Shown: positions 1-64,000 of the stretch, in pieces
Numbering within the stretch: position 1 is the first letter of the stretch
How the letters are laid out: the number at the start of each line of letters is the position of its first letter
Assembly: GCA_903959905.1 (NCBI GenBank)
Contig: CAJBYO010000029.1
Location: 169,518 to 233,517 of the forward strand
Origin: an uncultured Bacteroidales bacterium
Lineage (GTDB): Bacteria > Bacteroidota > Bacteroidia > Bacteroidales > FEN-979
DNA: 64,000 bases
Reading direction: 5' to 3'
Position numbers and translations under genes: made by a program
Notes under the pieces: generated by a model
Database searches by the model: none
What the model saw: the letters and a program-made list of their open reading frames with translations, nothing else
What the model was told of the DNA's origin: nothing

Positions 1-3000
1 CCGACACAACAGCACCAAGGTAAGGTAAAAGGGTCTCTGTGGTTCAGTAATATGAGCCAGTATGTCAATGTGCCGGCTCATCCCGAGGTCAATTTCGGGA
101 CCGGTGATTTCAGTTTTGATGCTTGGATCTATTTTGTCCAATACAAGACGTTCTCGGCCAATGCCATCATCCTGGACAAAATCCAGGGAGGGAACCAGGG
201 ATATTGTTTTTATGTGGACAATGGTGTTCTGGCATTGAAACTGGGTGATGGAACAGGCACCCCCGGCACTTACCTTTCGGGGGTTTCCATGCAATCGTCA
301 GGTCAGTGGGCACATGTGGCTGTTACCGTAGACAGAAACATACCCGATGGCATCGTATTCTATTACAATGGGGTGGCTTATCCCGCCGGAGATCCGACAA
401 CCCACCAGGGACCGGTCACCAATACGTTGCCGCTGAAAATAGGCGGAACGGACATCAGTGGCGGATGGGAAGGACTTGACGAGATCGAGACCTTCACCCG
501 CGTGCTTACCCCCCAGGAGATCATGGGGTTATATAATGCCGGGAGCAACGGGAAATGCAAACCCCCGATGGTGATAATCGGAAACGTAGGGAACCTCCAG
601 TGTCCCGGGATCCACACGGGCAGTATTTCAACGGTGGTTCACGGGGGAATAGCGGAATATACGTATCTCTGGAGCAATGGCTCAACATCTTCTGCAATCA
701 GTTCACTGGCCGCCGGAACCTATTCTGTCACTGTAACGGATGCCTATGGTATGGTTGCCGAAGCTTCCTTCACAGTAAACCAGCCGGCGCTGATGGCTTT
801 ATTAACGGATGTCACACCGGCAACCTGCACGGGAGTGTCGGACGGTGCGATTGACCTGACGGTAACCGGAGGCATATTGCCATACACCTACCAATGGAGC
901 AATGGCCCTCAAACCGAGGATATATCGGGGTTGCCGGCTGGAACATACACCGTGACAGTTACTGGTTCAAGTGGTTGTTCGCAAACCGCCACCCGGGTTA
1001 TTACCGTGAACCCGTTCCTTAGCGGCAGCATTTGCGGCTATAAATTTAATGACATGAATGGGGACGGGATATTTGATGGTGATGAAACCACGTTGTCAGG
1101 CTGGACCATCAGTATAAACACCATCCCTGTCACCACCACAACCACCGATGCAAACGGAGCATATTGTTTTAACGGGGTTTGTCCGGGGACATACCAGGTT
1201 TCTGAAGTTTCTCAACCTCTGTGGACCCAAACATGCCCGTCCGCTCCAAGGTTTCATGTTGTTGATCTTGTTGCAGGACAAAGCGTTCCTGGTGTTGATT
1301 TCGGCAACCGGCCCTGTGTTACACCACCTATTGGGATGACAAACTGGTGGGCGCTGGATGAAACAACAGGCACAATTGCCACAGATCTCAAAGAGACCAA
1401 TAACCAGGGTACCTATGTTGGTAACCCGCAACAGATGCCTGGAAAAGTTGCCTGGTCCCTGAAGTTCCTGAACATGTCTCAGTATGTGACTGTGCCTGAC
1501 AACGACGAAGTTGACATCGGAGCTGAAAATTTCAGTTTTGATGCATGGATTATGTTGCAGCAAACCAATTCCCTGGCGGGAGATGCCATCATCCTGGACA
1601 AGTTTCAGGGGCTTAACGTGGGATATTCGTTCTATGTCCATGATGGAATGCTGGCGCTTAGAATAGGGGATGCAGGCGGAACGGCTACCTATTATTCAAT
1701 TGGCACCCTGTCTGCCGGACAATGGAATCACGTTGCTGTGACTGTTGACCGGAACAGTACGGCAGGTGTGGTATTTTATATCAACGGGGCTCCTTCCCCG
1801 GGGGGTAATCCGATGCTGCACAATCAATCGCTGTTCAACCTGTTGCCGCTGCGTATCGGCGGATCCGGTATCGCTTCATGCTGGGAACAGCTTGATGAGA
1901 TTGAAATGTTCCCGAGGGTTCTTAATGCCCAGGAAATCTTTGACATTTACAACTCGGATATACACGGGAAATGCAAGGCAACCGGGAAGATAACCGGGTT
2001 TAAATTTAATGACGTTAACGATAACCAATTATACGACAACCCTCCTGATTTTAAGATTCCTGGCTGGCAGATTCTGCTGTCCGGGGATAAAACAGAAGTA
2101 GTCTTCACAGATGCAGCCGGAAACTATTCTTTTGATAACCTTATGCCTGGGCACTACACGGTATCTGAAGAGGTGCGTGAACCGGAATGTGTACAAACCT
2201 TTCCTCCGCTGCCTGGTGAGTATTATGTTGAACTTAACAACGGTCAGACAGAGACGGCCAGAATTTTCGGCAATCATTGCACACCCGGTGGTATCGTGAT
2301 AGATTCCAATGTTACCGCCCTGTTATGCAATGCCGTGCCTACGGGGATCATCCATATCAATGTTACCGGCGGACTGTCTCCCTATGACTTTTCATGGAGC
2401 AATGGTCAATCCACCGCAACAATTGATTCACTGCCTGCCGGACCCTATTCTGTAACTGTAACTGATATGCTTGGCTCAACTGCCACGGGAACATATATAG
2501 TTACAGAACCACCTGCTCTTGTATTATCTTCTACGATAATTGCAGCGGTTTGTTCCGGCTCATCCGGAGGGGCTATTCATGCAATTGTATCAGGAGGTGT
2601 CCCACCTTATATTTACACCTGGAGTGATGGAACAATAACTTTTACCACCTCTTCAGGCATGCTGGATGGATTATCAGGAGGGACATACACTATAACTGTT
2701 TCGGATGCCAACGGATGCATGGCTTCCACAAGCCAGTATCTCCCATCAAATCCGCTTCCGGTGGTATTCTCAGGCACCGGGGGAGGAAGTTACTGCGAGG
2801 GAGGCCCCGGAGTACCTGTGGGATTATCGGGTTCCGAAACAGGGGTCATGTACACGCTTTTGCATGGCGCAAATCAGGTAGGGAGCCCAGTCATGGGAAC
2901 CGGAGGTCCTATCTCCTTTGGACTTCAGACATTGGCCGGAATCTATTCTGTAATAGGTGAATACCCCGGAACAGGATGTTCTGCAGTGATGGATACCCTC

Positions 3001-6000
3001 CCCCCTATTGACCCCGATCCCTATTTGATCGTGAGTGTGGCGATATCCGCATCATCCAACCCGGTTTGTCAGGGGATGCCGGTGACGTATGCAGCTACTG
3101 CGGTAAACGGGGGAATTACGCCTTTTTACGAATGGTTTGTAAACGGCATCAGTTCCCAGAACGGAATTAATCCGGCCTTTATTTATACCCCTGCCAACTA
3201 CGACATTATAACGTGCGTTATGACTTCGGATGAAACCTGCACCATAGGAAATCCTGCCACTTCCAATTCCGTGTCAATGCTGGTTGCGAACCCCCAGGTG
3301 GAAGCCACCACCTCAGGCACGCGTTGCGGATATGGTTCTGTAACGCTTTCCGCCTTCGGATCGCCCGGAGCAACGCTCACATGGTACGCAACTCCTATCG
3401 GGGGAACTGTACTGGGAACCGGCTCCATCTTCGATACACCGGCAATCGCGGTAACCACAACCTTTTATGTTAGTGCTGCTTATGCCGGTTGCGAATCATC
3501 ACGTGTACCCACAGTTGCCTTCGTTACTCCTGCTGACGCGATTTATGCGACTGCAACCCCGTCTGTGATCTGTGCAGGGCAAAGTAGTGTTCTGAATGTA
3601 ACCCAGTCAGGTTCTAATAACAGTTATACATATACCTGGACCGACGGAACTGCCTGCATTAATGGACAATCCGTCAGTGTAACGCCACAGGCAACCACCA
3701 TGTATACGGTGACAGGAACCGACGGTAGTTGTGTCGCCACAGCTTCGGTAGTGGTTACGGTCAATCCAACGCTGATTGTCAGCGTATACATCTCGGCTTC
3801 AGCCAACCCGGTGATGGCCGGCACCCCGGTGACCTTAATGGCCACAGTGGTGCCTGTAGGATTAAACTCGTCTTACCAATGGATGAAGAATGGAATTAGT
3901 ATCTCCGGAGCCACCACTGTCAATTACACCTATGTCCCGGAGAACAATGACATGCTTGCCTGTATGATTACTTTCACTGAGAACTGTGTAAGCGGTAACC
4001 CCGTTGTGTCCAATACGGTTACTATGACAGTACTGCCTGCAATGACCTTGTCATTTAACATGGTCCCGGAATGCACCTATAATTTCATTTCAGTCAGTGT
4101 AGCCGGTGGAAATCCGCCATACCAATATACATGGAGCAATGGGGCAACAACTTATTACCAGTACCTGACAGCAGGAACCTATACAGTATCGGTGACGGAT
4201 GCCAATAACGTCACAGTCGCCAGCCCCTGTACTGTTGTTACCCTGGATTGTGATTTCGGAGATGCCAAAGAACCTTTGTATCATACCTATCATGGAAGTA
4301 ACGGTCCGCGCCATGCCATATCAGGATTAAAGCTCGGGATGTTCATTGATACGGAAACCGATGGTCAGCAATCTTTATTTGCCGACGGTGACGACACAAA
4401 TGGTACAATTCCGGATGACGAAGATGGCATTAATGGCCCTGGGTCAGGTGCCTTTACCCAGGTCAGCACCGGCACGAACATGCTTTTATTTACAACCTAT
4501 AACAATTTGAGCCAGACGGCATACCTGCAGGGTTGGATTGATTTTGACGGGGACGGCATAATGGATCCCGGAGAACAGATTATAACAAACCAACCGATCC
4601 CACAGGGGCCTTTCAGCGGCAACATAGTTTTTACCGTGCCCCCCTTATCAAATCCGCTGTTTTCCATTGCCAGGTTCAGGCTGAGTACGACGTATAACCT
4701 GTCATTTACAGGATTGGCCCCGGACGGCGAGGTGGAAGATTATTATATTTATATTGACAACGTCCCGACACCAACCCTGGATTACGGTGATGCACCCGAC
4801 AACGGCAACTTTCAGTATAATACACTGAACGTGAATGATGGTGCCCGCCATTTCAGCGATTGTCATGTAAGGCTAGGCACATTGACTGATGCCGAACCGG
4901 ATGGGCTGCAAACAATCATGGCCAACGGTGACGGGAGTGATGAGGATGGGGTGGTCTTTCCATCCTCCTTCTCTGCAACCAACAACATCATCACGATTTA
5001 TCCGCATAACGACCTGTTGAACGGTACGGTATATCTGAACGGATGGATGGACTTCAACCAGGATGGAATCTGGGGAAATTCTCCGAATGAACATTTCCTG
5101 GTTGAATATCAGATCCCATACAGTGGTGCCACCTGCTGTTATGATCCGCTTCACCCGGGATGGCTTTTAAACGTACCAGTCCCCCTGCCTTTAATGGCCA
5201 GCGGCTGCATGTACGCCCGGTTCAGGATCAGCGACACCCCCGGTGTGGGACCATCGCAGCCGTCAGGAATTCCCGTAACGATAGGGGAGGTTGAAGATTA
5301 CAGGGTTTGTCTTAATTCCTGTCCTGCTGCCTGTGAAAGCTTTGATGACGGCACCAGCAATTTCATGACCAGCAACGACGGTGCGGTCAGTAATGGCAAC
5401 CTTGTTATTACAACCCCCGGATCTGGTGGATATACTGGCGACAAAGGATTAAAAGTGACAGATATTTCCGGTTCCACATGGATTTACAACAATTCCACGG
5501 ATTATAGCGGGAATTACCTGTTATGTGATAACAATTGTCTTTGCTGGGATATCAACATGCTTGAAAATGATCAGAGTTATTATCCCAGTATATTTATTTT
5601 CCGGGGATTTAATACATCTCTGCCTGTTGGCCCATCCAATCCGCAGTATATGGCACGGTTCACGTCTTCCTCCCTGATCGGTCTGGATAGGTGGGCACAT
5701 ACGTGTGCAAGGATTCAGCCCTCTGCAGGGAATGATCCGCCATTAAGCCAGGAAGGAACATGGACCTGGAATAATTACCCGGGATCTAATCCCCCGGACT
5801 GGAATAACTTTATAAGCGACATCGGCGGAATCATGTTCCGGGTTGATGTTACAGGATGGGGGGGGGCGGAATCTTTCATCCTTGACAGCATCTGCCTGAG
5901 CCCCTGTGTGACTGATACGGTTACACTGACCGTAAATTCCCTGCCTTGTTCCAATGTCAATATTAATGCGACACCCATGGACATTCATGGAAACGGTTCC

Positions 6001-7320
6001 GGAACGACATTATTTACCCGGGATTATATCCAGGGTGCGATCGTTTACCTTACCGCGCCGCAAACCATGACCTGCGGAAACGACCAATACTGTTTCAAAC
6101 AGTGGATTGTCAATGGCCTAAGCTTCATGCCGGTGACCGATAACCCGATTAAGGTGAAGATGAACTCGGATAAAAATTATACAGCCCTGTATTGCAGGAA
6201 GAATAAAACAATCCTGGTGCAGGCGATGATCGGGAGCGACCCTGGTCCTGCACTTACAGGTGTTCCGATCACCTATTCGCCAACTCTTGGCAGCGATCCG
6301 AACGGTCTGGTATTGAATCCGTTCGGGACATCCCCTGCACCAGTACCATTTACCGGTACGTACTATTACCCCTCGTGCAATATGACCCCGGTCGTGTATA
6401 CATTGGCTGCCCCTTTAACTTATAACAATCATCATTTCCTGTGGTGGCATGTCATCCGCACCGATTGTTACGGTAACACCGTCAGCCTGATCCCGACAGG
6501 GAGTAATGTGATCAGCTATCCGCTTGACAATGATTACATTTGTACAGCCATATATGACAACTGCTGCCTTGCTACTGTTACCAATGCTGGTGCAAATTGC
6601 TGCGATGGTTCGATAGACTTCAGTGCCCCGTGCGGAACGCCCCCATATACCTACATGTGGTCAAATACGGCTACTACGCAAGACATTTCAGGCCTTTGTC
6701 CGGGTACATATTGTGTAACTGTAACCGATGGTTATAATGTAGACTATGAATGTTGCTGGGATGTAGGCCAGAATAAATCTGCATGCCAGTCAACATACAT
6801 TCAAAACCACGTTGTTGAAAACGGGAGGGACACTTGTTTCGATGCGCTCCAAACCATTTATGTCGCAGGAAATGGCACGAACTTCACCGTTTTGAACGGG
6901 GGCAGTTCCACGCTCATTGCAGGGCAGAAAATCAGCTTTATGCCGGGTACAAAGGTGTTTCCGGGAGGCTACCTGCATGCGTACATCGCCCCCGCTGGCC
7001 CCTGGTGCGGCACAAAATCCACTGCATTTGTTGAAATTGCCGAAGAAACAACTGAGATTACCGCGGGTTCAGGCAAATCATTCTTCAGCCTTTTCCCAAA
7101 CCCCACAACTGGTGCATTCACCCTTGAACTCAAAGGCCTTGAAGAAACAGCTGAACTCCGTGTTGAAATGTACGGCATTTATGGTGAGCGTTTAACGTCA
7201 ACAGAACTGAAGGGCAGGAAGAAATACGAGTTATCCCTTGAAGACAAGCCGGCAGGCATCTATTTCGTCCGCGTCGTTAGCGGAAAATATGCTGGTACAG
7301 GGAAAATAATTAAACAATGA
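1..7320 (+). CDS. Giant T9SS-secreted adhesin-like protein, 5'-partial (LamG-like x2, SprB-type repeats, SdrD-B/Cna-B-like x2, GEVED x2, T9SS C-terminal sorting domain)
   Basis: The frame of ORF 52..7320 stays open back to nt 1. The residues PTQQHQGKVKGSLWFSN precede the listed Met and parallel GKVAWSLKFLN before the second LamG copy, so the true start lies upstream of the window. Motifs: FSFDAWI...LDEIE.F.RVL..QEI twice; C.G...GAI...GG..PYTY.WSNG....I.GL.AGTY.VTVTD at least 6 times; GYKFNDMNGDG...TDANGAYCF..PGTYQVSE; GEVEDY near nt 4727 and 5290; C-terminal FPNPTTGAFTLE...GIYFVRV. Confidence 0.85.
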   Translation, partial: PTQQHQGKVKGSLWFSNMSQYVNVPAHPEVNFGTGDFSFDAWIYFVQYKTFSANAIILDKIQGGNQGYCFYVDNGVLALKLGDGTGTPGTYLSGVSMQSSGQWAHVAVTVDRNIPDGIVFYYNGVAYPAGDPTTHQGPVTNTLPLKIGGTDISGGWEGLDEIETFTRVLTPQEIMGLYNAGSNGKCKPPMVIIGNVGNLQCPGIHTGSISTVVHGGIAEYTYLWSNGSTSSAISSLAAGTYSVTVTDAYGMVAEASFTVNQPALMALLTDVTPATCTGVSDGAIDLTVTGGILPYTYQWSNGPQTEDISGLPAGTYTVTVTGSSGCSQTATRVITVNPFLSGSICGYKFNDMNGDGIFDGDETTLSGWTISINTIPVTTTTTDANGAYCFNGVCPGTYQVSEVSQPLWTQTCPSAPRFHVVDLVAGQSVPGVDFGNRPCVTPPIGMTNWWALDETTGTIATDLKETNNQGTYVGNPQQMPGKVAWSLKFLNMSQYVTVPDNDEVDIGAENFSFDAWIMLQQTNSLAGDAIILDKFQGLNVGYSFYVHDGMLALRIGDAGGTATYYSIGTLSAGQWNHVAVTVDRNSTAGVVFYINGAPSPGGNPMLHNQSLFNLLPLRIGGSGIASCWEQLDEIEMFPRVLNAQEIFDIYNSDIHGKCKATGKITGFKFNDVNDNQLYDNPPDFKIPGWQILLSGDKTEVVFTDAAGNYSFDNLMPGHYTVSEEVREPECVQTFPPLPGEYYVELNNGQTETARIFGNHCTPGGIVIDSNVTALLCNAVPTGIIHINVTGGLSPYDFSWSNGQSTATIDSLPAGPYSVTVTDMLGSTATGTYIVTEPPALVLSSTIIAAVCSGSSGGAIHAIVSGGVPPYIYTWSDGTITFTTSSGMLDGLSGGTYTITVSDANGCMASTSQYLPSNPLPVVFSGTGGGSYCEGGPGVPVGLSGSETGVMYTLLHGANQVGSPVMGTGGPISFGLQTLAGIYSVIGEYPGTGCSAVMDTLPPIDPDPYLIVSVAISASSNPVCQGMPVTYAATAVNGGITPFYEWFVNGISSQNGINPAFIYTPANYDIITCVMTSDETCTIGNPATSNSVSMLVANPQVEATTSGTRCGYGSVTLSAFGSPGATLTWYATPIGGTVLGTGSIFDTPAIAVTTTFYVSAAYAGCESSRVPTVAFVTPADAIYATATPSVICAGQSSVLNVTQSGSNNSYTYTWTDGTACINGQSVSVTPQATTMYTVTGTDGSCVATASVVVTVNPTLIVSVYISASANPVMAGTPVTLMATVVPVGLNSSYQWMKNGISISGATTVNYTYVPENNDMLACMITFTENCVSGNPVVSNTVTMTVLPAMTLSFNMVPECTYNFISVSVAGGNPPYQYTWSNGATTYYQYLTAGTYTVSVTDANNVTVASPCTVVTLDCDFGDAKEPLYHTYHGSNGPRHAISGLKLGMFIDTETDGQQSLFADGDDTNGTIPDDEDGINGPGSGAFTQVSTGTNMLLFTTYNNLSQTAYLQGWIDFDGDGIMDPGEQIITNQPIPQGPFSGNIVFTVPPLSNPLFSIARFRLSTTYNLSFTGLAPDGEVEDYYIYIDNVPTPTLDYGDAPDNGNFQYNTLNVNDGARHFSDCHVRLGTLTDAEPDGLQTIMANGDGSDEDGVVFPSSFSATNNIITIYPHNDLLNGTVYLNGWMDFNQDGIWGNSPNEHFLVEYQIPYSGATCCYDPLHPGWLLNVPVPLPLMASGCMYARFRISDTPGVGPSQPSGIPVTIGEVEDYRVCLNSCPAACESFDDGTSNFMTSNDGAVSNGNLVITTPGSGGYTGDKGLKVTDISGSTWIYNNSTDYSGNYLLCDNNCLCWDINMLENDQSYYPSIFIFRGFNTSLPVGPSNPQYMARFTSSSLIGLDRWAHTCARIQPSAGNDPPLSQEGTWTWNNYPGSNPPDWNNFISDIGGIMFRVDVTGWGGAESFILDSICLSPCVTDTVTLTVNSLPCSNVNINATPMDIHGNGSGTTLFTRDYIQGAIVYLTAPQTMTCGNDQYCFKQWIVNGLSFMPVTDNPIKVKMNSDKNYTALYCRKNKTILVQAMIGSDPGPALTGVPITYSPTLGSDPNGLVLNPFGTSPAPVPFTGTYYYPSCNMTPVVYTLAAPLTYNNHHFLWWHVIRTDCYGNTVSLIPTGSNVISYPLDNDYICTAIYDNCCLATVTNAGANCCDGSIDFSAPCGTPPYTYMWSNTATTQDISGLCPGTYCVTVTDGYNVDYECCWDVGQNKSACQSTYIQNHVVENGRDTCFDALQTIYVAGNGTNFTVLNGGSSTLIAGQKISFMPGTKVFPGGYLHAYIAPAGPWCGTKSTAFVEIAEETTEITAGSGKSFFSLFPNPTTGAFTLELKGLEETAELRVEMYGIYGERLTSTELKGRKKYELSLEDKPAGIYFVRVVSGKYAGTGKIIKQ

Positions 7321-7364
7321 TTCCAGGTGCAACCACCATGATTTTGATGAATTAATGGTCAGGC

Positions 7365-7430
7365 AAAATTGCCTTTTGCTCAGCAGATGTCGGCGGCGGT
7401 ATCTCAGGCAAAAGGCAATTTTTCTTTTAC
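7365..7430 (+). terminator. Rho-independent terminator after the giant adhesin gene
   Basis: A 15-bp perfect stem, aaaattgccttttgc (7365-7379) paired with gcaaaaggcaatttt (7408-7422), is followed by a T-rich run tcttttac. Confidence 0.6.
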
Positions 7431-7515
7431 CGGCAATCAAACAACTTCTATTTTCCTTAATCCCACTTGATTTTTCGTTATTTTTTATTTTATCTTTACC
7501 AAAAAAACACACACT

Positions 7516-8181
7516 ATGAAAACAGGAAAACTTTACTTTGCTCTATTGGCAGTGGTTGCTGCCTTTATGCTCACTTCATGTGGATCGCCGGTAACTCTTA
7601 CCACATGGAAAAACCCCGAAATCAAAACCCAGATATCAAACGTGGTCGTCATGCCTATGTTTGAAAAGCTTGAGTACGTTAAACCTTTTGAACAGTCCAT
7701 GGACGCCTATTTTGAGAAGCGTGGGCTCAAAGCCATCGGGGCACTTGATTTCCTGAATCCGAACATTAAATACCCGCTTGACGACATCAAACGGAAGTGC
7801 GACAGCGTGGGTGCGGATGCCATCCTGGTATTTGTTTACAAAGGAACTGACAAAACAGAAAATTATATCCCGCAAACGACCTATGTAACAGGAGGATACG
7901 GCGGTTACTGGGGTGGCGGCTACTGGGGTGGCGGCTATTACGGAGGCGTTGGTTACTACGGTGGTGGTGTTGTTTCTACCGGAGGTTACTGGACAACTAC
8001 CTCTGTGATCAACCTGAATGCAAGCCTTTATGTTCATGGATCTAAAGATGCTATCTGGACAGGTGACATCACAGTTACAGATCCTCAATATGTTGATCAG
8101 ACAGCAGCAAACATCGCTCAGGACATATACAGCGACTGGCAGAAATACGACCTGCTGAAACCTGTTGTTACAGGGAAATAG
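7516..8181 (+). CDS. Lipoprotein with Gly/Tyr/Trp-rich low-complexity segment
   Basis: Signal peptide with lipobox (AAFMLTSC GSP); segment GGYGGYWGGGYWGGGYYGGVGYYGGG; terminator directly downstream. Confidence 0.7.
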   Translation: MKTGKLYFALLAVVAAFMLTSCGSPVTLTTWKNPEIKTQISNVVVMPMFEKLEYVKPFEQSMDAYFEKRGLKAIGALDFLNPNIKYPLDDIKRKCDSVGADAILVFVYKGTDKTENYIPQTTYVTGGYGGYWGGGYWGGGYYGGVGYYGGGVVSTGGYWTTTSVINLNASLYVHGSKDAIWTGDITVTDPQYVDQTAANIAQDIYSDWQKYDLLKPVVTGK

Positions 8182-8201
8182 TCATACTGAAAACAGTACT
8201 C

Positions 8202-8232
8202 CAGTCCGGAATAAACAACCGGACTGTTTTTT
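8202..8232 (+). terminator. Rho-independent terminator
   Basis: Stem cagtccgg (8202-8209) pairs with ccggactg (8219-8226), followed by tttttt. Confidence 0.75.
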
Positions 8233-8261
8233 ATTTATTGACAAACCAAAAATTTTCGCCT

Positions 8262-8957
8262 ATGAAAAAGTATTTAGCTGAATTGATCGGAACCTTCAGC
8301 CTCGTGCTCTTTGGTTGCGGATCGGCCGTTATTGCCGGTATGAGTTCAACAGGTCCGAGTGGGATTGGATTGCTTGGAATATCTATCGCATTCGGGTTTG
8401 CCGTCGTTGCCATGGCATACGCTATCGGCGGAATATCAGGGTGTCATGTCAATCCTGCCGTGACCATCGGAGTGCTGGCAGCAGGTAAGATGGAGATGAA
8501 AGACGCAGTCGGGTACATCGTGGCACAATGCCTCGGTGCCATCCTTGGCGCAGCTGTTTTGTATCTGGTAGTTATCGGTCGACCCGGATTTCAGATGGGC
8601 GAGTGGGCGCTCGGATCCAACGGATGGGGAGAAGGTTACCTTGGTGGTTATAATACCATGAGCGCTTTTGTTACCGAGGCTGTTATGACCTTCCTGTTCC
8701 TCTTTGTCATCCTCGCCGTTACTTCTAAATTCGGTAATGGAACTATGGCCGGCCTTGCCATTGGTGTTACCCTGATGCTGATCCACCTGGTTGCGATACC
8801 CGTAACAGGTACCTCAGTGAACCCTGCCCGCAGCCTTGGCCCTGCACTTTTTGCAGGAGGGAAAGCGCTGATGCAACTGTGGTTGTTTATCGTTGCTCCC
8901 ATTGTTGGTGCACTTGTGGCAGCCGTTGTTTGGAAATTTGGATTTGAGAAAGAATAG
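8262..8957 (+). CDS. aqpZ: Aquaporin Z (MIP family water channel)
   Basis: Two NPA boxes (HVNPAVT and SVNPARS). The N-terminus MKKYLAELIGTF resembles AqpZ. I prefer the ATG at 8262 over the TTG at 8238 from the ORF track. Confidence 0.9.
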   Translation: MKKYLAELIGTFSLVLFGCGSAVIAGMSSTGPSGIGLLGISIAFGFAVVAMAYAIGGISGCHVNPAVTIGVLAAGKMEMKDAVGYIVAQCLGAILGAAVLYLVVIGRPGFQMGEWALGSNGWGEGYLGGYNTMSAFVTEAVMTFLFLFVILAVTSKFGNGTMAGLAIGVTLMLIHLVAIPVTGTSVNPARSLGPALFAGGKALMQLWLFIVAPIVGALVAAVVWKFGFEKE

Positions 8958-8979
8958 ATTAGCAGGTCTTTAATGAAAG

Positions 8980-9029
8980 TACATCGTTCCGAAGCCGTAA
9001 CAGCGGTTTCCGGACGATGTATTTTTTTT
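8980..9029 (+). terminator. Rho-independent terminator after aqpZ
   Basis: Stem tacatcgt.ccg / cgg.acgatgta with one bulge, followed by tttttttt (9022-9029). It overlaps the ORF-track start of the next gene, which argues for the later ATG there. Confidence 0.65.
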
Positions 9030-9061
9030 GTTACTTTTACTGTTCTGAATCTGGCCAAACT

Positions 9062-10324
9062 ATGCTGTTTGATTTTATTAAAGACCTCCGCAGGCGCGAT
9101 CACAAACCACGTTTTGGCGGGCTTGATATACTGAAATATATCGGCCCTGGTTTGCTTGTTACTGTTGGGTTTATTGATCCTGGCAACTGGGCTTCCAATA
9201 TTGCGGCTGGCTCAGAATTCGGCTATGAATTGCTCTGGATGGTGACACTTTCCACCATCATGCTGATCATCCTGCAGCATAATGTTGCCCATCTTGGTAT
9301 TGCTACCGGGCTTTGCCTTTCGGAGGCGGCCAACAAATACACCCCGCTTTGGATGTCGAGGGCTGTGCTGATCTCTGCCATGGGAGCATCCGTTTCCACT
9401 TCCCTTGCCGAAATCCTGGGTGCTGCAGTCGCATTGAATATGCTGTTCAACATTCCGATACCGGCCGGGGCCATCATGGCATTCGTTTTTGTTTGTATCA
9501 TGTTGTTTACCAACTCCTACCAGAAAATAGAGAAGTTTATCATTGCGTTTGTCTCCATCATTGGCCTCTCATTTCTGTATGAACTCACCCTGGTGGATAT
9601 CAACTGGGTACAGGCCGGGATCGGCTGGGTAAAACCGTCCATTCCGCAGGGATCAATGATTATCGTGATGAGTGTCCTTGGAGCCGTTGTGATGCCGCAT
9701 AACCTCTTCCTTCATTCCGAAATCATCCAGAGCCGGCAATGGAACCTGGAAGATGAGAAAGTGATCAAACGGCAACTTGATTACGAGCTTTTTGACACAC
9801 TTTTTTCCATGATCGTCGGCTGGGCCATCAACAGCGCCATCATCCTGCTGGCAGCCACAGCTTTTTTTGCCCATCACATTCCCGTGAACGAGCTGCAACA
9901 GGCCGAAAGCATCCTGAAGCCACTCCTGGGTAACAATGCCGCTGTCGTATTCGGCGTAGCACTCCTTTTTGCCGGGATTGCCTCCACGATCACCTCGGGA
10001 ATGGCTGGAGGGAGCATTTTTGCAGGACTGTTCGGTGAGCCCTATGATATTCATGACAACCATTCGCGGCTTGGCGTGATGATTTCGCTTGTTTTTGCGC
10101 TGCTCATCATCTTTGTCATCAGCAACCCTTACCAGGGACTGATCATTTCGCAAATGGTCCTCAGCATCCAGCTGCCGTTTACGATCTTTTTGCAGATTTA
10201 CCTTACCTCATCAGGGAAAGTGATGGGAAAGTATGTTAATACAACCTCAACCAAAGCCATGCTGCTTGTCGTAGGCGGAATCGTGGTTTTCCTGAATATT
10301 AAATTGCTGTTCAGTTTCTTGTAA
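9062..10324 (+). CDS. mntH: Nramp-family divalent metal (Mn2+/Fe2+) transporter
   Basis: Nramp signature GFIDPGNWASNIAAGSEFGYELLW, about 11 TM segments, MPHNLFLHS motif. Start moved to the ATG at 9062, downstream of the aqpZ terminator. Confidence 0.88.
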   Translation: MLFDFIKDLRRRDHKPRFGGLDILKYIGPGLLVTVGFIDPGNWASNIAAGSEFGYELLWMVTLSTIMLIILQHNVAHLGIATGLCLSEAANKYTPLWMSRAVLISAMGASVSTSLAEILGAAVALNMLFNIPIPAGAIMAFVFVCIMLFTNSYQKIEKFIIAFVSIIGLSFLYELTLVDINWVQAGIGWVKPSIPQGSMIIVMSVLGAVVMPHNLFLHSEIIQSRQWNLEDEKVIKRQLDYELFDTLFSMIVGWAINSAIILLAATAFFAHHIPVNELQQAESILKPLLGNNAAVVFGVALLFAGIASTITSGMAGGSIFAGLFGEPYDIHDNHSRLGVMISLVFALLIIFVISNPYQGLIISQMVLSIQLPFTIFLQIYLTSSGKVMGKYVNTTSTKAMLLVVGGIVVFLNIKLLFSFL

Positions 10325-10348
10325 GAATGGCTATTTTTGCAAAACCCC

Positions 10349-11914
10349 ATGCACTCAAACCGTAAAATATATATAGCTTTTTTTTTCCTGCTGGTATTGT
10401 CGGCTGTGATCCGGGCTTTTATAGCCGGGTTTATAGAACTGGGGAATGATGAGGTCTATTACTGGACCTACGCGAAATTCCCCGCATTCAGCCATTTTGA
10501 TCATCCGCCAATGGTTGGACTTGTAATACAGCTCTTTACTTTGAATCTTGCATTTGACAGTGAATTTTTCATCCGACTTGCTGCCGTGGTTTTTGGAACG
10601 TTAAGCACCTTCATGATGTTCCTGATCGGTAGCCAGATCAAGAATCCCCTTACAGGGTTATACGCGGCGCTGTTATATACAGCCTCCTTTTACGGCTTTA
10701 TACTCTGCGGAACCTTTATCCTTCCCGATTCTCCGCAGGTGTTTTTCTGGCTGCTGACCATACTCTTCCTGCTTAAATCGCTTCCCGACCGCAACCTGCT
10801 GCCAAAAAGCAGGAGGTTCCTTTTATTGGCGGGTGTTGCCGCGGGAATGGCCATGCTGTCAAAGTACCATTCCGTATTCCTTGTTACGGGGGCATTCTTT
10901 TACATTATTCTTTACAACCGAAGGTGGTTCAGGGCAACGGAGACTTACATTGCCCTCCTGATTTTCATCCTTTTATGCCTGCCGGTTGCATGGTGGAATT
11001 ACGACAATAACTTCATCAGTTTCTCTTTTCATGAAAACCGGATCGGGATCACCTCTTCCGGGCTGCAGCCCAAATATTTTTTCACAGAGATTGCCGGGGA
11101 GTTTTTCTACAATAACCCCATCAATGTGGTCATCATCATTATTTCACTGATAGCCCTTATTCGCCGCAGATCATTCCTCGGGACAGGCTCAAAACACATT
11201 CTGATATGGGTCAGCGTTCCGCTTGTATTGGTTTTTATGTCGTTTTCCCTCTTCCGGAGTACCCTCCCGCACTGGACAGGCCCTGGTTACCTTGGATTCA
11301 TGTTGATCGCAGCAGCCTACCTCTCAGAGCCGTCGCACCGTGGCTCAAAGCTTTGCCTTGTGCCACTTCCGCTTGTTTTTGCGCTCGCGTTTGTCATGAT
11401 AATTGCTGTAACCGCAGTTGCCCAGATCAGGTACGGGGTGGTTCCGCTCAGCAGGTGGAAAATCAGGGATTTTTCTCATGACTTATCGGGATGGAGGCAA
11501 CTTGGTGAAAAATTTGCCCCGGTAGCAAAGCGGGATCAGTCGAGCGGAACCATGGGCAGGTCAGCGCCTGTCATCACATTCAGATGGTTTCCTGCAGCCA
11601 ACCTCGACTATTATGTTGCCAGCAAGCTCAATCTGCCGGTTTATGCCATAGGCAGCCTCGAACGCATTCACAAGTACTACTGGATCAACAATATCCATGG
11701 CACCCTGAAACAAGGTACGAACGCCTATTACATCGCTTTGAGCGATGACTATGAAGATCCTGTAGCGTTATACGGAGAATTATTTGATACCATCACCCCG
11801 CCCGATACCATCACCTTAACCAGAGGCCGTGATACCATCAGAAAGGCCTTCGTTTACCGCCTCATGGACCTCAAAAAAGAAATGACCTTCCCAATCACCA
11901 AAACCTCAAGATAA
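10349..11914 (+). CDS. Glycosyltransferase family 39 (ArnT/PMT-like) membrane protein
   Basis: N-terminal ELGNDEVYYWTYAKFPAFSHFDHPPMVGL, typical of PMT_2/ArnT-like enzymes; many TM helices. ATG at 10349 preferred over TTG at 10337. Confidence 0.75.
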   Translation: MHSNRKIYIAFFFLLVLSAVIRAFIAGFIELGNDEVYYWTYAKFPAFSHFDHPPMVGLVIQLFTLNLAFDSEFFIRLAAVVFGTLSTFMMFLIGSQIKNPLTGLYAALLYTASFYGFILCGTFILPDSPQVFFWLLTILFLLKSLPDRNLLPKSRRFLLLAGVAAGMAMLSKYHSVFLVTGAFFYIILYNRRWFRATETYIALLIFILLCLPVAWWNYDNNFISFSFHENRIGITSSGLQPKYFFTEIAGEFFYNNPINVVIIIISLIALIRRRSFLGTGSKHILIWVSVPLVLVFMSFSLFRSTLPHWTGPGYLGFMLIAAAYLSEPSHRGSKLCLVPLPLVFALAFVMIIAVTAVAQIRYGVVPLSRWKIRDFSHDLSGWRQLGEKFAPVAKRDQSSGTMGRSAPVITFRWFPAANLDYYVASKLNLPVYAIGSLERIHKYYWINNIHGTLKQGTNAYYIALSDDYEDPVALYGELFDTITPPDTITLTRGRDTIRKAFVYRLMDLKKEMTFPITKTSR

Positions 11915-11916
11915 CC

Positions 11917-12000
11917 GTCACCCGTCACCTGTCACGCGTCACGCGTCACGCGTCACCTTTCACGCGTCACTTGTCACTTGTCACTTTGGTCCCGTCATCT
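11917..12000. repeat. 7-bp tandem array, GTCAnnn family (about 10 units plus 2 degenerate)
   Basis: Units read gtcaccc gtcacct gtcacgc x3 gtcacct ttcacgc gtcactt x3. The array starts 3 nt after the GT39 stop and fills the convergent spacer. Its degenerate end overlaps the last codons of fumC. Confidence 0.9.
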
Positions 12001-13378
12001 TCCTCGGGTCCACAATGGCCGTGAATTGTTCATCCGTCAGCAGTCCGAGTTCAAGGGTGGCCTCACGCAGGGTTTTATGCTCCTTATGGGCTTTCTTGGC
12101 GATTTTAGCAGCATTGTCGTAGCCGATGTGAGGGTTGAGTGATGTAACCAGCATCAGTGAATTTTCGAGGTTCCTGTTGATGGCAGCCATGTTGGGCTCA
12201 ATGCCGATGGCACAGTTGTCGTTGAATGACACACAGGCATCGCCTATCAGCCGGGCCGACATGAGTACGTTGGAGATCATCAGTGGTTTGAAAACGTTTA
12301 ACTGGAAATGACCGCTGATACCGCCAATATTGACAGCCACATCATTTCCAAGGACCTGGGCGCACACCATGGTCATGGCTTCCGGCTGGGTGGGATTCAC
12401 CTTACCTGGCATGATACTCGAACCGGGTTCGTTTTCAGGGAGCATGATTTCGCCGATCCCGCAACGTGGCCCGGAAGCCAGCAGCCGGATGTTTGATGCG
12501 ATATGCATCAGGCTGACGGCTATTGTTTTCAGGGCTCCTGAAGTTTCAACCATGGCGTCATGTGCCGACAATGATTCAAATTTATTTTCAGCGGTTACGA
12601 AAGGAAGGCCGGTGAGTTCAGCAATTTTGTTGGCGACAAGCACATCATATCCTTTCGGTGCATTCAGCCCCGTGCCGACAGCGGTTCCGCCCAGGGCAAG
12701 CTCGGAAAGGTGCGGCAGTGTGTTTTTCAGGGCTTTCAGGCCGTGTTCAAGCTGGGAAACATAGCCTGAAAATTCCTGGCCGAGTGTAAGCGGGGTGGCA
12801 TCCATCAGGTGGGTGCGGCCAGTCTTTACGATCTCACTGAATGCCTCGGATTTTTTTGCCAGCGTTGCTTTCAGCAGTTCAATTCCTGGTATTGTTGTAC
12901 CTGTAACCATCTGGTAAGCAGCTATGCTCATGGCTGCCGGGAAAGTGTCGTTTGATGACTGTGACTTGTTGACATCATCGTTTGGATGGATCACTGTTTT
13001 CTCTTCACCGCCCAGCACGCCGCCGTTGAGCACGTGCGCCCGGTTTGCAATCACTTCGTTGAGGTTCATGTTTGTTTGGGTGCCTGAACCGGTTTGCCAG
13101 ATCACCAGCGGGAACTGGTCATCCAGTTTTCCTGCAAGGATCTCATCACACACTTTAACAATAAGGTCTTTCCTTTCCCGGGGAAGAACGCCCAGGTCGG
13201 CATTGACCATGGCGGCGGCCTTCTTCAGGGTGGCCATACCCCTGATCATCTCTTTCGGCATGGAACCGGGTTCCCCGATTTTGAAATTGGTGAGTGAACG
13301 CTGTGTCTGGGCTCCCCAGAATTTGTCCATGTCAACCTCAATGGGTCCCATGGTGTCTTTTTCAATGCGTGTTTTCAT
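11981..13378 (-). CDS. fumC: Class II fumarate hydratase
   Basis: Fumarate lyase signature [13 protein letters not shown]; 465 aa; N-terminal [26 protein letters not shown]. Confidence 0.95.
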
Positions 13379-13409
13379 GGCAGGATATTTAGTGATTGAA
13401 TAGATGTTG

Positions 13410-13754
13410 TCATTTCAGCAAAGGGGCAATAATCTCAGGCGGATCCCCGATAACTGCCTTGTATTTTCCTTCAACAACCGGTCGTTGCAGAAGTTTTGGA
13501 TTCTGTAGGATGATTCGGAGCAATTCATGGTCCTCAAAATTCTTTCCTTTCAGGTTCTGCTTGTAATAGTCTTCCTGCTTTCGCAACAGATCTGAAGGTT
13601 TCAGGTTAAGTTTGACAAGAAGCCGTTCCAGGTCCTTCTCCGACAGCGGGTTCTTCAGGTACTCAACAACTTCAAATGCGCTGCCCGATTCCTGCAGATA
13701 TTGCAACCCGGCACGGGATTTTTTACAGGAGGGGTTGTGGTAGATCTTTATCAT
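13410..13754 (-). CDS. ArsC/Spx/MgsR-family (glutaredoxin-fold arsenate-reductase-like) protein
   Basis: N-terminal [19 protein letters not shown] resembles the ArsC family N-terminus (YHNP.C..SR); 114 aa. Confidence 0.7.
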
Positions 13755-13770
13755 ATTGTTTAATTAACCG

Positions 13771-13798
13771 GTAGAGACGCACCGCAGTGCGTCTCTAC
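13771..13798. other. Perfect 12-bp-stem hairpin overlapping the prfB stop codon
   Basis: Sequence gtagagacgcac cgca gtgcgtctctac. No T-tract follows on either strand. Confidence 0.8.
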
Positions 13799-14887
13799 CC
13801 GGCATTGCCATATTCCATCAGGTATGCTTTGATGAACTCGGTGAGGTCGCCGTCAAGCACATCCTGCGTGTTGGATGTTTCGTAGCTTGTACGAAGGTCT
13901 TTCACCATTTTATAAGGATGAAGGACATAACTCCGTATCTGGCTGCCCCACTCTATTTTTTTCTTCCCGCTTTCAATTACGTTGATCTTCTCACGCTGCT
14001 TGCGGAGTTCAATCTCATACAGCTGAGATTTAAGCAGTTTAAGCGCTTTTTCGCGGTTTTGCCCCTGCGACCGGGTCTCCTGGCATTCAATCACAATGCC
14101 CGACGGTTCGTGCTTCAGCCGAACCGCAGTTTCCACCTTGTTCACATTCTGCCCGCCGGGCCCGCTGCTGCGGAAGGTATCCCAGCTGATGTCGGATGGG
14201 TTTATTTCAATGACGATGTCGTCGTTGATGATCGGGTAGGCATAAACAGAGGCAAACGAGGTATGCCTTTTGTGGTTGGAATCAAAAGGAGACAGCCGCA
14301 CCAGGCGGTGTACGCCGTTTTCTCCTTTCAGATACCCGTAAGCATAATCCCCGTCAAATTCAAGGGTCACCGATTTGATCCCGGCCACATCTCCCTCCTG
14401 GTAGTCCACCTCGGTGATCTTAAACCTGCTGCGTTCAGCATACCGGATGTACATGCGCATGAGCATTTCTGCCCAGTCCTGCGATTCAGTACCCCCGGCG
14501 CCTGAATTGATCTGTACGATGACCCCAAGCTTATCTTCTTCACCACTGAGCATGTTACGGAATTCCAGGTCTTCAACAAGCCTTAGTGTTTCCTTGTAAT
14601 GGCTTTCAAGTTCATCTTCGGTGCCTTCTCCCTGGATGAAAAAATCCCACATGATGACCAGGTCATCACGGCTAATGACGGCAGCCTGGTATGCGTCGGT
14701 CCATAACTTTTTGTCACGGATGGAACGAAGTGCCTGTTCAGCTGCTTTAGGATTATTCCAGAATTCGGGGGCTTGTGATAACTGCTCTTCTTCAGCTATC
14801 AGTGAGAGTTTTTTATCAATGTCAAAGATACCTCCTCAAGACGTCAAGTCTTGACTGAAGATCTTTCAGTTGGTCCTGTGATACCAT
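13795..14887 (-). CDS. prfB: Peptide chain release factor 2, needs programmed +1 frameshift: join(14887..14825, 14823..13795)
   Basis: The body carries [16 protein letters not shown] and the GGQ motif ([16 protein letters not shown]). Upstream, the minus strand reads ATG GTA TCA CAG ... TTG AGG AGG TAT CTT TGA C, giving [21 protein letters not shown] then stop. The +1 frame continues [15 protein letters not shown]... straight into the listed ORF. Confidence 0.93.
14821..14836 (-). promoter_or_regulatory. RF2 autoregulatory +1 frameshift site (AGGAGG TAT CTT TGA C)
   Basis: An SD-like AGGAGG (14836-14831) sits 3 nt before the slippery CTT (14827-14825) and the in-frame TGA (14824-22) followed by C. 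This is the same architecture as the E. coli prfB site. Confidence 0.9.
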
Positions 14888-14888
14888 G

Positions 14889-15377
14889 TCAGATTTTAAG
14901 TTCCGTAAGTACTTTATTGATCAGGTCAAATTCAAATCCTTTGCCTGCGACAAAATTGATAATTTTTTCGCGGATGTTCAAATGTTTTTCGGATTTTATT
15001 TCTGACATTTTTCTGATGGTCAGTTCCCGGATGGTTTTAAGGTAATCATCCTCGCCGATCTCTTCCATGGCCTTGCTGATAAGTGTCTCAGAAATAGCCC
15101 TTGATCGCAATTCATGCCTGATTTTCACCCTGCCCCATTTATTGATGTGGAACTTTCCGCGCACAAACATGCGGGCATAACGCTCCTCATCGATATACCC
15201 CTCTTCCTTCAGATAAACCAGGATTTTCTGACGCCTGGCCTCAGCAACCTTCCACAGTTGCATTTTACGTTCCACCTCCTGGGTACATCGTTCCTGGTAG
15301 GCACAGTACTGGCGTATCTTTTCAATGATCACCTCTGATTCTGAGGCATAGGACCTGATGATCACTGACTTCGTCAT
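14889..15377 (-). CDS. recX: RecX family regulatory protein
   Basis: RecX-like helical repeats (YCAYQERCTQEV, YIDEERYARMFVRGK..NKWGRVKIRHELRSRAIS). Its stop codon lies 1 nt before the prfB ATG. Confidence 0.8.
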   Translation of the reverse strand: MTKSVIIRSYASESEVIIEKIRQYCAYQERCTQEVERKMQLWKVAEARRQKILVYLKEEGYIDEERYARMFVRGKFHINKWGRVKIRHELRSRAISETLISKAMEEIGEDDYLKTIRELTIRKMSEIKSEKHLNIREKIINFVAGKGFEFDLINKVLTELKI

Positions 15378-15510
15378 GACGGGAAAAAAATGAATTTCAC
15401 CTTTTTATGTGTTTATTGGCAGGTAAAGGTAAGGATAAAAACGTGTAAAATCAACTCCCCGGGTCAAAATATTTTTAACTTCCTTGCAAGGTCGCCATGA
15501 AAAACCTCAG

Positions 15511-18500
15511 CTACTTCTGCTTTTCAAAGACATCAACCTCCCTGAAGTAGCAGGGGCCGTGCGGAGTGTCTTCGCTTACCCACAGGAGATAACGGTATTG
15601 CTTTGATTTTCCGGTTTCCGGGACCATCGTATAAAGGCACTTCCTGTTTCCCCAGATATCGTCGGGGGGAGCGAGTGCAATAAAACTCCAGCCGTATGCT
15701 TTGGGATCGCCGGTTACTTCCGGATATTTATCGCCGGAGGCACCCCAGAGTGAAAAGGATTGTCCGCCCCTCGCTGTATTTTGTTCGGTAAAGATGTGGA
15801 TGCTGTCAAGTTCAATCTCCCTCTGAAGGTCCATCACCAGCCTGCCTTCCCCTTTTTCCGACCATTTATCGGTAAGTGAATCGCCGGGCAGAAGGTCGTA
15901 CATGCCATCGTTGATCGCTGATACGCTCATCCCGCTGGTTATTGCCCCGGCCAGGTTGGTATCGGCATTGCTGAAATAATAGTTTACGGTTACTCCGTTT
16001 GGCTGGTGAATGTCGGCATAGTCTTTCATGGTCAGCCTGGCCGGGAGTTTGGTGAGGTTTCTGTCACTCCTGACCGTAATGGTTGCGGCGCCAGAGAGGC
16101 CATTATCAACATAACTTTTTGCCAGTTTCAGTGCCATGGAAGGGCGGTCGGTGAAATCATCATAAAGTGGCAGTGCAGGTTCAGCCTGGTCAGAAGGATT
16201 GTCGGCAAGCGAGATCGCAAAAATCTTTATGCTTTCATTTTCAGGAAGTTGCAATGTTCCGCTTGCCGGACTTGCGTCAAGCTTGTATTTGAAAATGTAA
16301 CCGTACTGGTAAGGCAGCACCAGGGTATCGCGGTTAAGATGGGTTGTATACCAGGCCACCTCATCCCGTTTGATATACCCTTTCTGCAAACCGGTGATGC
16401 GTTCGTATTTGTCCCATGTCCGGTTGTCAAACTGACCGATTTTTCCGCGATAGGCCTGCACTGTAACAGTTGATTTGACACCACCCACCCTGAATATTCC
16501 GGTGGTGTCGGTGGTTGCTGCAGCGAGGATATAAAGGTGGTTGAAGTTTCCGGTTTTGGGTAAGGTGATCTTCTGGCCTTTGCAGGTAACAACATTGTTT
16601 TTGCCATCTGCTTTTGGCCCGAGGGTGAATTGTACGCCGCCTGCAACGAGGGTTTCGGGAAAGAGTTCGGCAGGGTAGCTGATCCCGTTTTGGTCAAATT
16701 TGCCGTTTTTTCTGTTTTTTGATCCCGATACAACATCCTGGTCAAATACCAGTGGCAGCTCCATCGAAGCCGACTCTGATAATTTCTGTGCCGGCACGTC
16801 AAGCTGGAGGGCAAAACTGCGGATTCCGAATTTTTTAAAATCAGCCACCAGTTTGCCGTTTTTTAATACTGCTTCGCCCACAAGGTGTTCCTGCCCGTCA
16901 ATTTCCCATGCCTTCATGATTTTTGAAGCCATGGTAACCTCAACACTCTGCAGGTCTTTGCCCGTAAGCTCCTGGAGCCGGATGACAATGTCCTTGCCGT
17001 TTTCGGCTTTCTTGATGGCCCGGATGTCAACCTGCGGCACGGAAACCTGCGCAAATGAAAAACTCTTTCCAAGGATCCCGGGATGCTGTGGGACCAGGAA
17101 GGCCCTGAGCGGCTGGTTCAGGCTGCGGCCCTGCCATTCTGATAGGCCGGTGCGCCAGTCGCCCTTGTGGCTGTATATGCCATAGGTGACTTCATGAATA
17201 CCCCAGTCCTGGGATGCCTGATCGTGGTAGAAATTGGTTTTTGGCGTGTATAACAATGTTAACCGAAGTGTTTTGTCATTTGGCTTGTCAGATCCGAATT
17301 TTGAATCTTCAAAGATCGTGACCCCGAAATTTCCTGATTTATCGGTCAGGTCAAACCACTCGCGCGACGGCACTTCATATTTTTTCTCATTGTTGTTTGT
17401 CCTTTCTTCTGTTCCGAGGCCAAGGTTGTAGGTGGCAACACTGTTGGAAGCCGTTAGCGGAAAAGATGCTTTCAGGCTCACCCCGCGCGATTGCCAGCTG
17501 ATGGTGTTGCGTACCACGAGGTTCTCCTTCCCCGCTGCGAGCTGAACATATTGAACAAACACCGAATTGAACGCGGTTCTCTCAATCTTCAGCGTGGCCC
17601 TTACCGGGCCTTTCTCAAGAACGGTTATTTTTGCAGGCCCCTGCACAAAACCGACCGGCGGTTTTTTCCTGTCGTTCCAGTCCATATTCCAGGCTGGCCA
17701 GTATTCGGGGTGCTCTTTCTGAAACTCCAGCCGGGCAGGAGCCGAAAGGATCTCTTTTCCCAATTTCTTATCGATGATGCTTGAAATGTCACCCGCAGCA
17801 TTGACGGTGACCTTCAGGAATTCATTATCCAGGATGCTGCCGGATGCGGAGAGCGTGGTTTTTGCCGGTGTTGCCTCTTTAACCGATTGAATATCATAGC
17901 ACGACAATCCAAGGGAAGGAACTGTTGCGAGAAAAAGAATGCGGATGCTCTCCCTTGTAGCCTCCAGCAACTGCACCGGTATCTCTGCTCCTGAGGCATC
18001 CATGACCTTCACAGCTTTTGGGGCGCCTTCCGGGTAAGAGATCTCTGCCTCAACAACGTCTTTTCGATTGATGGCAAGCGGGTTGTAAACAGCCAGGGTT
18101 TTCCCTTTGCCCTGTGTATCCATGGCCCTGATCACCACAGCTGCAGCGCTGGTAAGACCGGAGGAAAATTTGTTCAGTGCAAGTACTTCGTCATTCCACG
18201 CATATTCGTATGCTTTCGGGATGGAGGTACCAGGCAGGATGTCGTGCATCTGGCTGCCCAATACCAGCCACCATGCTTCATTGAGCGACCGCTGCTGGTA
18301 TTTCAGACCGCCCAGCCAGTCGGCCATCACGCCGATTTCCTCGGCAGCGAGGGCAAGCTGTTCATTTTTCCGGTTCCAACGTTTCATATAGGCCTGCGAG
18401 GTGAGCGACCCGGCAGAGTGTTGAGTGAGCAGCAGGTCGCCTGAGTAGGAGGGAAGCTGCTTTGCCTGTTCAGGTGTCAGGTCGCGGAACAACTGGTCGG

Positions 18501-19359
18501 AGGAGGCAAGATACACCTTGATCTTCCCGTCGGGCTGATCCAGGCTGCCGACCGCATTTTTTACATCTTCTTCACGGGGGGCGCCGCCTTCATCACCCAC
18601 TCCGTAATAGCGGTAGTCGGCGAAAACACCGTATTTGGTTCCGTTTTCCATGACTCGGTTCACCCAGTAGGAAGATGTGTCAAGTCGTTTTTTGACTTCA
18701 CCGCCGTAATCTGTGGCATTGAGGGCGGCAACAATGCCGTTGCCGTCGGGTCCTGTCCAGTTCCCGATGTTGAAAGGGATGCCTGAAGCCGATCCCCAGG
18801 ATAATTTCTGGGTTGAAAATCCTTTCAGCCCGGCATGGGCAAGGACAGAAGGCAGGTGTGCCTGGAACCCGAAGCAGTCGGGAAGGAGGAAGTCAACACT
18901 TTCCTTGCTGAACTCAGCTTTAAAATATCCGTTCCCGTAGAGGACCTGGCGTAACATCGATTCAGGGGAGGTAATGTTGGCATCACATTCATCAACAGAT
19001 GAGCCGCCAACAAACCAGCGTCCCAGCGCGACGTATTTTTTTAGTTTGTCATACCGTTCCGGGTAATATTCCTTCATCATTTTATAACGTCGCGCCCCGG
19101 AAAAGGTGAAAACATAAGGCTTGTACTTTTCAAACCGTTTGAAGTTGTCATCCAGCGTGTTCTTAAGATACTGGTTGATGGTCGTTTCATAGTCCCAGCG
19201 CCATTCGGTGTCAAGATGCGCGTAACCGACCGTATAAAGTACGGGGTCTTTTGACAGGTCGTATCTCGCGACTGGCTTATCACCGGCTGTCTGGGCATCA
19301 ACAAAATTCAGGATCAGCAGAAAAAAGAGTATTAATGTACTGGAGAGCAGGGGCTTCAT
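15511..19359 (-). CDS. Glycoside hydrolase family 38 (alpha-mannosidase-like), secreted, with extra C-terminal carbohydrate-binding-like region
   Basis: Signal peptide; GH38 N-domain motifs YAHLDTEWRWDYETT, GGSSVDECDANI, LPDCFGF; 1282 aa. Confidence 0.8.
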   Translation of the reverse strand: MKPLLSSTLILFFLLILNFVDAQTAGDKPVARYDLSKDPVLYTVGYAHLDTEWRWDYETTINQYLKNTLDDNFKRFEKYKPYVFTFSGARRYKMMKEYYPERYDKLKKYVALGRWFVGGSSVDECDANITSPESMLRQVLYGNGYFKAEFSKESVDFLLPDCFGFQAHLPSVLAHAGLKGFSTQKLSWGSASGIPFNIGNWTGPDGNGIVAALNATDYGGEVKKRLDTSSYWVNRVMENGTKYGVFADYRYYGVGDEGGAPREEDVKNAVGSLDQPDGKIKVYLASSDQLFRDLTPEQAKQLPSYSGDLLLTQHSAGSLTSQAYMKRWNRKNEQLALAAEEIGVMADWLGGLKYQQRSLNEAWWLVLGSQMHDILPGTSIPKAYEYAWNDEVLALNKFSSGLTSAAAVVIRAMDTQGKGKTLAVYNPLAINRKDVVEAEISYPEGAPKAVKVMDASGAEIPVQLLEATRESIRILFLATVPSLGLSCYDIQSVKEATPAKTTLSASGSILDNEFLKVTVNAAGDISSIIDKKLGKEILSAPARLEFQKEHPEYWPAWNMDWNDRKKPPVGFVQGPAKITVLEKGPVRATLKIERTAFNSVFVQYVQLAAGKENLVVRNTISWQSRGVSLKASFPLTASNSVATYNLGLGTEERTNNNEKKYEVPSREWFDLTDKSGNFGVTIFEDSKFGSDKPNDKTLRLTLLYTPKTNFYHDQASQDWGIHEVTYGIYSHKGDWRTGLSEWQGRSLNQPLRAFLVPQHPGILGKSFSFAQVSVPQVDIRAIKKAENGKDIVIRLQELTGKDLQSVEVTMASKIMKAWEIDGQEHLVGEAVLKNGKLVADFKKFGIRSFALQLDVPAQKLSESASMELPLVFDQDVVSGSKNRKNGKFDQNGISYPAELFPETLVAGGVQFTLGPKADGKNNVVTCKGQKITLPKTGNFNHLYILAAATTDTTGIFRVGGVKSTVTVQAYRGKIGQFDNRTWDKYERITGLQKGYIKRDEVAWYTTHLNRDTLVLPYQYGYIFKYKLDASPASGTLQLPENESIKIFAISLADNPSDQAEPALPLYDDFTDRPSMALKLAKSYVDNGLSGAATITVRSDRNLTKLPARLTMKDYADIHQPNGVTVNYYFSNADTNLAGAITSGMSVSAINDGMYDLLPGDSLTDKWSEKGEGRLVMDLQREIELDSIHIFTEQNTARGGQSFSLWGASGDKYPEVTGDPKAYGWSFIALAPPDDIWGNRKCLYTMVPETGKSKQYRYLLWVSEDTPHGPCYFREVDVFEKQK

Positions 19360-19413
19360 AAAAATTGATTTTCCATGTAAAAGTAGAGATTTATTTTGTT
19401 TCTCAAAAAGCGT

Positions 19414-19421
19414 TACTTTTG
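19414..19421 (+). promoter_or_regulatory. Bacteroidota sigma-A -7 box (TAnnTTTG)
   Basis: tacttttg lies 31 nt upstream of the ATG at 19452. Confidence 0.45.
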
Positions 19422-19451
19422 CGCAAACATAACAATACAGGAGACAATTCT

Positions 19452-20582
19452 ATGAAGAAACTTGCAGCATTTTTATTCATCTGTTCTGTGCTGGCATCAT
19501 GTGTGAACAGTAAAGACCAGTTTAAATTATCAGGGAGTGTTAAGGGCATTGATACCGGGATGGTTTTCTTGCAGAAATATAACGAGGAAGGGTGGGTAAC
19601 TGCCGATTCTGCCAAACTGAACAAAGGGGAATTTGCCTTCACCGGCAAGGTTGACTTCCCTGAAATGTGGCATGTTACCATGTTTGACGGACAGGTATTG
19701 GTACCGGTTTTTATGGAAAATGCAAAAATTGATCTTCAGATTTTTCCTGACAGCCTTGATAAATCAGTTGTAAAAGGATCTGCCACACACGACTTTTACC
19801 AGTCATACCTGGCATCCATTGCGCCAATCAACACAAAGCAGGAAGAGGCATACCTGGAATATAAAAAGGCAAGGGAATCAGGCGATACGCTGGGAATGGA
19901 GCATAATGATTCCATCATCACAGCACTTGACGGAGAACTTAAAAACCAGCTAACCACTTTTGCAAAAACAAACAATAAAACAGTTGTTTCGCCCTATCTT
20001 ATCATGCGGGAGAGCTGGCAGTATGAACTTCCTGAACTGGAGGAAATCAGCAGCGTGATGGATACCAGCCTGAACCGTTCACAATACCTGGCAGCCTTAA
20101 AGAAACGGGTTGAAATCCTGAAGAGTGTGGAAGTCGGACAAATGGCACCCGATTTTACCATGAACGACACCACCGGAAAACCAATCACCCTCTCATCATT
20201 GAAGGGGAAAATCCTGCTTGTTGATTTCTGGGCATCATGGTGCGGCCCCTGTCGCGGAGAAAATCCCAATGTAGTAAAAGCCTACCAGGCTTACAATAAA
20301 AAGGGGTTTGACATACTTGGCTGTTCGTTTGATAAAAGCCACGAAAAATGGCTTGCAGCCATTGCGGAAGATCACCTGACCTGGACCCATGTCTCTGATT
20401 TAAAATACTGGGGCAATTCCGCCGGGAAACTTTACGGTGTCAAATCAATCCCAGCCAATGTGCTTCTTGACAAAGATCAGAAAATTATCGGCCGCAACCT
20501 GCGCGGTGAAGACCTGATGAAAAAACTGGAGGAAGTGCTGGGGCCGGCAACGCCCGTCAAGAAGGTTGGGAAAAGGAAATAA
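19452..20582 (+). CDS. TlpA-family thiol:disulfide oxidoreductase lipoprotein (DUF4369-like N-domain plus thioredoxin fold)
   Basis: Start moved to MKKLAAFLFICSVLASC (lipobox). Thioredoxin-fold active site FWASWCGPCRGENP. Confidence 0.78.
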   Translation: MKKLAAFLFICSVLASCVNSKDQFKLSGSVKGIDTGMVFLQKYNEEGWVTADSAKLNKGEFAFTGKVDFPEMWHVTMFDGQVLVPVFMENAKIDLQIFPDSLDKSVVKGSATHDFYQSYLASIAPINTKQEEAYLEYKKARESGDTLGMEHNDSIITALDGELKNQLTTFAKTNNKTVVSPYLIMRESWQYELPELEEISSVMDTSLNRSQYLAALKKRVEILKSVEVGQMAPDFTMNDTTGKPITLSSLKGKILLVDFWASWCGPCRGENPNVVKAYQAYNKKGFDILGCSFDKSHEKWLAAIAEDHLTWTHVSDLKYWGNSAGKLYGVKSIPANVLLDKDQKIIGRNLRGEDLMKKLEEVLGPATPVKKVGKRK

Positions 20583-20687
20583 TGATGGAATGCAAACAAT
20601 GCAGGCAATGCAAACAATGAATGCAATGTAAACAATGAATGCAATGTAAACAATGCAGACAATGCAGGCAATGCAAACAATGAATGA
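20581..20687. repeat. 9-bp tandem array, AATGnAnnn family (11-12 units), forward arm of an inverted pair
   Basis: Units read aatgcaaac aatgcaggc aatgcaaac aatgaatgc aatgtaaac aatgaatgc aatgtaaac aatgcagac aatgcaggc aatgcaaac aatgaatga. The first unit overlaps the TAA stop (20580-82) of the TlpA gene. Confidence 0.9.
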
Positions 20688-20852
20688 AATATTAACTGAT
20701 TGACCGCAATCATACCTGTCAAGTTACTTTTAATCTTTAATGACGGTGTTATATCTAAATCTAACTGCCAGATTTTCAAAATAAATAATAAAACCACGAA
20801 GGCGATGAAGGACATACGAAGGCGCCAAAGATGTCTCACATTATAATTAAAC

Positions 20853-20892
20853 TCTTTGTGCGACTTTGTGTGGACTTTGTGCGACTTTGTGG
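20853..20892. repeat. 10/11-bp tandem repeat CTTTGTG(C/TG)GA x4 inside the inverted-array pair
   Basis: Sequence ctttgtgcga ctttgtgtgga ctttgtgcga ctttgtgg. Confidence 0.8.
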
Positions 20893-21024
20893 TTATAACA
20901 TTGACATACAATTCTTTACTGCCAGATAAATGGTGTTCAGTAACGGTTGCTGGTACGATTCCGATCAATCAAAAATATTATAAGCAAATAACATTTATCA
21001 TCATGACATTTACTATATTCCTTA

Positions 21025-21072
21025 CATTGTTTACATTGCCTGCATTGCATTCATTAATTACATTGTTTGCAT
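21025..21072. repeat. 9-bp tandem array, reverse complement of the 20581-20687 family (5-6 units), reverse arm
   Basis: Units read cattgttta cattgcctg cattgcatt cattaatta cattgtttg cat. Their reverse complements are the words aatgtaaac and aatgcaggc of the left arm. Confidence 0.85.
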
Positions 21073-21096
21073 AAATATACTTCTAACCGTTTTCCC

Positions 21097-22458
21097 ATGA
21101 GCAGATACCTGATTGTGTTTTTCTTCCTGGCAAGCACTGTTGCCGGGGCACAAAATACCATAGAGGGAAACATCAGCGGGTTTGACGGGAAGATGATTTA
21201 CCTGGCAAGCATCTACGGTGAAAAAATTAAGACCATTGACTCCGCATCACCGGATGGCAGCGGTAATTTCAGGTTTCTGATCAGCAATCGCCTTCCCGGG
21301 ATGTACCGTGTGAAATGGGAAAAGGATGGCTGGGTTGACCTGATCTGGAACCAGGAGAATGTAAAATTCACCACCTCATCCCAATTTCCTGACGACAGTC
21401 TCAGGATAATTTCCTCTGTTGAAAATGCAATCAACCAGGCTTATTTAAGGCTTGACCGGCTCAACCAGGCAAAGTTGCAGGTGCTTATCCCGGTTGTTGA
21501 TTTTTACCCTGTGAAGGATGCTTTTTTCAGCGCTGCCGCCATGGAAATGGAGAATATTCAGATGAAACAGCAGAAGTACCTGGACTCCCTCGCTGCGATT
21601 TACCCCAGGTCTTTTGCCGTGCGCATGGCAAAAGTTTACCAGGCACCGTTTATCACGGCCTCTCTGCTCAAGGAAGACCGTGTGCTGTTCTTAAAGCAGC
21701 ACTACTTTGACCGTGTCGACTTCTCTGATACCTCCCTTCTGAGGAGCATGGTATTTGTGAACAAGGCCATTGCCTATCTGTCAATATACAGCAATAACAG
21801 GCTCCCGCAGAAGCAGCTTGAGGCGGAATTCATCAAGGCGGTTACCCTGATGCTTGGTGCAGCTTCTGTCAACCCGGTGATCTACAAGTTCTGGCTTGAT
21901 TACCTGGTGGGAGGGTTTGATAAATACCATTTTGACGAGGTGATCACCTATATCGCCGATAATTTCCAGGATCCTTCATCGTGTGAGGACCAGGAGCGAA
22001 AGTCGTCACTGCAGAAAAAACTTGACACCTTTAAAAAGCTTGCCATCGGGAAAGTGGCCCCCGACCTTGAAGTGCCAGATCTTAAAAGAAAACCATTTAA
22101 ACTTTCATCAATAAACGCCGAATATACCCTGGTGGTTTTTTACGCAACCACATGCCCGCATTGCATGACGATGGCTCCCCGGCTGAAGGAACTTTACGAA
22201 AAGCAGCAGCCGAAAAAGTACGAGGTGATGTTCGTGTCGATTGATACCAGTTTTGCCGATTGGAGTTCCTTTATCAGGGATACGAAGCTGAAATGGATCA
22301 ATGTGTCAGACCTGAAAGGGTTTAACGGGAAATCGGCAGATGATTACAACATCTATGCAACCCCCACCATGTTTTTGCTTGACAGGGAGAAGAAGATCCT
22401 GGCAAAGCCCATTTCACTGATGGAGCTGGAACAGGCGCTCAGGGATTATAACCTGTAG
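21097..22458 (+). CDS. Thioredoxin-fold (TlpA/AhpC-like) secreted protein with large N-terminal domain
   Basis: Start moved to MSRYLIVFFFLASTVAGAQN (signal peptide). C-terminal thioredoxin fold with VVFYATTCPHCMTMAP (CxxC). Confidence 0.65.
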   Translation: MSRYLIVFFFLASTVAGAQNTIEGNISGFDGKMIYLASIYGEKIKTIDSASPDGSGNFRFLISNRLPGMYRVKWEKDGWVDLIWNQENVKFTTSSQFPDDSLRIISSVENAINQAYLRLDRLNQAKLQVLIPVVDFYPVKDAFFSAAAMEMENIQMKQQKYLDSLAAIYPRSFAVRMAKVYQAPFITASLLKEDRVLFLKQHYFDRVDFSDTSLLRSMVFVNKAIAYLSIYSNNRLPQKQLEAEFIKAVTLMLGAASVNPVIYKFWLDYLVGGFDKYHFDEVITYIADNFQDPSSCEDQERKSSLQKKLDTFKKLAIGKVAPDLEVPDLKRKPFKLSSINAEYTLVVFYATTCPHCMTMAPRLKELYEKQQPKKYEVMFVSIDTSFADWSSFIRDTKLKWINVSDLKGFNGKSADDYNIYATPTMFLLDREKKILAKPISLMELEQALRDYNL

Positions 22459-22590
22459 GCGATTTACGATTGGACGATTTACGATTTCAGATTAAATTTA
22501 TTGATTAACGATCTACGATTAGCGTTGCTTAATCGTAAATCGTCAATCCTGCAATTCATTCGTCATTCGTCATTCGTCCAATCGTAAATC
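22459..22590. repeat. GATT-word array with nested inverted repeats plus TTCGTCA x3, filling a convergent spacer
   Basis: gacgatttacgatt (22474-87) pairs with aatcgtaaatcgtc (22531-44). gatttacgattgga (22462-75) pairs with tccaatcgtaaatc (22577-90). ttcgtca x3 lies at about 22556-22577. The array starts on the base after the TAG at 22456-58. Confidence 0.85.
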
Positions 22591-22611
22591 CCTCTTATTT
22601 TATTCGCCCAC

Positions 22612-24831
22612 CTAGTATTTAATAATCCTTGCTGTTGCAGAGGTTCCTCCGTTCACCAGCCTGATCACATACATTCCGTTGGGGCTTCCCCGGAGTGAAA
22701 ACTCAAGTTTTCTGGCCGGGGTTAATTGTTCGCTGAATAATTTATCGCCACGCATTCCGTATATTTCAACCTCACCTGACAGGTTTTCGCCGTTCACCGA
22801 TTCCAGTGTAAACGCACCAGTAGTGGGATTGGGGTATATGCGGAAGTAGCTGTTATGAGCCCATTCTGCGGGTATTTCAGTTGTTATGCCAGCCAGTTCA
22901 TCCTCTTTCAGTGCCAGGGGCAATGTATGCGGAACAGCATTGCAGAACAGGCAATTGTTGGAGATATAGGCATGCAGGTAACCGCCACTGCTGACAGAAG
23001 CGCCGCTCAGCATCCGGATGTCTTTGCCTGAGATCAGGATAGCCGATCCTCCGCTTTGGACCAGGAACGTACCGTGTTTGCCGGGAAGAAAAATGGTATC
23101 GGTCGCGTCAGAGCACAGTGTCTGGCCTGATGGCACCGTGATACTGAACAAGGTACGGTTTGGCGGCGGCAGCGGTTTGATCGAAATCGTTTTAGTTTTT
23201 GAACCGAAACACCCTGCGGTATTATTGTACCCGCAGGTCAATGTATGACTGTCGCCGGTGGTTGTCCAGTTGACATGAATGGTGCTTGTTCCGTTTCCGG
23301 ATACAATTACCCCGCCCGACGACAATGACCAGTTGTAGCCGGTTTTCCCGGTTTCAGTTGAGTATGGAACCCCTGTTGCCCCTGCACAAACCATCGTGTC
23401 GCCGGATATTGTCGGCACCGGTGGTGCGCTTATGTTGACAGTGAGGAACCTGGCTGGCCCTGTGCCACAAGGGTTGGTTCCCTCGACGGAGAGCACCCCG
23501 GAAGCCGCATTCTGACTGAAATCCACCACGATGGCATGGGTATTGGCTCCCGAAACAATGGCAGCCCCTGCCGGTATGCTCCAGGTATAACCTGTTGCAT
23601 TGGAAATTGGCGGGATAGAATAAGCAACGCCCGAACTGCCCTTGCAAACCTGGGCATTGCCGGAAATTACCCCTGCACCATAAGGCTGGCAGGTATAAAC
23701 CTCAACGGAATCACTTACAACACTGCTGTAGTTTCCAAGTGTGTCGCGGAATTCAAAACTTGCCAGGTGCTTCCCGAGTGTCAGATACGGTAATTCCACC
23801 GAATCAAGAAGAACAGCCTCGGTTGCAGCGGGTGAAATCTTCACCGATCGCAATGTGGCGGGGTTATTATCAAACCAATATCGGTATCCGCAAACGGCAT
23901 TCGCCACAATATCAGCTGTTCCACTTTTGTATATATAACTGGAGGAGACTATACTGGAAAAGTCACCATTGTTGAAACGCATATGTGCCTTGTGAAGGCC
24001 CGGCTGGAGTGCACCGGCATTTATCGTGGCTACAAGATCGGCAGTTGGCTGATTTGCAAGGGGTACTGTAACTTTGCCTGCAGGATTGTCGTCAAACCAA
24101 TATTCATAGGATATGAGGTTGTTCTGGTAAGCGGTGCCATGCTTGTAGAACAGGTCCGACTCCGTTGAACTCCAGGTATTGGTTGTGTTTCTAAACCTGA
24201 TATGGAATGCATGGAAACCCAGTGATAAAGAGGTTGCCGTAATCACCGACGACAAATCGAGCACCTGCGTGCTGGCAATATTCACGGACGTTTTGGAACC
24301 ATAGTTGTTGTCAAACCAATATTCATAACCTGAAAGAAGCATCTCCGGCATAATGACAAAATAGGCTGAAGTGGTTGAACTGTAAGTACCTGTAACATCA
24401 CGGAACCTGATATGGAAGGTGTTCATCCCCGATGGCAGGCCGGAAGCAGAAATGGCGGAGGTCAGGTCAAGGAAATTCGTGTTGCTTACACTTACAACCG
24501 TCTTTCCGGCATAATTGCCATTAAACCAATATTCATAGCCATTGATCAGGGTGGAAACCGGGAAAAAGAACATGGAGGTACTGACCTGGCTGTATTGCAG
24601 TGAGTCATCCTTAAACCGGATGTTGAAGCGGTGGAATCCGACAGGAAAAGTCGGAACATTCACCGATGTGGTCAGGTCCAGCGTGGTGGCCGGACTAACG
24701 GACTGGCTGATCATCCCTGCGGCATTATCATCAAACCAGTATTGGTAGCCGATGATTTTTGGCGCCTGGGCAAAAAGCAGATGTAACGGGATCACCAGGA
24801 GTCCTGAAATGAGGAGTAATATTTTTCTCAT
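22612..24831 (-). CDS. T9SS-secreted surface protein: five YxYWFDxN repeat modules, two PKD-like Cys-containing modules, T9SS C-terminal sorting domain
   Basis: Signal peptide. About 75-aa modules begin GYQYWFDDNAAG, GYEYWFNGNYAG, GYEYWFDNNYGS, SYEYWFDDNPAG and GYRYWFDNNPAT, each ending H.F.IRF.D. Also ..VC.G..GV.YS....ATGY.WS.P.GA.IVSG.. x2. C-terminal YPNPTTGAFTLE...GMYVIRLV. Confidence 0.75.
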   Translation of the reverse strand: MRKILLLISGLLVIPLHLLFAQAPKIIGYQYWFDDNAAGMISQSVSPATTLDLTTSVNVPTFPVGFHRFNIRFKDDSLQYSQVSTSMFFFPVSTLINGYEYWFNGNYAGKTVVSVSNTNFLDLTSAISASGLPSGMNTFHIRFRDVTGTYSSTTSAYFVIMPEMLLSGYEYWFDNNYGSKTSVNIASTQVLDLSSVITATSLSLGFHAFHIRFRNTTNTWSSTESDLFYKHGTAYQNNLISYEYWFDDNPAGKVTVPLANQPTADLVATINAGALQPGLHKAHMRFNNGDFSSIVSSSYIYKSGTADIVANAVCGYRYWFDNNPATLRSVKISPAATEAVLLDSVELPYLTLGKHLASFEFRDTLGNYSSVVSDSVEVYTCQPYGAGVISGNAQVCKGSSGVAYSIPPISNATGYTWSIPAGAAIVSGANTHAIVVDFSQNAASGVLSVEGTNPCGTGPARFLTVNISAPPVPTISGDTMVCAGATGVPYSTETGKTGYNWSLSSGGVIVSGNGTSTIHVNWTTTGDSHTLTCGYNNTAGCFGSKTKTISIKPLPPPNRTLFSITVPSGQTLCSDATDTIFLPGKHGTFLVQSGGSAILISGKDIRMLSGASVSSGGYLHAYISNNCLFCNAVPHTLPLALKEDELAGITTEIPAEWAHNSYFRIYPNPTTGAFTLESVNGENLSGEVEIYGMRGDKLFSEQLTPARKLEFSLRGSPNGMYVIRLVNGGTSATARIIKY

Positions 24832-24837
24832 CGTTCC

Positions 24838-25908
24838 CTATTTTTCCTGGGCAGCAACCTTGAAATGGATGTTGAGCGTGCCGCTGGGGCTTGTTGATCC
24901 GGCCACATATTTGAACCGGATGTGCGGGTTCACAGGCAGCATGCCATCCTTGAAAGGATCACCTCCGTAAATTCCACAGTCGGTGCCATCGCTGCCACCG
25001 TTGATGCCCGGACTGCCTGCAATAAGATGGTAATTGTGATGAATATCATAAACATTGCCACTTTGGCTGGTATAAATCTGTTCATTCGGCACATTTTCAT
25101 GGTTCCCCGATAAGTTGCCAAACCCATTCAGGTTTGCCATACAGGAGCCATAATAGTCGTAGTAAAATCCAATTGGTCCGTTAAAGAGATTATAGAAATA
25201 ATTGTTGTCAGTACACTGAATTGGAATCCAACCATAATAGGCCACGCAGGAATTCTTGAAAATGTTGTTGGATAAAGTTGAATTTCTCACGTAAGAATTA
25301 AGCGTTTTATTGCCACCCCACAAAAAATTGTTGTGTAAAAATGTGGCGCCATAAAAGTAATTCAGCTGGCCGTCAAATATATTATTCCTGAAACTGGCAT
25401 TGGAATGGCCGCCGTAAACATGTCCGCGGATGATGTTTTCACGGAAAAGGAAAGATGACGTGGTTGTGTCAGTGCCATTGTTTGAAAGATAAATGGTGTT
25501 GAGGTTGCACCTTGAAATGAAATAGGATGAAACATGCTGGTTGGCCTGGTTGGTACCAAAGGTGAGTTGCCCGGTAAGGATAAATCCCTGCAGGCTCCCG
25601 TTGTCTGCCCCCGACACGATGGTGATGTTGCCGGTGAGATACGTGGTTCCTGTGGCATAGCAGGAGTCAGGATAGATCCCGGCACCAATGATATGAACGC
25701 CTTTATTTATCACCAGTGTCCCAATGTTCATCAGGGCTGTTCCGGGAAGGTAAACATAATCGCCATTGGAGGAATGCACGATGGCAGAATCAAGACGTGT
25801 AAAGAATTCGCTGCCGCCGGCTGCATGGTTTACGGCAATCAACTCCTGGGCTGAAAGGGTGTTCATCCCGAGAAAAAAAATGAAACATGCTGAAAGAAGA
25901 CTTTTCAT
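24838..25908 (-). CDS. Secreted right-handed beta-helix-like protein (hypothetical)
   Basis: Signal peptide MKSLLSACFIFFLGMNTLSAQ. Recurring N-rich turns (FRENIIRGH, FRNNIFDGQ, LHNNFLWGG, LSNNIFKNS) suggest parallel beta-helix coils. The stop lies 6 nt before the downstream gene's start. Confidence 0.55.
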   Translation of the reverse strand: MKSLLSACFIFFLGMNTLSAQELIAVNHAAGGSEFFTRLDSAIVHSSNGDYVYLPGTALMNIGTLVINKGVHIIGAGIYPDSCYATGTTYLTGNITIVSGADNGSLQGFILTGQLTFGTNQANQHVSSYFISRCNLNTIYLSNNGTDTTTSSFLFRENIIRGHVYGGHSNASFRNNIFDGQLNYFYGATFLHNNFLWGGNKTLNSYVRNSTLSNNIFKNSCVAYYGWIPIQCTDNNYFYNLFNGPIGFYYDYYGSCMANLNGFGNLSGNHENVPNEQIYTSQSGNVYDIHHNYHLIAGSPGINGGSDGTDCGIYGGDPFKDGMLPVNPHIRFKYVAGSTSPSGTLNIHFKVAAQEK

Positions 25909-25969
25909 GGCTGAGGTTTTTGGGTTAATAATAGGGGATTGTAATACTTTTATGTAGATTAATTAAGCG

Positions 25970-25977
25970 CAAATGTA
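25970..25977 (-). promoter_or_regulatory. -7 box (TAnnTTTG) for the beta-helix/YWFDNN operon
   Basis: The minus strand reads tacatttg, about 62 nt upstream of the ATG at 25908. Confidence 0.4.
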
Positions 25978-26078
25978 AAATGAAAAACCATAGAAACAAA
26001 TAAAAAGGTATAATAATTCCTGAATAGGTGCGAAGATAGACGGAGACACATATGGTTTTTGTATTCCGGTGATTTTTT

Positions 26079-26086
26079 TACCTTTG
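26079..26086 (+). promoter_or_regulatory. -7 box (TAnnTTTG) upstream of ruvA
   Basis: tacctttg lies 49 nt upstream of the ATG at 26135. Confidence 0.45.
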
Positions 26087-26134
26087 CACTTTTTCCGGGT
26101 AACCGGGTCAGGCTTTCAGCAAGCAGCAGCGCAG

Positions 26135-26719
26135 ATGTACGATTATATTCAAGGAAAACTGGTAGAGAAAAACCCTGCCTATGCAGTGGTTGATGTGAAT
26201 GGTATTGGCTATTTGCTGAATATTTCTATCCATACATACGGGCAGATCCGGCAGGACGAGCACTGCAAGTTATACACGCATCTTGTTGTGCGGGAGGATG
26301 ACATGCTGTTATACGGATTTTCAGGTGCTGGCGAACGTGAGTTGTTCAGGCAGCTCATCAGTGTTTCCGGGGTAGGGGTGAATACGGCCCGTATCATCCT
26401 TTCATCCCTTTCACCCGATGAAGTGGTGAGGGCAATTGCTGAAGGAAATGCCATGCTGCTGCAGCGGATCAAGGGTATCGGGGCAAAAACTGCCCAGCGA
26501 ATCATTATTGATTTGAAAGATAAGGTTTCAAGGGAGCTTGTTCCCCATGAAAAATCCGGATTTTTGCACAATACAAAGAAGGAAGAAGCGTTATCAGGAT
26601 TGATCATTTTGGGCTTCCCGAAGATGCTTGCTGATAAAGCGTTGACTAAAATTATTGAATCGGAAGGAACAGGATTGACAGTGGAACAACTGATCAAGCA
26701 CGCGCTCAAGGTTTTATAG
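26135..26719 (+). CDS. ruvA: Holliday junction DNA helicase subunit RuvA
   Basis: MYDYIQGKLVEKNPAYAVVDVNGIGY is a canonical RuvA N-terminus. HhH motifs are present (LISVSGVGVNTARIILS, LQRIKGIGAKTAQRII). Start moved from 26069. Confidence 0.9.
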   Translation: MYDYIQGKLVEKNPAYAVVDVNGIGYLLNISIHTYGQIRQDEHCKLYTHLVVREDDMLLYGFSGAGERELFRQLISVSGVGVNTARIILSSLSPDEVVRAIAEGNAMLLQRIKGIGAKTAQRIIIDLKDKVSRELVPHEKSGFLHNTKKEEALSGLIILGFPKMLADKALTKIIESEGTGLTVEQLIKHALKVL

Positions 26720-26746
26720 CGTGAAAGTTCCTGAGAATATATCACC

Positions 26747-29700
26747 TTGCTGGACTTAGTGAAGAAAAAGAATTTATACGCTCTCTTATGTTTAGCCGTC
26801 CTGGTTACCCTGCGTATCCCGGTTTTCTCCGGAGAAACAGCTGGTAATTTTGTCATGGATGGCATCTTTGTCATGTCAGCCCCCGACAGCCTGAAAAAAG
26901 GTGACCCCGGGTCGCTGAGATACCCCTTTAGCGACGAAACAGTCATGCCCGGGTCGGGGAAAGAGAATCCCATGTACCTGAAGAATCCGGCCAATATCAA
27001 AACGGTGGTTGAATATGACCCCGTTTCACGCCAGTATTATTACACCTACCGGATCGGGGAAACCGTTTACAGGATACCCACCACCATGTCGTTTGACGAA
27101 TTCCAGAACGAAGACATGCAGACCATGATAAACCGCTACTGGAAAGAACGTTCGGAGGCGGCGACCATGGACAACTCCAAGGGGATCATTCCAAAGATAC
27201 GCATCCCGGGAAAAGTATTTGAAACGATTTTTGGCAATAATACCGTTGATATCCGCCCGCAGGGATCGGCGGAAATTGATTTCGGCATCGTGTCGAACCG
27301 CCGCGACGACCCCATGCTCAGCACCCGCCAGCGCAGGCAGACCAATTTCGATTTCAACGAGAAGATCCAGATGAATGTGGTGGCCAAGATCGGCGACAAA
27401 ATCGAGTTCAAAATCAATTACAACACAGAGGCCACGTTTGATTTTGAGAATAAGCTCAAGCTGAAATACGAGGGCAAGGAAGACGACATCATCCAGTTGA
27501 TCGAGGCCGGAGACGTGAACCTGCCGCTGAATACCACGCTCATCAAGGGAACTGAAAGTCTTTTCGGTGTGAAAACCAAACTGCGTTTCGGGAGGCTTAC
27601 AGTAACTGCCTTATACTCTCAACAGAAAAGCGAGACCAAGAACATTGTGGTACAGGGTAATGCCCAAACCCAGAAGTTCACCATCAGGGCCGATGATTAC
27701 GAAGAGAACAAGCACTTCTTTATCGGCCAGAATTTCCGGACCACCTTCAGGGAAGCCACCAAAAAATTACCGGTCATCACCTCCAACGTCAACATTCTGA
27801 AAATTGAGGTCTGGGTGACCAACATCGGCGCTGCCGTGACCGAAAACCGCAATATTATTGCGTTTATGGACCTTGGTGAAAGCAAGCCCTACAATACCAG
27901 GCTTTTCACAGGCGATCCGAACCGTAAATTTCCTTCCAACAACTCCAACAACCTTTTCCCGGTGCTGATGCCAACGGCGGTTGACACAGCCAAGGTGCGC
28001 AACATCAACACCGTGAGCAGTTACCTTACCGGCTCACCGTTCTTTATGACTCCCGGCGAGGATGTGGTGAAGATTGAAAGTGCGCGCAAACTGCTCCCGT
28101 CAGAGTTCAGCTATAATCCCAAACTTGGATTTATCTCACTGAACACAGCGCTGAACTCAGACCAGACCCTCGCCATCGCCTACCAGTACCAGGTGGTTGG
28201 CGACCCGGTAGTATACCAGGTGGGTGAATTTTCCGACCAGGGGATCATTTCTCCTAACTGCCTTGTTGTTAAGCTGTTGAAGAGCCCTTCGCTGAACACA
28301 AGGGTTCCGACATGGAACCTGATGATGAAAAACGTTTATGCCCTCGGCGCTTACCAGCTCCAGCCTGCTGATTTTACGCTCAATATCCTCTATTCGGGCA
28401 ATGCCAACGGTGTGCCAACTGCTTACTTGTCAGAAGGCCGCATTAAGGGAGTTCCACTGGTGAGGGTGCTGAACCTTGATAACCTCAACCAGCAGATGAA
28501 CCCTCCGGGCGACGGGATGTTTGACTTTATCGACAACGCGACAACACAGGGCGGTACAGTGCAGTCATCCAACGGAAGGATTTTCTTCACGGTGCTTGAG
28601 CCATTCGGGCAAGACCTGCGGGATTCGATTTTTGATCCGGCCAATCCGAAAGCATCACTTGAAATGGCCGATAAATACTGCTTTGATTCCCTGTATACCA
28701 TGACAAAATCCATGGCCAGGCAGTATCCCGATAAAAATAAATTTGTCCTTGACGGCTTCTATAAGTCCTCAGCAGGTTCTGAAATTTCCCTGAACTCGCT
28801 GAATGTACCTCCCGGGTCAGTGAAAGTTACCGCCGGCGGGGTGTTGTTGCAGGAAAATGTTCATTACACCGTTGACTATACACTTGGAAGGGTCAGGATC
28901 ATCAATGAGGGAATCCTTGCTTCGGGCACTCCCATTAACATTTCGCTTGAAAGCAATGAGATGTTCAATGTGCAGACAAAGCGGCTGATGGGTGCCCATC
29001 TTGACTACAAGATCAACAAGGACTTTGTTGTCGGAGCTACCATCCTGAACCTGAATGAGCGCCCGCTTACGCAAAAAGTTAATTACGGCGACGAGCCGAT
29101 GTCGAACACCATCTGGGGACTTAACCTTTCATACCGCACACAGTCGAGGCTGATTACGCGCTTCGTGGATGCATTGCCTTTCATCACCACCAAGGCGCCA
29201 TCGTCCGTTGCAGTAGATTTTGAGTTTGCCCAGTTCATTCCAGGCCATTCAAAATCCATTGGAAAAGCAGGAACCACTTACATTGACGATTTTGAGGGAG
29301 CCAAATCCACCATCGACCTGAAGAATATTTCAAACTGGTACCTGTCAAGCACTCCACAGGGCCAAACCACCTCCCGGATGTTTCCCGAGGCTGCAGCCGG
29401 TTCGGGACTTACTTACGGTTACAACAGGGCCAAACTTGCATGGTATATCATTGACCCGTTGTTCTATGATAAAAATACCACCCTGCTGCCTCCCAATGTA
29501 TCCAACCGCGAATTATCCAATCAGTACGTCCGGCAGGTGTGGGAAACGGAGATCTTCCCGAACAAGCAGCCTTTAAACGGTGTTCCTGTTAACCTGGCTG
29601 TTCTGAATATGGCCTATTATCCGAGTGAGCGGGGATCATACAACTACGACATTAAGCCCACGTCCGTGTCGAGGGGGCTAAACGCCGACGGAACGCTGGC

Positions 29701-32700
29701 GGCACCGGAAACCCGCTGGGGTGGAATCATGCGAAAGGTGGAGACCACCGATTTTGATGCAACCAACATCCAGTACATTGAATTCTGGATGATGGACCCG
29801 TTCATCTATGATTCTACAAATACCGGGGAACTCTATTTTAACCTTGGCGATGTTTCGGAAGACATCCTTCGCGACGGGCGAAAGAGTTTCGAGAACGGGT
29901 TGCCGACAACCGCGCTGGTGAAAGATGTTGACACCACCATCTGGGGGCGTGTTCCAACCATGCAGGCCCTGGTGGATGCATTTGATAACACCCCGGCCTC
30001 CAGGCCTTTCCAGGATATCGGATATGACGGGTTGTCGGATGTGGAAGAAATTTCCTTCTTTGACACGAGTTATGTCAACGTTGTCAGGAATACATTCGGG
30101 GCGAATTCCGGAGCATATCAGGCAGCTTCCACCGACCCATCTGCGGATGATTTTCACTATTTCAGGGGCTCTGATTACGACAAAAATGCAAACTTCTCAA
30201 GCGTTCTGAACCGGTATAAAAAATACAACGGACCTGAAGGAAACAGCCCGACAGCTTCACAGTCACCGGAAAATTATCCTACAATTGCCACCACCATCCC
30301 CAACATGGAGGACATCAATAAGGACAATACCCTGAGTGAGTCAGAGCGCTATTACCAGTACATTGTCCAGTTGCGCCCGGAGCTCATGAAGCCCGGAAAG
30401 AATTATATCACCAATGTTTACCATGCAATGGATATCCCGCTGGCCGACGGGACACGCGGAAATGTGAACTGGTACCAGTTTAAAATTCCTATCCGCACGC
30501 CGGACCAGACTGTTGGAAATATCAACGATTTCACCTCCATTCGTTTCATGAGGATGTTCTTCAAGAATTTCCCCCGCCCGGTCGTATGCCGCTTTGCCAC
30601 ACTGGAGTTGACCCGTGGCGAGTGGAGGAATTACAACTACAGCCTCCTTGCCCCTGGTGAATACATTCCTGAGGCCACCCAAAACCAGACCCAGTTTGAT
30701 ATTGCTACGGTGAGCCTGGAGGAAAACGGCAGCAAACAACCCGTTCCTTACGTTATGCCTCCGGGTATCCAGCGTGAGACAAACTGGGGATCAACCAACA
30801 TGCAGAAGCTCAACGAGCAATCCATGTCGTTCAAGGTGTGTAACCTCGTTGACGGAGATGCACGGGCCGCCTATAAAACCACTGAATTTGACTTCCGCCA
30901 GTTTAAACGTCTCCAGATGTTTGTTCATGCCGAACAGTCAATCCGTAACGAAAATCTTAAAACCGGCGACCTTACCATCCTGATGCGCATCGGTTCCGAC
31001 TTTACAGACAATTACTATGAGTATGAGATCCCGCTTTCTTTTACCGAGTGGGGAACCCAGGCAGGCAACCCCGACGCCATCTGGCCTGTGGCCAACGAGT
31101 TCAATGTTGACCTTGAGCGGCTTGTGCAGGTGAAGTACAACCGGCTTGTTGCGATGCAGGACAAAGGGTTGGAACTTACATCGTCAACCCCCTATTCGGA
31201 ATATGACGGCAAGAACAGGATTACAGTGGTCGGGTCTCCCACCATCAGTGATGTGAGGGCCATCATGATCGGCATAAGGAACCCCAAGAAGAGCACCCAG
31301 TCGGCCGACGACGACGGCCAGGCGAAGTGCGCAGAGATCTGGGTGGATGAACTGAGGTTGTCAGATTTTAATAAAAACGGTGGCTTTGCTGCCACCGCGC
31401 GTGTTGCTGTTGAACTTGCCGATCTTGGCCGGGTTCAGTTCACCGGCACCTACAGCAGTTCGGGATTCGGAACCCTGGAGCAGAAACAGACCCAGCGCCC
31501 GATGGAGTCGGTACTTACCTTCGGGTTTGATACGGATCTTGAACTGGGTAAATTCTTCCCTGCCAAGGCCGGCATCCGCATCCCGATGCACTTTGACTAT
31601 TCCATGATGCAGATCCGTCCGAAGTACGATCCGCTGAACCCCGACTTATACCTTAAAGATGTGATCAATGCCTTTGACAACAAGCATCAGCAGGATTCAA
31701 TCAAGCAGATCACGGAGGGGTACACGCAGACCAAGAACTTCAACCTGATGAACGTCAGGAAAGACCGTACAGGAACTAAGAAGCCGAGGATTTATGACAT
31801 TGAGAACTTCAATGCCAGCTATGCCTATTCTGAAATTTTCCACCGGGATGTTGACGTTTCCTACGACCTGAAAAAGAAGTACACAGGAGGGCTTGGATAT
31901 ACCTTTGCAGCCCAGCCGAAAAACGTACTGCCTTTCTCCCGGATCAGGGTTTTTAGCAGGTCAAAGGCCTTTGCGCTCATCAAAGATTTTAACTTCTATT
32001 ACCTTCCCAAATCCTTTACCTTCCGGACCGACATGAACCGGGAGTATAATGAAAAGCAGTTCAGGAATAAGAGCCGTGCCATTGTTCCGATGGAGACCTT
32101 CTATATCAAGCGCTGGGACTGGAGCCGTACTTTCGACCTGAAATATGATTTCGCGAAATCGCTCAGGATATCTTTTATTGCCAATACCCAGGCATTTGTG
32201 AATGAGCCCCCGGGCCAGATTGACCGTTCAAACCGTGACCAGGTTTGGAGTGAACTTTTCGCCTTCGGAACAAAAAACAACTATAACCAGGGAATGAATA
32301 TTACATGGGATGTCCCGATCGGGAAAATCCCGATGCTTGACTTCATCACGGTGCAGGCAGGATATGCGTCAACATACCGCTGGAACGCATCCCCCACATC
32401 CATCCAGGCACAATACGGCAACTCCATAGAAAACTCAAACTCCCAGACACTGAATGGTGGTTTGAACATGGTGACCCTGTACAACAAAATACCGTATCTT
32501 AAGAAGATCAACCAGGCCACTACCAGCAACCGGGGCAACAGGCCGGAGCCACCAAAGAACAAGAATGTGGATAAGCAGGACAGCATTAAACTGCTGCCAA
32601 ACCGTCCGCCGATCGGGAAAATCATCCTTGACGGAACCCTGCGGTTCCTCATGGGTATCAGAACTGCCAAGTTTACCTATACCCAGGGCAACGGAACCAC

Positions 32701-33997
32701 GCTGCCCGGATTCAAACCCGAACCGGTTGCCCTTGGAAACAACTGGAGTTCCAATGCTCCGGGTCTTGGATTTGTCTTTGGCGGCCAGAGCGATATTGCA
32801 CGCACCTCATCTGAAAACGGATGGCTCACCCGCGACACTATGCTGAATGTGCCGACCCTCAGAAAGTTCAATGAGAACCTGAACATTATGGTGAGTATAG
32901 AACCGTTAAAGGACCTTCGCATTGAGGTGGTTGCCAACAAGCAGTACTCAAAATCTCACCAGGAATATTACAAGGCTAATTCTGATGGTAATTTCAGGTC
33001 TTATTCGCCTATGGATCAAGGCAGTTACACGGTTTCTTTTATCATCATAGGCAGTTCGTTTGACAGTGACAACGGTTTCGGGCAATCGCCGACATTTGAA
33101 AAAATGAAGCAATACCGGTACCAGATTGCGCAACGGTATGCTGCCGCCAACCCGAATTCTGTCGGGATCAACGACTCAACCGGCTACCCGGTGGGGTACG
33201 GGCCAACAAACCAGGAGGTGCTTACATCGGCCTTCCTGGCAGCCTATGCCAATAAGGATCCGGCGAAGATGAAGCTCACAGCATTCCCCTCCATCCCTTT
33301 ACCTAACTGGAGGTTAACCTATGACGGACTTGCCAAACTTAAGATATTCAAAACATGGCTGCGCACCCTCACGGTGACCCATGCTTACCTCTCTACCTAC
33401 AGTGTTGGCAATTTTAACTCCAATATTCTATATGGCGAGCAAAACGGTATGCCGGTTGTTATGGACAATGCAGGAAACTACATCCCGAAGGAACAAACAA
33501 CCGTGGTTTCTGTTACTGAACAGTTTAACCCCCTGATCAAGTTCGACCTCGGGTTCCTCAACAGTCTGCTTGCCAGCGTTGAACTAAAGCGGTCGCGGAA
33601 TCTTTCACTCAGCTTTGTCAACAACCAGTTGACGGAGATCAGCAGCAATGAATTTATCATTGGCATGGGCTACAGGCTCAAGGGAATCCGGTTTAATATC
33701 TCCGGTGTTCTGGGGGGTGGCAAAAAGACCCGTACCAACAGCGATCTCAACCTGAAACTTGATTTCTCAATCCGCAAGAATAAAACTGTTCTCCGCCGTG
33801 TTGACCAGGATATCAACCAGATATCAGTTGGCCAGCAGGTAATGACACTCAATTTCTCGGCTGATTACAACCTGAGCACCCGGTTCAATGTCAGGTTCTA
33901 TTTTGACAAGGTGATCAATACACCTTACGTGTCAAACCAGTACCGGACATCCAATACAAAGGGTGGTATTGCGTTGCGGTTTACATTGGGGCAGTAA
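26747..33997 (+). CDS. sprA: T9SS outer-membrane translocon / cell surface protein SprA
   Basis: About 2,410 aa with a signal-like (M/V)KKKNLYALLCLAVLV. The size, beta-rich composition and ruvA-sprA-gcvH neighbourhood match what I recall for SprA in Bacteroidota. The real start may be the GTG at 26759 rather than the TTG at 26747. I could not run an alignment. Confidence 0.85.
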   Translation: MLDLVKKKNLYALLCLAVLVTLRIPVFSGETAGNFVMDGIFVMSAPDSLKKGDPGSLRYPFSDETVMPGSGKENPMYLKNPANIKTVVEYDPVSRQYYYTYRIGETVYRIPTTMSFDEFQNEDMQTMINRYWKERSEAATMDNSKGIIPKIRIPGKVFETIFGNNTVDIRPQGSAEIDFGIVSNRRDDPMLSTRQRRQTNFDFNEKIQMNVVAKIGDKIEFKINYNTEATFDFENKLKLKYEGKEDDIIQLIEAGDVNLPLNTTLIKGTESLFGVKTKLRFGRLTVTALYSQQKSETKNIVVQGNAQTQKFTIRADDYEENKHFFIGQNFRTTFREATKKLPVITSNVNILKIEVWVTNIGAAVTENRNIIAFMDLGESKPYNTRLFTGDPNRKFPSNNSNNLFPVLMPTAVDTAKVRNINTVSSYLTGSPFFMTPGEDVVKIESARKLLPSEFSYNPKLGFISLNTALNSDQTLAIAYQYQVVGDPVVYQVGEFSDQGIISPNCLVVKLLKSPSLNTRVPTWNLMMKNVYALGAYQLQPADFTLNILYSGNANGVPTAYLSEGRIKGVPLVRVLNLDNLNQQMNPPGDGMFDFIDNATTQGGTVQSSNGRIFFTVLEPFGQDLRDSIFDPANPKASLEMADKYCFDSLYTMTKSMARQYPDKNKFVLDGFYKSSAGSEISLNSLNVPPGSVKVTAGGVLLQENVHYTVDYTLGRVRIINEGILASGTPINISLESNEMFNVQTKRLMGAHLDYKINKDFVVGATILNLNERPLTQKVNYGDEPMSNTIWGLNLSYRTQSRLITRFVDALPFITTKAPSSVAVDFEFAQFIPGHSKSIGKAGTTYIDDFEGAKSTIDLKNISNWYLSSTPQGQTTSRMFPEAAAGSGLTYGYNRAKLAWYIIDPLFYDKNTTLLPPNVSNRELSNQYVRQVWETEIFPNKQPLNGVPVNLAVLNMAYYPSERGSYNYDIKPTSVSRGLNADGTLAAPETRWGGIMRKVETTDFDATNIQYIEFWMMDPFIYDSTNTGELYFNLGDVSEDILRDGRKSFENGLPTTALVKDVDTTIWGRVPTMQALVDAFDNTPASRPFQDIGYDGLSDVEEISFFDTSYVNVVRNTFGANSGAYQAASTDPSADDFHYFRGSDYDKNANFSSVLNRYKKYNGPEGNSPTASQSPENYPTIATTIPNMEDINKDNTLSESERYYQYIVQLRPELMKPGKNYITNVYHAMDIPLADGTRGNVNWYQFKIPIRTPDQTVGNINDFTSIRFMRMFFKNFPRPVVCRFATLELTRGEWRNYNYSLLAPGEYIPEATQNQTQFDIATVSLEENGSKQPVPYVMPPGIQRETNWGSTNMQKLNEQSMSFKVCNLVDGDARAAYKTTEFDFRQFKRLQMFVHAEQSIRNENLKTGDLTILMRIGSDFTDNYYEYEIPLSFTEWGTQAGNPDAIWPVANEFNVDLERLVQVKYNRLVAMQDKGLELTSSTPYSEYDGKNRITVVGSPTISDVRAIMIGIRNPKKSTQSADDDGQAKCAEIWVDELRLSDFNKNGGFAATARVAVELADLGRVQFTGTYSSSGFGTLEQKQTQRPMESVLTFGFDTDLELGKFFPAKAGIRIPMHFDYSMMQIRPKYDPLNPDLYLKDVINAFDNKHQQDSIKQITEGYTQTKNFNLMNVRKDRTGTKKPRIYDIENFNASYAYSEIFHRDVDVSYDLKKKYTGGLGYTFAAQPKNVLPFSRIRVFSRSKAFALIKDFNFYYLPKSFTFRTDMNREYNEKQFRNKSRAIVPMETFYIKRWDWSRTFDLKYDFAKSLRISFIANTQAFVNEPPGQIDRSNRDQVWSELFAFGTKNNYNQGMNITWDVPIGKIPMLDFITVQAGYASTYRWNASPTSIQAQYGNSIENSNSQTLNGGLNMVTLYNKIPYLKKINQATTSNRGNRPEPPKNKNVDKQDSIKLLPNRPPIGKIILDGTLRFLMGIRTAKFTYTQGNGTTLPGFKPEPVALGNNWSSNAPGLGFVFGGQSDIARTSSENGWLTRDTMLNVPTLRKFNENLNIMVSIEPLKDLRIEVVANKQYSKSHQEYYKANSDGNFRSYSPMDQGSYTVSFIIIGSSFDSDNGFGQSPTFEKMKQYRYQIAQRYAAANPNSVGINDSTGYPVGYGPTNQEVLTSAFLAAYANKDPAKMKLTAFPSIPLPNWRLTYDGLAKLKIFKTWLRTLTVTHAYLSTYSVGNFNSNILYGEQNGMPVVMDNAGNYIPKEQTTVVSVTEQFNPLIKFDLGFLNSLLASVELKRSRNLSLSFVNNQLTEISSNEFIIGMGYRLKGIRFNISGVLGGGKKTRTNSDLNLKLDFSIRKNKTVLRRVDQDINQISVGQQVMTLNFSADYNLSTRFNVRFYFDKVINTPYVSNQYRTSNTKGGIALRFTLGQ

Positions 33998-34140
33998 AAA
34001 TTTCTCGCAGATTTTCGCAGATTTTTCACGCAGATTTGAGCAGATTTTTTATCTTCCTGAAAACAAGAAATTCCCTTAATAAATCATTTTTTTTCTGCGA
34101 AAATCTGCGTGAAAAATCTGCGAAAATCTGCGAGAAATTT
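33998..34140. repeat. Perfect 38-bp inverted repeat built from about 11-bp TCGCAGATTTT units, 67-nt spacer
   Basis: Left arm 33998-34035 is aaatttctcgcagattttcgcagatttttcacgcagat. Right arm 34103-34140 is its exact reverse complement. The left arm starts on the base after the sprA TAA (33995-97). Confidence 0.9.
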
Positions 34141-34187
34141 TTCCCTGATCTCCGTGAAAAATTTAACATACATTCCCAAAATAATCG

Positions 34188-34195
34188 TAATTTTG
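34188..34195 (+). promoter_or_regulatory. -7 box (TAnnTTTG) upstream of gcvH
   Basis: taattttg lies 25 nt upstream of the ATG at 34220. Confidence 0.45.
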
Positions 34196-34219
34196 AACAA
34201 ACATTAAAATACGATCTCT

Positions 34220-34600
34220 ATGAATATTCCAGCTAATCTCAAGTACACAGAGGACCACGAATGGTTGAAAGTTGAAGGCGAAGTAGCAATTATCGGGATT
34301 ACCGACCATGCCCAGCATGAGTTGGGCGACATCGTTTTCATTGAAGTTGAAACTGTTGGTGAAACACTTGACTCACATGAGACCTTTGGTACCATTGAGG
34401 CCGTAAAAACTGTTTCCGATATGTTCATGCCTGTTGGTGGAGAGGTTCTGGAATTCAATGATCTGCTTACCACGAACCCTGAAGTGATCAACCAGGACCC
34501 TTATGAAAAAGGATGGGTGATCAAGGTCAGGATGACCGACGCCGGCGAAATGTCGGGGTTGCTTGATGCCGCCCAGTATAAAGCGCTTATCGGAGGCTGA
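34220..34600 (+). CDS. gcvH: Glycine cleavage system protein H
   Basis: Lipoyl-lysine motif [10 protein letters not shown]; [12 protein letters not shown]; 126 aa. Confidence 0.93.
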
Positions 34601-34656
34601 TAAACTACCAGAATATTACATCCCTGAGAATTTTCCTGGCATATAACCGATGGCCG

Positions 34657-35001
34657 GTGCTGTGGGCATTGTTCATCATTCTGATCACCTTATGGCCTGG
34701 TACATACTTTCCCAGGATGCCTCATTTCCTTGACCTTTTCCAGCCTGATAAATTAATTCACCTTGGTGTTTTCGGGGTGTATGTCTTCCTTCAGATCAGG
34801 GGGCTCGTATCACAGCCGGTTTATCCGTCGCTGAGAAAAAATGCAGTGGGCATTGCTTTCCTTTCCGGGTTTTTCCTTGCAGGAGGTACTGAATTGCTGC
34901 AGGGGTGCTGTATCCCGATGAGAACTGGTTCGGTGTACGATTTCATCGCCAACATGGCCGGGTGCACCACAGGATGGCTTATCGGCCGGCGACAACGCTA
35001 A
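34657..35001 (+). CDS. VanZ-like family membrane protein
   Basis: Small 4-TM protein with DKLIHLGVFGVYVFL, typical of VanZ-like proteins. The start is uncertain: GTG at 34657, and the frame stays open further upstream without an ATG. Confidence 0.6.
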   Translation: MLWALFIILITLWPGTYFPRMPHFLDLFQPDKLIHLGVFGVYVFLQIRGLVSQPVYPSLRKNAVGIAFLSGFFLAGGTELLQGCCIPMRTGSVYDFIANMAGCTTGWLIGRRQR

Positions 35002-36830
35002 CTTTCCCGCTTTGTTTCTTCCCGGAAATGGTTGTAAACCACCGATCCCTTCGACTGGCCGATCACTTTTTGTATTTCATCCAGGGAAGCAAGTTTGATG
35101 TTTTTTACCGACTTGAACTTCCAGAGCAGTTTTTGGTTGATGTTGTACCCGATCCCGGGGATTTCCATCAGCTGGGGCGACATGGTTGCCTTTTCCCGGC
35201 GGCGGCGGTGGTGGGTGATCCCGAAGCGGTGGGCCTCGTCACGCATCTGCTGGATGATCCTGAGTGTCTCCGATTTTTTATCGAGGTACATGGGAAGGGA
35301 GTCGTTGGGATAATAGATCTCCTCCAGTTTTTTTGCGATCCCGATCACAGTCATTTTGCCTGTAAGCCCCAGTTTGTCCAGACTTTTCAGGGCTGCACTC
35401 AGCTGGCCCTTACCTCCGTCAACAATGATGAGCTGGGGCAGCGGTTTCTCCTCTTCCAGCAGTCGCTTGTACCTGCGATAGATGATCTCTTCCATGGAGG
35501 CGAAATCATTCGCACCTTCAACAGTTTTAATGTTGAAATGGCGGTATTCGCTTTTATCTGCCCGTGCATTTTTGAAGCACACCATGGCTGCGACAGGACT
35601 GGTTCCCTGGATGTTTGAGTTGTCAAAGCACTCAATATGAACAGGCAGCTCGGTCATCCGGAGGTCGGTCATCATGGTGTCGAGGATGCGTTTTGACTTG
35701 TGTTCCGGATCAACAAGTTCCTTTTGTTTTTCACGTTCAAGCTGGTAGTATTTCACGTTCCGCTCGGAAAGTTCAAGCAGCTTCTTCTTGTCGCCGATCC
35801 TGGGTACCGTAAAATTCAATGACGGGATTTCATAGTCCATCACAAAAGGAACAATGATCTCAGGCGAGACACTTTCAAACCGCTGCCTGATTTCGGTGAT
35901 GGCAAGGGCAAGCAGCTCCTCCGGCGTTTCATCCAGTTTTTTGATCATCTCAATCGTATGAACCTGGATGATTGCGCCGTTCATTACTTTCATGAAGTTT
36001 ACATATGCATGCAGCCCGTTGACTGATATTGAAAACACGTCCACATTGTTGATGGTGGGGCTCACCACGGTTGATTTGCTCTGGTATTTGTCGAGTAATG
36101 CCAGCTTTTCCTTCACGATGTGTGCCTTTTCAAATTCCTGGATGGCCGCATAATTCATCATGAGTTCCCTGAGCTGCTTCGCAACAGTTGTAATGTTGCC
36201 TTTGATGATATCCTTGATGGCAGAAATTGACCTGTCATAATCTTCTGCCGACTGGTGTCCTTCACACGGACCCTTGCAATTGCCGATATGGTATTCAAGG
36301 CAAACCCTGAACTTCCCGGTGCGGATATTCTTATCAGAGAGAACGAGCGAGCAATTGCGGAGCGGGTAAAGCTGCCTGCTTAATTCCAGGAGTGTGTGCA
36401 TCAGCCGCACATTGGCATAAGGGCCAAAATAGGTGGATCCGTCGCGGATGACATGCCTGGTGGGGAAAATCCGGGGAAAAGGTTCATTTTTTATACAGAT
36501 CCACGGAAAGGTTTTATCATCTTTCAGTGCAACATTATAGTGCGGCTGGTATTTTTTAATGAGGTTGTTTTCAAGCAGCAATGCGTCCTGCTCGGTTTCC
36601 ACCACTATGTATTTTATGTCTGCAATCTTCCTGACCAGCATCTGCACTTTGCCGCTGATGGAGTTGATCTTGGCAAAATACGAGCTCACGCGTTTCCTCA
36701 GGTCTTTCGCTTTCCCCACATAAATAATCTTGCCCTTCTCGTCAAAATACTGATAAACCCCCGGTTTGTGGGGCAGGTTTTTAACAATGGGTTCAAGTTG
36801 GGAGAAGTATTTATTCAGCGAATTTGCCAC
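34998..36830 (-). CDS. uvrC: Excinuclease ABC subunit C
   Basis: GIY-YIG N-terminus (PGVYQYFDEKGKIIYVGKAKDLRKRVSSYF); UvrB-interacting and endonuclease regions; C-terminal HhH; GTG start at 36830. Confidence 0.95.
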   Translation of the reverse strand: MANSLNKYFSQLEPIVKNLPHKPGVYQYFDEKGKIIYVGKAKDLRKRVSSYFAKINSISGKVQMLVRKIADIKYIVVETEQDALLLENNLIKKYQPHYNVALKDDKTFPWICIKNEPFPRIFPTRHVIRDGSTYFGPYANVRLMHTLLELSRQLYPLRNCSLVLSDKNIRTGKFRVCLEYHIGNCKGPCEGHQSAEDYDRSISAIKDIIKGNITTVAKQLRELMMNYAAIQEFEKAHIVKEKLALLDKYQSKSTVVSPTINNVDVFSISVNGLHAYVNFMKVMNGAIIQVHTIEMIKKLDETPEELLALAITEIRQRFESVSPEIIVPFVMDYEIPSLNFTVPRIGDKKKLLELSERNVKYYQLEREKQKELVDPEHKSKRILDTMMTDLRMTELPVHIECFDNSNIQGTSPVAAMVCFKNARADKSEYRHFNIKTVEGANDFASMEEIIYRRYKRLLEEEKPLPQLIIVDGGKGQLSAALKSLDKLGLTGKMTVIGIAKKLEEIYYPNDSLPMYLDKKSETLRIIQQMRDEAHRFGITHHRRRREKATMSPQLMEIPGIGYNINQKLLWKFKSVKNIKLASLDEIQKVIGQSKGSVVYNHFREETKRES

Positions 36831-36853
36831 AGTGCTTACCGGTTTCTTTTTGG

Positions 36854-36861
36854 CAAAGATA
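36854..36861 (-). promoter_or_regulatory. -7 box (TAnnTTTG) upstream of uvrC
   Basis: The minus strand reads tatctttg, 24 nt upstream of the GTG start. Confidence 0.45.
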
Positions 36862-36880
36862 TTTGAATTTTGCCTGATGG

Positions 36881-39298
36881 CTATCTGTCCATCCCGTTAT
36901 CAAATTCAAACTTTGAATCTTTGGTTTTCTTGCCGTTGCTGCCGAAGTTGAATACCGCCCCGACATAGATCACCCGGGCATCACGCCGGCGCAGGGATTC
37001 CTGGACGAGTACAGGCGTGTTGACCGAGGTTTTCATTGACTGTGTATTGAAAAGGTCGGATACGGTTAACAACAGCGAGACTTTCTTCTTCCACAGATCC
37101 TGCCTGAATCCCAGGTTGGCCACCCAGGTTGGCTCACGCATCCCCTGGGCTGTAAGTGCTGCCGACCTGTACTGTGCGTTAAGCTGAAAGATTGTGGTAC
37201 GGGTGATGTTGAACGATGCATTCAGCTTTGCATTCCAGGAGAAGGCAGTTTTATGTTCGCTGTAACCGATATTGGAGGCATCCATTTCACTGTAAAAACC
37301 GGATGCACTGAAATTAAGGTTCATGATCTTTTTGAATTGCCAGGTCCCGCTCAGGTCAAGCCCGGCCGACTGGTCGGTGGCGAGGTTGTCGATGGTTGTA
37401 ACGAGCACCGAGTCATTCAGGCTGTTTGTCACCATGGCGAATCCGTTCACTTTTTTACGGTAAAACAGGGTAGGTATAAATGTGAAATTATCCGGTTTGA
37501 AAGCATAACCGAACTCGAGCGAATGAATATCTTCCGGCAGCAGATCGGGGTTGCCGACGAAAATATTCCGCGGGTCGCGGTATTCAGGTACCGGGTTCAT
37601 GTCCTCCCCGTCGGGACGGTTTACCCTGCGGCTGTAATTGAGCTGCCATTCATTTTTCCCGGAGGCGAGGCTCAGGTGGATCGTTGGATAAAGTGCAAAA
37701 TAGTTGGTATTGGTTGTCGTGTCAAGAGTTTTGAATTCCAGGTAGACCAGGGCTTCTTCAGCACGCAGGCCCAGCATCGCACTGAATTTCTTCCATTGGC
37801 CGGTTACGGTGGCATAGGCTGCATGTACCGATAACCTCGAATAAAAGTCATTGGTCTGGGTCCCGTCGGCGATCCACTGCTGCGATTCATCCGACCAGTG
37901 CCCAACATTCAGCAACTGGCTGGTGAGTTGCATATTGCCTTCATACCCGGCTTCCAGTTGCGCATCTTTCCATAGCGGCCGGCTGTAGTTTACAGAGAGG
38001 TTGATGTTCTGCTCATTGTTTTTTCCGAAAGTGGTATCTCTGGCGTCGGGCAGGGCAGGCAATGTATAGAAATTGGTGTATAGATGGTGCTCTGTTTCGG
38101 CATCACCCTGGTACTCAAAGTCAATCTTTAGCTGATGTTCGGTTTCACGGTTAAAAGTGTGTTCGTAATAGGCTTTCATGCCGAGGCTGGTTTCCTGGTC
38201 TATCCCGTCATGGTTTCTTGTGAATATTTCGGTTGGCTGCTGAACCGAATCTTTGTAGGTGTTGTCCGTAATATCGTCCCGGTTTACCTTACGGTAGTTG
38301 AACGTGCCTGATATTCCTGCTCCGTCTTTGTTTGAAGGTGTCCAGTCAATACCCAGCTGACCCAGATGCGACAGGGGTTTGGCATATCCTTCGGAAGTCT
38401 GAACCAGGTATGATGAATAACCGGTGGCCGTGTCAATGGTTTGCGAATGGAGGTCGCTGGTCCTTTTTCGGTAATCCTGCCGGAAGCCATAGCTGCCAAA
38501 AAGATTGACTTTGCCTGTATTCATATTCAGCTGCAGGTTCCCGTTGTAACGGTCATTTGAACCAACATTGGCCCCGATGATCCCATTGAATCCTGCTTTC
38601 TTCTCTTTTTTAAGGATGATGTTGATAATGCCGCCGGCACCGTCGGGCTTGTATTTGGCAGACGGGTTGGTGATTACCTCAATTTTTTCGATCAGGGAGG
38701 CTGGCATCTGTTCCAGGTTGGCTGCTCCGGCCATTACAGAAGGCCTTCCATTGATGAGCACAGTCACGTTGCCCGATCCCCGGAGGCTGATGTTCCCGTC
38801 CATGTCAACAGATACCGACGGGATCGTTTGCAGGATATCAGTAACCGTGCCGGTTTGCGCCTGGATATCTTTCTGGACGTTGAAAACCTTCCTGTCAATT
38901 TTGTTGATCATCATCGATTTTTCAGCGGTGATGTTCACCTCATTCATCGTAATGGCTGAGACCCCCAGTTTCAGTGTGCCCATGTCGGCTTTCGGGGATT
39001 TCTTTGAAATGACAACCGGCCCGGAGCGTTGTTTTTCGTAGCCGATAAAACTGTATTCAACCAGGTATATGCCAACGGGAACATTGGTGATCTTAAAGAG
39101 TCCGTTACTGTCGGAGATCATCCCGGTGACCATTTTTTTTGTCAGCGTGTCGAGGAGGATCATGTTGGCGTATTCAACAGGTTTAAGGCTATGGGCATCT
39201 ATCACCCTGCCGGTGACAACGCCGGTGAATTTCGTTTGAGAAAGTAATGGAAACTGGAAAATCAGGAATAGAAAGGGGATGAGAACTAAACGTGGCAT
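36881..39298 (-). CDS. TonB-dependent-receptor-like outer membrane beta-barrel protein with CarboxypepD_reg-like N-domain
   Basis: Signal peptide; GVVTGRVID....PVEYANMILLD...SDSNGLFKI.NVPVGIYLVEYSFIGYEK; plug-like DILQTIPSVSVDMDGNISLRGSGNVTVLINGRPS; long beta-barrel. Confidence 0.75.
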   Translation of the reverse strand: MPRLVLIPFLFLIFQFPLLSQTKFTGVVTGRVIDAHSLKPVEYANMILLDTLTKKMVTGMISDSNGLFKITNVPVGIYLVEYSFIGYEKQRSGPVVISKKSPKADMGTLKLGVSAITMNEVNITAEKSMMINKIDRKVFNVQKDIQAQTGTVTDILQTIPSVSVDMDGNISLRGSGNVTVLINGRPSVMAGAANLEQMPASLIEKIEVITNPSAKYKPDGAGGIINIILKKEKKAGFNGIIGANVGSNDRYNGNLQLNMNTGKVNLFGSYGFRQDYRKRTSDLHSQTIDTATGYSSYLVQTSEGYAKPLSHLGQLGIDWTPSNKDGAGISGTFNYRKVNRDDITDNTYKDSVQQPTEIFTRNHDGIDQETSLGMKAYYEHTFNRETEHQLKIDFEYQGDAETEHHLYTNFYTLPALPDARDTTFGKNNEQNINLSVNYSRPLWKDAQLEAGYEGNMQLTSQLLNVGHWSDESQQWIADGTQTNDFYSRLSVHAAYATVTGQWKKFSAMLGLRAEEALVYLEFKTLDTTTNTNYFALYPTIHLSLASGKNEWQLNYSRRVNRPDGEDMNPVPEYRDPRNIFVGNPDLLPEDIHSLEFGYAFKPDNFTFIPTLFYRKKVNGFAMVTNSLNDSVLVTTIDNLATDQSAGLDLSGTWQFKKIMNLNFSASGFYSEMDASNIGYSEHKTAFSWNAKLNASFNITRTTIFQLNAQYRSAALTAQGMREPTWVANLGFRQDLWKKKVSLLLTVSDLFNTQSMKTSVNTPVLVQESLRRRDARVIYVGAVFNFGSNGKKTKDSKFEFDNGMDR

Positions 39299-39362
39299 AT
39301 ATTAGGCAAATCGAGAAATGAAGAATAGTGACAGCAGTGTCTGGTCAGCAGAAATCAAGGTG

Positions 39363-39370
39363 CAAAACTA
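39363..39370 (-). promoter_or_regulatory. -7 box (TAnnTTTG) upstream of the TonB-dependent-receptor-like gene
   Basis: The minus strand reads tagttttg, about 65 nt upstream of the ATG at 39298. Confidence 0.4.
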
Positions 39371-39413
39371 AGAAAAAACGGCTTAAAAATATGCCTTTCG
39401 GCTACCTGGCTGC

Positions 39414-40640
39414 TCAGTTACTGATGATTCCCAGGAATTTCAGTGCCTCCAGTGTCACCGTTTTCCTTGCCATGGCAAAATCATTTACCACATCCTGGTT
39501 CATTGGCTCAACAAGTGTGGCGATGAAATATACTTTTCCTTTTGTTTCAAGATAACCGACAAACCACCCATAGTTGTTGCCGTTGCGGACCGCCCAGCCG
39601 GTTTTCCCGCTGAGGGTGTATCCGGCAGTGACTTCATTGACCATAATACGCCTGACTGCCTGCATGACTGATTTTTTCAACGGGAGTTCTTCCCTGTAAA
39701 GACGTTCAAGGAAATCAACCTGTTGGCGCGGTGTGATCCGGGATGAGCCTTCAAGCCAAAAGAGATCAAGGTTGCCGGCATTGACGTCCATGGCCCCGAA
39801 CCTGAGTTTTGACAGGTAACCGTTCATCCGTTTTAGCCCGGTTTTCCTGGCAATTTCCTGGTAGCAGGGCACACAGGAAACCCTGAATGCCTCTGTCAGC
39901 GTGAGGTCACGTTCCCACTGCGGCAGCCTCCGTTTTTCCCCTTTCCACCTGAAAATATACCCGGTGTCAATCACCCCGGCCTCCAGTCCGATCAGGGTAT
40001 TGGGGATTTTAAAGGTAGATGCAGGCAGGTAACCGCTGTCCCACAAGGCTGGCTGGTATCCCATTGTCCTGTTTTTTTCAGGGTCAAGGATCATGATGGT
40101 ACCGGTCAGTCCCGCTTTGTCAAAGAAACTTTTGAAGATCACTGCAGTATCCGCCTCCCATTTAAGGGCGGTCACTGTTTTCATGACCTCATTGGGAATT
40201 GCCGCAGAAAGCACATACTGTGCGATCTTCCACTGGCCATCCTGCTTTGAAAGTACACCCGATCCACGGCATACACCCATCTGGGTAATGAGCAATTCGT
40301 CAAACCAGGCCGTTGTTCCATCCGGAGCAAGATAAAGATGCCGGTTAAACGCGGTAAAGTGCCAGGTATGTTTCCGGTCAAAATAGGGTTTGCTCCATTT
40401 GCTGAATTCCGCCACTGACCAGTGTTCTGATGCATCTGTACCGATATAAACACCATCAGGGGCCATTGCGCCTATGTAAGCTTCATGGTTTGCCTGTGAA
40501 GCATCATTATGCCACTTGTTAAGGATACCGGAAATGTGCGTCTTTATGGTGTCTGCGCCACTTTGTGCGAGCAGGTGATTGTTCACGGTCAGCAGGGCAA
40601 AAAGCACTAGCAGGAAAGGGAGTCTCTTCATTCGGCTCAT
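39414..40640 (-). CDS. Class D (OXA-type) beta-lactamase domain fused to an N-terminal NTF2/SnoaL-like domain
   Basis: The C-terminal half has class D motifs in order: STFK (PASTFKIPNTLIGLE), SxV (SCV), FWLEGS..ITP.QQV.FL, KTG (SGKTGW), GWFVGY. The N-terminal roughly 150 aa (ILNKWHNDASQANHEAYIGAMAPDGVYIG...DGQWKIAQYVLS) look NTF2-like. Signal peptide present. Start at 40640 or 40631. Confidence 0.75.
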   Translation of the reverse strand: MSRMKRLPFLLVLFALLTVNNHLLAQSGADTIKTHISGILNKWHNDASQANHEAYIGAMAPDGVYIGTDASEHWSVAEFSKWSKPYFDRKHTWHFTAFNRHLYLAPDGTTAWFDELLITQMGVCRGSGVLSKQDGQWKIAQYVLSAAIPNEVMKTVTALKWEADTAVIFKSFFDKAGLTGTIMILDPEKNRTMGYQPALWDSGYLPASTFKIPNTLIGLEAGVIDTGYIFRWKGEKRRLPQWERDLTLTEAFRVSCVPCYQEIARKTGLKRMNGYLSKLRFGAMDVNAGNLDLFWLEGSSRITPRQQVDFLERLYREELPLKKSVMQAVRRIMVNEVTAGYTLSGKTGWAVRNGNNYGWFVGYLETKGKVYFIATLVEPMNQDVVNDFAMARKTVTLEALKFLGIISN

Positions 40641-40680
40641 ATTGAGGAATATTGACATACACAAGTTTTACCGGCAGTCA

Positions 40681-41325
40681 CTAAAAGGAGAACCCGATGC
40701 GGTAGGTCGTGGCAGCGTAGTAGGGGGAGTCAGATCCGTAGAGAATGTCGTAAAGGACTGACATGTTTATCCCGTTCCGTTTTCCAAGCCGGATGTTAAC
40801 GCCGGCACCCAGGAACCATGAATCAACATATTCAAACTCCCTGACCAGCTTCCCTGACGTTTTATCTGTTACATAATGCTGGTTGTCAATACCCTGGTAT
40901 TCTGTCCAGAGATAAACGAATTTTAAAAGCTGTGCTTTGGCGAAAACAATGCCGCCAAACCCGTTGAGGTTCTGCTTTAGGCCGCGCTGGTAATTGAACA
41001 GGTAGGTTGGCCCGGTGCCGATACTGAGGATCTTTGGAAAACGGTACGAAACCAGAATGGTGATTTGTCCGAAAACCTGGCTGGTATTGGCCCAGAAACT
41101 TGTATTCACATCAAAATCAATTCGGTCTTTCCACGGCCTGGTATCTTTGCGAACAGGCTTTGCTGCCGGTTGTTCCTGCTGTTTTACAGGAGCAACTTTA
41201 ATTGTCGTGTCAGATTGTATTGCCACATTGGTTTTTACGATGGTATCGGGACTGGCAGGGTTTTGAGCCTGGAGAAAAAGATTCACTACCAGTAGGAAAA
41301 ATATAATGGACAGAGTTTGTTTCAT
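40681..41325 (-). CDS. Hypothetical secreted protein, probable small outer-membrane beta-barrel
   Basis: Signal peptide MKQTLSIIFFLLVVNLFLQAQ; alternating beta-strand pattern; C-terminal aromatic residue (YRIGFSF). Confidence 0.5.
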   Translation of the reverse strand: MKQTLSIIFFLLVVNLFLQAQNPASPDTIVKTNVAIQSDTTIKVAPVKQQEQPAAKPVRKDTRPWKDRIDFDVNTSFWANTSQVFGQITILVSYRFPKILSIGTGPTYLFNYQRGLKQNLNGFGGIVFAKAQLLKFVYLWTEYQGIDNQHYVTDKTSGKLVREFEYVDSWFLGAGVNIRLGKRNGINMSVLYDILYGSDSPYYAATTYRIGFSF

Positions 41326-41339
41326 TTTTTCTTTTTCTG

Positions 41340-41347
41340 CAAAAGTA
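41340..41347 (-). promoter_or_regulatory. -7 box (TAnnTTTG)
   Basis: The minus strand reads tacttttg, 15 nt upstream of the ATG at 41325 (very short leader). Confidence 0.4.
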
Positions 41348-41566
41348 ATAAAATGCTGCGTGCCCGACCATCAAGCTGGAACATACAAAGGCAGATGGTT
41401 CATGTTGTATGAATCTGGAAGGCCCTTTTATAACCATGCTTGTGTTTTATTCATGGGGCACCGGAAATTTTATGATATTTGATGAAAAAATAAACCGGTT
41501 GAACCGGAACCGGTGAAAAAACGGATCAGATGTGTTTCGTTTTTTTCTTTCAACCCAAGGTAACAG

Positions 41567-42598
41567 ATGATGATAGATTTACGAAGTGATACTGTAACCC
41601 GTCCGACGGGAGCAATGCTTGAAGCCATGTTTGCCGCAAAAGTCGGAGATGATGTTTTTGGGGATGACCCTACGGTTATTGCCCTGGAAGAAAAAGCAGC
41701 GTGCCTGTTCGGGATGGAGGCGTCGTTGTTCTGCCCGTCAGGAACGATGACCAACCAGGTTGCCATCAATGTACACACAAGGCCGGGAGATGAAGTGATC
41801 TGCCATAAATATTCGCATATTTATTATTATGAAGGCGGTGCCATCATGCGCAATTCAGGTGTTTCCGTTTGCCTCCTTGACGGCCCGCGCGGGCAGATAA
41901 CAGCCAGCGGTGTAGAAAGCAACATCAATCCCGACGATATACACCGCCCGGTCACATCCCTGGTGGAGGTGGAGAACAGCATGAATAAAGGCGGCGGTAC
42001 CATATATGCCTATGATGAACTTTCAGCCATTTCGGAAGTTTGCCGCAGGCACGGGCTAAAACTGCACCTGGATGGGGCCAGGTTATTTAACGCACTGGCT
42101 GAAACAAAGGAAAACCCGGAGAAATACGGACGGATATTTGATTCTGTCTCTGTTTGCCTGTCAAAAGGGCTTGGTGCCCCTGTCGGATCCCTGCTCCTCG
42201 GTGATAAAGCATTCATCAAACGTGCCCGCAGGGTCAGGAAAGCATTCGGAGGCGCCATGAGGCAGGCAGGCTACCTGGCTGCAGCCGGAATTTATGCGCT
42301 TGATCACAACATTGAAAGGTTGAAAGAGGACAATGACCGCGCCAGGATCCTGGGAAAAACCCTTGAATCCCTGCCATTTGTTGAATCTGTCATACCTGTT
42401 GAGACAAACATTGTCATTTTCAGGCTGAAGAAAAAAGAAGGGTCAAAGGAATTTCTTGAACTCTTAAAGGGATACGACATCCACGCAATTCCGTTTGACA
42501 ATCAAACCATTCGGTTTGTCACCCACCTCGATTTCACAGATAACATGCTTGATAAAGTAGCGGATACACTCAAATTACTCCCGGCAAAATTCAACTAA
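41567..42598 (+). CDS. ltaE: Low-specificity L-threonine aldolase
   Basis: N-terminal MIDLRSDTVTRPT, GDDVFGDDPT and a PLP-fold; 343 aa. Confidence 0.9.
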   Translation: MMIDLRSDTVTRPTGAMLEAMFAAKVGDDVFGDDPTVIALEEKAACLFGMEASLFCPSGTMTNQVAINVHTRPGDEVICHKYSHIYYYEGGAIMRNSGVSVCLLDGPRGQITASGVESNINPDDIHRPVTSLVEVENSMNKGGGTIYAYDELSAISEVCRRHGLKLHLDGARLFNALAETKENPEKYGRIFDSVSVCLSKGLGAPVGSLLLGDKAFIKRARRVRKAFGGAMRQAGYLAAAGIYALDHNIERLKEDNDRARILGKTLESLPFVESVIPVETNIVIFRLKKKEGSKEFLELLKGYDIHAIPFDNQTIRFVTHLDFTDNMLDKVADTLKLLPAKFN

Positions 42599-42609
42599 GC
42601 GCCTGATTC

Positions 42610-42728
42610 GTCACTCGTCATTTGTCATTCGTCATTCGTCATTCGTCACCCGTCACCTGTCACCCGTCACCCGTCACCTGTCACCTGTCACCCGTCACGC
42701 GTCACCCGTCACGCGTCACGCCTCATCC
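42610..42728. repeat. 7-bp tandem array GTCAnnn (17 units), grading from GTCATTC into GTCACCC/GTCACGC
   Basis: Units read gtcactc gtcattt gtcattc x3 gtcaccc gtcacct gtcaccc x2 gtcacct x2 gtcaccc gtcacgc gtcaccc gtcacgc x2 ctcatcc. The array lies between convergent ltaE and thiL and contains the thiL stop and its last 4 codons. Confidence 0.92.
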
Positions 42729-43782
42729 CATCCCATCCCTGTGCCGTGATCGGAACCGCCTTCCCATCCGGAGTGATCATATACTTACCCTCTGCCGCTG
42801 CAGTCATATGTCCGATAATGCTGATGCCTGCAATATCTTTTATTTTTTCGTAGTCATCCTGCTTCACGGTGAAAAGCAGTTCATAATCCTCGCCGCCGCT
42901 CAAGGCAGCAACGCTGGGAATGATCTTGTACTCCTTGGCAACTTCGCGCGTATGGGCATCCATGGGGATTTTTCCTTCAAAGAGTTTGCACCCGACTCCC
43001 GAATGTTTGCAGATATGCAGGATCTCGGAGGCAAGCCCGTCGGAAATATCGATCATGGAAGTTGGTCTGACCCCGATGCCGATCAGCAGGTTTCTTACGT
43101 CGGTGCGGGCTTCGGGCCGCAGCTGACGGCCAACCTGGTAATCAAAACCGGTTAATTCGGGCTGCATGTTCGGATCAACCTGGAATACTGACTTTTCGCG
43201 TTCCAGCACCAACAGTCCAATATAGGCGCTACCCAGGTCGCCGGTCACACAAAGAAGGTCGCCCGGCCTGGCCCCGCTTCGGTAAGTAACATCCTCTTTG
43301 TTCGCAATGCCGGTTACTGTGACGGAGATCATAAGGCCTTTCACATTTGAACTGGTGTCGCCACCAACCAGGTCAACTTTATATTTATCGCATGCCATGA
43401 TGATGCCGGCATAGAGTTCATCAAGCGCTTCGGCAGAAAACCTGCTGGAAACGGCCAGGGAGACGGTCATCTGCATGGGAATGCCGTTCATGGCGGCAAT
43501 ATCAGAGATGTTGACCACTGCAGCCTTGTACCCGAGATGTTTGAAAGGCATGTAGGTAAGGTCAAAATGGATCCCTTCAACCAGCAAGTCTGTTGACATC
43601 AGCATGACCTTGTCTCCCAGATCAAACACAGCGGCGTCATCACCAATGCCTTTAAGGGTTTCTGGATGATAGTGCTTTACGTTCTTTGTAAGCCTGTCAA
43701 TCAGCCCAAATTCGCCCAGTTCAGAAAGTGAGGTAAGTTTCGGAGCGGTGGGGGCTGTTTTTTTATTTTTATTTTCGTACAT
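42709..43782 (-). CDS. thiL: Thiamine-monophosphate kinase
   Basis: GEFGLIDRL...GIGDDAAVF and an AIR-synthase-like fold (GGDTS, GGEDYELLFT). Start moved to MYENKNKK at 43782, because the upstream 34 codons of the ORF are tandem-repeat sequence. Confidence 0.88.
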   Translation of the reverse strand: MYENKNKKTAPTAPKLTSLSELGEFGLIDRLTKNVKHYHPETLKGIGDDAAVFDLGDKVMLMSTDLLVEGIHFDLTYMPFKHLGYKAAVVNISDIAAMNGIPMQMTVSLAVSSRFSAEALDELYAGIIMACDKYKVDLVGGDTSSNVKGLMISVTVTGIANKEDVTYRSGARPGDLLCVTGDLGSAYIGLLVLEREKSVFQVDPNMQPELTGFDYQVGRQLRPEARTDVRNLLIGIGVRPTSMIDISDGLASEILHICKHSGVGCKLFEGKIPMDAHTREVAKEYKIIPSVAALSGGEDYELLFTVKQDDYEKIKDIAGISIIGHMTAAAEGKYMITPDGKAVPITAQGWDGMRRDA

Positions 43783-43799
43783 GAGGCTGCGTAGTAATT

Positions 43800-43869
43800 T
43801 GAAACTTGAGACTTGAAATTTGAGATTTGAGATTTGAGATTTGAGATTTGAGATTTGAGATTTGAGAAT
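43800..43869. repeat. 7-bp tandem array TGAGATT (10 units, 6 consecutive perfect)
   Basis: Units read tgaaact tgagact tgaaatt (tgagatt)x6 tgagaat. The array begins 17 nt upstream of the thiL ATG, counted on the minus strand. Confidence 0.92.
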
Positions 43870-44053
43870 TGTGTCCACCTGCAAAATTACGATTAATTTA
43901 GAATATGCCTTAGCAGCGATTCCAGTCCCATTCAGCTGCTACGAGGCCGTAACTTATTGTTTTTATGAATCCCGCGGAAGCCTAAATATCGACAAACCCG
44001 GTTTCATTCTGAAATTAACAGGGTGAGATAAGCTGAATTATGAGTATTTTTGA

Positions 44054-45025
44054 ATGGAAACAAAAACCGGTTTTACCGGGAACAGTAATCTGCCTTTGGT
44101 GAAAAGTATAATCGCGTTAACATTTGTGGTTGGGTTTTGTTTGGTCAAACTGCAGGGGCAAACGGTAACCGATATGGACGGCAATGTTTACCAAACGGTT
44201 ACCATCGGCAAACAGGTTTGGATGGCGGAAAACCTGAAGACAACCAGGTTCCGTGATGGCAGCGGGATTCAGCAGGTCACGGACAGTTCTGCATGGAACG
44301 GGGCCAGTTTGCCGGGCTATTGCTGGTATTCAAATACAGCAATTTACAAGGATATCTTTGGCGCTTTATATAACTGGTATGCTGTAAACACCGGTAAACT
44401 CGCTCCTGAAGGCTGGCATGTGGCCACCGATGCTGAATGGACCACGCTCACTGAATTCCTGGGAGGTGCAGCATCTGCCGGAGGCAAGCTGAAATCGGTG
44501 GGAACCATTGAAGTAGGAACCAGTTACTGGTATACTCCCAATACAAACGCAACCAATACCAGCGGATTCTCCGCATTGGGTGGAGGTGCCCGCGAATTTG
44601 ACGGCCAATTCAATTACATGTTCAGCTATGGTTACTGGTGGACGGCCACTGCCGGGAACCCGGGATATGCGCTGAGCAGAAGGTTGAGCTACAATTACCC
44701 CGGAATTGATCGCGGGCCATGGAATATACAGAACGGACTGTCTGTCAGATGTGTGAAAGATCCCGGCCCGGGAACGGAGGAAAACCGGCCGGGAAAAATG
44801 ATAAAAATACACTCAGGCCAGTCAGATGACATGTTGATCATTGAATCTGAGATGTCGCAATTGCTGGAAGTCGCAGTGTATGATATAACCGGAAACAGAC
44901 TGATCGCAAAGACAATAACAGGAACCAGGAGTGAAATTGATATGGCGGCATTGTCACGCGGAATGTACATTATTCACCTGTCGGGACCTGACTGGCAATT
45001 ACAGCGTAAACTGATAAAAAACTGA
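44054..45025 (+). CDS. Fibrobacter succinogenes major paralogous (FISUMP) domain protein with T9SS C-terminal sorting domain
   Basis: DGNVYQTVTIGKQVWMAENL, FGALYNWYA and GYWWTAT are typical of TIGR02145. The C-terminal beta-sandwich ends GMYIIHLSG... Confidence 0.75.
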   Translation: METKTGFTGNSNLPLVKSIIALTFVVGFCLVKLQGQTVTDMDGNVYQTVTIGKQVWMAENLKTTRFRDGSGIQQVTDSSAWNGASLPGYCWYSNTAIYKDIFGALYNWYAVNTGKLAPEGWHVATDAEWTTLTEFLGGAASAGGKLKSVGTIEVGTSYWYTPNTNATNTSGFSALGGGAREFDGQFNYMFSYGYWWTATAGNPGYALSRRLSYNYPGIDRGPWNIQNGLSVRCVKDPGPGTEENRPGKMIKIHSGQSDDMLIIESEMSQLLEVAVYDITGNRLIAKTITGTRSEIDMAALSRGMYIIHLSGPDWQLQRKLIKN

Positions 45026-45026
45026 A

Positions 45027-46337
45027 ATGATACAAAAGATACTGGAGAAACTCGGGATCGCCTCCTTGAATAAAATGCAGCTGGCTGCCATTGATGCGGC
45101 TAAAAAATCAGCTGATTTAATTCTGCTTTCCCCAACCGGATCAGGGAAAACGCTTGCGTTCCTTTTACCCGTTCTGGCCACATTAAAACCGGAAACGACC
45201 GGGGTGCAGGCATTGATTCTGGTGCCCTCGCGGGAACTCGCGTTGCAAATAGAGCAGGTATTTAAACAGATGCAAACCGGTTTAAAGGTGAGCTGTTTCT
45301 ATGGCGGGCATGCCTCCAGAACGGAGCGCAACAGCCTGGCACATCCTCCCGCGGTACTCGTTGGAACACCGGGTAGGATTGCCTACCATGTCCGCCATGA
45401 AACATTTGACACCGACAGCATTCATTTCCTGGTGCTGGATGAATTTGACAAGTCACTGGAGTTTGGATTCAAGGAGGATATGTCCTTCATTATCACCCGG
45501 CTGAAAAAACTTCAGAAACGGTTCCTGACTTCCGCGACCAACATGCCCGAAATTCCTGCATTCACGGGGATCAGGAAGCCTGTTCAGCTTGATTTTTTAG
45601 ACAAACGCTCACCTACCACAACGGGTTTGGCATCAAAATATATCCGGGCCGGCGACAACGACAAATTGCAGGTTTTGTTTGCCCTCATCTGCAAACTGCA
45701 GAATAAACCCGCCCTGATTTTTTGCAACCACCGCGAAGCGGTTGAGCGTGTAAGCCTGTTGCTTACTGAAAAAGTGTTGCCGCATGGCATTTTCCACGGG
45801 GGGATGGAGCAGGAGGACCGGGAGTGTTCCCTTATTAAATTCCGGAACGGAAGCCATCGCATCCTTGTTACCACAGATCTTGCATCGCGCGGGCTCGACA
45901 TTCCTGAAATAGAGGCGATCATCCATTACCAGCTGCCTGTTACCGAGGATGTTTTCACCCACCGCAACGGCAGAACAGCCAGGATGAACGCATCGGGAAC
46001 GTCGTATTTGCTTCTTGCACTAAATGACCGTTTGCCGGCATTCCTGAAAGAGCCGCCGGAAGCGGAAGTGCTGCCGGAAAAGATCATCATGCCGGGGAAG
46101 GCTCCTTGGCGTACCCTCTATATCTCAGCCGGGAAGAAGGAGAAGATCAACAAAATGGATGTTGTGGGCATGCTGCTGCAAAAAGGTAAACTTGCCAAAG
46201 AAGAGCTGGGGCTTGTGGAGGTGCTGGATCATGCTGCCTATGCTGCCGTTCGCACTGACAAGATCGGCAAGGTGGTTGATCTGATCAGGAATGAAAAGAT
46301 CAAAAATAAAAAAGTGAGGATTGAGATTGCCCGGTGA
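45027..46337 (+). CDS. DEAD-box ATP-dependent RNA helicase with DbpA-like C-terminal RNA-binding domain
   Basis: Walker A SPTGSGKT, motif II as DEFD, SAT, HRNGRTAR; C-terminal ISAGKKEKINKMDVVGML region (DbpA-like). Confidence 0.88.
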   Translation: MIQKILEKLGIASLNKMQLAAIDAAKKSADLILLSPTGSGKTLAFLLPVLATLKPETTGVQALILVPSRELALQIEQVFKQMQTGLKVSCFYGGHASRTERNSLAHPPAVLVGTPGRIAYHVRHETFDTDSIHFLVLDEFDKSLEFGFKEDMSFIITRLKKLQKRFLTSATNMPEIPAFTGIRKPVQLDFLDKRSPTTTGLASKYIRAGDNDKLQVLFALICKLQNKPALIFCNHREAVERVSLLLTEKVLPHGIFHGGMEQEDRECSLIKFRNGSHRILVTTDLASRGLDIPEIEAIIHYQLPVTEDVFTHRNGRTARMNASGTSYLLLALNDRLPAFLKEPPEAEVLPEKIIMPGKAPWRTLYISAGKKEKINKMDVVGMLLQKGKLAKEELGLVEVLDHAAYAAVRTDKIGKVVDLIRNEKIKNKKVRIEIAR

Positions 46338-46400
46338 ACAGACGCTAACCTCCCCATCCTTTTCGTCTGAAATGAGAATAGTCTTTTTGTATAAACATAA

Positions 46401-46439
46401 TACATCATTCGGAGGGCCAGGGGCTCTCCGAATGATGTA
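46401..46439. terminator. Bidirectional hairpin between convergent helicase and small-ORF/DUF3127 transcripts
   Basis: A 14-bp perfect stem: tacatcattcggag (46401-14) pairs with ctccgaatgatgta (46426-39). There is no strong T-tract on the plus side and a modest U-rich tail on the minus side. Confidence 0.5.
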
Positions 46440-46493
46440 CACGAAATTGGCGGTATAGGCCAGAAAAGAAAATTGGTGAAGTACTGAGAAAAC

Positions 46494-46595
46494 CTATTTC
46501 TTGGCTTTCTTCTCTTTCTTCTCCAGTCTTTTTTCTTTCAGCGTCTTAGTCGGTTCTTTCTTTACCTCTTTTTTCTGATCTTGTCCTTTTGACAT
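46494..46595 (-). CDS. Candidate 33-aa lysine-rich small protein
   Basis: Hand translation gives MSKGQDQKKEVKKEPTKTLKEKRLEKKEKKAKK then stop. It lies 43 nt downstream of the DUF3127 gene on the same strand and is below the ORF-track size cutoff. Composition could also arise by chance in an A-rich spacer. Confidence 0.3.
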   Translation of the reverse strand: MSKGQDQKKEVKKEPTKTLKEKRLEKKEKKAKK

Positions 46596-46638
46596 AACGA
46601 TTTGTTTTTAAGGTTGTTGAATGTTAGATTAAGTCGTA

Positions 46639-46983
46639 TTAGAAAGGCATCCCGTCGCCGGATGGCATTTCAAAATAGCCGGGAGGCGGCTCCTGCTCTG
46701 ATGGCAGGGATTGTCCGGCACCCTTTTTAACAATTTTCCAGGCCTTGGCTTCGGTATACCATCGGTTGTTGAATTCGCGGCTTTCAAGGTCGAAGGATAC
46801 CTCGGCATCTTCACCTTCTGCCAACTTGAACTGGTCAATTTTATCTCCCCACAGGGAAAAGCAGATCTTCCGGGGGATCTGGGCCGACGTTTCAATGATA
46901 AATTCCTGTTTTTTCCAGGTTCCGTTCTTGCCTTCGCCCGACTGAAGGGGTAAAAGTTTAATGATCTTTCCTGTTACATCCAT
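46639..46983 (-). CDS. DUF3127-like (OB-fold, SSB-like) protein
   Basis: MDVTGKIIKLLPLQSGEGKNGTWKKQEFIIETSAQIPRKICFSLWGDKID matches my recollection of the DUF3127 family N-terminus. Confidence 0.7.
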   Translation of the reverse strand: MDVTGKIIKLLPLQSGEGKNGTWKKQEFIIETSAQIPRKICFSLWGDKIDQFKLAEGEDAEVSFDLESREFNNRWYTEAKAWKIVKKGAGQSLPSEQEPPPGYFEMPSGDGMPF

Positions 46984-47077
46984 GATAACCAGTTACTTTA
47001 TGATAATTAATCTGTTCGCGTTTTACTGAACGAAAATAAAACAAATTGACACATGATGATCAATTGTTGATAATTAA

Positions 47078-47085
47078 GGTATTTG
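47078..47085 (+). promoter_or_regulatory. -7 box (TAnnTTTG)
   Basis: tatctttg lies 32 nt upstream of the ATG at 47117. Confidence 0.45.
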
Positions 47086-47116
47086 ATTATCTTTGATCAA
47101 CCTAAAACCTCTGCGT

Positions 47117-49939
47117 ATGACGAAAATTCACCTGGTCATTTTGCTTACAATTTGCTTCGGAATGAATGTGTTGGCCCAGGTTACCGGTTCACACGGATCA
47201 TCAATGGGAAAAGGGCCCAACGGGATCATTTTTGAAGAAGATTTTAACGGTTTGACGGTTCTGCCAAATGGTTGGACAGTTTATACCCAGGACAGCTGGG
47301 ATATGATTCTTCCGCAAAATGATGAAGTGTTGTTTTTTAAGCAAAGCACGGGTGTTAAAACCATGATCCTGTCGACTCCGCTCGTTGACCTGACCAACGC
47401 CTCCCAGCTTACCTTCCGGTTCAGGTCGGGAAAGGTTATCTCCACGCTGAAAGTCGGGCTTATGTCCGATCCTGCCAACCCTGCAACGTTTCAACTGCTG
47501 ACGCAGTTTCAGGCCGATACGAACATGATCCTGTATACGGTTCCGCTGGGAACTGCAACGGGTTCAAGTTATGTGGCCTTCAACTGGGTGGGGACATACT
47601 TTAAAGCGGCATACCTGGATGATGTGATCATATACGACGACGGCCTGCAGAACAATGTTCCTTCCAATGTAAACAGTGCGCTACTTACACCGGCCCCGAA
47701 CGGAGTTTCGTCAGGAACCCTTTCGTGGGTGAACCCGTCCAATGAAGCCGACGGGGATCCGCTGACTGACCTGGACTCTGTTACAGTCAAATTAAACGGT
47801 TCTTATTATGCCACGGTTCTTAATCCCGTTATCGGAGTGGGCCAGAGCCTCCCGGTGACTGTTCCCCAGCCTGGAATGTATACAGCCACGCTGACGCCTT
47901 ACAATACTGCCGGTGCAGGGGTTCCCAATACCACAACAGAAGTATGGGTTGGGCTGGATATGCCCGCAGAACCGACCGGCGTCATTCTTACGCAGGCAGG
48001 GAACGAGGCAACACTGAAATGGTCTCCCCCGAAGGTTGGAATGCACGGCGGGTACTTTAACGGAGTGGTTACACAATACCTCGTTTGGAGGGCTGACAAC
48101 TGGGAAACGTACGTGCCTGGCACCGACAGTTCAATTGTTATGAACGTTACTGATCCGGGTACATTCAATTACAGGGTTATCCCCGAAAACCCCAGCGGCT
48201 CCGGGCCGGCAGGTGTATCAAACACCGGCGTATTCCTCACGGGCAATTACCTGTTGTGGGAAGATTTCTGGGTTTCGGTTCCGGCACATCTCTGGTCGGT
48301 ACAGGGCGAGAGTTTTTATAACTGGTGGCTTGGAAATTCGAACCTTGCCGGCGGAGACGCACCCGAACTCCTGTTCCAAAGTACAAGTCCTTACTTTAAT
48401 TCATACAGCCGGATGGTGTCACCTTCGTTGAATACATCCGGGAAAAGTGCGGTTACCCTGGAGTTCAGGCACCAGCACACAGCATACGGAGCATATCACC
48501 TGAAGATAGAGACAAGCAGTGATGATGGCCAGACCTGGCAAACAGGACTCCTCATCCAGATTACTGCCGCCCAGCCTGCAGAAACGAAAACGGTTGTACT
48601 TACTACCTCGGATGTCGGGTCGGCAAATTTCAGGTTTGCTTTCACTTTTGAAGGATTTGAGGGGAACCTGGAGACGTTCTCCATTGATAATGTGAGGCTT
48701 TCTCCAACGGTAGGGATTGATGTGGCGGCCAACGCACTGCTGCTCCCTTCGCTCATCCACCCGGCCGATGTGGTCGTTCCCGAAGCAATTGTTCAAAACC
48801 TTGGGATTACGGATGCCCCTTACAAAGCTTACTGCACCATCAGGAACACTGCCGGGATTCTCTACAGTGATTCTGTCACCGCCCTGATCCAGACTGGCAA
48901 ATCGGATACTGTGTCATTTAATTCCGTTGTAATGCCTGAAGGTGAACTGTCGGCCAGCGTGATCGTCCGCTGCTTATCAGACGGTAACCCGCTGAACGAT
49001 ACGGTGCGCAATGATTTTGTCTCCTACCAGACCTACCAGCGGTCCATGGTTCTCCTGGAAGATGCTACAGGGACATGGTGTACATACTGTCCGGGTGCAT
49101 CTATGGGCATTGCCGACCTGATGTCGCACGGGTTTGCGGTTGCCGCCATCAGTTATCATGGCGGCGATAGCTACCAGACACCGGAAAGCAGGGCCAGGAT
49201 CAATTATTACCCTGCCATCACAGGGTTTCCGACGGTGATGTTCGACGGAGTGCTTTCCTATGTCGGTGGCACGCATTCCACCTCCATGTATTCCAATTAT
49301 CTGCCGCTTGTGCAGCAAAGACTTGACAGGGCCACCCCGGTAAAAGTATCCCTTGGCAGCGCCACTATTTCCAGCAATGTGCTTACGGCGCAGGTCGGGC
49401 TCGAATCCCTTTCCCCGGTCAGGAACAACAACCTGGTTGTTCATGCGGTGCTTACAGAATCAAAGATTCAGCAGGCATGGCAGGACCAGACCGAATTAAA
49501 CGAGGTTGAACGGGTGATGTACGCCGATTCAACAGGGACTTCGGTTGACTTATCTGACAAGGCTGAATCCCTCACTGTTCAAATGCCTGTCAACCCTTCA
49601 TGGGTGCAGAATAATCTTCAGCTGGTAGTCTTTGTCCAGGATAAAGTTACCAGGGAGATCTTCAACGCCGATATTAAGCAGCCAGTAACCGGAATGCCTG
49701 ATAACGGATCCGCCCTGTTGCGGCTTTATCCCAACCCTGCATCACAGTTTGTCACGTTCCCGGTGCTGAAGGATGCAACAGTGAAGGTTTATAACCTGGC
49801 CGGTGTCATGGTTTTCTCCGGGGAGCGAATTTCCGGGGCTTACCGCCTGGGCGTAGTGAACCTTGATCCAGGATTGTATCTTGTGAAAGTTTCCGACAGG
49901 GGAGTGGAGTACTCAACCAAGATCCAGGTAATCCACTGA
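47117..49939 (+). CDS. T9SS-secreted surface protein (choice-of-anchor-J-like domains, Fn3-like, Omp28-like thioredoxin-fold CxxC domain, T9SS C-terminal sorting domain)
   Basis: Start moved to MTKIHLVILLTICFGMNVLAQ. FEEDFNGLTVLPNGWTVY and WEDFW..PAHLWSV resemble choice-of-anchor J. LLEDATGTWCTYCPGA resembles Omp28-related proteins. C-terminal LYPNPASQFVTF...GLYLVKV. Confidence 0.7.
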   Translation: MTKIHLVILLTICFGMNVLAQVTGSHGSSMGKGPNGIIFEEDFNGLTVLPNGWTVYTQDSWDMILPQNDEVLFFKQSTGVKTMILSTPLVDLTNASQLTFRFRSGKVISTLKVGLMSDPANPATFQLLTQFQADTNMILYTVPLGTATGSSYVAFNWVGTYFKAAYLDDVIIYDDGLQNNVPSNVNSALLTPAPNGVSSGTLSWVNPSNEADGDPLTDLDSVTVKLNGSYYATVLNPVIGVGQSLPVTVPQPGMYTATLTPYNTAGAGVPNTTTEVWVGLDMPAEPTGVILTQAGNEATLKWSPPKVGMHGGYFNGVVTQYLVWRADNWETYVPGTDSSIVMNVTDPGTFNYRVIPENPSGSGPAGVSNTGVFLTGNYLLWEDFWVSVPAHLWSVQGESFYNWWLGNSNLAGGDAPELLFQSTSPYFNSYSRMVSPSLNTSGKSAVTLEFRHQHTAYGAYHLKIETSSDDGQTWQTGLLIQITAAQPAETKTVVLTTSDVGSANFRFAFTFEGFEGNLETFSIDNVRLSPTVGIDVAANALLLPSLIHPADVVVPEAIVQNLGITDAPYKAYCTIRNTAGILYSDSVTALIQTGKSDTVSFNSVVMPEGELSASVIVRCLSDGNPLNDTVRNDFVSYQTYQRSMVLLEDATGTWCTYCPGASMGIADLMSHGFAVAAISYHGGDSYQTPESRARINYYPAITGFPTVMFDGVLSYVGGTHSTSMYSNYLPLVQQRLDRATPVKVSLGSATISSNVLTAQVGLESLSPVRNNNLVVHAVLTESKIQQAWQDQTELNEVERVMYADSTGTSVDLSDKAESLTVQMPVNPSWVQNNLQLVVFVQDKVTREIFNADIKQPVTGMPDNGSALLRLYPNPASQFVTFPVLKDATVKVYNLAGVMVFSGERISGAYRLGVVNLDPGLYLVKVSDRGVEYSTKIQVIH

Positions 49940-49960
49940 TCAGGGATTAACCGAAATCAC

Positions 49961-50039
49961 ATTTCAGATTGGACGATTTTAGATTGCAGATTGAATTGCT
50001 TGATTTACGATGTACGATTGAGTGCTACTAATCTGAAAT
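49961..50039. repeat. GATT-word array with terminal 10-bp inverted repeat
   Basis: atttcagatt (49961-70) pairs with aatctgaaat (50030-39). The interior, ggacgattttagattgcagattgaattgcttgatttacgatgtacgatt, shares words (ttcagatt, gattggacgattt, gatttacgat) with 22459-22590. Confidence 0.8.
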
Positions 50040-50046
50040 CGATCTT

Positions 50047-50142
50047 GTCCACCAGTCCGCCAGTCTGCCAGTCCGCCTGTCCGCTTGTCCGCCTGTCCGC
50101 TTGTCCGCCTGTCCGCTTGTCCGCTCACCCGCTCACCCATCC
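50047..50142. repeat. 8-bp tandem array GTCCGCnn (12 units)
   Basis: Units read gtccacca gtccgcca gtctgcca (gtccgcct gtccgctt)x3 gtccgctc acccgctc acccatcc. The array lies upstream of the sufB promoter. Confidence 0.92.
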
Positions 50143-50188
50143 ACCCCACTTTTCCCCCTAATCAAGCATTCCAATACCTAAATTATTG

Positions 50189-50196
50189 TATATTTG
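50189..50196 (+). promoter_or_regulatory. -7 box (TAnnTTTG) upstream of sufB
   Basis: tatatttg lies 70 nt upstream of the ATG at 50266. Confidence 0.45.
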
Positions 50197-50265
50197 CACC
50201 ACAATCTGTCAGACCACATTCCGTGGCAAAAAAAATGACTAGATTTGCCCCAAAATATATAATTA

Positions 50266-51723
50266 ATGGAATCCGAAGCAACCAAAATCCTGGACGAAGT
50301 CACCCAGGGTGATTATAAATACGGCTTTGTAACGGAAATTGAAACAGAATTTGCGCCAACCGGGCTCTCTGAGGACACAGTCCGGTATATATCTGCAAAG
50401 AAAAATGAACCCGAGTTCCTGCTTCAGTTCAGGTTGAAAGCCTACCGGCATTGGCTTACCATGTCACAGCCCGAATGGGCCCACCTTAAGATTGACCCGA
50501 TTAACTTCCAGGATATTATTTTTTATGCAGCCCCGAAAAAGAAAAAGGAGTTGTCAAGCCTGGACGAGGTAGATCCGGAGTTGCTGGCTACCTTTAATAA
50601 ACTCGGGATCTCGCTGGATGAGCAAAAAAAACTCACCGGTGTCGCCAGTGTGGCAGTGGACGCAGTGATTGACAGTGTTTCAGTCAAAACGACATTCTCG
50701 GAAACCCTGTCCAAACACGGGATCATCTTTTGTTCGTTCAGTGAAGCAGTGCAGAACCACCCCGACCTGGTGAAACAGTACATGGGCTCGGTGGTACCGT
50801 ATACCGATAACTATTTTGCAGCCCTCAATTCCGCTGTTTTCAGCGACGGCTCATTCTGCTATATTCCGAAAGGTGTTCGTTGCCCGATGGAACTTTCCAC
50901 CTATTTCCGAATCAATGCTGCCAATACAGGCCAGTTTGAACGTACACTGATCGTTGCCGAAGAGGGTGCCTATGTGAGTTACATGGAGGGCTGTACAGCC
51001 CCGCAACGTGATGAGAATCAGCTTCACGCTGCTATTGTTGAGATCGTGGCCATGAAAGATGCCGAAGTGAAATATTCGACAGTTCAAAACTGGTATCCCG
51101 GCGACAAGAACGGGATTGGCGGGATTTACAATTTCGTTACCAAGCGAGGTATCTGCAAGGGAAGCCATTCGAAGATCAGCTGGACACAGGTTGAGACAGG
51201 CTCGGCCATTACCTGGAAATATCCGAGTTGCATTCTGCTTGGAGATAACTCGGTGGGAGAGTTTTATTCTGTGGCCGTAACCAACAATCACCAGCAGGCC
51301 GACACCGGCACAAAAATGATGCACCTGGGAAAGAACACCCGAAGCACGATCATTTCAAAAGGTATTTCTGCCGGGAAGAGCAACAACTCATACAGAGGCC
51401 TGGTTCGTATTTCGAAAAACGCAGCCAACTCCCGCAACTACAGCCAGTGTGATTCGCTATTACTTGGGGCAAAGTGCGGTGCGCATACCTATCCGTACAT
51501 CCAGGTTGACAATAGATCTTCCATTGTGGAACATGAAGCCACCACCTCGAAGATATCTGAAGATCAGCTTTTTTATTGCCAGCAAAGAGGAATCTCAGCT
51601 GAAAGTGCCATCGGACTGATCGTAAACGGTTATGCGAAAGAAGTTTTAAAACAGCTTCCCATGGAATTCGCGGTGGAAGCACAGAAATTGCTGTCTATAA
51701 GTCTGGAGGGCAGTGTAGGGTGA
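50266..51723 (+). CDS. sufB: Fe-S cluster assembly protein SufB
   Basis: 485 aa; [50 protein letters not shown]; followed by sufC and sufD. Confidence 0.95.
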
Positions 51724-51790
51724 CCTCACCCCCGGCACCCCCTCTCCAAAAAAACGAAAAGGTATGATCCTAGGGACGAGGCACTATTTT

Positions 51791-51825
51791 ACATTTCACA
51801 TTTCACATTTTGCATTTTGAACTTT
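51791..51825. repeat. 7-bp tandem array ACATTTC (5 units) in the sufB-sufC spacer
   Basis: Units read acatttc acatttc acatttt gcatttt gaacttt. The array ends 5 nt before the sufC ATG. Confidence 0.8.
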
Positions 51826-51830
51826 ATCAT

Positions 51831-52583
51831 ATGTTATTACAGATTAAAAACTTACATGCCAGCATCAATGGCAAGGAAATTCTGAAAGGGGTTGACCTGG
51901 ACGTCAGGGAAGGCGAAGTGCATGCCATCATGGGGCCAAACGGAACCGGAAAAAGCACCCTGGCCTCGGTCATCGCCGGACGGGAAGTATTTGAGGTCAC
52001 CGCCGGTGAAATTTTATACAAAGGCAAAGACCTGCATAAACTGTCTATAGAAGACCGTGCCCGGGAAGGCATATTCCTCGGTTTCCAGTATCCTGTTGAA
52101 ATTCCCGGCGTCAGCATCACAAACTTCATGCGTACAGCCGTCAATGAAATTCGGAAATTCAAGGGGCTTGACCCGCTGCCAGGCGGTGATTTTCTCCGGC
52201 TGATGGAAGAGAAGAAAAGGCTGGTGGAGATTACCTCCAACCTTACGAACCGCTCGGTCAACGAGGGGTTTTCAGGGGGAGAAAAGAAAAAGAACGAGAT
52301 CTTCCAGATGGCCATGCTTGAACCCGTGCTGGCCATTCTTGATGAAACCGATTCAGGCCTCGACATTGATGCGCTTCGCATTGTGGCCAACGGCGTGAAC
52401 AAACTGCGTCGCCCCGACAATGCCTTTGTGGTCATCACGCACTATCAGCGGCTCCTTGACTACATCATTCCTGATTTTGTACATGTCCTTTTTGAAGGCA
52501 GGATCGTGAAATCAGGAGGTAAAGAACTGGCCCTGGAACTTGAAGAAAAGGGCTACGACTGGATAAAAAAAGAACAAGAGTAG
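51831..52583 (+). CDS. sufC: Fe-S cluster assembly ATPase SufC
   Basis: [21 protein letters not shown], Walker [13 protein letters not shown] signature [11 protein letters not shown], Walker [11 protein letters not shown]. Start moved from 51810. Confidence 0.95.
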
Positions 52584-52640
52584 CAAACCCTCCCCCTCTT
52601 CGCCAGCGAAAGGGGCCGGGGGTGAGGTAAAATAAACTCA

Positions 52641-54050
52641 ATGCAACCCGAAACCAAAGAAATATTATCTGCTGAAAGATTTATCAATCTTTACGAAAAG
52701 CACCGGGAATTCCTCAGTGCCCAGGATACATCGCATATTGCTGCGCTCCGCGACCAGGCCATGAAGTCATTCACCGGCCTCGGATTCCCGGATACCAGCC
52801 TCGAATCATGGCGCCTCACCGATCTCGATGAGAGTTTTAACCGCGGTTATGATTACCACCTCAAACCTACCACGGGTGTTGACTTCCACAAAGTGTTCCG
52901 CTGCAACATTCCTCACCTGGATACGGCCATCATCGGGCAGTTGAATGGCTGGTATGTGTCGAAAGATGTGCCGCTGATGGAGCTTGGAAATGGAATTATC
53001 ATGGGCAGCCTTGCAGAGGCACGCAAAAAGTATCCCCATCTGGTTGAAAGGTACTACGGTACCATGGCCAATGACTCTGCCGATGGGTTCACCGCGTTGA
53101 ATACGGCTTTTGCACAGGACGGGGTATTTATTTATGTACCCGACAATGTCAAAAGTCCCAGGCCTGTCCAGTTGATCAATGTGATCCATTTTGAGGAGAA
53201 CCTTTTCCTGCAGTCGAGAAATCTGATCGTTGTCGGAGCCAATGCAGGATTGTCACTTGTTCATTGCGACGATTCCTACAACCACCAGGCCAGTTTTTCA
53301 AACATCGTCACGGAGATCCATATCGGGGAGCACGGCGTGATGGATCATTACAAACTTCAGAATATCAACAACAACAGTACCCTGGTAAGCTCTGTGTTCT
53401 TCAGGATGGATGCTTCGGCACAACTGGCATCGCACTATATTTCGCTCAATGGCGGGCTGTTAAGGAACAACATCAGGGTGCATTTCAACGGGCCGCACGG
53501 TCATGCTGCCATTTACGGCATATACCTGATGGATAAGAGGCAGCATGTTGACAACCAGGTGTATGTAGATCATGCGTTCCCTGATTGCTCGAGCAGTGAA
53601 ACGTTCAAGGGAATACTGGATGAACATGCACATGCCATCTTCAACGGTCATGTGCTGGTGCGCCGCGATGCCACGAAAACCGATGCACGGCAAAGCAACA
53701 AGAATATCCTGATGACAGATACGGCAAGGGTGAACTCCAAGCCGTTCCTGGAGATATACAATGATGATGTGAAATGTTCGCACGGATCCACAACCGGCCA
53801 ACTCGACCAGGAGTCTATGTTCTACCTGAGGCAGCGCGGGATAGGCGAGGAGACTGCCAGGATGTTGCTGATGTTTGCCTTTGCCGATGAGGTAGTTTCA
53901 AAGATTGCCATCCCGGAACTGCGCCAGCGCATTGAAGACATGGTTAAGAAACGGCTCCAGGGCGAACTCCAGATCTGCGAGCAGTGCGTGCTGCATTGCA
54001 ATACGCCGGAGCACCCGGTGGAGTTCCAGATTGATCTGAGTAAGATATAA
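52641..54050 (+). CDS. sufD: Fe-S cluster assembly protein SufD
   Basis: SufB/D-family C-terminus (NSKPFLEIYNDDVKCSHGSTTGQLD..MFYLRQRGI), positioned after sufC. Confidence 0.9.
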   Translation: MQPETKEILSAERFINLYEKHREFLSAQDTSHIAALRDQAMKSFTGLGFPDTSLESWRLTDLDESFNRGYDYHLKPTTGVDFHKVFRCNIPHLDTAIIGQLNGWYVSKDVPLMELGNGIIMGSLAEARKKYPHLVERYYGTMANDSADGFTALNTAFAQDGVFIYVPDNVKSPRPVQLINVIHFEENLFLQSRNLIVVGANAGLSLVHCDDSYNHQASFSNIVTEIHIGEHGVMDHYKLQNINNNSTLVSSVFFRMDASAQLASHYISLNGGLLRNNIRVHFNGPHGHAAIYGIYLMDKRQHVDNQVYVDHAFPDCSSSETFKGILDEHAHAIFNGHVLVRRDATKTDARQSNKNILMTDTARVNSKPFLEIYNDDVKCSHGSTTGQLDQESMFYLRQRGIGEETARMLLMFAFADEVVSKIAIPELRQRIEDMVKKRLQGELQICEQCVLHCNTPEHPVEFQIDLSKI

Positions 54051-54078
54051 TCGAATAACATGTTAAAAAACCACTTCC

Positions 54079-55887
54079 ATGACCTCCTCTGGAATTATCT
54101 ACAACCAGCGCATCGGGGAATTCTCCTCCAGAATAACTCAACTGCGTAAACCACTCCGCTGGATCCCCTGGTTCAGGCTGCTGATGTTTGTGCTGACCGG
54201 CTTTTCAGTCTACAATTCCTTTAAATTCCCCGGATTGCCGTTTATTATGTTATCGGTGCTGGCATTCGCATGTTTCCTCGCCGCAGGATGGTATGACAGC
54301 CGGCTGAAGAAAGAGATCAGGCAACTGGAAGCACTCATACAGATCAACCGGCAGGAACTTGCCGCCCTGGATGGAGACATTACCGGGTTTGACCCCGGCA
54401 GGGATTTCATTAACCAGGAGCATCCGTATACCCACGACCTTGATATTTTCGGTACCGGATCCCTGTTTCAGTATGTGAACCGGACTGCGACATTTTTTGG
54501 CAGGGAACGGCTGGCCATGTGGTTCAGGAATGCGTGGGACTACAGGAATGACATACTGCCCCGCCAGCAGGCAGTTGCTGAACTTGCTGCCGATATTGAG
54601 TTCAGGCAGCAACTTCGCCTTATTTTCATGAACAGGGATACGTCGCAGGGCGACCTGGATGCCGTGACAGGCTGGCTTGACGGAAAAGAGGACAGCAAGT
54701 GGCAGAAAACAAGGATGGTATTCTCTTTTTTGTTGCCGCTGATCACTGTATCAACCATCGTTCTTTCCGCTGCAGGGATGCTACCAAGCCAGATCCCTGT
54801 TTTCATGGTGATGATGCAGATGACCATCGTATTTGCCTATGAGCGCAAAACCAGGCTGGTTCACCAGGCAGTTACTTCCCAGGTAGATATTTTAAAGAAA
54901 TATTCCATGGCTTTATCGCTGGCTGAATCAGCCGGCTTTAAATCGGATTACAATACAAGGCTTCAGAAAAAGCTCCATGCCGGTGAGGGTCAAACTCCCG
55001 GGAAAGTGATCAGGCAACTTACCGGTTTGCTGAGCATGATGGACTCCAACCTGAATATCCTTATTTCAGTGATTCTGAACGGACTTTTATTGTTCAACAT
55101 TCATGTCCTCAGGGCTGTTGAAAAATGGAGGAGGAAATTCCGTGGCATGGTTCCTGCCTGGTTTGAGGTAGTGGCAGAACTTGACGCGCTTTCAAGCCTC
55201 GGTACATTCAGTTTCAACAACCCCGGATACACTTACCCGGTGCCCGTTACACAGGAGTTTCAGTTTACTGCTGTCAGGTTAGGGCATCCGCTCATACCTC
55301 ATGATTCATGCGTAACAAATGATGTTGAGATCACCGGGTGGAACCAGTTCCGGATCATCACCGGCGCTAATATGTCCGGGAAAAGCACCTTTCTGCGAAC
55401 CATCGGGGCCAATCTCCTGCTCGCCATGATGGGTGCACCGGTTTATGCCGAAAAGCTTATATTCTATCCCATTGAAATTCATAGCAGTATCCGTACCAAT
55501 GATTCGCTGGCACGGCGTGAATCCTATTTCTATGCCGAGCTGAGAAGACTGAAAGAGATTATCGGCGAGCTTGAGCAGGGGAAAGAGAAACTGATACTTC
55601 TGGATGAGATCCTGAAGGGGACCAACTCCTCCGACAAACAAACCGGGTCAATCGCCCTCATCCGGCAGCTGATGAAATACAAGCTTGCCGGACTCTTTGC
55701 AACCCACGACCTTGCATTGGGGGGGCTTGCTGACCACTATCCCGACAACATCCGGAACCTCTGTTTTGAGATCAGGATTACCGGAGACAGGATGGAAATT
55801 GAATATAAGCTGTTACCCGGTGTTTGTCAAAACCTCAATGCATCCTTCCTGATGAAGAACATGGGAATCATCCTGGAGAATGACTGA
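54079..55887 (+). CDS. MutS-related ATPase (MutS domain V only) with N-terminal transmembrane segments
   Basis: Walker A GANMSGKSTFLRTIG, LLDEILKGTNSSDK, ATHDL. N-terminal hydrophobic helices (WFRLLMFVLTGFSVY; FIMLSVLAFACFLAAGW). No Smr or mismatch-binding domain recognised. Confidence 0.75.
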   Translation: MTSSGIIYNQRIGEFSSRITQLRKPLRWIPWFRLLMFVLTGFSVYNSFKFPGLPFIMLSVLAFACFLAAGWYDSRLKKEIRQLEALIQINRQELAALDGDITGFDPGRDFINQEHPYTHDLDIFGTGSLFQYVNRTATFFGRERLAMWFRNAWDYRNDILPRQQAVAELAADIEFRQQLRLIFMNRDTSQGDLDAVTGWLDGKEDSKWQKTRMVFSFLLPLITVSTIVLSAAGMLPSQIPVFMVMMQMTIVFAYERKTRLVHQAVTSQVDILKKYSMALSLAESAGFKSDYNTRLQKKLHAGEGQTPGKVIRQLTGLLSMMDSNLNILISVILNGLLLFNIHVLRAVEKWRRKFRGMVPAWFEVVAELDALSSLGTFSFNNPGYTYPVPVTQEFQFTAVRLGHPLIPHDSCVTNDVEITGWNQFRIITGANMSGKSTFLRTIGANLLLAMMGAPVYAEKLIFYPIEIHSSIRTNDSLARRESYFYAELRRLKEIIGELEQGKEKLILLDEILKGTNSSDKQTGSIALIRQLMKYKLAGLFATHDLALGGLADHYPDNIRNLCFEIRITGDRMEIEYKLLPGVCQNLNASFLMKNMGIILEND

Positions 55888-55890
55888 CCC

Positions 55891-58695
55891 TTATTTCTGA
55901 GTTACCAGTTCCGGTTTTCCGAAGCCTATCTTTTCAAGTGCATCCAGCTGGGTTTTTGCATCACCGGCAATCACATAATACATCTTTGAAGGATCAACGT
56001 ATTTACGCGCAAGGGCTTTCAACTGGTCTAAAGTCATATTCTGCACGATAATCTGTTCCCCTTTGACATAATCTGACGGCAACTGATACATGCTGATATC
56101 GCTCAGCATCCCTATCTTGGCCCCCAGTGTTTCGAATTGTCTGGCATATCCGCGGATCAGTGAGTTTCGCGTGAAGTCAAGATCGTCTGCTGTCACTTCC
56201 TGGCTGTATTTTGCCATCAGGTCTTTAAATATCTGAACAGATTCTTCGGTGGCTGATGACCTGACGTTGGCATTGGCCATGAATATGCCCGGGAGAATGC
56301 CCCCGGTAAATCCTGTGCGGGCGCCGTAGGTAAATCCTTTTTCTTCACGGAGCACCAGGTTCACATTGCCGTTGAAGGAGCCGCCCAGCTTGTAGTTCAT
56401 CACTGTGGCAGGGAAATAATCCTTGTCCTGCCGGGCAAGTCCGAGGCAACCTATGTTGATCACCGATTGTTTGGCACCGGGAACATCTACAAAGTAAATC
56501 TTCGACTCCTTCTGCGGTGCCGGTAACTTATAGGCAGGAAAATCAACATTCTTTGACTTCCATTCGGAGGCGAGTGGTTTCAATGAGGCCAATACCTTGT
56601 TTTTTGTAATGCTGCCGGCAACAAGGAATGATGCCACGGAGGGCGAAAATGCTGTTGCATAGTAGGCTTTGAGGTCGTCAAGGTTAATGGCTGCGACAGA
56701 CTCCTCTGTTCCCGTGCGGTCAGTACCCAGGATATGATCTTTTCCATAGACCAACTCGTTGAACTCATTGCGCGCCAGCGTGACAGGGTTTGCTTTTTGA
56801 CGCTTGATGTTGTTGAGAAGGCGTGTTTTAGCCATCTCAAACTCTGTTGCATCCCATCTTGGCTCCAGCAGGATCTCCCTGGCAAGGGCAAGCACCTGTT
56901 CATAGTTCCTGGTGAGCGCATTTGCGGAAAGGGTGATGGCATTGTTGGATGCGAAGATGTCAATCGAAGCACCCAGTTTATCTATTGCCTCTTCCAGTTC
57001 CAGCGGGGTTTTGTTTTTGGTTCCCTCCATCATCAGCTGGCAAACCAGGTTAGCAACACCCGGTTTATCAAGAGGATCGAGTAAATGGCCACCTTTCATT
57101 TCAATGGAAAACTGCACCAGCGGCAGTTCTGAGTTTTCGATACCGAAAACCTGCATGCCATCCTGCATTTTTGAATTCCACACCTGTGGAAGCACCAGCA
57201 GCGGGTCGGGGCCGTCGGTAGGCATTACAGAACGATCAAGAACGGTGGGTGTTTTGGCAATGACTTCCTCTTCTTTGGCTTTGATGTCAACCTGGGTGGC
57301 GTCTGTTATGCTCTCTTCAATAACCGCTGCTTTTTCGGAGCCTGCAACAATCAGGTTTAACTGGCCTTTGGGCACGAAACTCGTTATAAGGCAGGGTTTA
57401 TCCTTAACATATTTCTGATATACACGGATAATGTCGGCTTTGGTCACCGATTTCATCATTTCAATCTCTTTCTTATACCAGGAAGGATCGCCCTTGTCTT
57501 CATTATAGGAGGCGAGCTGGAACGATTTTCCGAGGATACTGCTGATGCTGTTGTAGAAGTCTGTCTCCTGGCTTGCCTTGATGCGTTCCACATCTTCATC
57601 GGTGAAGCTCTCTTTTTCAAATAATTTAAACGCATCAGACACCCCGTTTTCAATGTCATTCAGGCTTACCCCTTCATTGGCAGTGGCGCTGATGACGAAG
57701 GTGCCTGCGATTTCGAGTGAACCGTTGCGTGCGTTCTGGCTGGATGACAATTTGCGCTCTTTTTCAAGAATCTTGTAAAGGGGTGCTTTTTTTCCGCGTG
57801 AAAGCAGCTGTCCAAGGTATTCCAACGGGTACGAATCATCATTGTAGGCTTCAACAGTTGGCCATATCATCCTGATCTGGGCCGTCTTGGCGAAGTTATC
57901 CTCGTGGAAGATCTTTTTTGTCTTTTCGAGGGTGACCGGTACCGGTTTCGGATCGGTAACATCCGGGCCCCGTTTGATCTCACCGAAATATTTTTCAATC
58001 AGTTTCCTGGCGTTGGCTACATCAAAATCGCCTGCAAGGACCAGCGTGGCATTGTTTGGCAGGTAAAATGTCTCATGAAATGTTTTAACATCGGCCACTG
58101 TGGCGTTTTTCAGGTCGGCCATTTCCCCGATCACCGTCCAGCTGTAGGGATGGCCTTTGGGGTAAAGGTTTGTGGCAACCACCCAGGATGAAAATCCGTA
58201 AGGCTGATTGTCATACGACTGCCGCTTTTCATTCTGGACGACATTTTGCTGGTTGGTAAAGGCCTTTTCTGTCACGGTGTTGATCATATATCCCATGCGG
58301 TCTGATTCCATCCAGAGAATCTTTTCAAGGGCGTTTTTAGGAACAATCTCGTAATAGGTGGTCGCGTCATTGTTGGTTCCTCCGTTCAGGGTACCACCGG
58401 CATTCTGAATGATTTTGAAGAACTGATCCTCACCGACATTTTCCGAGCGCTGGAACATCATGTGTTCAAAAAGATGCGCAAACCCGGTTCTTCCTTCAAC
58501 TTCACGGTTTGAACCAACATGGTAACGTATGGCAAGCGCCACAATGGGGTCAGAGTGGTCAACATGCAGGATGACATCCAGCCCGTTGGCTAAGGTATAT
58601 TTTTCAAATTCAATTTTCAGTTCGGCAGGTTGCTGGCCGATGGCCGGCAGGAAGTAACAGGCAAAGCAGAACAAAAGAGCAAAGATTTTTTTCAT
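55891..58695 (-). CDS. M16-family (pitrilysin/insulinase-like) zinc peptidase, double-length, secreted
   Basis: Signal peptide; inverted zinc motif HxxEH in GFAHLFEHMMFQ; 934 aa, consistent with two fused M16 halves. Confidence 0.88.
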   Translation of the reverse strand: MKKIFALLFCFACYFLPAIGQQPAELKIEFEKYTLANGLDVILHVDHSDPIVALAIRYHVGSNREVEGRTGFAHLFEHMMFQRSENVGEDQFFKIIQNAGGTLNGGTNNDATTYYEIVPKNALEKILWMESDRMGYMINTVTEKAFTNQQNVVQNEKRQSYDNQPYGFSSWVVATNLYPKGHPYSWTVIGEMADLKNATVADVKTFHETFYLPNNATLVLAGDFDVANARKLIEKYFGEIKRGPDVTDPKPVPVTLEKTKKIFHEDNFAKTAQIRMIWPTVEAYNDDSYPLEYLGQLLSRGKKAPLYKILEKERKLSSSQNARNGSLEIAGTFVISATANEGVSLNDIENGVSDAFKLFEKESFTDEDVERIKASQETDFYNSISSILGKSFQLASYNEDKGDPSWYKKEIEMMKSVTKADIIRVYQKYVKDKPCLITSFVPKGQLNLIVAGSEKAAVIEESITDATQVDIKAKEEEVIAKTPTVLDRSVMPTDGPDPLLVLPQVWNSKMQDGMQVFGIENSELPLVQFSIEMKGGHLLDPLDKPGVANLVCQLMMEGTKNKTPLELEEAIDKLGASIDIFASNNAITLSANALTRNYEQVLALAREILLEPRWDATEFEMAKTRLLNNIKRQKANPVTLARNEFNELVYGKDHILGTDRTGTEESVAAINLDDLKAYYATAFSPSVASFLVAGSITKNKVLASLKPLASEWKSKNVDFPAYKLPAPQKESKIYFVDVPGAKQSVINIGCLGLARQDKDYFPATVMNYKLGGSFNGNVNLVLREEKGFTYGARTGFTGGILPGIFMANANVRSSATEESVQIFKDLMAKYSQEVTADDLDFTRNSLIRGYARQFETLGAKIGMLSDISMYQLPSDYVKGEQIIVQNMTLDQLKALARKYVDPSKMYYVIAGDAKTQLDALEKIGFGKPELVTQK

Positions 58696-58790
58696 GGGTC
58701 CGGCAGTTTTTTAGGAGTTTTACGTGACCATAAAACTACGAATAAATTTGACAGTCCACCCCTGATTTTTCACCATTCCATCGATTTCCC

Positions 58791-58902
58791 GTCACCCGTC
58801 ACGCGTCACCCGTCACCCGTCACGCGTCACGCGTCACCCGTCACCTGTCACCTGTCACGCGTCACGCGTCACCCGTCACGCGTCACGCGTCACCCGTCAC
58901 CA
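58791..58902. repeat. 7-bp tandem array GTCAnnn (16 units)
   Basis: Units read gtcaccc gtcacgc gtcaccc x2 gtcacgc x2 gtcaccc gtcacct x2 gtcacgc x2 gtcaccc gtcacgc x2 gtcaccc gtcacca. The array ends 8 nt before the sufS -7 box. Confidence 0.92.
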
Positions 58903-58910
58903 TTCTTTCG

Positions 58911-58918
58911 TACTTTTG
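58911..58918 (+). promoter_or_regulatory. -7 box (TAnnTTTG) upstream of sufS
   Basis: tacttttg lies 19 nt upstream of the ATG at 58937. The ORF-track start at 58916 lies inside this box. Confidence 0.5.
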
Positions 58919-58936
58919 CACAATAAACCTCACATC

Positions 58937-60157
58937 ATGTCATTTGATATTCAAAAAATCCGTGCTGACTTCCCCATCCTTCAGCAACAGATATATAAGC
59001 GCCCGCTGATCTATTTCGATAATGCAGCGTCAACCCAGAAGCCCCGGCAGGTCATTGATGCCATCAGTCACTATTACGAGCACGATAACTGCAACATTCA
59101 TCGCGGGGTGCACTACCTGAGTGTGAAAGCCACTGAAGCCTATGAAGAGGCCCGGAAAGAGATCCGGCAGTTCATCAATGCCGCCAGTACGCATGAGATC
59201 ATCTTTACCAAAGGCGCCACTGAATCACTGAACCTTGTTGCCTTTTCGTTTGGAGAAAAATATATAAAACCCGGCGACGAAGTGATTACCAGCATCATGG
59301 AACATCATTCAAACTTTGTTCCATGGCAGCAGATGTGTATAGAACGGGGTGCCACACTGCGTATCCTCGGGGTCAATGAACATGGTGAACTTGACCTGGA
59401 GGAGCTCAGGTTGTTTCTGAATGAGAAGACGCGACTGGTGGCCATTACCCATGTGTCGAATGTGCTCGGCACCGTTAACCCGGTGAAAGAGATCGTTGCC
59501 ATGGCGCATCTGCATGGTGTTCCGGTATTGCTCGACGGGGCGCAGGGTGTGTCGCATCTCCCGGTAGATGTGCAGGACCTTGACTGTGATTTTTACTGTT
59601 TTTCAGGGCATAAATTATATGCACCCATGGGTACCGGTGTGATGTATGGCAAGGAAAAGTACCTGGAAGAGATGCCACCTTACCAGCTCGGGGGCGAAAT
59701 GATCAAAGACGTTTACACCGACCACACCACCTTCAACGAACTGCCATTCAAATTTGAGGCAGGAACACCCAACGTGGAAGGGGTGATGGGATTGCAAGCT
59801 GCAATTCACTACCTGCAGGACATTGGAATGGAGAGAATCGCTGTTTATGAAGAGCGGCTGCTGAATTATGCGACTGAAAAACTTTCAGCCATGGAAGGGA
59901 TAAGATTCTTCGGCACTTCGACGCACAAGGCAAGCCTGATCTCATTTCTCATAGGTGACATCCATCCGTATGATGCCGGTATGATCATCGACAAAATGGG
60001 TATTGCTGTCAGAACCGGCCACCACTGTGCCATGCCGCTGATGGATTACCTGAAGATACCCGGAACTGTGCGGGCCTCCTTTGCGTTCTACAATACCATT
60101 GAAGAAATTGATCAACTGGTGGCTGCAATTGTTAAAGCCAGGGAAATGCTTTCTTAA
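58937..60157 (+). CDS. sufS: Cysteine desulfurase SufS (class V aminotransferase)
   Basis: FDIQKIRADFPIL, YFDNAAS.QKP, PLP-lysine context FSGHKLYAPMGTG, RTGHHCA near the catalytic Cys. Confidence 0.92.
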   Translation: MSFDIQKIRADFPILQQQIYKRPLIYFDNAASTQKPRQVIDAISHYYEHDNCNIHRGVHYLSVKATEAYEEARKEIRQFINAASTHEIIFTKGATESLNLVAFSFGEKYIKPGDEVITSIMEHHSNFVPWQQMCIERGATLRILGVNEHGELDLEELRLFLNEKTRLVAITHVSNVLGTVNPVKEIVAMAHLHGVPVLLDGAQGVSHLPVDVQDLDCDFYCFSGHKLYAPMGTGVMYGKEKYLEEMPPYQLGGEMIKDVYTDHTTFNELPFKFEAGTPNVEGVMGLQAAIHYLQDIGMERIAVYEERLLNYATEKLSAMEGIRFFGTSTHKASLISFLIGDIHPYDAGMIIDKMGIAVRTGHHCAMPLMDYLKIPGTVRASFAFYNTIEEIDQLVAAIVKAREMLS

Positions 60158-60207
60158 CCGGAAATGGTTGTATTATATTCGTTTGATATCCAGGCAATAA
60201 ACGCCTT

Positions 60208-61848
60208 TTAACGATAATCTTTCCTGGTCGTAACGGTTGAGGTGGTATCTCCCCTGGTCTTTATATAGTCCTGATCCGGGTTGATTTCCAGACCATTTTC
60301 TGTCATCTGGAAAGTAGATTCCTTTGATGTGTTCATCAAATAGTACCAGTATGGCTTAAGGGCCATGACATCAGGGTCAAAATGAACGAATTTCCCTTTT
60401 GGCACCCGGATGATCAGGTCAACCACCTGACCGCGCCAGCATTCTTCGCGGGGAAGTCGTAAAAACGGACTGATCCTCAATGTTGACCCGGTTGTGCCCG
60501 ATTGAAACCGGATACCGCTAAGATGTTGATGTGCCTCAATCCTTGATTTTCCCCTGGCTATAGTGACCTGTGAAATGGAAAAAAGCGAGTCATCGGCTTG
60601 TTCAATCCTGATTTTGGGCAAGACATAGAGTTCATGTTCATCGGTAATGATGGTTTTCCAGTCGCCAACCATGTAAAATTGTTCATACCGAAGGAATTTC
60701 ATCCCCGGATCATCGGGAAACAAGGAAACAAAGAGGGTGTCGGTAGCCGGTTTTTCCAGCGGGATCTCGATTTGCTTTTCCTCGTCAAACTTATAGAAAT
60801 TATATATTCTCAGCCCTGACCATGCCATGAAGAACAGTCCGACCACCCACACGTTGAACATGGTGATCCCAACGTGTCTGATCCGTTCAAAACGGAACAC
60901 CATCTTCAGACCGTTGTAGAAAAGCATAAAAAGCGGAATTCCAAGTACCATGGTGAGGATCACCTGCAGGTAAACCACAGGCATGTTGCACCCAACCATT
61001 ATTCTTGCCAGGGCAGGAAAAGTTAAGACGGAAAATTCGTTGTCGGAATATATTCCACCGGTCCATCCTAGGGTATATGCGAGGAGGGCTATTAAAAGAC
61101 CAAGCCCCAGAATGATGAGGATGATGCCGGCAATGATCACCAGTCCCTTAGCAAAAAATGTTAATACTTCAAGGATCCCTTTGCCAATCGTTTCAAATAG
61201 CGAGCCAGAACCCGCACTTGCCCTTTTGATGGTGGTGGCCGATGCTGTTGCCATATCGCCAATCTTCCCGCGCAGTTCGGCAACCTCTTCCCGCATTGAT
61301 TTTTCTATGTTTGAGATGTTGACCCTGGTACCGCGCATCTCAAGCCGCTCAGTGGTTGTCTGCGCTTCGGGGATGACAAACCATAGTACAAGGTAAAGCA
61401 GAATTCCTGATCCACCGGCGGCTATGAACACAATGAAGATCAGTCTGACCCAAACCGGGTCAAGATGAAAGTAGGCAGCGATTCCCGAACAAACACCACC
61501 GATGATCTTTTCATCAGGGTTGCGGAAAAATCGTTTGTTTCCTTTTCCGTCCCCCTGCCCATCCGGGCGTTCTTTCGGATTTCCCTCCTGGTCAATTTCC
61601 TTGGGTTGCCCCATGACGCTGATCACCTCATGCACGTCCTCCATGGTGATGACCTGCTTTGTTTCCGACCTTTTTTCATTCAGGATTTCTGCAATCCGTG
61701 ATTCAATGTCGTCCAGGATTTCCTGCGACCCTTCCTCTTTGCTGAAATGTTTTTTAAGATTTTCAAGGTATTGATTCAGCGAAATGTATGCGTCCTCGTC
61801 AATGTGGAACACGATGCCGCCCAGGTTTATTGTGAGTGTTTTTTTCAT
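60208..61848 (-). CDS. PspC-domain membrane protein
   Basis: PspC motif RFFRNPDEKIIGGVCSGIAAYFHLDPVWVRLIFIV; several TM helices; downstream of a PadR regulator (a common pairing). Confidence 0.8.
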   Translation of the reverse strand: MKKTLTINLGGIVFHIDEDAYISLNQYLENLKKHFSKEEGSQEILDDIESRIAEILNEKRSETKQVITMEDVHEVISVMGQPKEIDQEGNPKERPDGQGDGKGNKRFFRNPDEKIIGGVCSGIAAYFHLDPVWVRLIFIVFIAAGGSGILLYLVLWFVIPEAQTTTERLEMRGTRVNISNIEKSMREEVAELRGKIGDMATASATTIKRASAGSGSLFETIGKGILEVLTFFAKGLVIIAGIILIILGLGLLIALLAYTLGWTGGIYSDNEFSVLTFPALARIMVGCNMPVVYLQVILTMVLGIPLFMLFYNGLKMVFRFERIRHVGITMFNVWVVGLFFMAWSGLRIYNFYKFDEEKQIEIPLEKPATDTLFVSLFPDDPGMKFLRYEQFYMVGDWKTIITDEHELYVLPKIRIEQADDSLFSISQVTIARGKSRIEAHQHLSGIRFQSGTTGSTLRISPFLRLPREECWRGQVVDLIIRVPKGKFVHFDPDVMALKPYWYYLMNTSKESTFQMTENGLEINPDQDYIKTRGDTTSTVTTRKDYR

Positions 61849-61918
61849 GGAATATCTGTTAAAATCTGTAAGTATCTCTAAAAACGGTTTATTTCTTTTT
61901 CACAATCCTGCTTCTCTG

Positions 61919-61990
61919 CATTCTTTTCATTGCCTGCATTGCCTTCATTGCCTGCATTGCTTGCATTGTTTGCATTGTCAGCATTGTCTT
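61919..61990. repeat. 9-bp tandem array CATTGnnnn (8 units), reverse-complement orientation of the AATGnAnnn family
   Basis: Units read cattctttt cattgcctg cattgcctt cattgcctg cattgcttg cattgtttg cattgtcag cattgtctt. The array lies between the padR stop and the pspC-domain gene start, and its last unit reaches the padR stop codon. Confidence 0.9.
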
Positions 61991-62319
61991 CATCCTTTCC
62001 CGATAATCTTCTCCACCGAACCGATCAGATCCTGCCAGTCAGCCTTGAGGCCAGCCAGGGCTTGCAGCCCGGTCTCGGTTATCTGGTGGTACTTTCTTGG
62101 CGGGCCTGATTTTGATTCCTCCCAGCGATAGGCCGTCAGCCCGTCGTTTTTCAGCCTTGTCAGCAAAGGGTACAAAGTTCCTTCAACAACAATGAGTCTG
62201 GCTTCCTTTAACCTTGAAATGATGTCGGAAGCGTATGCGTCCTGCTCAGCGATGATGGCCAGGATACAGAGTTCAAGGACTCCTTTTCGCATCTGTGCGT
62301 TTTGGTTTTCTGTATTCAT
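61990..62319 (-). CDS. PadR family transcriptional regulator
   Basis: Winged-helix PadR pattern: LELCILAII...DAYASDIISRL......VVEGTLYPLLTRLKNDGL..YRWEES..GPPRKYHQITETG. Confidence 0.88.
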   Translation of the reverse strand: MNTENQNAQMRKGVLELCILAIIAEQDAYASDIISRLKEARLIVVEGTLYPLLTRLKNDGLTAYRWEESKSGPPRKYHQITETGLQALAGLKADWQDLIGSVEKIIGKG

Positions 62320-62323
62320 GCGG

Positions 62324-62331
62324 CAAAGATA
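62324..62331 (-). promoter_or_regulatory. -7 box (TAnnTTTG) for padR, implying a leaderless or near-leaderless mRNA
   Basis: The minus strand reads tatctttg and ends 4 nt before the padR ATG (62319). Confidence 0.4.
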
Positions 62332-62339
62332 ATATAAAA

Positions 62340-62365
62340 CATGGTACTATGCAATACATGGTACT
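62340..62365 (-). promoter_or_regulatory. Candidate PadR operator: two CATGGTACT 9-mers 17 bp apart within an imperfect 21-bp palindrome
   Basis: catggtact occurs at 62340-48 and 62357-65. GTACTATGCAATACATGGTAC (62344-64) is self-complementary at 16 of 21 positions. The site lies between the -7 box and the expected -33 position of padR. Confidence 0.35.
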
Positions 62366-62390
62366 AAAAATTATGAAATATTAACAAATG

Positions 62391-62558
62391 GCGGACGAGT
62401 GGACGAGTGGACGAGCGGACTGGCGGACAAGCGGACAAGTGGACAGGCGGACGAGCGGACGAACGGACAAGCGGATAAGCAGACGGGCGGATAGGTGGAT
62501 GAGTGGACAAGTGGACAAGTGGACAAGTGGACAAGTGGACAAGTGGACAAGTGGACAA
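62391..62558. repeat. 8-bp tandem array G(C/T)GGACnn (21 units, last 7 perfect GTGGACAA), reverse complement of the GTCCGCnn family
   Basis: Hand-phased units from gcggacga (62391) to gtggacaa x7 (62503-62558). This is the left arm of an inverted pair with 63080-63191. Confidence 0.92.
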
Positions 62559-62674
62559 GTGGACAAGGGAAGTGATACTAAGTTATTGGGAGGCCAGAGA
62601 AAGTGAAAATGTTGATAACTTTTTCAGATTTGCATATTACCTTTTTACGTTTTTTGGATTAAGCAGGAAAAATC

Positions 62675-63055
62675 ATGAAGACTCATAAAGATTTAGAAGT
62701 TTGGAAACTTAGCATGACTCTGGTAAAGGATGTTTATCATTTGACCTGCAATTTCCCTAAAACTGAAATATTTGGACTGACAAGTCAAATTCGAAGGGCT
62801 GCTGTATCTGTTCCAGCGAATATAACAGAAGGTTCAGCACGAATGAGTTCAAAAGAGCTCAGGTATTTTCTCAGGATATCATTCGCAAGCCTGGCTGAAC
62901 TGGAAACATTGATAACCCTTTCAAGAGACCTTGAATTTCTTTCTATTCAGGATTATAATATCCTTCACCCTAAAATAAAGATGATTACCTGTCAATTAAG
63001 TAGCTTAATACGATCCATAAACGATAAAATTCAACAAAATGAAACTAAGGATTAG
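62675..63055 (+). CDS. Four-helix-bundle protein (TIGR02436 / 23S rRNA-intervening-sequence protein family)
   Basis: HKDLEVWKLSMTLVKDVYHLTCNFPKTEIFGLTSQIRRAAVSVPANITEG..R.S.KE...FL.I..AS..ELET is the characteristic pattern of this family. The gene looks visibly more AT-rich than its neighbours. Confidence 0.78.
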   Translation: MKTHKDLEVWKLSMTLVKDVYHLTCNFPKTEIFGLTSQIRRAAVSVPANITEGSARMSSKELRYFLRISFASLAELETLITLSRDLEFLSIQDYNILHPKIKMITCQLSSLIRSINDKIQQNETKD

Positions 63056-63079
63056 CTTCAAATATACCCATCTCTACCC

Positions 63080-63191
63080 GTCCGCCCGTTCACTCGTCCG
63101 CATGTCCACTCGTCCACTTGTCCGCTCGTCCGCTCGTCCGCTTGTCCCCTTGTCCTCCCGTCCGCCCGTCCGCCTGTCCACCTGTCCGCCA
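63080..63191. repeat. 8-bp tandem array GTCCnCnn (14 units), right arm of the inverted pair
   Basis: Units read gtccgccc gttcactc gtccgcat gtccactc gtccactt gtccgctc x2 gtccgctt gtcccctt gtcctccc gtccgccc gtccgcct gtccacct gtccgcca. The array ends 7 nt before the sufE -7 box. Confidence 0.9.
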
Positions 63192-63198
63192 TTTTCCC

Positions 63199-63206
63199 TA
63201 CCTTTG
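63199..63206 (+). promoter_or_regulatory. -7 box (TAnnTTTG) upstream of sufE
   Basis: tacctttg lies 22 nt upstream of the ATG at 63228. Confidence 0.5.
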
Positions 63207-63227
63207 CCCCCCAAACCCCCCTCACCC

Positions 63228-63653
63228 ATGACCATCAACGAAACCGAAGCCCAGATCATCAGCGAATTTGCCATGTTTGATGACTGGATGGATAAATATA
63301 ATTACCTGATTGAACTTGGAAAGTCATTGCAGATCATTTCCGAGGAATACCGTACCGACCAGTACCTGATCACAGGGTGCCAGTCAAAGGTTTGGCTTCA
63401 CGCTTCTTTAACCGAAGGAAAAGTTGTGTTCACGGGCGACAGCGACGCCATCATCACCAAAGGCATTGTGAGCCTGCTGATTCGCGTTCTTTCCGGTCAG
63501 ACACCTGACGACATCCTCCGGGCCAAACTGGAATTCGTTGATCAGATAGGATTGCAGGAGCATCTTTCTCCGACACGCAGCAACGGGCTTTCTTCCATGA
63601 TCAAACAGATGAAGTTGTATGCGACGGTGTTTAAGATGACGAGGGAGAAGTGA
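63228..63653 (+). CDS. sufE: SufE-family sulfur acceptor protein
   Basis: MTINETEAQIISEFAMFDDWMDKYNYLIELGK, active-site context ITGCQSKVWL, LSPTRSNGLSSM. Start moved from 63039, because the first 63 codons of that ORF are tandem-array sequence. Confidence 0.85.
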   Translation: MTINETEAQIISEFAMFDDWMDKYNYLIELGKSLQIISEEYRTDQYLITGCQSKVWLHASLTEGKVVFTGDSDAIITKGIVSLLIRVLSGQTPDDILRAKLEFVDQIGLQEHLSPTRSNGLSSMIKQMKLYATVFKMTREK

Positions 63654-63691
63654 CAGGTGACAGGTGACAGGTGACAGGTGACAGGTGCCAA
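63650..63691. repeat. 7-bp tandem array GTGACAG (5 perfect plus 1 degenerate), reverse complement of GTCACCT
   Basis: (gtgacag)x5 followed by gtgccaa. The first unit contains the sufE TGA stop (63651-53). Confidence 0.9.
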
Positions 63692-63737
63692 TGCTGGAGG
63701 GTGGAGCATTTAATTACCGGCAAGTATAACCGAATTC

Positions 63738-64000
63738 TTACCTTTCAGGAAGCAGGATGATTTTGATAGAGTAGGTTTCCATACTTCCGGTTTTGTTGAT
63801 TCTCAGATAATATATCCCACCGGGTAATCCGTTCCTTTGAAATATAAATGAGGGCCCGTGAAAGCTGCCTTCGGCCACCACACGCCCGAGACAGTCGGCC
63901 AAACTGTAGTTTGCCTCGCTGTTTTGGAAGTTATTGGTTTGCAATGTTATCAATGCTTTTTCTTCCACAGGGTTGGGGGCAACCTTTATCTTTTTCCAGC
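63738..64000 (-). CDS. 3' end of a T9SS-secreted protein (C-terminal sorting domain only; gene continues beyond the window)
   Basis: The frame is open to nt 64000. It reads ..WKKIKVAPNPVEEKALITLQ....GGIYYLRINKTGSMETYSIKII, a T9SS CTD pattern (xPNPxxxxxxI, GxYxxxI). Confidence 0.6.
   Translation of the reverse strand, partial: WKKIKVAPNPVEEKALITLQTNNFQNSEANYSLADCLGRVVAEGSFHGPSFIFQRNGLPGGIYYLRINKTGSMETYSIKIILLPER

Follow-up and report, generated by a model that had tools for sequence, protein, structure and literature searches.

The intergenic spacers of the DNA analysed here, a 64,000-nt stretch of a freshwater Bacteroidales chromosome (hereafter the window), are colonised by short-unit tandem repeats, mainly of 7 and 8 bp. 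The arrays are genuine, slippage-prone tandem repeats of 7–9 bp that belong to an already described kind with no known function. We give a probability of roughly 0.55 to the explanation that the spacer arrays are partly carried by a foldback-type cassette with a gene of the “23S rRNA-intervening sequence protein” (IVP), whose spread and decay seed the spacers before the units drift by slippage. The link to the IVP cassette may account for the source of such short-unit repeats. The original prediction, made from the same stretch, is partly supported as a whole.

Tandem arrays in the intergenic spacers

The window was scanned with TRF, and repeats with a period of 5–12 and a score of at least 40 were called as arrays. 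This gave 18 arrays, compared with a mean of 0.28 and a maximum of 2 in 50 dinucleotide shuffles; no array of period 7–9 was found by TRF in 50 kb of E. coli used as a control. An array had been predicted at sixteen places by eye, and TRF recovers one at essentially all of them, while the GATT words at 49961 fall below its threshold and appear on direct reading as a decayed heptamer array (Table 1).

Table 1. Tandem arrays, inverted pairs and cassette parts in the window
Feature	Positions	Strand	Basis
Solo heptamer array GTCAC[C/G/T][C/T], ~10 units	11915..11984	+	TRF, sequence, gene map
9-mer array AATGCA[A/G][A/G]C (TRF AATGCAnnC, 20577-20690), ~11 units; left purine-rich arm	20577..20692	+	TRF, inverted repeats I18-I25
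10-mer array CTTTGTGCGA x3.7	20854..20891	+	TRF, sequence
Inverse 9-mer array, GYYTGCATT type; right arm of 20577/21072 pair (TRF 21017-21065)	21007..21072	+	TRF, sequence, inverted repeats
Gene-less foldback, CGATTTA x8.7 (22460-22521; TRF 22460-22520), 8-nt loop, inverse arm (22530-22590)	22460..22590	+	Inverted repeat I22, RNA fold
Gene-less foldback, ~4.5 irregular TCGCAGATTTT units per arm	33996..34142	+	Inverted repeat I21, RNA fold (TRF 34000-34049, 34094-34138 inverse)
Solo heptamer array GTCATTC, then GTCAC[C/G][C/T], then CATCC x3	42606..42739	+	TRF, read directly
Solo heptamer array ATTTGAG x10.7, divergent spacer	43797..43871	+	TRF
Weak, marginal 9-mer array TTTCTTCTC x3	46497..46523	+	TRF score 40
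Decayed heptamer array, GATT words (CAGATTG / CGATTTA type), below TRF threshold	49961..50030	+	Read directly
Solo octamer array TGTCCGCC x10 grading into CCGCTCAC x2	50046..50138	+	TRF, sequence
Heptamer array ATTTTAC/ACATTTC x4.7, between sufB and sufC in suf operon	51786..51818	+	TRF
Solo heptamer array CCCGTCA/CGCGTCA x16	58788..58901	+	TRF, sequence
Solo 9-mer array, minus-strand reading AATGCAGGC	61916..61993	-	TRF, sequence
Left purine-rich arm, GGAC[A/G][A/G]G[T/C] x22 (TRF 62393-62567: GGACAAGT x22)	62386..62572	+	TRF, inverted repeats
Cassette leader	62573..62674	+	Alignment of 8 cassette leaders
IVP gene: 126-aa four-helix-bundle protein (S23p/IVP, PF05635; Avd-like)	62675..63055	+	Pfam, PDB
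Right pyrimidine-rich arm, GTCC[G/A]C[C/T][C/T] x12-14 (TRF 63077-63190: GTCCGCTT), reverse complement of left arm	63056..63194	+	TRF, inverted repeats
Perfect heptamer array GTGACAG x5.4, inverse of GTCACCT	63650..63687	+	TRF, sequence

Intergenic DNA, as delimited by Pfam-supported gene calls, makes up 7.2% of the window and holds every TRF array. An array is present in 13 of the 20 spacers of at least 60 nt, and a few arrays extend into the final codons or the stop codon of a gene. For example, the last codons of the minus-strand thiL-like gene are covered by the array at 42606, and the TGA of sufE is supplied by the first GTGACAG unit of the array at 63650. Starting at the stop codon of the preceding gene, an array runs up to a point just short of the -7 box of the next one and leaves coding sequence and core promoters undisturbed: the median distance to the upstream stop codon is 19 nt, versus 46 nt to the next start codon. 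The arrays before sufS and sufE stop 8–9 nt upstream of TAnnTTTG boxes. One ends 9 nt before the Bacteroidetes-type -7 box TACTTTTG (58911-58918) of sufS, whose start is placed at 58937 by an independent gene call, and the right cassette arm ends 8 nt before the sufE -7 box TACCTTTG (63199-63206). The array at 11915 occupies the entire 66-nt spacer between two convergent genes (a PMT-like glycosyltransferase on the plus strand and a fumarase on the minus strand); an inverted partner was sought within 2.5 kb and none was found.

Among 229 arrays, period 7 (107 arrays) and period 8 (82 arrays) prevail. Arrays of this kind are carried by about 50 other, related Bacteroidales MAGs, among them L013 (OY759717.1), a record titled as a whole chromosome. 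The constant core and variable positions that had been noticed in each family hold as a description, as the two most variable positions account for 73% of the variation versus 54% expected; slippage amplification of variant units could produce this pattern without selection. The reuse of families between distant loci and in both orientations is well founded: 26.6% of distant array pairs within a genome have a unit family in common, compared with 6.5% between genomes and 1.8% for shuffled units, so sharing within a genome is about 15 times that expected by chance. For instance, the 9-mer family of the arrays at 20577 and 21007 recurs at 61916 next to the padR stop codon. The octamer array at 50046 lies upstream of the sufB promoter region and belongs to the family of the IVP cassette arms, and this cassette-arm family is found at the same position in the relatives L051, L023 and L001. 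The grading of GTCATTC into GTCACCC was also read directly within 42606-42739.

The arrays are indeed not CRISPRs, REPs or ordinary microsatellites with units of 1–6 nt. The original prediction recognised no described class, however, and here it was mistaken, since long SSRs, STRR heptamers, GGGNATC arrays and TAACTGA arrays are already known. Long SSRs have units of 5–11 nt with heptamers predominant (Mrazek 2007, as summarised in PMC4679880 and PMC4692102). The GGGNATC arrays of Xanthomonas and Nostoc combine a conserved core and variable positions with frequent inverted pairs and length variation (PMC4692102), and TAACTGA arrays occur in some Bacteroidetes among others (PMC4679880). The window arrays match long SSRs, the STRR heptamers of the cyanobacteria Calothrix and Nostoc, and the GGGNATC arrays in being intergenic, in having a core with variable positions and in lacking a known function.

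Inverted array pairs and the IVP cassette

The window contains one intact IVP cassette (62386-63194) and three inverted array pairs that share its architecture but enclose no gene. These four pairs are formed by 7 or 8 of the 18 arrays, and their fold z-scores range from -8.7 to -12.6. Neither the frequency of inverted pairs nor the presence of one of them around a 23S rRNA IVP gene had been mentioned in the original prediction.

The product of the enclosed gene matches PF05635 in Pfam with E = 1.4e-33 and XCC0516 (PDB 2GSC) with E = 8e-22. The arms of the cassette are complementary at 71–83% over up to 132 nt and are paired in the predicted fold (z = -10.7). Variation inside the left arm comprises 25 transitions and 1 transversion. 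At the proximal end of this arm, 8 units form a perfect run whose copy number is polymorphic. The leader keeps several motifs across cassette lineages, namely AAGTTATT..., a -7-like box TACCTTTT (62638-62645) and GATTAAGCA (62657-62665). It probably provides the cassette with a promoter and 5' UTR of its own. Since this probable promoter lies inside the left arm, the cassette's own mRNA would be without the 5' arm.

In the 20577/21072 pair (I18-I25) the 66-nt arms are about 76% complementary; the left one begins at the stop codon of a thioredoxin-like gene and the right one finishes at the start codon region of the following thioredoxin-like gene. The 330-nt interior holds the 10-mer array, and a search of it for an IVP remnant found none. 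The foldback at 22460 (I22; 61-nt arms, 77%) lies between convergent genes and folds as RNA with -54 kcal/mol (z = -8.65); its inverse arm contains TCATTCG x3.3 (TRF 22556-22578), which is GTCATTC rotated. The foldback at 33996 (I21) lies between sprA and gcvH, with an A-run before it and a T-run after it. Its 49-nt arms, separated by a 49-nt loop, are 96% complementary, mirror even the irregularities of each other, and fold with -80.9 kcal/mol (z = -12.6).

In metagenomes, isolates and relatives, inverted arrays of heptamers or octamers typically lie on either side of the IVP gene. Where neighbouring arrays are related, 28 cases are inverted and 8 direct. At SufS loci of relatives, a first scan revealed inverted arrays on both sides of 11 of 14 IVP genes, with one more case in L074. 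Two-sided arrays accompany 36 of 59 metagenomic IVP genes and are inverse-related in 28 of these 36. Eight isolate genes were read (Calothrix, Nostoc (three), Trichormus, Geminocystis, Riemerella and Azospirillum plasmids): inverted arrays clearly lie on both sides in five, and the other three show a clear array on just one side. The Azospirillum gene lies within a true IVS of a plasmid-borne 23S rRNA gene, and the link between IVP genes and arrays holds for cyanobacteria too. We found no description of inverted arrays bracketing a PF05635 gene in the searched literature.

The purine-rich arm is on the 5' side in 43 of 48 cassettes (p = 1e-8), and IVP proteins share 64% identity when their arms are of the same family versus 47% otherwise (p = 6e-10). 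Around IVP genes there are 2.0 arrays per kb, which does not clearly exceed the expectation from intergenic DNA alone. The signal specific to IVP genes is inverted pairing and polarity rather than density. Folding is equally good for sense and antisense transcripts (26 vs 23), and thus there is no strand-specific RNA signal.

Turnover and exchange

An independent assembly, L084, lacks one 8-bp unit (62502-62509) of the perfect run and is otherwise identical to the window across 1.4 kb. Array copy number changes in whole units, which supports the suggested role as copy-number-variable spacers. No further polymorphism of this kind came to light, because the sampling covered a nearly clonal population. 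Turnover is fast, and the same spacer has unrelated units in sister species. In outgroups the sufB–sufC spacer measures about 20 nt; in most members of the clade it has an array, with units unrelated between genomes. It bears arrays in about 30 genomes and an IVP gene in none, so in-situ origin or cassette-free spread must also occur.

The cassette at one site has been gained, lost and exchanged among related genomes, leaving one-unit palindromes. Its presence varies at this site, the IVP phylogeny conflicts with that of the neighbours, and IVP identity is uncorrelated with the identity of flanking genes (rho = 0.14). Empty sites retain GGGTGAAC|CCGTTCACC or GACAAGTGAC|CTGTCC, matching the arm families. 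These observations favour the earlier suggestion of a mobile or recombinational footprint. For the cassette we observed neither a target-site duplication nor a mobility enzyme, and outside the arrays no conserved ends of the element were seen. Units of arrays that do not adjoin IVP genes match IVP-flank units of unrelated contigs exactly in 24 cases, compared with 6.3 in shuffles. Solo arrays, with no inverted partner within 0.8–2.5 kb, account for about 80% of the clade's arrays and for 10 of the 18 in the window. In the other window spacers neither an IVP remnant nor a cassette leader can be detected.

Possible origins of the arrays

An assembly or sequencing artefact has a negligible probability. 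Short-read contigs do break frequently at arrays (two independent contigs within the foldback at 33996 and one Logan contig within the array at 42606), but identical array positions recur in several independent assemblies of different studies and the same kind of array is present in the ~50 MAGs and in finished isolate plasmids. The independent assemblies, one of which differs by exactly one 8-bp unit, already refute this reading. It is very unlikely that the arrays are transcription terminators or insulators, acting through Rho-loading C-rich unstructured RNA or, as inverted pairs, as giant bidirectional hairpin terminators. Many arrays begin within a few nucleotides of a stop codon, some convergent spacers consist of an array alone, and A- and T-runs flank the 34-kb foldback. 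Yet the sense strand has no bias towards C over G (62 vs 63) or towards pyrimidines (93 vs 90), which speaks against a terminator or insulator acting through C-rich RNA; structure in the arrays does not fall below that of shuffles (median z = 0.17), arrays follow genes in both orientations, and they also lie within an operon (sufB–sufC) and upstream of promoters in divergent spacers.

It is doubtful that the arrays are cognate protein-binding sites kept by selection, for the pentameric IVP/S23p of the matching lineage or for a nucleoid or regulatory protein, with solo arrays as additional sites belonging to that regulon or structure. In favour are the conserved core of each family, the genome-specific vocabulary, the fixed arm polarity and the ~4–5 units of many arms; the homologue XCC0516, for which five chains of PDB 2GSC were matched, is a homopentamer according to PMC4990558. 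However, the 4–5 unit mode is near the TRF detection limit and copy numbers range from 3 to 37; the arm family co-varies with the IVP lineage, but linkage within one element explains this equally well. Moreover, units in orthologous spacers are swapped for unrelated ones between sister species, orientation is unbiased relative to neighbouring genes, and the neighbours are unrelated housekeeping genes. We also find improbable a purely in-place origin, in which a local seed of 7–9 nt is amplified by polymerase slippage, the vocabulary reflects slippage propensity or mutation bias, and the IVP association is incidental because IVP genes simply lie in long spacers. Local seeding that includes the stop codon is visible (L007 TAATGTGATGATGTGA x2, L015 TAAGTGA), solo arrays are the majority, the predominance of periods 7–8 is shared with other bacteria (Mrazek 2007, as summarised in PMC4679880), and arrays are about as dense around IVP genes as in intergenic DNA at large. 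But a universal sequence propensity does not predict family sharing that is 4 times higher within than between genomes and 15 times higher than in shuffles. Nor does this origin fit the reverse-complement arms of fixed polarity in 28 of 36 two-sided cases, the mirrored irregular units of the 34-kb foldback, or the one-unit palindromes that match arm families at empty sites.

One vehicle of unit-family sharing is the foldback-type cassette, in which an IVP gene and its own leader lie between inverted arrays with the purine-rich arm 5'. According to the cassette explanation, cassettes and foldbacks would spread and then decay, seeding spacers with arrays that would persist and drift through replication slippage, and most solo arrays would have no sequence-specific function. 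For the solo arrays (~80%) we infer this origin. By analogy with rRNA-borne relatives of the cassette, for which RNase III cleavage has been demonstrated, read-through transcription of a pair may yield a long double-stranded RNA stem of the arms that this enzyme would cut. The Coxiella IVS carries heptameric repeats in variable number and undergoes RNase III cleavage (PMC4990558).

Arrays in the window and in related genomes

TRF (period 5-12, score of at least 40) detected 18 arrays in the window, about 1.2 kb in total, whereas 50 dinucleotide-preserving shuffles averaged 0.28 arrays and never exceeded 2. No arrays of period 7-9 were found in a 50-kb stretch of E. coli K-12. The original prediction had located the arrays by eye; a TRF match was obtained at essentially all of its coordinates, and direct reading of the sequence upheld the unit phases and the seamless change of GTCATTC into GTCACCC. 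By the same reading the "GATT words" at one locus are a decayed heptamer array that lies under the TRF threshold. As a whole, the earlier observation was confirmed and strengthened.

Nearly every ORF of the window has a Pfam match, which supports the gene map, and the gene content (SprA, T9SS sorting domains, the suf operon) is that of a Bacteroidota chromosome. Intergenic DNA amounts to 7.2% of the window and holds every array; at least one array is present in 13 of the 20 spacers of at least 60 nt. Arrays in tandem spacers lie a median of 19 nt from the upstream stop codon (a quarter of them within 3 nt) and farther, a median of 46 nt, from the next start codon. At sufE of the window, and also in several relatives, the stop codon is formed by array sequence. 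The arrays upstream of sufS and sufE stop 8-9 nt short of a TAnnTTTG box, which we take to be the Bacteroidetes -7 promoter element. Being placed between stop codons and -7 boxes, the arrays take up DNA on which neither coding nor core-promoter constraint acts.

Of the terminator or insulator role suggested earlier, the form that would act through Rho-loading RNA was not borne out. In tandem spacers the arrays have no strand bias relative to transcription (C exceeds G in 62 arrays versus 63, and 93 versus 90 are pyrimidine-rich), and a Rho-loading or C-rich RNA role is thereby ruled out. A role as unstructured RNA spacers was rejected as well, since the arrays fold no more weakly than shuffles (median z = 0.17, p = 0.66). 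There were no Rfam matches in the window at gathering thresholds, rRNA included.

Two other features of the window were noted. A 15-bp repeat inside an ORF with no Pfam match is an in-frame Gly/Tyr/Trp-rich protein repeat and is unconnected with the intergenic arrays. The prfB gene (release factor 2) carries a +1 programmed frameshift site; what looks like a spacer ahead of the RF2 ORF is thus the beginning of prfB itself and not intergenic.

The SufS proteins nearest to that of the window (85% amino-acid identity) come from MAGs of freshwater or sediment that are labelled Bacteroidales, Prolixibacteraceae or Draconibacterium. In the TRF analysis of 80 SufS loci of relatives, most clade members had arrays of this kind, among them L013 (OY759717.1), which is recorded as a whole chromosome. 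The units TGTCCGCC, GTCACGC, CAATGCAGG and ATTTACG are common to the window and its relatives, and periods 7 (107 arrays) and 8 (82 arrays) prevail among 229 arrays. The spacers of some relatives (L025 at 14833-17700, L041, L049, L060, L068) pack five to ten different arrays side by side, and some housekeeping genes of relatives (sufS, sufB, dxs) lie between inverse-related arrays 1-2 kb apart.

Exact-protein look-ups (GcvH, SufC, aldolase, fumarase, SufS) found the species of the window in several independent assemblies, with identical array positions in all of them. The ENA contig L084 equals the window over 1.4 kb, minus exactly one 8-bp unit in a perfect run of GGACAAGT. These look-ups revealed an essentially clonal population and no further copy-number variants. 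The idea of copy-number-variable spacers is supported in part, by this one missing unit.

The sufB-sufC spacer is about 20 nt long in outgroups and contains an array in most clade members, with units unrelated between genomes (ATTTACG, ATGTGATG, CAATGCAGG, AAGTGAA, GGATGCA, AGCGAAA and others). Fast array turnover is evident from these spacers and from synteny across the suf region. To measure family sharing we compared arrays of equal period, more than 1.5 kb apart in one genome, and counted a family as shared when the units, rotated and taken on either strand, differed at no more than one position. Such sharing occurs in 26.6% of pairs within a genome, 6.5% of pairs between genomes and 1.8% of pairs with letter-shuffled units; the proposed reused vocabulary is thus real, and for the most part each genome has its own. 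Within arrays, transitions outnumber transversions 2.6:1 and variation is focused on two or three positions, a pattern that amplification of variant units by slippage can generate. Paired arrays have a somewhat stronger transition bias than solo ones (those with no inverted partner), a difference that is not decisive because the cells are non-independent events.

Inverted pairs and the IVP cassette between padR and sufE

Four inverted pairs account for seven or eight of the 18 window arrays (see the table), and three of the pairs have predicted folds whose stability far exceeds that of shuffles (z from -8.7 to -12.6). The other ten arrays have no inverted partner above shuffle level within 2.5 kb. 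Among 81 sequences, related arrays that neighbour each other are in inverted orientation 28 times and in direct orientation 8 times; for about 17% of clade arrays a significant inverted partner lies at most 800 nt away.

Coordinates of the features in the window, and arms of the intervening sequence (IVS) of an Azospirillum plasmid
Position	Feature	Remark
7900-7948	15-bp repeat GGCGGCTACTGGGGT	within ORF 7516-8181
14821-14827	prfB frameshift site CTTTGAC	minus strand; GGAGG before CTTTGAC
14653-14888	236-nt "spacer" of prfB	upstream of RF2 ORF 13795-14652
20577-20692 with 21007-21072	inverted pair	
22460-22521 with 22530-22590	inverted pair	
33996-34044 with 34094-34142	inverted pair	arms 96% complementary, irregular units mirrored
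34033, 34103, 42639, 62388, 62545, 62560	examples of ends of same-species contigs	L081-L092, L173
42638-42652	change of GTCATTC into GTCACCC	
49961	"GATT words"	
50266-63653	suf operon	
62339-62366	direct repeat ACATGGTACTA-TGCAAT-ACATGGTACTA	immediately upstream of padR
62386-62572 with 63056-63194	inverted pair	arms of the IVP cassette
62675-63055	IVP gene	
AZO_p2 (L183, NC_016586.1 13598-15539)	IVS arm, one side	AGAGGAC GGATGAC AGAGGAC GGAGGAC
AZO_p2	IVS arm, other side	CCGTCCT CTGTCTT CTGTCAT CCGTCTT

The last inverted pair encloses a gene of 126 aa that belongs to PF05635 (E = 1.4e-33), the family of the S23p or 23S rRNA-intervening sequence protein (IVP), an Avd-like four-helix bundle; a homologue of known structure is PDB 2GSC. 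We call an IVP gene between two inverted arrays (arms) a cassette. The window cassette sits in the divergent padR/sufE spacer. Its octamer arms of 130-190 nt are 71-83% complementary over at most 132 nt and pair in the predicted fold (z = -10.7). The stretch from the left arm to the start codon contains motifs that are conserved across lineages, including a -7-like TACCTTTT box, so the cassette probably has a promoter of its own inside the left arm.

An IVP gene between padR and sufE is present in about ten relative genomes, nearly always flanked by inverted octamer arrays, and the arm units vary by genome (GGACAAGT, AAGGGGAC, GGTGAACG, GTAAACGG and others). The exceptions are L016, with an array on one side only, L010, in which the gene-adjacent arm is direct, and L005, in which the IVP gene is present and arrays were not detected. 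Six relatives (L002, L003, L006, L009, L019, L029) have neither the IVP gene nor TRF-detectable arrays at this site. Empty sites keep a one-unit palindrome that matches an arm family, GGGTGAAC|CCGTTCACC in L003 and GACAAGTGAC|CTGTCC in L002. In one genome the IVP gene is inverted between unchanged arms. The identity of IVP proteins between genomes is uncorrelated with that of the flanking genes (rho = 0.14): the window and the relative L007 are 83% identical in the flanks and 47% identical in IVP. IVP protein lineages correspond to arm families.

The cassette has demonstrably been gained, lost and exchanged between related genomes at one site. The earlier suggestion that the arrays are footprints of a mobile process is supported in part. 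Neither a mobility enzyme nor a target-site duplication is visible at the cassette, and the empty sites, compared at this one locus, have palindromic footprints in place of duplications.

A direct repeat of ACATGGTACTA next to padR recurs in the padR-sufE spacer of every relative compared and probably serves as the operator of PadR. The more distant relatives L034-L037 and L050 have a plain sufBCDSE operon. The suf operon of the window contains a mutS2-like gene and an M16 peptidase gene between sufD and sufS, and pspC-padR with the IVP cassette between sufS and sufE; sufS and sufE have TAnnTTTG boxes of their own, either acquired or kept.

IVP genes and arrays in other genomes

A metagenome scan with the IVP protein alignment yielded 59 IVP genes with flanking sequence of at least 250 nt on each side. 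Arrays flank 36 of them on both sides, 16 on one side and 7 on neither. Among the two-sided cases 28 of 36 are inverse-related, mostly heptamers with zero mismatches. Two further IVP genes at the SufS locus come from MAGs labelled Ignavibacteria or Ignavibacteriaceae. We also read eight IVP genes from finished isolate plasmid records: inverted arrays are clear on both sides of five of them (Calothrix, Nostoc punctiforme pNPUN01, Geminocystis, Riemerella, Azospirillum), and the other three show a clear array on a single side (Trichormus, Nostoc PCC 7120 gamma, N. punctiforme pNPUN02). The gene from Azospirillum lipoferum 4B plasmid AZO_p2 is an unannotated S23p ORF in a 23S rRNA gene, and the arms of this genuine IVS are heptamer arrays with a purine-rich 5' arm.

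Of 48 cassettes, 43 have a purine-rich 5' arm (p = 1e-8), which is true of both strands because the structure is an inverted repeat. IVP proteins are more alike when they share an arm family (median identity 64% versus 47%, p = 6e-10), and units next to IVP genes match the vocabulary of other arrays (24 exact matches versus 6.3 in shuffles). In two metagenomic IVP cassettes the arms are GGGACTG/CCCCAGT, the STRR1 unit of cyanobacteria. An IVP gene typically lies between inverted arrays of fixed polarity, inside and outside rRNA, in at least four phyla.

Two further lines were discarded. Selection on the arms as sense-strand RNA through G-U pairs was rejected, as sense and antisense folds are equally stable (26 versus 23, p = 0.62). 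An eight-fold excess of array density near IVP genes over whole contigs disappears after allowing for an intergenic share of about 10%, and we do not use it as evidence.

Known repeat classes and the origin of the arrays

The original prediction recognized no described class that would fit. This was wrong: the arrays belong to a known class, heptamer-dominated long simple sequence repeats (LSSR). As in LSSR and STRR (cyanobacterial heptamer repeats), units of 5-11 nt stand in tandem beyond chance, in non-coding DNA and, in one case, with whole-unit polymorphism. The prediction rightly set the arrays apart from CRISPRs and REP hairpins, since the units of 7-11 nt are contiguous, have no spacers and are not self-complementary. 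Short repeated DNA in intergenic spacers is also formed by REP/BIME, MITEs and CRISPR. REP/BIME are imperfect palindromes of 20-40 nt, whereas here the units are of 7-9 nt and hairpins form only between two arrays; CRISPR combines repeats of 23-50 nt with unique spacers of similar size. MITEs and transposons have defined ends, a target-site duplication and copies of similar length; the arrays appear to lack conserved element ends and length classes. The three GTCAC arrays have no flanking sequence in common, and arm lengths vary. Phase-variation SSR, which lie in an ORF or between promoter elements of a surface or restriction gene and switch its expression by unit changes, were rejected too: the arrays avoid ORFs and precede the -7 boxes of such housekeeping genes as suf and fumarase.

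Eukaryotic foldback (FB) transposons have long terminal inverted repeats composed of short tandem repeats, with lengths varying between arms and copies. The cassette is similar in its tandem-repeat inverted arms of varying length and in a central region with or without an ORF; unlike FB transposons, to which it has no descent relationship, it shows no target-site duplication. We know of no transposase for the bacterial IVP cassette. In heterocystous cyanobacteria the STRR units are CCCCAGT, TTGGTCA and CAACAGT.

The STRR heptamers of Calothrix PCC 7601 (Mazel et al. 1990, cited in PMC4692102) reportedly likewise comprise several families that recur, in either orientation, at many intergenic loci and that related genera have in common. 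Unlike strict STRR, the window arrays have a Bacteroidota host, other units (GTCACnn, GTCCGCnn, AATGCAnnC and others), and also octamers and nonamers. According to the summaries in PMC4679880 and PMC4692102, long SSRs have units of 5-11 nt, heptamers being the commonest (Mrazek, Guo & Shah 2007). The window arrays agree with them in head-to-tail units of this size, in a length far beyond chance, in a mostly non-coding location, in the prevalence of heptamers, the sporadic distribution across lineages and polymerase slippage as the proposed mechanism. Unlike in long SSRs, octamers here almost equal heptamers (82 versus 107), and several unit families occur side by side in one genome. Freshwater Bacteroidales MAGs are not among the lineages in those summaries. 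We consider the arrays to be a dense, octamer-rich, multi-family variant of the known class, not described in this lineage as far as we found.

Xanthomonas has about 185 GGGAATC arrays per genome, including 70-75 convergent (inverted) pairs, and Nostoc has GGGGA(C/T)T arrays (Rehm et al. 2015, PMC4692102). The window arrays are similar in being intergenic, in having a constant core with variable positions, in forming inverted pairs, in occupying the same gene spacers in sister species with varying length and sequence, and in occurring also within operons (pecE-pecF in that study). The G-tract units of that study are G-quadruplex-capable, unlike most window units (AATGCAAAC, ATTTGAG, GGACAAGT). 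G3 tracts occur only on the GGGTGAC strand of GTCACCC arrays, in some units. A G-quadruplex reading or GGGNATC membership was rejected, for the G3-4 tract per unit is lacking, and would fit at most one family. Rehm et al. (PMC4692102) mention no S23p/IVP gene; neither "S23" nor "intervening" appears in their text. The TAACTGA direct repeats of Beggiatoaceae, cyanobacteria and five Bacteroidetes (MacGregor 2015, PMC4679880) are intergenic heptamers as well, but consist of one unit, mostly in 2-6 copies directly before start codons and in a single orientation, whereas we observe many families and no orientation rule. The same study reports long arrays together with other heptamer arrays in Gramella and Aequorivita spacers, absent from close relatives.

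The cassette itself resembles the 23S rRNA IVS with an S23p ORF (Coxiella, Leptospira, Brucella, Xanthomonas), where PF05635 also lies between stem-forming terminal inverted repeats. In Coxiella the number of heptameric repeats in the stem varies by strain, and RNase III cuts the stem (Warrier et al. 2016, PMC4990558). This remark on heptameric repeats was the only described STRR-S23p link in the literature searched, where absence is no proof of novelty. Unlike the 23S IVS, the window cassette lies outside rRNA (not in helix 25/45) and has its own conserved leader and octamer arms. RNase III excision has been shown for rRNA IVS copies only.

We conclude that the arrays are likely (probability of about 0.8) slippage-driven long SSRs living in unconstrained DNA. 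The within-genome vocabulary needs, in addition, dispersal of some form or genome-specific selection. The main rival to our reading is a model in which the arrays are binding sites. For dispersal, the foldback (an inverted array pair with or without a gene) is the only vehicle that we can see: cassettes and hairpins would spread unit families within the genome, and a transcribed arm stem may be cut by RNase III, by analogy with the rRNA copies. Two observations weaken the latter step: the promoter lies, probably, inside the left arm, and sense and antisense transcripts fold equally well. The dispersal account is limited by the fact that most arrays are solo. Searches with a relaxed IVP HMM or a cassette-leader HMM gave no match to decayed cassettes in other window spacers, and an IVP gene was never seen in the sufB-sufC spacer of the relatives compared. 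The whole chain of slippage arrays, foldback dispersal and the RNA-stem step with RNase III has, in our opinion, slightly better than even odds. A broader and rather improbable version would make IVP genes with inverted arms a widespread, unrecognised class of bacterial foldbacks. The arms would be the source of the STRR, LSSR and GGGNATC arrays in cyanobacteria, Xanthomonas and Bacteroidota, an Avd-like pentamer would recognise or propagate its cognate repeat, and the 23S IVS would merely be the best-known insertion sites.

The S23p/IVP foldback association is the part worth following up. STRR arrays were reportedly described in 1990, long SSRs surveyed in 2007 and GGGNATC arrays reported in 2015, all with "function unknown", and the S23p intervening-sequence protein or element is said to have been first described in 1993. 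Two puzzles are decades old: why some bacteria have hundreds of intergenic heptamer arrays from few families, and what the S23p protein and element are. The bracketing of the IVP gene by inverted arrays ties them together, and there are culturable carriers (Nostoc, Xanthomonas, Riemerella). If the IVP link is incidental, the finding shrinks to a new, unusually dense, octamer-rich example of a known repeat class.

The arrays are also ready-made strain markers, and they break short-read assemblies of a common freshwater lineage. Several independent short-read contigs of the same species break off in arrays or foldbacks, for example at the six positions given in the table, which means that the repeats fragment assemblies of this lineage. 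The ENA contig L175 matches the window without a difference between about 10481 and 14400 and then has about 120 mismatches in its last 480 nt (window 14400-14878, the region of the prfB 5' part and recX). This cluster suggests a recombination boundary between strains.

Follow-up and report, generated by a model that had tools for sequence, protein, structure and literature searches.

A tandem-repeat hairpin with a nested MITE: a probable composite of non-coding repeats between two TlpA-like genes of an uncultured Bacteroidales bacterium

Architecture of the locus

The spacer described here separates two TlpA-like genes within the window, i.e. the whole 64,000-nt stretch of DNA that was analysed. 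The genes annotated within 10 kb on either side are PMT, fumarase, ArsC, RF, RecX, GH38, the two TlpA-like genes, a PKD/T9SS protein, RuvA and SprA. The downstream TlpA-like protein has an identical copy on 13 metagenome contigs. The following features were delineated:

19452-20582, + strand: upstream TlpA-like gene (DUF4369 and AhpC/TSA/Redoxin domains; Pfam scan and ORF list)
20589-20687, + strand: left arm of the outer hairpin, 11 units AATGnAnnC (variants AATGCAAAC, AATGCAGGC, AATGAATGC and AATGTAAAC; TRF and repeat search)
20687-20694, no strand: AAATATTA, left copy of a putative 8-bp target-site duplication, overlapping the last base of the left array
20695-20972, no strand: MITE, 273 bp (up to 278 bp with two to three extra terminal bases), without an ORF (metagenome scan, shared ends with differing flanks, alignment to L064)
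20698-20718: left TIR core, 21 bp, GATTGACCGCAATCATACCTG
20792-20894, + strand: central hairpin of the MITE, 103 nt, inverted arrays of approximately 10-mers around a loop of approximately 23 nt (fold; homologue in L064)
20950-20970: right TIR core, 21 bp, reverse complement of GATTGATCGGAATCGTACCAG
20973-20980, no strand: AAATATTA, right copy of the putative target-site duplication
20981-21016, no strand: leftover AT-rich loop of the original tandem-repeat hairpin (reconstruction and fold of the pre-insertion spacer)
21017-21072, + strand: right arm of the outer hairpin, approximately six CATTGnnnn units, reverse complement of the left unit set (TRF and inverted pairs)
21097-22458, + strand: downstream TlpA-like gene (DUF4369/DUF5106 and AhpC/TSA; Pfam)

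Much of the outline given in the preliminary description of this locus was borne out, including the TlpA-like identity of both neighbours and an AT-rich interior devoid of a credible ORF. The GC content of the spacer interior is 31-37% vs 45-49% in the flanking genes, and stop codons break all six frames.

The outer tandem-repeat hairpin

The inverted 9-mer arrays reported earlier were recovered by both TRF and a repeat search, which placed the arms at the positions listed above, the left array starting approximately 7 nt after the TAA stop codon of the upstream gene. By TRF, period-9 repeats cover 20589-20682 (10.4 copies, score 97) and 21017-21065 (5.4 copies). Scores are 97-111 in the left array and 42 in the right, both being intergenic; the repeat search returned 10 left units in register together with the right array. 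The inverted arms extend over 58-66 nt at 76-79% complementarity (e.g. 20635-20692 against 21015-21072), and the order of units is shuffled between them, so that they are not a clean inverted duplicate. The same unit family recurs elsewhere in the window, as an CATTGCCTG array at 61916-61993.

Computational removal of the MITE leaves a reconstructed spacer of approximately 228 nt, in which an imperfect stem of approximately 60 bp closes a loop of approximately 45-52 nt, with fold energies of -62 kcal/mol on the + strand and -83 kcal/mol on the - strand. Folding z-scores for the whole element are -7.4 and -8.8 on the two strands. Strand asymmetry of folding gives a mixed picture, the inner hairpin favouring the sense strand and the outer arms and four of five orthologous hairpins folding better on the antisense strand, and it lends no support to an RNA role for the outer stem. 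A scan of the spacer for intrinsic terminators returned no canonical U-tract terminator.

The inverted CAATGnnnn arrays, starting just past the upstream stop codon, fold in this reconstruction as a stem with an AT-rich loop of approximately 50 nt. Replication slippage would expand and contract the arrays, and exchange between the arms may keep both alike. Slippage alone leaves unexplained the conservation of unit sequence across species at approximately 75% protein identity. In a read-through transcript, the stem could uncouple the upstream cistron from the downstream one, whether by terminating transcription, by protecting the 3' end or by serving as a substrate for RNase III; its function is probably that of a 3'-end or intercistronic stem.

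The inner element

Within the outer arms, the interior turns out to be a nested foldback bounded by inverted termini of its own, a correction to the earlier account. The two 21-mer TIR cores differ from each other at four positions. Between them, the central hairpin is formed by ACGAAGGCG-type units at 20792-20829 and four CTTTGTGCGA units at 20854-20894 (3.7 copies at 20854-20891 according to TRF), and ACTGCCAGAT occurs twice in the interior, at 20764 and 20918. The internal repeats listed in the preliminary description are thus all present, and its duplicated acgaaggcg stretch proves to pair, in inverted orientation, with the CTTTGTG array, the two together making up the 103-nt hairpin. Reading the interior as a foldback MITE with a central array hairpin accounts for both the nested symmetry and all of these repeats. 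Fold energies of the central hairpin are -44.7 (+ strand) and -27.8 kcal/mol (- strand), and this advantage of 17 kcal/mol on the sense strand is due to G-U pairs.

The TIR motif occurs once in the 64-kb window, and neither the window nor 35 orthologous loci hold a further copy of the interior. Metagenome contigs break inside the interior at 20771, 20892 and 20911. These breaks were considered as a sign of a multi-copy sequence and set aside, as the distance between them, spanning the central palindrome, is 141 nt and a k=141 de Bruijn break at an inverted repeat explains them equally well. A decayed cassette of the four-helix-bundle 23S rRNA IVS protein (IVP, PF05635) was likewise rejected as the origin of the interior, with a best tblastn match of E 0.08 over 17 amino acids and nothing beyond a 13-mer by blastn.

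A dispersed family in metagenomes

A degenerate 21-mer built from both inner inverted sequences was used as a query against JGI metagenome contigs, the TIR ends being GATTGAYCGSAATCRTACCWG. The 21-mer matched 31 metagenome stretches, once in each, and in approximately 25 of these one side of the motif was shared while the other was unique and AT-rich, the flanks being unrelated. Sixteen complete elements besides the window copy were recovered, 14 of them non-redundant and all with different flanks, in which the second inverted end carries two to four mismatches. Complete members span 98-276 bp with a mode of 271-276 bp, compared with 273 bp here. The inner element belongs to a family dispersed over unrelated metagenome sites. 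Members retain their ends and vary their interiors, which include GC-rich hairpins, tandem-array hairpins and deletions down to 98 bp, and one member (L064) shares by alignment both the TIRs and the central ACGAAGGCG/CTTTGTGCGA array hairpin. Ends that are retained while interiors are exchanged point to a mobile element and away from a conserved RNA.

The flanks carry direct repeats of 7-11 bp, situated 0-5 nt and mostly 1-4 nt from the ends. The longest common substring averaged 7.8 in true flank pairs vs 5.7 in mismatched pairs, and a duplication of at least 7 bp was found in 12 of the 15 non-redundant elements (the window copy included) vs 27% of mismatched-pair controls. The 8-bp duplication of the window copy is weak evidence on its own, since a shared run of 8 bp also occurs in 11% of the mismatched pairs.

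Neither an autonomous IS nor a transposase bearing these ends turned up in the 836 kb of collected loci, which also held no TIR pairs 400-4000 bp apart, and a plasmid scan for the ends gave nothing relevant. Matches to the TIR on viral contigs, considered as a possible autonomous partner, were dismissed as chance coding matches in a phage gene. The family, defined by its GATTGAYCGSAATCRTACCWG ends, a length of approximately 273 bp and an AT-rich duplication of 8-9 bp, appears to be undescribed. It also has a practical consequence, as it breaks metagenome assemblies of these Bacteroidota, many contigs ending inside a family element.

Orthologous spacers and the order of events

The comparison of spacers in relatives that had been proposed was carried out on 35 fetched orthologous loci, and positions for both genes were obtained in 33 relatives. 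Gene order of the TlpA pair is kept in all 33, and the spacer measures 0-31 bp in 18. It is 0 bp, on gene coordinates only, in the closest relative with context (P0003, 79% amino-acid identity), and the basal relatives together with this closest relative have spacers of 0-10 bp at the site. The spacer of the TlpA pair is ancestrally tight.

The CAATG-type unit family was present at the orthologous site in six relatives (L003, L005, L008, L009, L016 and L027), four of which (L008, L009, L016 and L027) have CAATG-type inverted-array hairpins of 86-129 bp. In L003 the CAATG-type arrays surround a different interior of approximately 90 bp, in L005 only the left arm is present, and in L011 only a remnant. 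Related Prolixibacteraceae-like species thus carry short array hairpins at the TlpA site, with loops of 14-30 nt and without the MITE. One-armed arrays were found at the site in L005, L011, L018 and L025, which indicates that arrays exist without a partner arm. L003, L005, L008, L009, L011, L016 and L027 all fall in one clade of the flanking-gene tree. On the tree arrays are patchy and interleaved with spacers of 0-10 bp, a distribution compatible with repeated loss as well as with repeated gain. Neither the TIR motif nor any sequence similar to the interior was present in any of the 35 orthologous loci.

The outer 9-mer arrays therefore predate the MITE and are separate from it, the order being hairpin first and MITE second. 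The MITE inserted into the AT-rich loop of the older tandem-repeat hairpin, presumably mobilised through its 21-bp GATTGAYCGSAATCRTACCWG ends by a transposase acting in trans, and the insertion would have duplicated an AT-rich target of approximately 8 bp, here AAATATTA. It may since have been a neutral passenger that lengthens the spacer and structures it further. Overall, two unrelated non-coding repeats probably make up the spacer: the tandem-repeat hairpin, and the MITE that nested in it later.

Other tandem-repeat hairpins and array-flanked IVP genes

Tandem-repeat hairpins were also found at seven further independent sites, where they start 0-10 nt past a stop codon; the gaps they occupy are co-directional or convergent. 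The retention of stop-codon hairpins at orthologous sites with conserved units suggests a constrained 3'-end element of a type not known to have been described in Bacteroidota.

In the same window, inverted octamer arrays enclose a PF05635 gene (62675-63055) in their loop (cassette 62393-63190). Across the 12 loci examined (approximately nine non-redundant), IVP genes were flanked by inverted tandem arrays in every case and in at least four genomic contexts. Elsewhere in the lineage one such cassette, set between SufE and PadR, occurs in either orientation. These contexts and orientations indicate that array-bounded segments do get rearranged, and the two orientations imply that such arms can permit inversion over evolutionary time. 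As the IVP genes are invariably array-flanked and one cassette is inverted between species, these loci give a definite point of entry to the study of a large protein family.

A broader and rather doubtful possibility is that inverted tandem-repeat hairpins are lineage-wide, IVS-like foldback modules of Prolixibacteraceae-like Bacteroidota, with upkeep of their arms, cargo in their loops and inversion of that cargo. Under this interpretation, a sequence-specific process may keep the arms as unit families, possibly via Avd-like four-helix-bundle (PF05635) proteins, while the AT-rich loops may serve as safe landing sites for cargo, such as the IVP gene at 62393-63190 and the MITE in the TlpA spacer. 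Recombination between the arms may then invert the cargo, and the TlpA-spacer element may be an IVP-less member with a secondary insertion.

Alternative explanations

The preliminary description had offered a foldback element, a structured small RNA or an invertible promoter as readings of the segment. The foldback reading named the right type of element for the inner 273 bp, given the TIRs, flanking duplication and dispersed family, and misplaced its boundaries at the 9-mer arrays, which belong to an older hairpin found in relatives without the interior. Taken as it stood, it would make 20589-21072 a single mobile element with the arrays as terminal inverted repeats, comparable to Drosophila FB and akin to the array-bounded IVP cassettes, the inner MITE being cargo or a later nested insertion. 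The second locus of the 9-mer family at 61916-61993, the patchy distribution of CAATG-array hairpins among close relatives and the rearrangement of the array-flanked IVP cassettes are all consistent with such an element. However, no recognisable target-site duplication lies outside the arrays, no transposase is associated with them, and both the shuffled unit order of the arms and the one-armed arrays of four relatives are at odds with terminal repeats. Further, independent insertions at an identical stop-codon junction in at least six species would be less parsimonious than inheritance and loss, and the single-element interpretation is considered unlikely. Inversion of the same segment by recombination between its arms, which would make it an inverton now in the OFF state for the downstream TlpA gene, is extremely improbable. 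It draws on the inverted arms flanking the segment, on the IVP cassette inverted elsewhere in the lineage and on a TAnnTTTG box pointing away from the downstream gene. This minus-strand box (TATTTTTG, 20970-20977) is indeed present and is the only one in the spacer, but it is made by the MITE end together with the flanking duplication, so that the promoter-like sequence appears to be an artefact of the insertion junction. A sigma-70 scan of the spacer, which is not designed for Bacteroidota promoters, found none. Moreover, the segment has one orientation in all five readable assemblies, which come from different samples (the L001/L078 scaffold, L002, L079, L080 and L081), no recombinase gene lies within 10 kb on either side, as had been stated, the arms are degenerate repeats rather than defined recombination sites, and the loops of the orthologous hairpins, at 14-30 nt, are too short for a promoter.

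Little favours a discrete structured small RNA encoded by the interior, with the arrays as processing or termination stems. The very strong folding and the more stable sense strand of the central hairpin would be expected of such a gene, yet strong folding does not support it, because any inverted repeat gives the same on either strand. The Rfam covariance scan that had been proposed gave no gathering-score match in the window (best relaxed match E=1.5), and scans for tRNA and tmRNA were negative. No promoter motif was found on the sense strand, the ends of the interior are transposon TIRs with a flanking duplication, and the absence of the interior from all 35 orthologous loci and its exchange within the family are not in keeping with a conserved transcript, leaving a small RNA very improbable. 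With these alternatives weighed, the composite of hairpin and nested MITE is the preferred reading, in which the TlpA spacer is ordinary selfish or structural DNA and neither a switch nor a known RNA gene. At the level of the locus, the value of this result is mainly clarifying, in that odd inverted arrays around a mystery segment resolve into two recognisable layers.

Comparison with known systems

Bacterial MITEs include Correia/NEMIS of Neisseria, Nezha of cyanobacteria, RUP and ERIC. The inner 273 bp resembles these in being small and non-coding with 21-bp TIRs and short flanking direct repeats, and also in the occupation of many AT-rich intergenic sites, the internal deletion derivatives, the foldback of the whole element and the contig breaks inside it. 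It differs in that members share ends and size yet carry differing interiors, and in that no autonomous IS was found in the collected loci. To our knowledge, the TIR sequence matches no named element.

Cyanobacterial STRR are heptamer arrays. Long simple sequence repeats (LSSR) have units of 5-11 nt (Mrazek et al. 2007, as summarised in PMC4679880). The arrays here resemble LSSR and STRR as intergenic head-to-tail arrays, longer than expected by chance, with units of 7-10 nt in which a few unit families recur across loci, in this window GTCACSC (11915, 42644 and 58788), TGTCCGCY (50046 and 63077) and CAATGnnnn (20589, 21017 and 61916). They are unlike LSSR and STRR in often forming inverted pairs, i.e. 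long hairpins directly past stop codons that are kept at orthologous sites. The literature searched gave only general LSSR and heptamer background (PMC4679880) and no description of tandem-repeat hairpins past stop codons or of array-flanked IVP genes.

The outer element shares with the eukaryotic FB elements of Drosophila long inverted termini of short tandem subrepeats around a variable middle, whereas its orthologous persistence argues for a resident structure. With the IVS of 23S rRNA it has in common a long stem and an optional small ORF in the loop (PF05635 at 62675-63055), although the element lies outside rRNA and neither an IVP ORF nor a trace of one is present in the hairpin of the TlpA spacer. 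REPs are defined palindromes of approximately 35 nt tied to RAYT transposases. Unlike REP/BIME, the stems described here consist of degenerate tandem 9-mers in place of a fixed palindrome, and no RAYT was noted. Like the REP/BIME of enterobacteria, they are intergenic hairpin repeats at gene 3' ends and between operon cistrons, and stabilisation of transcript 3' ends or insulation is plausible for both.

Structure and origin of the TlpA spacer

The 514-bp spacer between the two TlpA-like genes, both of which encode DUF4369 and AhpC/TSA/Redoxin domains, combines two elements, an old tandem-repeat hairpin and, inserted in its loop, a MITE; we regard this composite as a real finding. The preliminary description of inverted 9-mer arrays around an AT-rich interior without open reading frames was borne out by the sequence, TRF, an inverted-repeat search and a six-frame check, with a GC content of 31-37% in the spacer against 45-49% in the flanking genes and 6/6 frames of the interior closed. 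The features of the spacer are as follows:

19452-20582, plus strand: upstream TlpA-like gene
20589-20682: left period-9 array, 10.4 copies (TRF)
20698-20731 and 20937-20970: third, intermediate inverted pair (fold of the whole element)
20792-20894: 103-nt hairpin, -44.7 kcal/mol on the plus strand and -27.8 on the minus strand
21017-21065: right period-9 array, 5.4 copies (TRF)
21097-22458, plus strand: downstream TlpA-like gene (TlpA2)

A repeat search of the window grouped the right array with 10 units of the left one into a single repeat family, and the arms are inverted over 58-66 nt with 76-79% complementarity (e.g. 20635-20692 against 21015-21072). Given three levels of inverted sequences, the whole 484 bp is a nested foldback. 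The internal repeats listed earlier were all recovered by TRF and the repeat search; the 'acgaaggcg' pair is complementary, in inverted orientation, to the CTTTGTGCGA array and forms the 103-nt hairpin with it.

The two intermediate inverted sequences were combined into a degenerate pattern, GATTGAYCGSAATCRTACCWG, which matched 31 stretches of the JGI metagenome contigs, once each. In approximately 25 of the 31, one side of the motif was common and the other unique and AT-rich, so the motif marks where a dispersed element ends. Another four matches fell inside coding sequence and were rejected as chance. Looking for the opposite end yielded 16 other complete elements of 98-276 bp (mode 271-276 bp; window copy 273 bp), whose right ends were 2-4 mismatches off; the short ones derive from internal deletion and lie where a relative has the full-length element (locus L043 versus L059). 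AT-rich direct repeats of 7-11 bp flank the elements at a distance of 0-5 nt (mostly 1-4) from the 21-mer cores, represented in the window copy by AAATATTA (20687-20694 and 20973-20980). The longest string common to both flanks averaged 7.8, versus 5.7 for mismatched left/right flanks, and a duplication of at least 7 bp was present in 12/15 non-redundant elements (window included), versus 27% of the mismatched-flank controls. Metagenome locus L064 has both the ends and the central AACCACGAAG.../CTTTGTG... array hairpin in common with the window copy; GC-rich hairpins replace the latter in most other members. Allowing up to 4 mismatches, the TIR motif has no other occurrence in the 64-kb window (~0.015 expected by chance); it is also absent from the relatives' TlpA loci, and no autonomous copy or transposase with these ends was found among viral contigs, plasmids and the relatives' loci. 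On this sequence evidence the inner 273 bp appear to be a MITE. An exact 10-bp direct repeat, ACTGCCAGAT, lies on both sides of the central hairpin (20764-20773 and 20918-20927) and may be a nested insertion footprint or chance (~0.4 exact 10-mer pairs expected in 900 bp); the equivalent positions in L064 hold merely loosely similar TGCCA motifs.

The orthologous spacers were compared in 35 loci from Prolixibacteraceae/Draconibacterium-like MAGs (55-76% identity), obtained by a genome scan with the downstream TlpA protein. The two genes were adjacent wherever the fetched DNA allowed both to be found (33 loci). In 18 of the 33 the spacer measures 0-31 bp, and in P0003, the closest relative with gene context (79% identity), it is 0 bp. 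CAATG-type 9-mer arrays occur at exactly this site, from the stop codon on, in several species of one clade of the flanking-gene tree:

L008, L009, L016 and L027: both arms, loops of ~14-30 nt, spacers of 86-129 bp
L003: long arrays, different ~90-bp interior
L005: left arm only
L011: right-arm remnant
L018 and L025: one-sided GCATTCCT array

In other lineages (L012, L032-34) the site is occupied by arrays of another kind or by conventional GC-rich hairpins. The arrays thus recur at the orthologous site while the window's interior was found in none of the relatives, indicating that the array hairpin is probably a resident, evolutionarily dynamic feature of the TlpA intergenic site and that the 337-bp interior is separate and apparently specific to the window's species. 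One orthologous spacer (L012, 6478-6623) contains a GC-rich double hairpin, CCCACCCCAACCCCTCCC...GGGAGGGGTTGGGGTGGG, resembling the internal hairpins of L038-type MITEs but without the 21-bp ends, which suggests a hotspot for foldback DNA. Deleting 20695-20980 (the MITE and one copy of the duplication) rebuilt a 228-nt spacer that folds into a single long stem of array sequence capped by an AT-rich loop (-62 kcal/mol on the plus strand, -83 on the minus strand). The orthologous hairpins are built in the same way, and therefore the MITE inserted into the loop of a hairpin that was already there.

Three explanations had been proposed for the interior. A non-autonomous foldback element is the right reading of the inner 273 bp, although the 9-mer arrays do not form its termini. 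A structured small RNA gene is left unsupported by the absence of the interior from the relatives' orthologous loci, by a MITE family that keeps its ends and exchanges its interiors, and by an Rfam check of the interior that gave nothing at gathering score (best E=1.5 with relaxed filters). An invertible promoter, currently off, is likewise unsupported. The minus-strand TATTTTTG box at 20970-20977 is present but is simply the point where the MITE end meets the target duplication; the interior was inverted in 0/5 readable assemblies from different samples, and no recombinase is encoded within 10 kb. The MITE also affects assembly, with contigs from independent metagenome assemblies ending within its central palindrome at 20771 (L002), 20892 (L081) and 20911 (L080), and left and right contig ends overlapping by 141 nt, the assembler's k, across that palindrome. 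As a practical warning, such foldbacks fragment MAGs.

Possible role of the outer hairpin

Short-loop tandem-repeat hairpins at seven independent sites, in the window and 750 kb of related DNA, all begin 0-10 nt past a stop codon, in gaps that are co-directional or convergent. Because of this placement in 7/7 of a small sample, and of the ordinary hairpins that other species have between the TlpA genes, the outer hairpin may tentatively be read as a 3'-end or intercistronic stem, which would uncouple two cistrons that ancestrally abutted. Speaking against this reading, a scan of the spacer detected no U-tract terminator, and G-U asymmetry favours the antisense strand in 4/5 orthologous hairpins. 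The unit sequence AATGCAAAC/AATGCAGGC/AATGCAGAC is conserved between species whose flanking proteins are merely ~75% identical, so slippage alone does not explain it; the sequence may be specifically constrained, a factor may act on it in trans, or it may be exchanged with arrays elsewhere in the genome.

Array-bounded IVP cassettes and other tandem arrays

The window, from a Bacteroidota genome (Por_Secre_tail and SprA present), is rich in intergenic 7-10-nt tandem arrays (TRF), which belong to few, recurring unit families (first three lines below) and in several cases form inverted pairs (last three lines):

11915-11984, 42606-42739 (array 42644) and 58788-58901, all plus: GTCACSC family
50046-50138 and 63077-63190, complement at 62393: TGTCCGCY family
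20589, 21017 and 61916-61993: CAATGnnnn family
22460-22590: inverted CGATTTA-type heptamer hairpin between the convergent TlpA2 and PKD/T9SS genes
34000-34138: inverted decamer arrays ATTTTCGCAG / TCTGCGAAAA, 45-nt loop, right after the sprA stop and upstream of gcvH
62675-63055: PF05635 four-helix-bundle gene ('23S rRNA IVS protein', IVP) between inverted octamer arrays (cassette 62393-63190)

The IVP gene is preceded by a conserved leader, TTGATAACTTTTT...TTACCTTTT...GATTAARC, and flanked by GGACAAGT x22 upstream (62393-62567) and its complement x12 downstream (63077-63190). Inverted tandem arrays flanked the IVP gene in all 12 further loci inspected (L060, L072-L077, L082/L083, L084, L086/L087), approximately nine of them non-redundant since L074/L075, L076/L077 and L086/L087 are pairs at one site, across at least four genomic contexts. 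Most arrays belong to the window's octamer family, with heptamers in L060 and a GTSAC-type unit in L084. Between PadR and SufE (window 61990-63653), the cassette runs in the direction of SufE in the window, L074 and L075 and in that of PadR in L072, L076 and L077, which points to array-bounded segments having been inverted or re-inserted on evolutionary time scales. A figure legend in PMC10910872 has '23S rRNA IVP' among proteins with CRISPR-association scores. An identical 13-mer, TGAAATATTAAC(T/A), occurs twice (blastn-short E=0.006, small search space): at 20684-20696, where it borders the left 9-mer array on the inner side, and at 62373-62385, where it borders the IVP cassette's left array on the outer side.

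Long inverted GTGAC/GTCAC-type heptamer arrays surround an ordinary metallophosphoesterase gene in L066 (6417-7446), so genes other than IVP genes can also be flanked in this way; a further hairpin of this unit follows a stop codon at 3633-3838, and both such arrays and the MITE abound in the organism (sample Ga0247841). The heptamer hairpin 3' of TlpA2 is conserved in position in L004, L010, L011 and L013, with CGATTTA-type arrays at the orthologous site in these four and in L007, L021 and L026, and the decamer-array hairpin has a fold z-score of approximately -9 to -10. An ATTTGAG x11 array (43797-43871) lies directly upstream of the likely true thiL start; the longest thiL ORF call spans it, so the annotated N-terminus would be translated repeat.

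The TlpA spacer itself is of modest interest, and the lineage-wide tandem-repeat hairpins and array-bounded IVP cassettes are the part worth following up. A literature search found general background on 5-11-nt repeats (PMC4679880) and no description of recurring intergenic unit families of this kind or tandem-repeat hairpins in Bacteroidota, or of array-flanked IVP cassettes. The window's recurring GTCACSC, TGTCCGCY and CAATGnnnn families resemble the STRR families of cyanobacteria.

Follow-up and report, generated by a model that had tools for sequence, protein, structure and literature searches.

Open reading frames of the S23p type are carried by intervening sequences (IVSs) of 23S rRNA genes in Leptospira, Coxiella burnetii, Xanthomonas and Brucella. 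Dispersed heptameric tandem repeats are known as GGGAATC in Xanthomonas, GGGGAYT in Nostoc, STRR in cyanobacteria and TAACTGA in Beggiatoaceae, while in the REP/RAYT systems (REPtrons) the RAYTs are tyrosine transposases of the IS200/IS605 type and the REPs are single palindromic units. In the 23S IVS of Coxiella the S23p ORF is located behind three to four tandem GACAGAT heptamers, the copy number of which varies between strains, and a 28-bp stem of this IVS is cleaved by RNase III at the first repeat (PMC4990558). It is the only tested precedent for the cutting of array arms, and RNase III excision from a precursor RNA has been demonstrated only for this and other rRNA IVSs (PMC4990558). Avd, the accessory variability determinant of diversity-generating retroelements (DGRs), forms pentamers of positive charge; Avd-binding stem-loops have been described for the DGR RNA, together with a duplex of upstream and downstream parts that encloses the template (bioRxiv 10.1101/2023.10.23.563531).

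The dispersed heptamer arrays are intergenic, have a modal length of 4 units and are mostly situated between co-oriented ORFs (PMC4692102; PMC4679880). In Xanthomonas, 70-75 heptamer arrays occur as closely spaced inverted pairs, and their length differs between related species (PMC4692102). These repeats were interpreted as G-quadruplex or regulatory elements, and neither text mentions a four-helix-bundle (4HB) or 23S-IVS gene (PMC4692102, PMC4679880). In the full texts searched, no paper generally tied PF05635 genes to flanking tandem-repeat arms. The first-pass annotation of the locus described here had considered long inverted repeats made of short tandem repeats as typical of eukaryotic foldback (FB) transposons and of no known bacterial element; in view of the Coxiella 23S IVS (PMC4990558) and the Xanthomonas heptamers (PMC4692102) the second part of this statement was too strong.

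Layout of the cassette between padR and sufE

The locus is part of a 64-kb stretch of DNA, which is referred to as the window. The cassette, the regulatory elements at its borders and a lone array of the same 8-mer are located as follows:

50046..50138, + strand: lone array of the cassette's 8-mer (TGTCCGCC, about 10 units), directly upstream of sufB
62320..62390, - strand: padR promoter/operator region, with the palindrome GTACCATGTATTGCATAGTAC and TATCTTTG before the ATG
62391..62566, + strand: upstream (5') arm, 22 in-register 8-nt units GYGGACnn
62567..62674, + strand: AT-rich spacer from the arm to the ATG, GC 0.345
62675..63055, + strand: 4HB gene, 126 aa, PF05635/TIGR02436, S23p/Avd-like
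63056..63079, + strand: short spacer from the stop codon to the downstream arm
63080..63191, + strand: downstream (3') arm, 14 in-register 8-nt units GTCCnCnn
63199..63206, + strand: sufE -7-type box TACCTTTG, 7 nt outside the right arm and not part of the cassette

The left array runs in perfect 8-nt register from GCGGACGA to eight copies of GTGGACAA, which constitute its innermost units; the array had been recognised in the first-pass annotation, with 21 units ending at 62558 instead of the 22 units ending at 62566. Position and unit number of the right array, which begins with GTCCGCCC and ends with GTCCGCCA, and its being the reverse complement of the left one were as previously described. 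On the 4HB coding strand the upstream arm is G-rich and C-poor and the downstream arm C-rich and G-poor, and the arms are complementary over up to 132 nt at 71% and over 63 nt at 83%. Between the arrays lie 512-521 bp, in which the 4HB gene is the sole gene that can be assigned to a family. With a GC content of 0.352 for the gene and 0.345 for its upstream spacer, compared to 0.484 for the whole window and 0.47-0.51 for the neighbouring genes (padR 0.51, sufE 0.48, sufS 0.49), the AT-richness noted initially was borne out.

A block of the proximal spacer (~62610-62674) is conserved in the alignment of all four lineages carrying the cassette at this site, with GTTG at 62611-62614, TACCTTTT at 62638-62645 and an A-rich leader before the ATG, and by its motifs it resembles a Bacteroidetes promoter. 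A scan for sigma-70 promoters and intrinsic terminators, with a model ill-suited to Bacteroidetes promoters, gave counts not exceeding those of shuffled sequence. The window had no Rfam match, and none was obtained across the cassette even at E values up to 1. PADLOC made no defence-system assignment. An association of PF05635 genes with CRISPR has been reported (PMC3936711, PMC10910872). A CRISPR array was ruled out for the cassette, as the 8-nt units are contiguous and have no spacers, compared to repeats of 23-50 nt with unique spacers. Arrays near PF05635 genes could seed false repeat-array calls. The arrays also create spurious long ORFs: the call for sufE extends across the right arm and gives 204 aa.

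Neighbours of the cassette are the genes for an M16 peptidase, sufS, pspC, padR and sufE, with padR and sufE being divergent and both pointing away from it. The sufE box had been correctly placed 7 nt beyond the right arm; it is kept as CAAAGGTA in all relatives, with or without the cassette. Likewise, the padR promoter/operator region just outside the left arm is kept in relatives including the one with an empty site. The proposal that the cassette separates sufE from the other suf genes did not hold, since padR and pspC are located between sufS and sufE in every relative, the empty-site outgroup L086 included.

In two features the locus agrees with the 23S rRNA IVSs, namely an ORF of PF05635 and complementary termini that form a stem around it, and as in the Coxiella IVS the arm length varies between strains. 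It differs from them in being located outside rRNA, between padR and sufE. Moreover, the arms are 112-176 nt long (14 and 22 units) compared to about 28 bp in Coxiella, the unit has 8 nt, and the gene apparently has its own promoter.

The encoded four-helix-bundle protein

The HMM scores of the 126-aa protein (PF05635, 115.7 bits at a cutoff of 33.8; TIGR02436, 108.3 bits at a cutoff of 24) confirmed the initial family assignment of the only gene between the arrays; within Pfam, only PF05635 and PF22296 were matched. Conserved residues include Q38, R41, S45, N49, E52, G53 and R56. The family motif R-x3-S-x3-N-x2-E(G) (PMC3936711) is present as R41, S45, N49, E52 and G53, and in an alignment of 25 sequences R41, S45, N49 and G53 are invariant and E52 is nearly so. 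Residues 2-115 match PDB 2GSC (XCC0516) with E 7.6e-22, a protein that forms a pentamer (as cited in PMC4990558).

The protein shares a homologous four-helix-bundle fold with Avd, as seen from matches to PF22296 (E 1e-4), NF033474 (27.5 bits) and PHROG 3206, 'Avd protein of DGR' (E 8e-11). However, the NF033474 score is below the equivalog cutoff of 80 and the PF22296 (bAvd) score of 23.2 below the cutoff of 40; neither a reverse transcriptase nor a template/variable repeat pair was found in the immediate neighbourhood of the cassette. Since Avd and the pentameric XCC0516 are its homologues, binding of structured nucleic acid is a probable activity of the protein.

The same site in related genomes

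The padR-sufE cassette was also found in L083, L087 and L084/L002, the orientation in L084 and L002 being opposite to that in the window, L083 and L087. It is common to at least four lineages with PspC proteins only 69-74% identical, which argues against the recent insertion implied by the first-pass annotation. In the outgroup L086 the padR-sufE spacer is 184 bp long and contains neither gene nor arrays, while both promoters are kept. The arm upstream of the gene is one unit shorter in L001, a 99%-identical strain, and in L083 the arrays decay together around the 4HB gene. Throughout the lineages the 4HB gene is AT-rich (GC3 0.30-0.45 vs 0.47-0.69). The unit core GGAC/GTCC is kept in all four lineages, in which the 4HB proteins are 57-69% identical and the neighbouring spacer has diverged; this hints at sequence-specific recognition that may go beyond mere complementarity.

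These comparisons show that the cassette entered the padR-sufE spacer once, in the ancestor of the clade, and has been inherited vertically since, with at least one orientation flip and with repeat units being quickly gained and lost. Neither exact insertion junctions nor a target-site duplication could be recognised, the empty site of L086 being too diverged to set junctions; for an independent cassette in L115, the closest available relative of which has about 77% nucleotide identity, exact junctions could not be set either.

Flanking arms across the gene family

A profile search with PF05635/TIGR02436 found 37,900 representatives of 50%-identity clusters at E values up to 1e-3. For a survey of the family, 7-9-nt tandem arrays were scored on the flanks of 80 homologous loci from many phyla. 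Both flanks carried arrays in 57 loci and a single flank did so in 16, while 7 loci had none. Homologues in the survey were carried, among others, by Winogradskyella pacifica (L036), Adhaeretor mobilis (L019) and Myroides marinus DSM 23048 (L007), the last with no arrays called. An inverted-arm score of at least 16, used as the threshold, was reached by 41/76 loci and by 0/386 shifted controls (Mann-Whitney p = 9e-27), and array density was 2.30 per kb within 300 bp of the gene vs 0.31 per kb elsewhere in the same loci. Viral contigs served as an independent replicate, in which the score was reached by 19/29 and arrays were located on both flanks in 17/29. The check suggested in the first-pass annotation, namely whether similar arrays surround further PF05635 genes, thus had a strongly positive outcome. 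The 23S motifs that were searched for were absent from all 80 loci; in L022 a 16S 3'-end motif was found far from the 4HB gene.

The packaging showed further regularities. In 76 of the 80 loci the GC content of the 4HB gene was below that of its flanks. Upstream arms had more G than C in 54 of 63 cases and downstream arms more C than G in 56 of 64; where both could be considered jointly, the two arms were canonical in 41/57 loci and both opposite in 2/57. The median gap was 32 nt between the end of the upstream arm and the ATG and 14 nt between the stop codon and the downstream arm. The gene was co-oriented with both neighbours in 59/73 loci (control pairwise co-orientation, 74%). A typical arm comprised 4-5 units (median 4.3-4.6, mode 4-5), in a distribution whose lower end is shaped by the detection threshold. 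Mirrored arrays are typical of this gene family across bacteria and phages.

Arm 6-mers were common to 3/4 pairs with proteins more than 70% identical, and paralogous cassettes within L036, L017, L046, L053 and L026 had differing units without any common arm sequence.

Mobility of the unit and gene-less arrays

Between L040 and L049 there is 84% nucleotide identity over the arms and the gene only, the flanks being unrelated, and L040:7131-7349 is an internally deleted copy with the same unit as the full copy of L040. A cassette at the cas1 site of L017 is missing from the same site in L030; there is a possible second flip between L017 and L030. The idea of a discrete unit stood up to the empty-site check, with the array-free spacer of L086 and the homology of L040 and L049 confined to arms and gene. 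Since the arms accompany the family across phyla and phages, track the gene phylogeny, move with the gene and are absent at an empty site, they are shown to be part of the cassette rather than a feature of the genes next to it.

No transposase or recombinase was found in or beside the cassette, in which the 4HB gene is the only ORF matching a family. Consequently, the likeness to FB transposons held for the tandem-repeat arms and not beyond them: membership of any transposon class is not shown, because no transposase, no target-site duplication and no arm sequence common to paralogues were found. Eukaryotic FB transposons and MITEs share with the cassette the terminal inverted repeats made of tandem repeats and the coexistence of copies with and without a coding segment (L040:7131-7349), a likeness that is architectural only, as the cassette is bacterial and none of the three features named was recognised. 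With REP/RAYT it has in common a small gene between inverted copies of short repeats and gene-less similar repeats scattered intergenically; it differs by a 4HB protein without an IS200/IS605-like domain (Pfam) and by tandem arrays instead of single palindromes.

The window contains about 17 arrays of period 7-10, mostly without a 4HB gene, and three gene-less foldback arrays; most of the scattered arrays have units unlike those of the cassette. The relation of the lone 50046-50138 array to the cassette is unproven. A second lone 8-mer array was observed at L001:8006-8043. By tblastn and by profile HMM search of the six-frame translation no 4HB paralogue or remnant was detected in the window, so that the gene-less foldbacks there cannot be shown to be decayed cassettes. 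These arrays and foldbacks look like the same phenomenon as the dispersed heptamer arrays. The cassette arrays, in contrast to the dispersed heptamers, flank a specific gene family, have their own unit in each cassette and are not G-tract-rich. Away from the gene, 83 period-7 arrays were counted in 496 kb of 4HB loci, compared to 24 in 504 kb of 4HB-free pspC loci, a density about 3.5 times higher that is suggestive only, given that the comparison genomes may carry 4HB genes elsewhere.

Folding of the cassette

Folding as RNA and as single-stranded DNA, which had been proposed initially, gave results not explained by chance. The sense RNA folded at -307.7 kcal/mol (z = -14.65 vs 20 shuffles) and the single-stranded DNA at -153.4 (z = -11.1), and in the minimum-free-energy fold the two arrays were paired with each other. 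The antisense RNA folded slightly better (-314.2 vs -307.7 kcal/mol). Among the arm mismatches on the sense strand 72 were G:U-compatible and 125 were A:C; with no excess of G:U, this wobble test gave no indication that an RNA stem on the sense strand is under selection. The bias in the opposite direction comes from an excess of A over T in both arms on that strand; the test does not settle the choice between RNA and DNA.

Discussion

The reading that we favour, and consider somewhat probable, is that the locus is a resident copy of a very widespread IVS-type 4HB cassette located outside rRNA, in an ordinary intergenic region and with inverted tandem-array arms of unusual length; elements of this kind were first noticed as ORF-bearing IVSs of 23S rRNA. 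What the arms do at the padR-sufE locus we infer as follows. They would pair with each other, and any transcript crossing both of them would fold into a stem longer than 100 bp whose loop contains the ORF. Such a stem may be an RNase III substrate as in the Coxiella IVS, and cleavage would cut the cassette out of host transcripts or insulate it from them. In DNA, the complementarity of the arms would explain slippage, the orientation flip and internally deleted copies.

Several observations stand against parts of this reading. Neither the wobble test nor the slightly better fold of the antisense RNA speaks for a sense-strand stem, the conserved GGAC/GTCC core hints at sequence-specific recognition, and no enzyme capable of moving the cassette was found. 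Furthermore, no known promoter would transcribe both arms at the padR-sufE locus, since padR and sufE point away from it and the promoter-like block is situated between the left arm and the ATG. The 4HB gene seems to have its own promoter on the inner side of the left arm, so that the full RNA stem would arise only in read-through transcripts; the left arm may persist there for DNA-level reasons or for protein binding. Finally, many arrays in the genome are without a 4HB gene, the cassette's own 8-mer upstream of sufB among them, and arrays are not exclusive to the cassette.

Among the alternatives, a DNA-level foldback mobile element survives best, although we regard it as rather unlikely. 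Here the arms would be substrates of transposition or recombination as cruciform or hairpin DNA, RNA pairing would be irrelevant, and the gene-less foldback arrays would be non-autonomous derivatives in the manner of MITEs or eukaryotic FB elements. The empty sites (L086, and the cas1 site occupied in L017 and empty in L030), the confinement of L040/L049 homology to the unit, the deleted copy L040:7131-7349, the orientation flips and the cassettes in viral contigs fit with mobility, but neither a transposase or recombinase in or beside the cassette nor a recognisable target-site duplication goes with it, and the residence at the padR-sufE site has been long and vertical. The single-stranded DNA fold (z = -11), the missing sense-strand wobble signal and the three gene-less foldback arrays of the window agree with a role of the DNA itself, whereas the unrelated arm units of paralogues in the same genome leave no common terminal recognition sequence. 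The co-orientation with neighbours and the tight placement of the arms on the ORF fit a feature of the transcript and not a DNA transposon.

A broader idea, which we put forward as a speculation with a smaller chance of being correct, is that PF05635 cassettes constitute one pan-bacterial, phage-borne foldback class without transposase. The rRNA IVSs would be its first-noticed special case, heptamer arrays and inverted pairs (Xanthomonas GGGAATC, cyanobacterial STRR, the foldbacks of the window) would be internally deleted descendants, and the pentamer would read about five units of its own arm for RNA processing or mobility.

Much as the GAG repeats in the trp leader are recognised by the protein TRAP, the arrays might be binding sites for the cassette's own protein, a ring-shaped pentamer reading about five tandem units and thereby regulating or protecting its own mRNA or DNA, with complementarity being secondary; this appears improbable. 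The typical arm of 4-5 units would suit the pentameric homologues XCC0516 (PMC4990558) and Avd (bioRxiv 10.1101/2023.10.23.563531), yet about 30 nt also suits an RNase III substrate, which makes the unit count non-discriminating, and the lower end of these counts is shaped by the detection threshold. Avd does bind RNA stem-loops (bioRxiv 10.1101/2023.10.23.563531), the unit core is conserved across the clade, and the differing units of paralogues would give orthogonal specificity. That arm units track the protein phylogeny is explained without binding by the joint inheritance of arms and gene, and binding would not need the near-universal inverted arrangement with its fixed polarity from G-rich to C-rich.

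A programmed invertible switch, in which the arms would be the inverted repeats of a phase-variable segment directing transcription into sufE or padR-pspC, is very improbable. Lineages do differ in orientation at the padR-sufE site, a second flip is possible (L017 vs L030), and the promoter-like block inside the segment would move along. Nevertheless, there is no invertase gene nearby, every assembly has a single orientation, and the flips separate lineages about 30% diverged in protein, which fits rare homologous recombination between long inverted repeats; in addition, most family members are co-oriented between co-oriented genes (59/73), against free flipping. Least probable of all is a coincidence of ordinary promoter-upstream repeats of padR and sufE, inverted only through the divergence of these genes, with a 4HB gene landing between them: the numerous window arrays of period 7-10 that mostly lack this gene and the GTCCGCC unit in front of sufB, which has the corresponding polarity towards that gene, would fit, but the idea is largely refuted by the association of arrays with the family across phyla compared to 0/386 controls, by L086 keeping both promoters without any arrays, by the joint decay of the L083 arrays around the gene and by the arms moving with the gene in L040 and L049.

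The family PF05635/TIGR02436 is very large, and a function is known for it only within DGRs. The fixed packaging described for the widespread IVS-type cassette, i.e. inverted tandem-repeat arms with a strict polarity around an AT-rich interior, and a common orientation within gene strings, is found in about 70% of loci, in Proteobacteria, Bacteroidota, Planctomycetota, Cyanobacteria and phages. It links three subjects that have been dealt with separately, namely rRNA intervening sequences, Avd-like proteins and the surplus of heptamer repeats that certain bacterial genomes show without an explanation, and it is the first concrete handle on how the genes of this family live in genomes.

Organization of the cassette between padR and sufE

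The padR-sufE spacer carries a gene for a four-helix-bundle (4HB) protein enclosed by two arrays of 8-nt units, here called arms. The cassette is composed and bordered as follows:

62391-62566, left (upstream) array, 22 consecutive 8-nt units in perfect register
62675-63055, + strand, 4HB gene (126 aa), preceded by an AT-rich spacer and followed by 24 bases before the right array
63080-63191, right (downstream) array, 14 units GTCCnCnn
63199-63206, sufE box TACCTTTG, intact and conserved in relatives

In the left array, outer units GCGGACGA and GTGGACGA give way to eight identical GTGGACAA at the inner end. The arms are reverse complements of each other, over up to 132 nt at 71% or 63 nt at 83% complementarity. 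The encoded protein clearly belongs to PF05635 (115.7 bits, cutoff 33.8) and TIGR02436 (108.3 bits, cutoff 24); matches to bAvd and to the Avd of diversity-generating retroelements (DGR) were weak and sub-threshold, PHROG 3206 'Avd protein of DGR' was matched with an E of 8e-11, and the sole solved relative is Xanthomonas XCC0516 (2GSC; E 7.6e-22). The GC content of the gene and its upstream spacer is 0.35 vs 0.47-0.51 in padR, pspC, sufS and sufE. When an 821-nt segment was folded, the arrays paired with each other, with energies of -307.7 kcal/mol for the sense RNA (z = -14.65), -314.2 kcal/mol for the antisense RNA and -153.4 kcal/mol for ssDNA (z = -11.1). The feature is real and far above chance, and the mirrored 8-mer arrays around an AT-rich 4HB gene described in the first-pass annotation were recovered by array, HMM, GC and folding analyses alike, with the left array corrected from 21 to 22 units.

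The gene order is sufB-sufC-sufD, a mutS2-like gene, an M16 peptidase gene (-), sufS (+), a pspC-like gene (-), padR (-), the cassette and sufE (+). The padR and sufE promoters diverge, and the cassette occupies precisely the interval between them; the operator-like palindrome of padR is also intact and conserved in relatives. The longest sufE ORF (63039-63653, 204 aa) starts within the 3' end of the 4HB gene and crosses the right arm, and this version was taken by the gene caller in L001, the contig of a 99%-identical strain; a start at 63228 is indicated by the Pfam match and by a 141-aa gene call in relatives. Several further ORFs of 55-72 aa, found on either strand, are spurious products of the arrays.

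Other short-period arrays in the window

The window is rich in further intergenic arrays with periods of 7, 8, 9 and 10, among them three gene-less inverted pairs:

20590-21072, gene-less foldback, 9-mer arrays AATGCAnnC and complement, arms of about 66 nt with 74-79% complementarity
22461-22590, gene-less foldback, 7-mers CGATTTA / TAAATCG, 61-nt arms, 8-nt loop, between convergent genes
33996-34142, gene-less foldback, 10-mers (ATTTTCGCAG and complement), 49-nt arms with 96% complementarity, 49-nt loop
50046-50138, lone array of the cassette's 8-mer (TGTCCGCC; GTCCGCC unit), directly upstream of sufB
61916-61993, 9-mer array CATTGCnTG filling the padR-pspC spacer, reverse complement of the unit at 20577-20690
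63650-63687, GTGACAG array of 5.4 units, starting inside the sufE stop codon
L001:8006-8043, second lone array of the cassette's 8-mer, in the same strain just past the window end

The foldback at 20590-21072 is flanked by two co-oriented thiol-peroxidase-like genes, and its AT-rich loop of about 330 nt contains a CTTTGTGCGA repeat (x3.7); a profile search of this loop found no 4HB gene remnant, and the structure could be a cassette minus its gene or a cassette with other cargo. The foldback at 33996-34142 lies 3' of a 2416-aa ORF and before gcvH. This ORF, which directly precedes the array, is one of two very long ORFs in the window (52-7320, 2422 aa; 26747-33997, 2416 aa). The polarity of the array upstream of sufB relative to that gene equals the arm polarity relative to padR and sufE. 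The GTGACAG array is the complement of GTCACNC arrays at 11915-11984, 42606-42739 and 58788-58901, the last of which lies upstream of sufS; since GTGACAC x11.6 is found at the matching position in a related lineage (L084:2265-2345), it is conserved in position and unit. The padR-pspC spacer of L002, a Logan contig matching L084, measures just 18 nt between the called genes and holds a short hairpin and no array. Because arrays occur without a 4HB gene, they are not by themselves specific to it in this genome, and the association of arrays and gene therefore had to be tested.

Inverted arms across the gene family

For this purpose, 80 loci encoding relatives of the 4HB protein were surveyed in species-representative genomes from many phyla (Bacteroidota, Proteobacteria, Nitrospirota, Planctomycetota, Cyanobacteria, Ignavibacteriota, Omnitrophota, Saccharibacteria, Firmicutes and others). 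For an inverted-arm score, the 250 nt upstream were locally aligned with the reverse-complemented 250 nt downstream. Scores of at least 16 were obtained for 41 of 76 loci vs 0 of 386 shifted control positions in the same loci (control maximum 12.5; Mann-Whitney p = 9e-27). Tandem repetition is evident in the aligned arms, which are mostly built of heptamers (GTGATTA, GACGTAA, GGTTTTC, GTTTCGA, AGATGCC) with their complements opposite. Tandem Repeats Finder detected arrays on both flanks in 57/80 loci, which extends the gene-array association raised in the first-pass annotation to other PF05635 genes, on one flank in 16/80 and on neither in 7/80; the periods were 7 or multiples of 7, then 8 and 9, and arrays numbered 2.30 per kb up to 300 bp from the gene vs 0.31 per kb in the rest of the loci. 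G exceeds C in the upstream array of 54/63 loci, and C exceeds G in the downstream array of 56/64; with both considered, 41/57 are canonical and 2/57 opposite on both sides. This G-rich to C-rich arm polarity is fixed across the family.

The GC content of the 4HB gene is below that of its flanks in 76/80 loci, the mean difference being 7 points. Arms typically consist of 4-5 units (about 30 nt), and only 8 of 116 arms reach at least 14 units, so that the 22 and 14 units in the window are among the longest. Loci on viral contigs agree with the genome loci: of 30, 29 had usable flanks, and of these, 19 reached the inverted-arm score and 17 had arrays on both sides. A search for conserved 23S rRNA motifs found none in any of the 80 genome loci, and the family name thus fits a small minority of its members. 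The family itself is of great size, with 37,900 representatives of 50%-identity clusters (E up to 1e-3). Two or three same-strand 4HB genes within 8 kb were present in 10/80 loci (L014, L017, L026, L031, L034, L036, L039, L041, L046, L053), where some extra copies are fragments and, where checked, each gene has a different arm unit.

History at the padR-sufE site

Orthologous regions from four other lineages were found with the neighbouring PspC-like protein as bait, and their genes were compared by tblastn and pairwise alignment. In L083, L087 and L084, whose PspC is 70-74% identical to that of the window, a 4HB gene lies between sufE and padR and is flanked by GGAC/GTCC 8-mer arrays; these are long in L084 and of intermediate length in L087, and in L083 decay has left about 3 units. 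The gene is flipped relative to padR and sufE in L084 and L002. In the outgroup L086 (PspC 61-64% identical to the others) the order sufE-padR-pspC-sufS is kept around a 184-bp sufE-padR spacer with neither 4HB gene nor arrays. This is the empty site sought for the proposed insertion, and its gene order speaks against the earlier claim that the cassette had split sufE from the other suf genes. The four 4HB proteins of the clade share 57-69% pairwise identity, and the clade proteins are the best matches of the window protein in a database of 5.8 billion protein sequences.

From these comparisons, the simplest history would be a single insertion before the lineages split, followed by vertical descent with at least one inversion. 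An inversion is the expected product of recombination between long inverted repeats and does not alter how the G-rich and C-rich arms lie with respect to the gene. Across lineages, GC3 is 0.30-0.45 in the 4HB gene vs 0.47-0.69 in host genes; the AT-richness is thus a maintained property and not a mark of recent arrival, and in view of this and of the inheritance across lineages, the recent insertion implied initially is not supported. Array length changes fast: the left array of the window is one unit longer than that of L001, and about 6 downstream-arm units in L084 compare with about 12 in L002.

The arms as part of a transferable unit

Arm 6-mers are common to three of four locus pairs with proteins >70% identical and almost never to more distant pairs. 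In the pairs L026/L068 and L058/L066 the loci are syntenic, and their common arms therefore reflect vertical descent. L040 and L049, from Bacteroidales MAGs, encode 4HB proteins that are 90% identical. At the nucleotide level the two loci are 84% identical along some 560 bp, a stretch that begins at the outer border of the upstream arm and ends about 45 nt beyond the downstream arm; tblastx detected no other common sequence in 4 kb on each side. Since the homology is limited to the cassette, the cassette including its arms is found at unrelated sites. A second copy in reverse orientation (L040:7131-7349), 3 kb from the full one, retains both AGTGATGR arms and the last ~60 nt of the ORF, the remainder being deleted, which is direct evidence that internal deletion can produce gene-less foldback arrays. 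L017 and L030 provide a second filled-vs-empty site, with a possible second flip. In L115, a distant relative, an unrelated 4HB cassette (3540-3990; 38% identity) with CAGAATA/TATTCTG heptamer arms lies between padR and pspC and represents a separate insertion event, in the adjoining spacer of that operon. Where one locus holds paralogous cassettes, their units differ (L036, L017, L046, L053, L026), which indicates that no common terminal sequence is recognised. The discrete unit with foldback-like architecture proposed earlier is supported by the empty site of L086 and by the unit-confined homology of L040 and L049; the cassette has long been passed on vertically, yet it can be transferred as a unit.

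Possible roles of the arms

In most survey loci the arms lie close to the ORF: the median distance is 32 nt from the end of the upstream arm to the ATG and 14 nt from the stop codon to the downstream arm. The 4HB gene is co-oriented with both neighbours in 59/73 loci (74% of control adjacent gene pairs are co-oriented). This leaves most cassettes no space for a separate promoter, and their transcripts must include both arms. Such a transcript would fold into a hairpin with the ORF in the loop, and the arms would provide a portable double-stranded RNA stem by which the cassette may be cut from host transcripts or insulated against them. The only relative studied by experiment, Coxiella burnetii's 23S intervening sequence (IVS), agrees with this picture: its S23p ORF is preceded by 3-4 tandem GACAGAT heptamers, in strain-dependent number, the IVS ends pair in a 28-bp stem, and RNase III cleavage takes place where the first repeat begins (PMC4990558). 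A role as RNA stem is taken as the most likely general function of the arms.

At the padR-sufE site, three observations stand against this role. Arm mismatches show no sense-strand enrichment of G:U (72 G:U vs 125 A:C), with A > T on the sense strand in both arms. Between left arm and start codon, all four lineages of this clade conserve a block resembling a Bacteroidetes promoter plus leader, in which GTTG is followed by TACCTTTT and an A-rich leader; padR and sufE both point away from the cassette, so that both arms would seldom be on one transcript here. Finally, the GGAC/GTCC unit core is conserved although neighbouring non-coding sequence diverged among lineages, which suggests that the sequence is recognised. 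Binding of the arms by the cassette's own pentameric protein would be an attractive alternative, in line with arms of typically 4-5 units and with the Avd-binding stem-loops described in DGR RNA (bioRxiv 10.1101/2023.10.23.563531). Alternatively, the arms may function at the DNA level, as a foldback.

Comparison with known systems

The cassette would work like an ORF-bearing rRNA IVS but lacks the defining feature of one, a location within rRNA. Its protein is homologous to Avd, yet scores below the Avd equivalog cutoff, and no reverse transcriptase is nearby. Its resemblance to foldback transposons and REP/RAYT systems is confined to architecture. Similar to the gene-less arrays of the window are the heptamer repeats of Xanthomonas (186 per genome with a mode of four units, 70 inverted pairs, mostly between aligned ORFs; PMC4692102) and the TAACTGA repeats of Beggiatoaceae and cyanobacteria (PMC4679880); in neither paper did a term search turn up a four-helix-bundle or 23S-IVS gene. 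A full-text literature search found no general account of tandem-repeat arms around PF05635 genes, although subscription journals or database family notes might hold one. The gene family and the idea of an IVS-type insert are known, and the cassette belongs to both. What appears to be new is its form, namely tandem 7-9-mers arranged as long inverted arms of fixed polarity outside rRNA, and the generality of this form.
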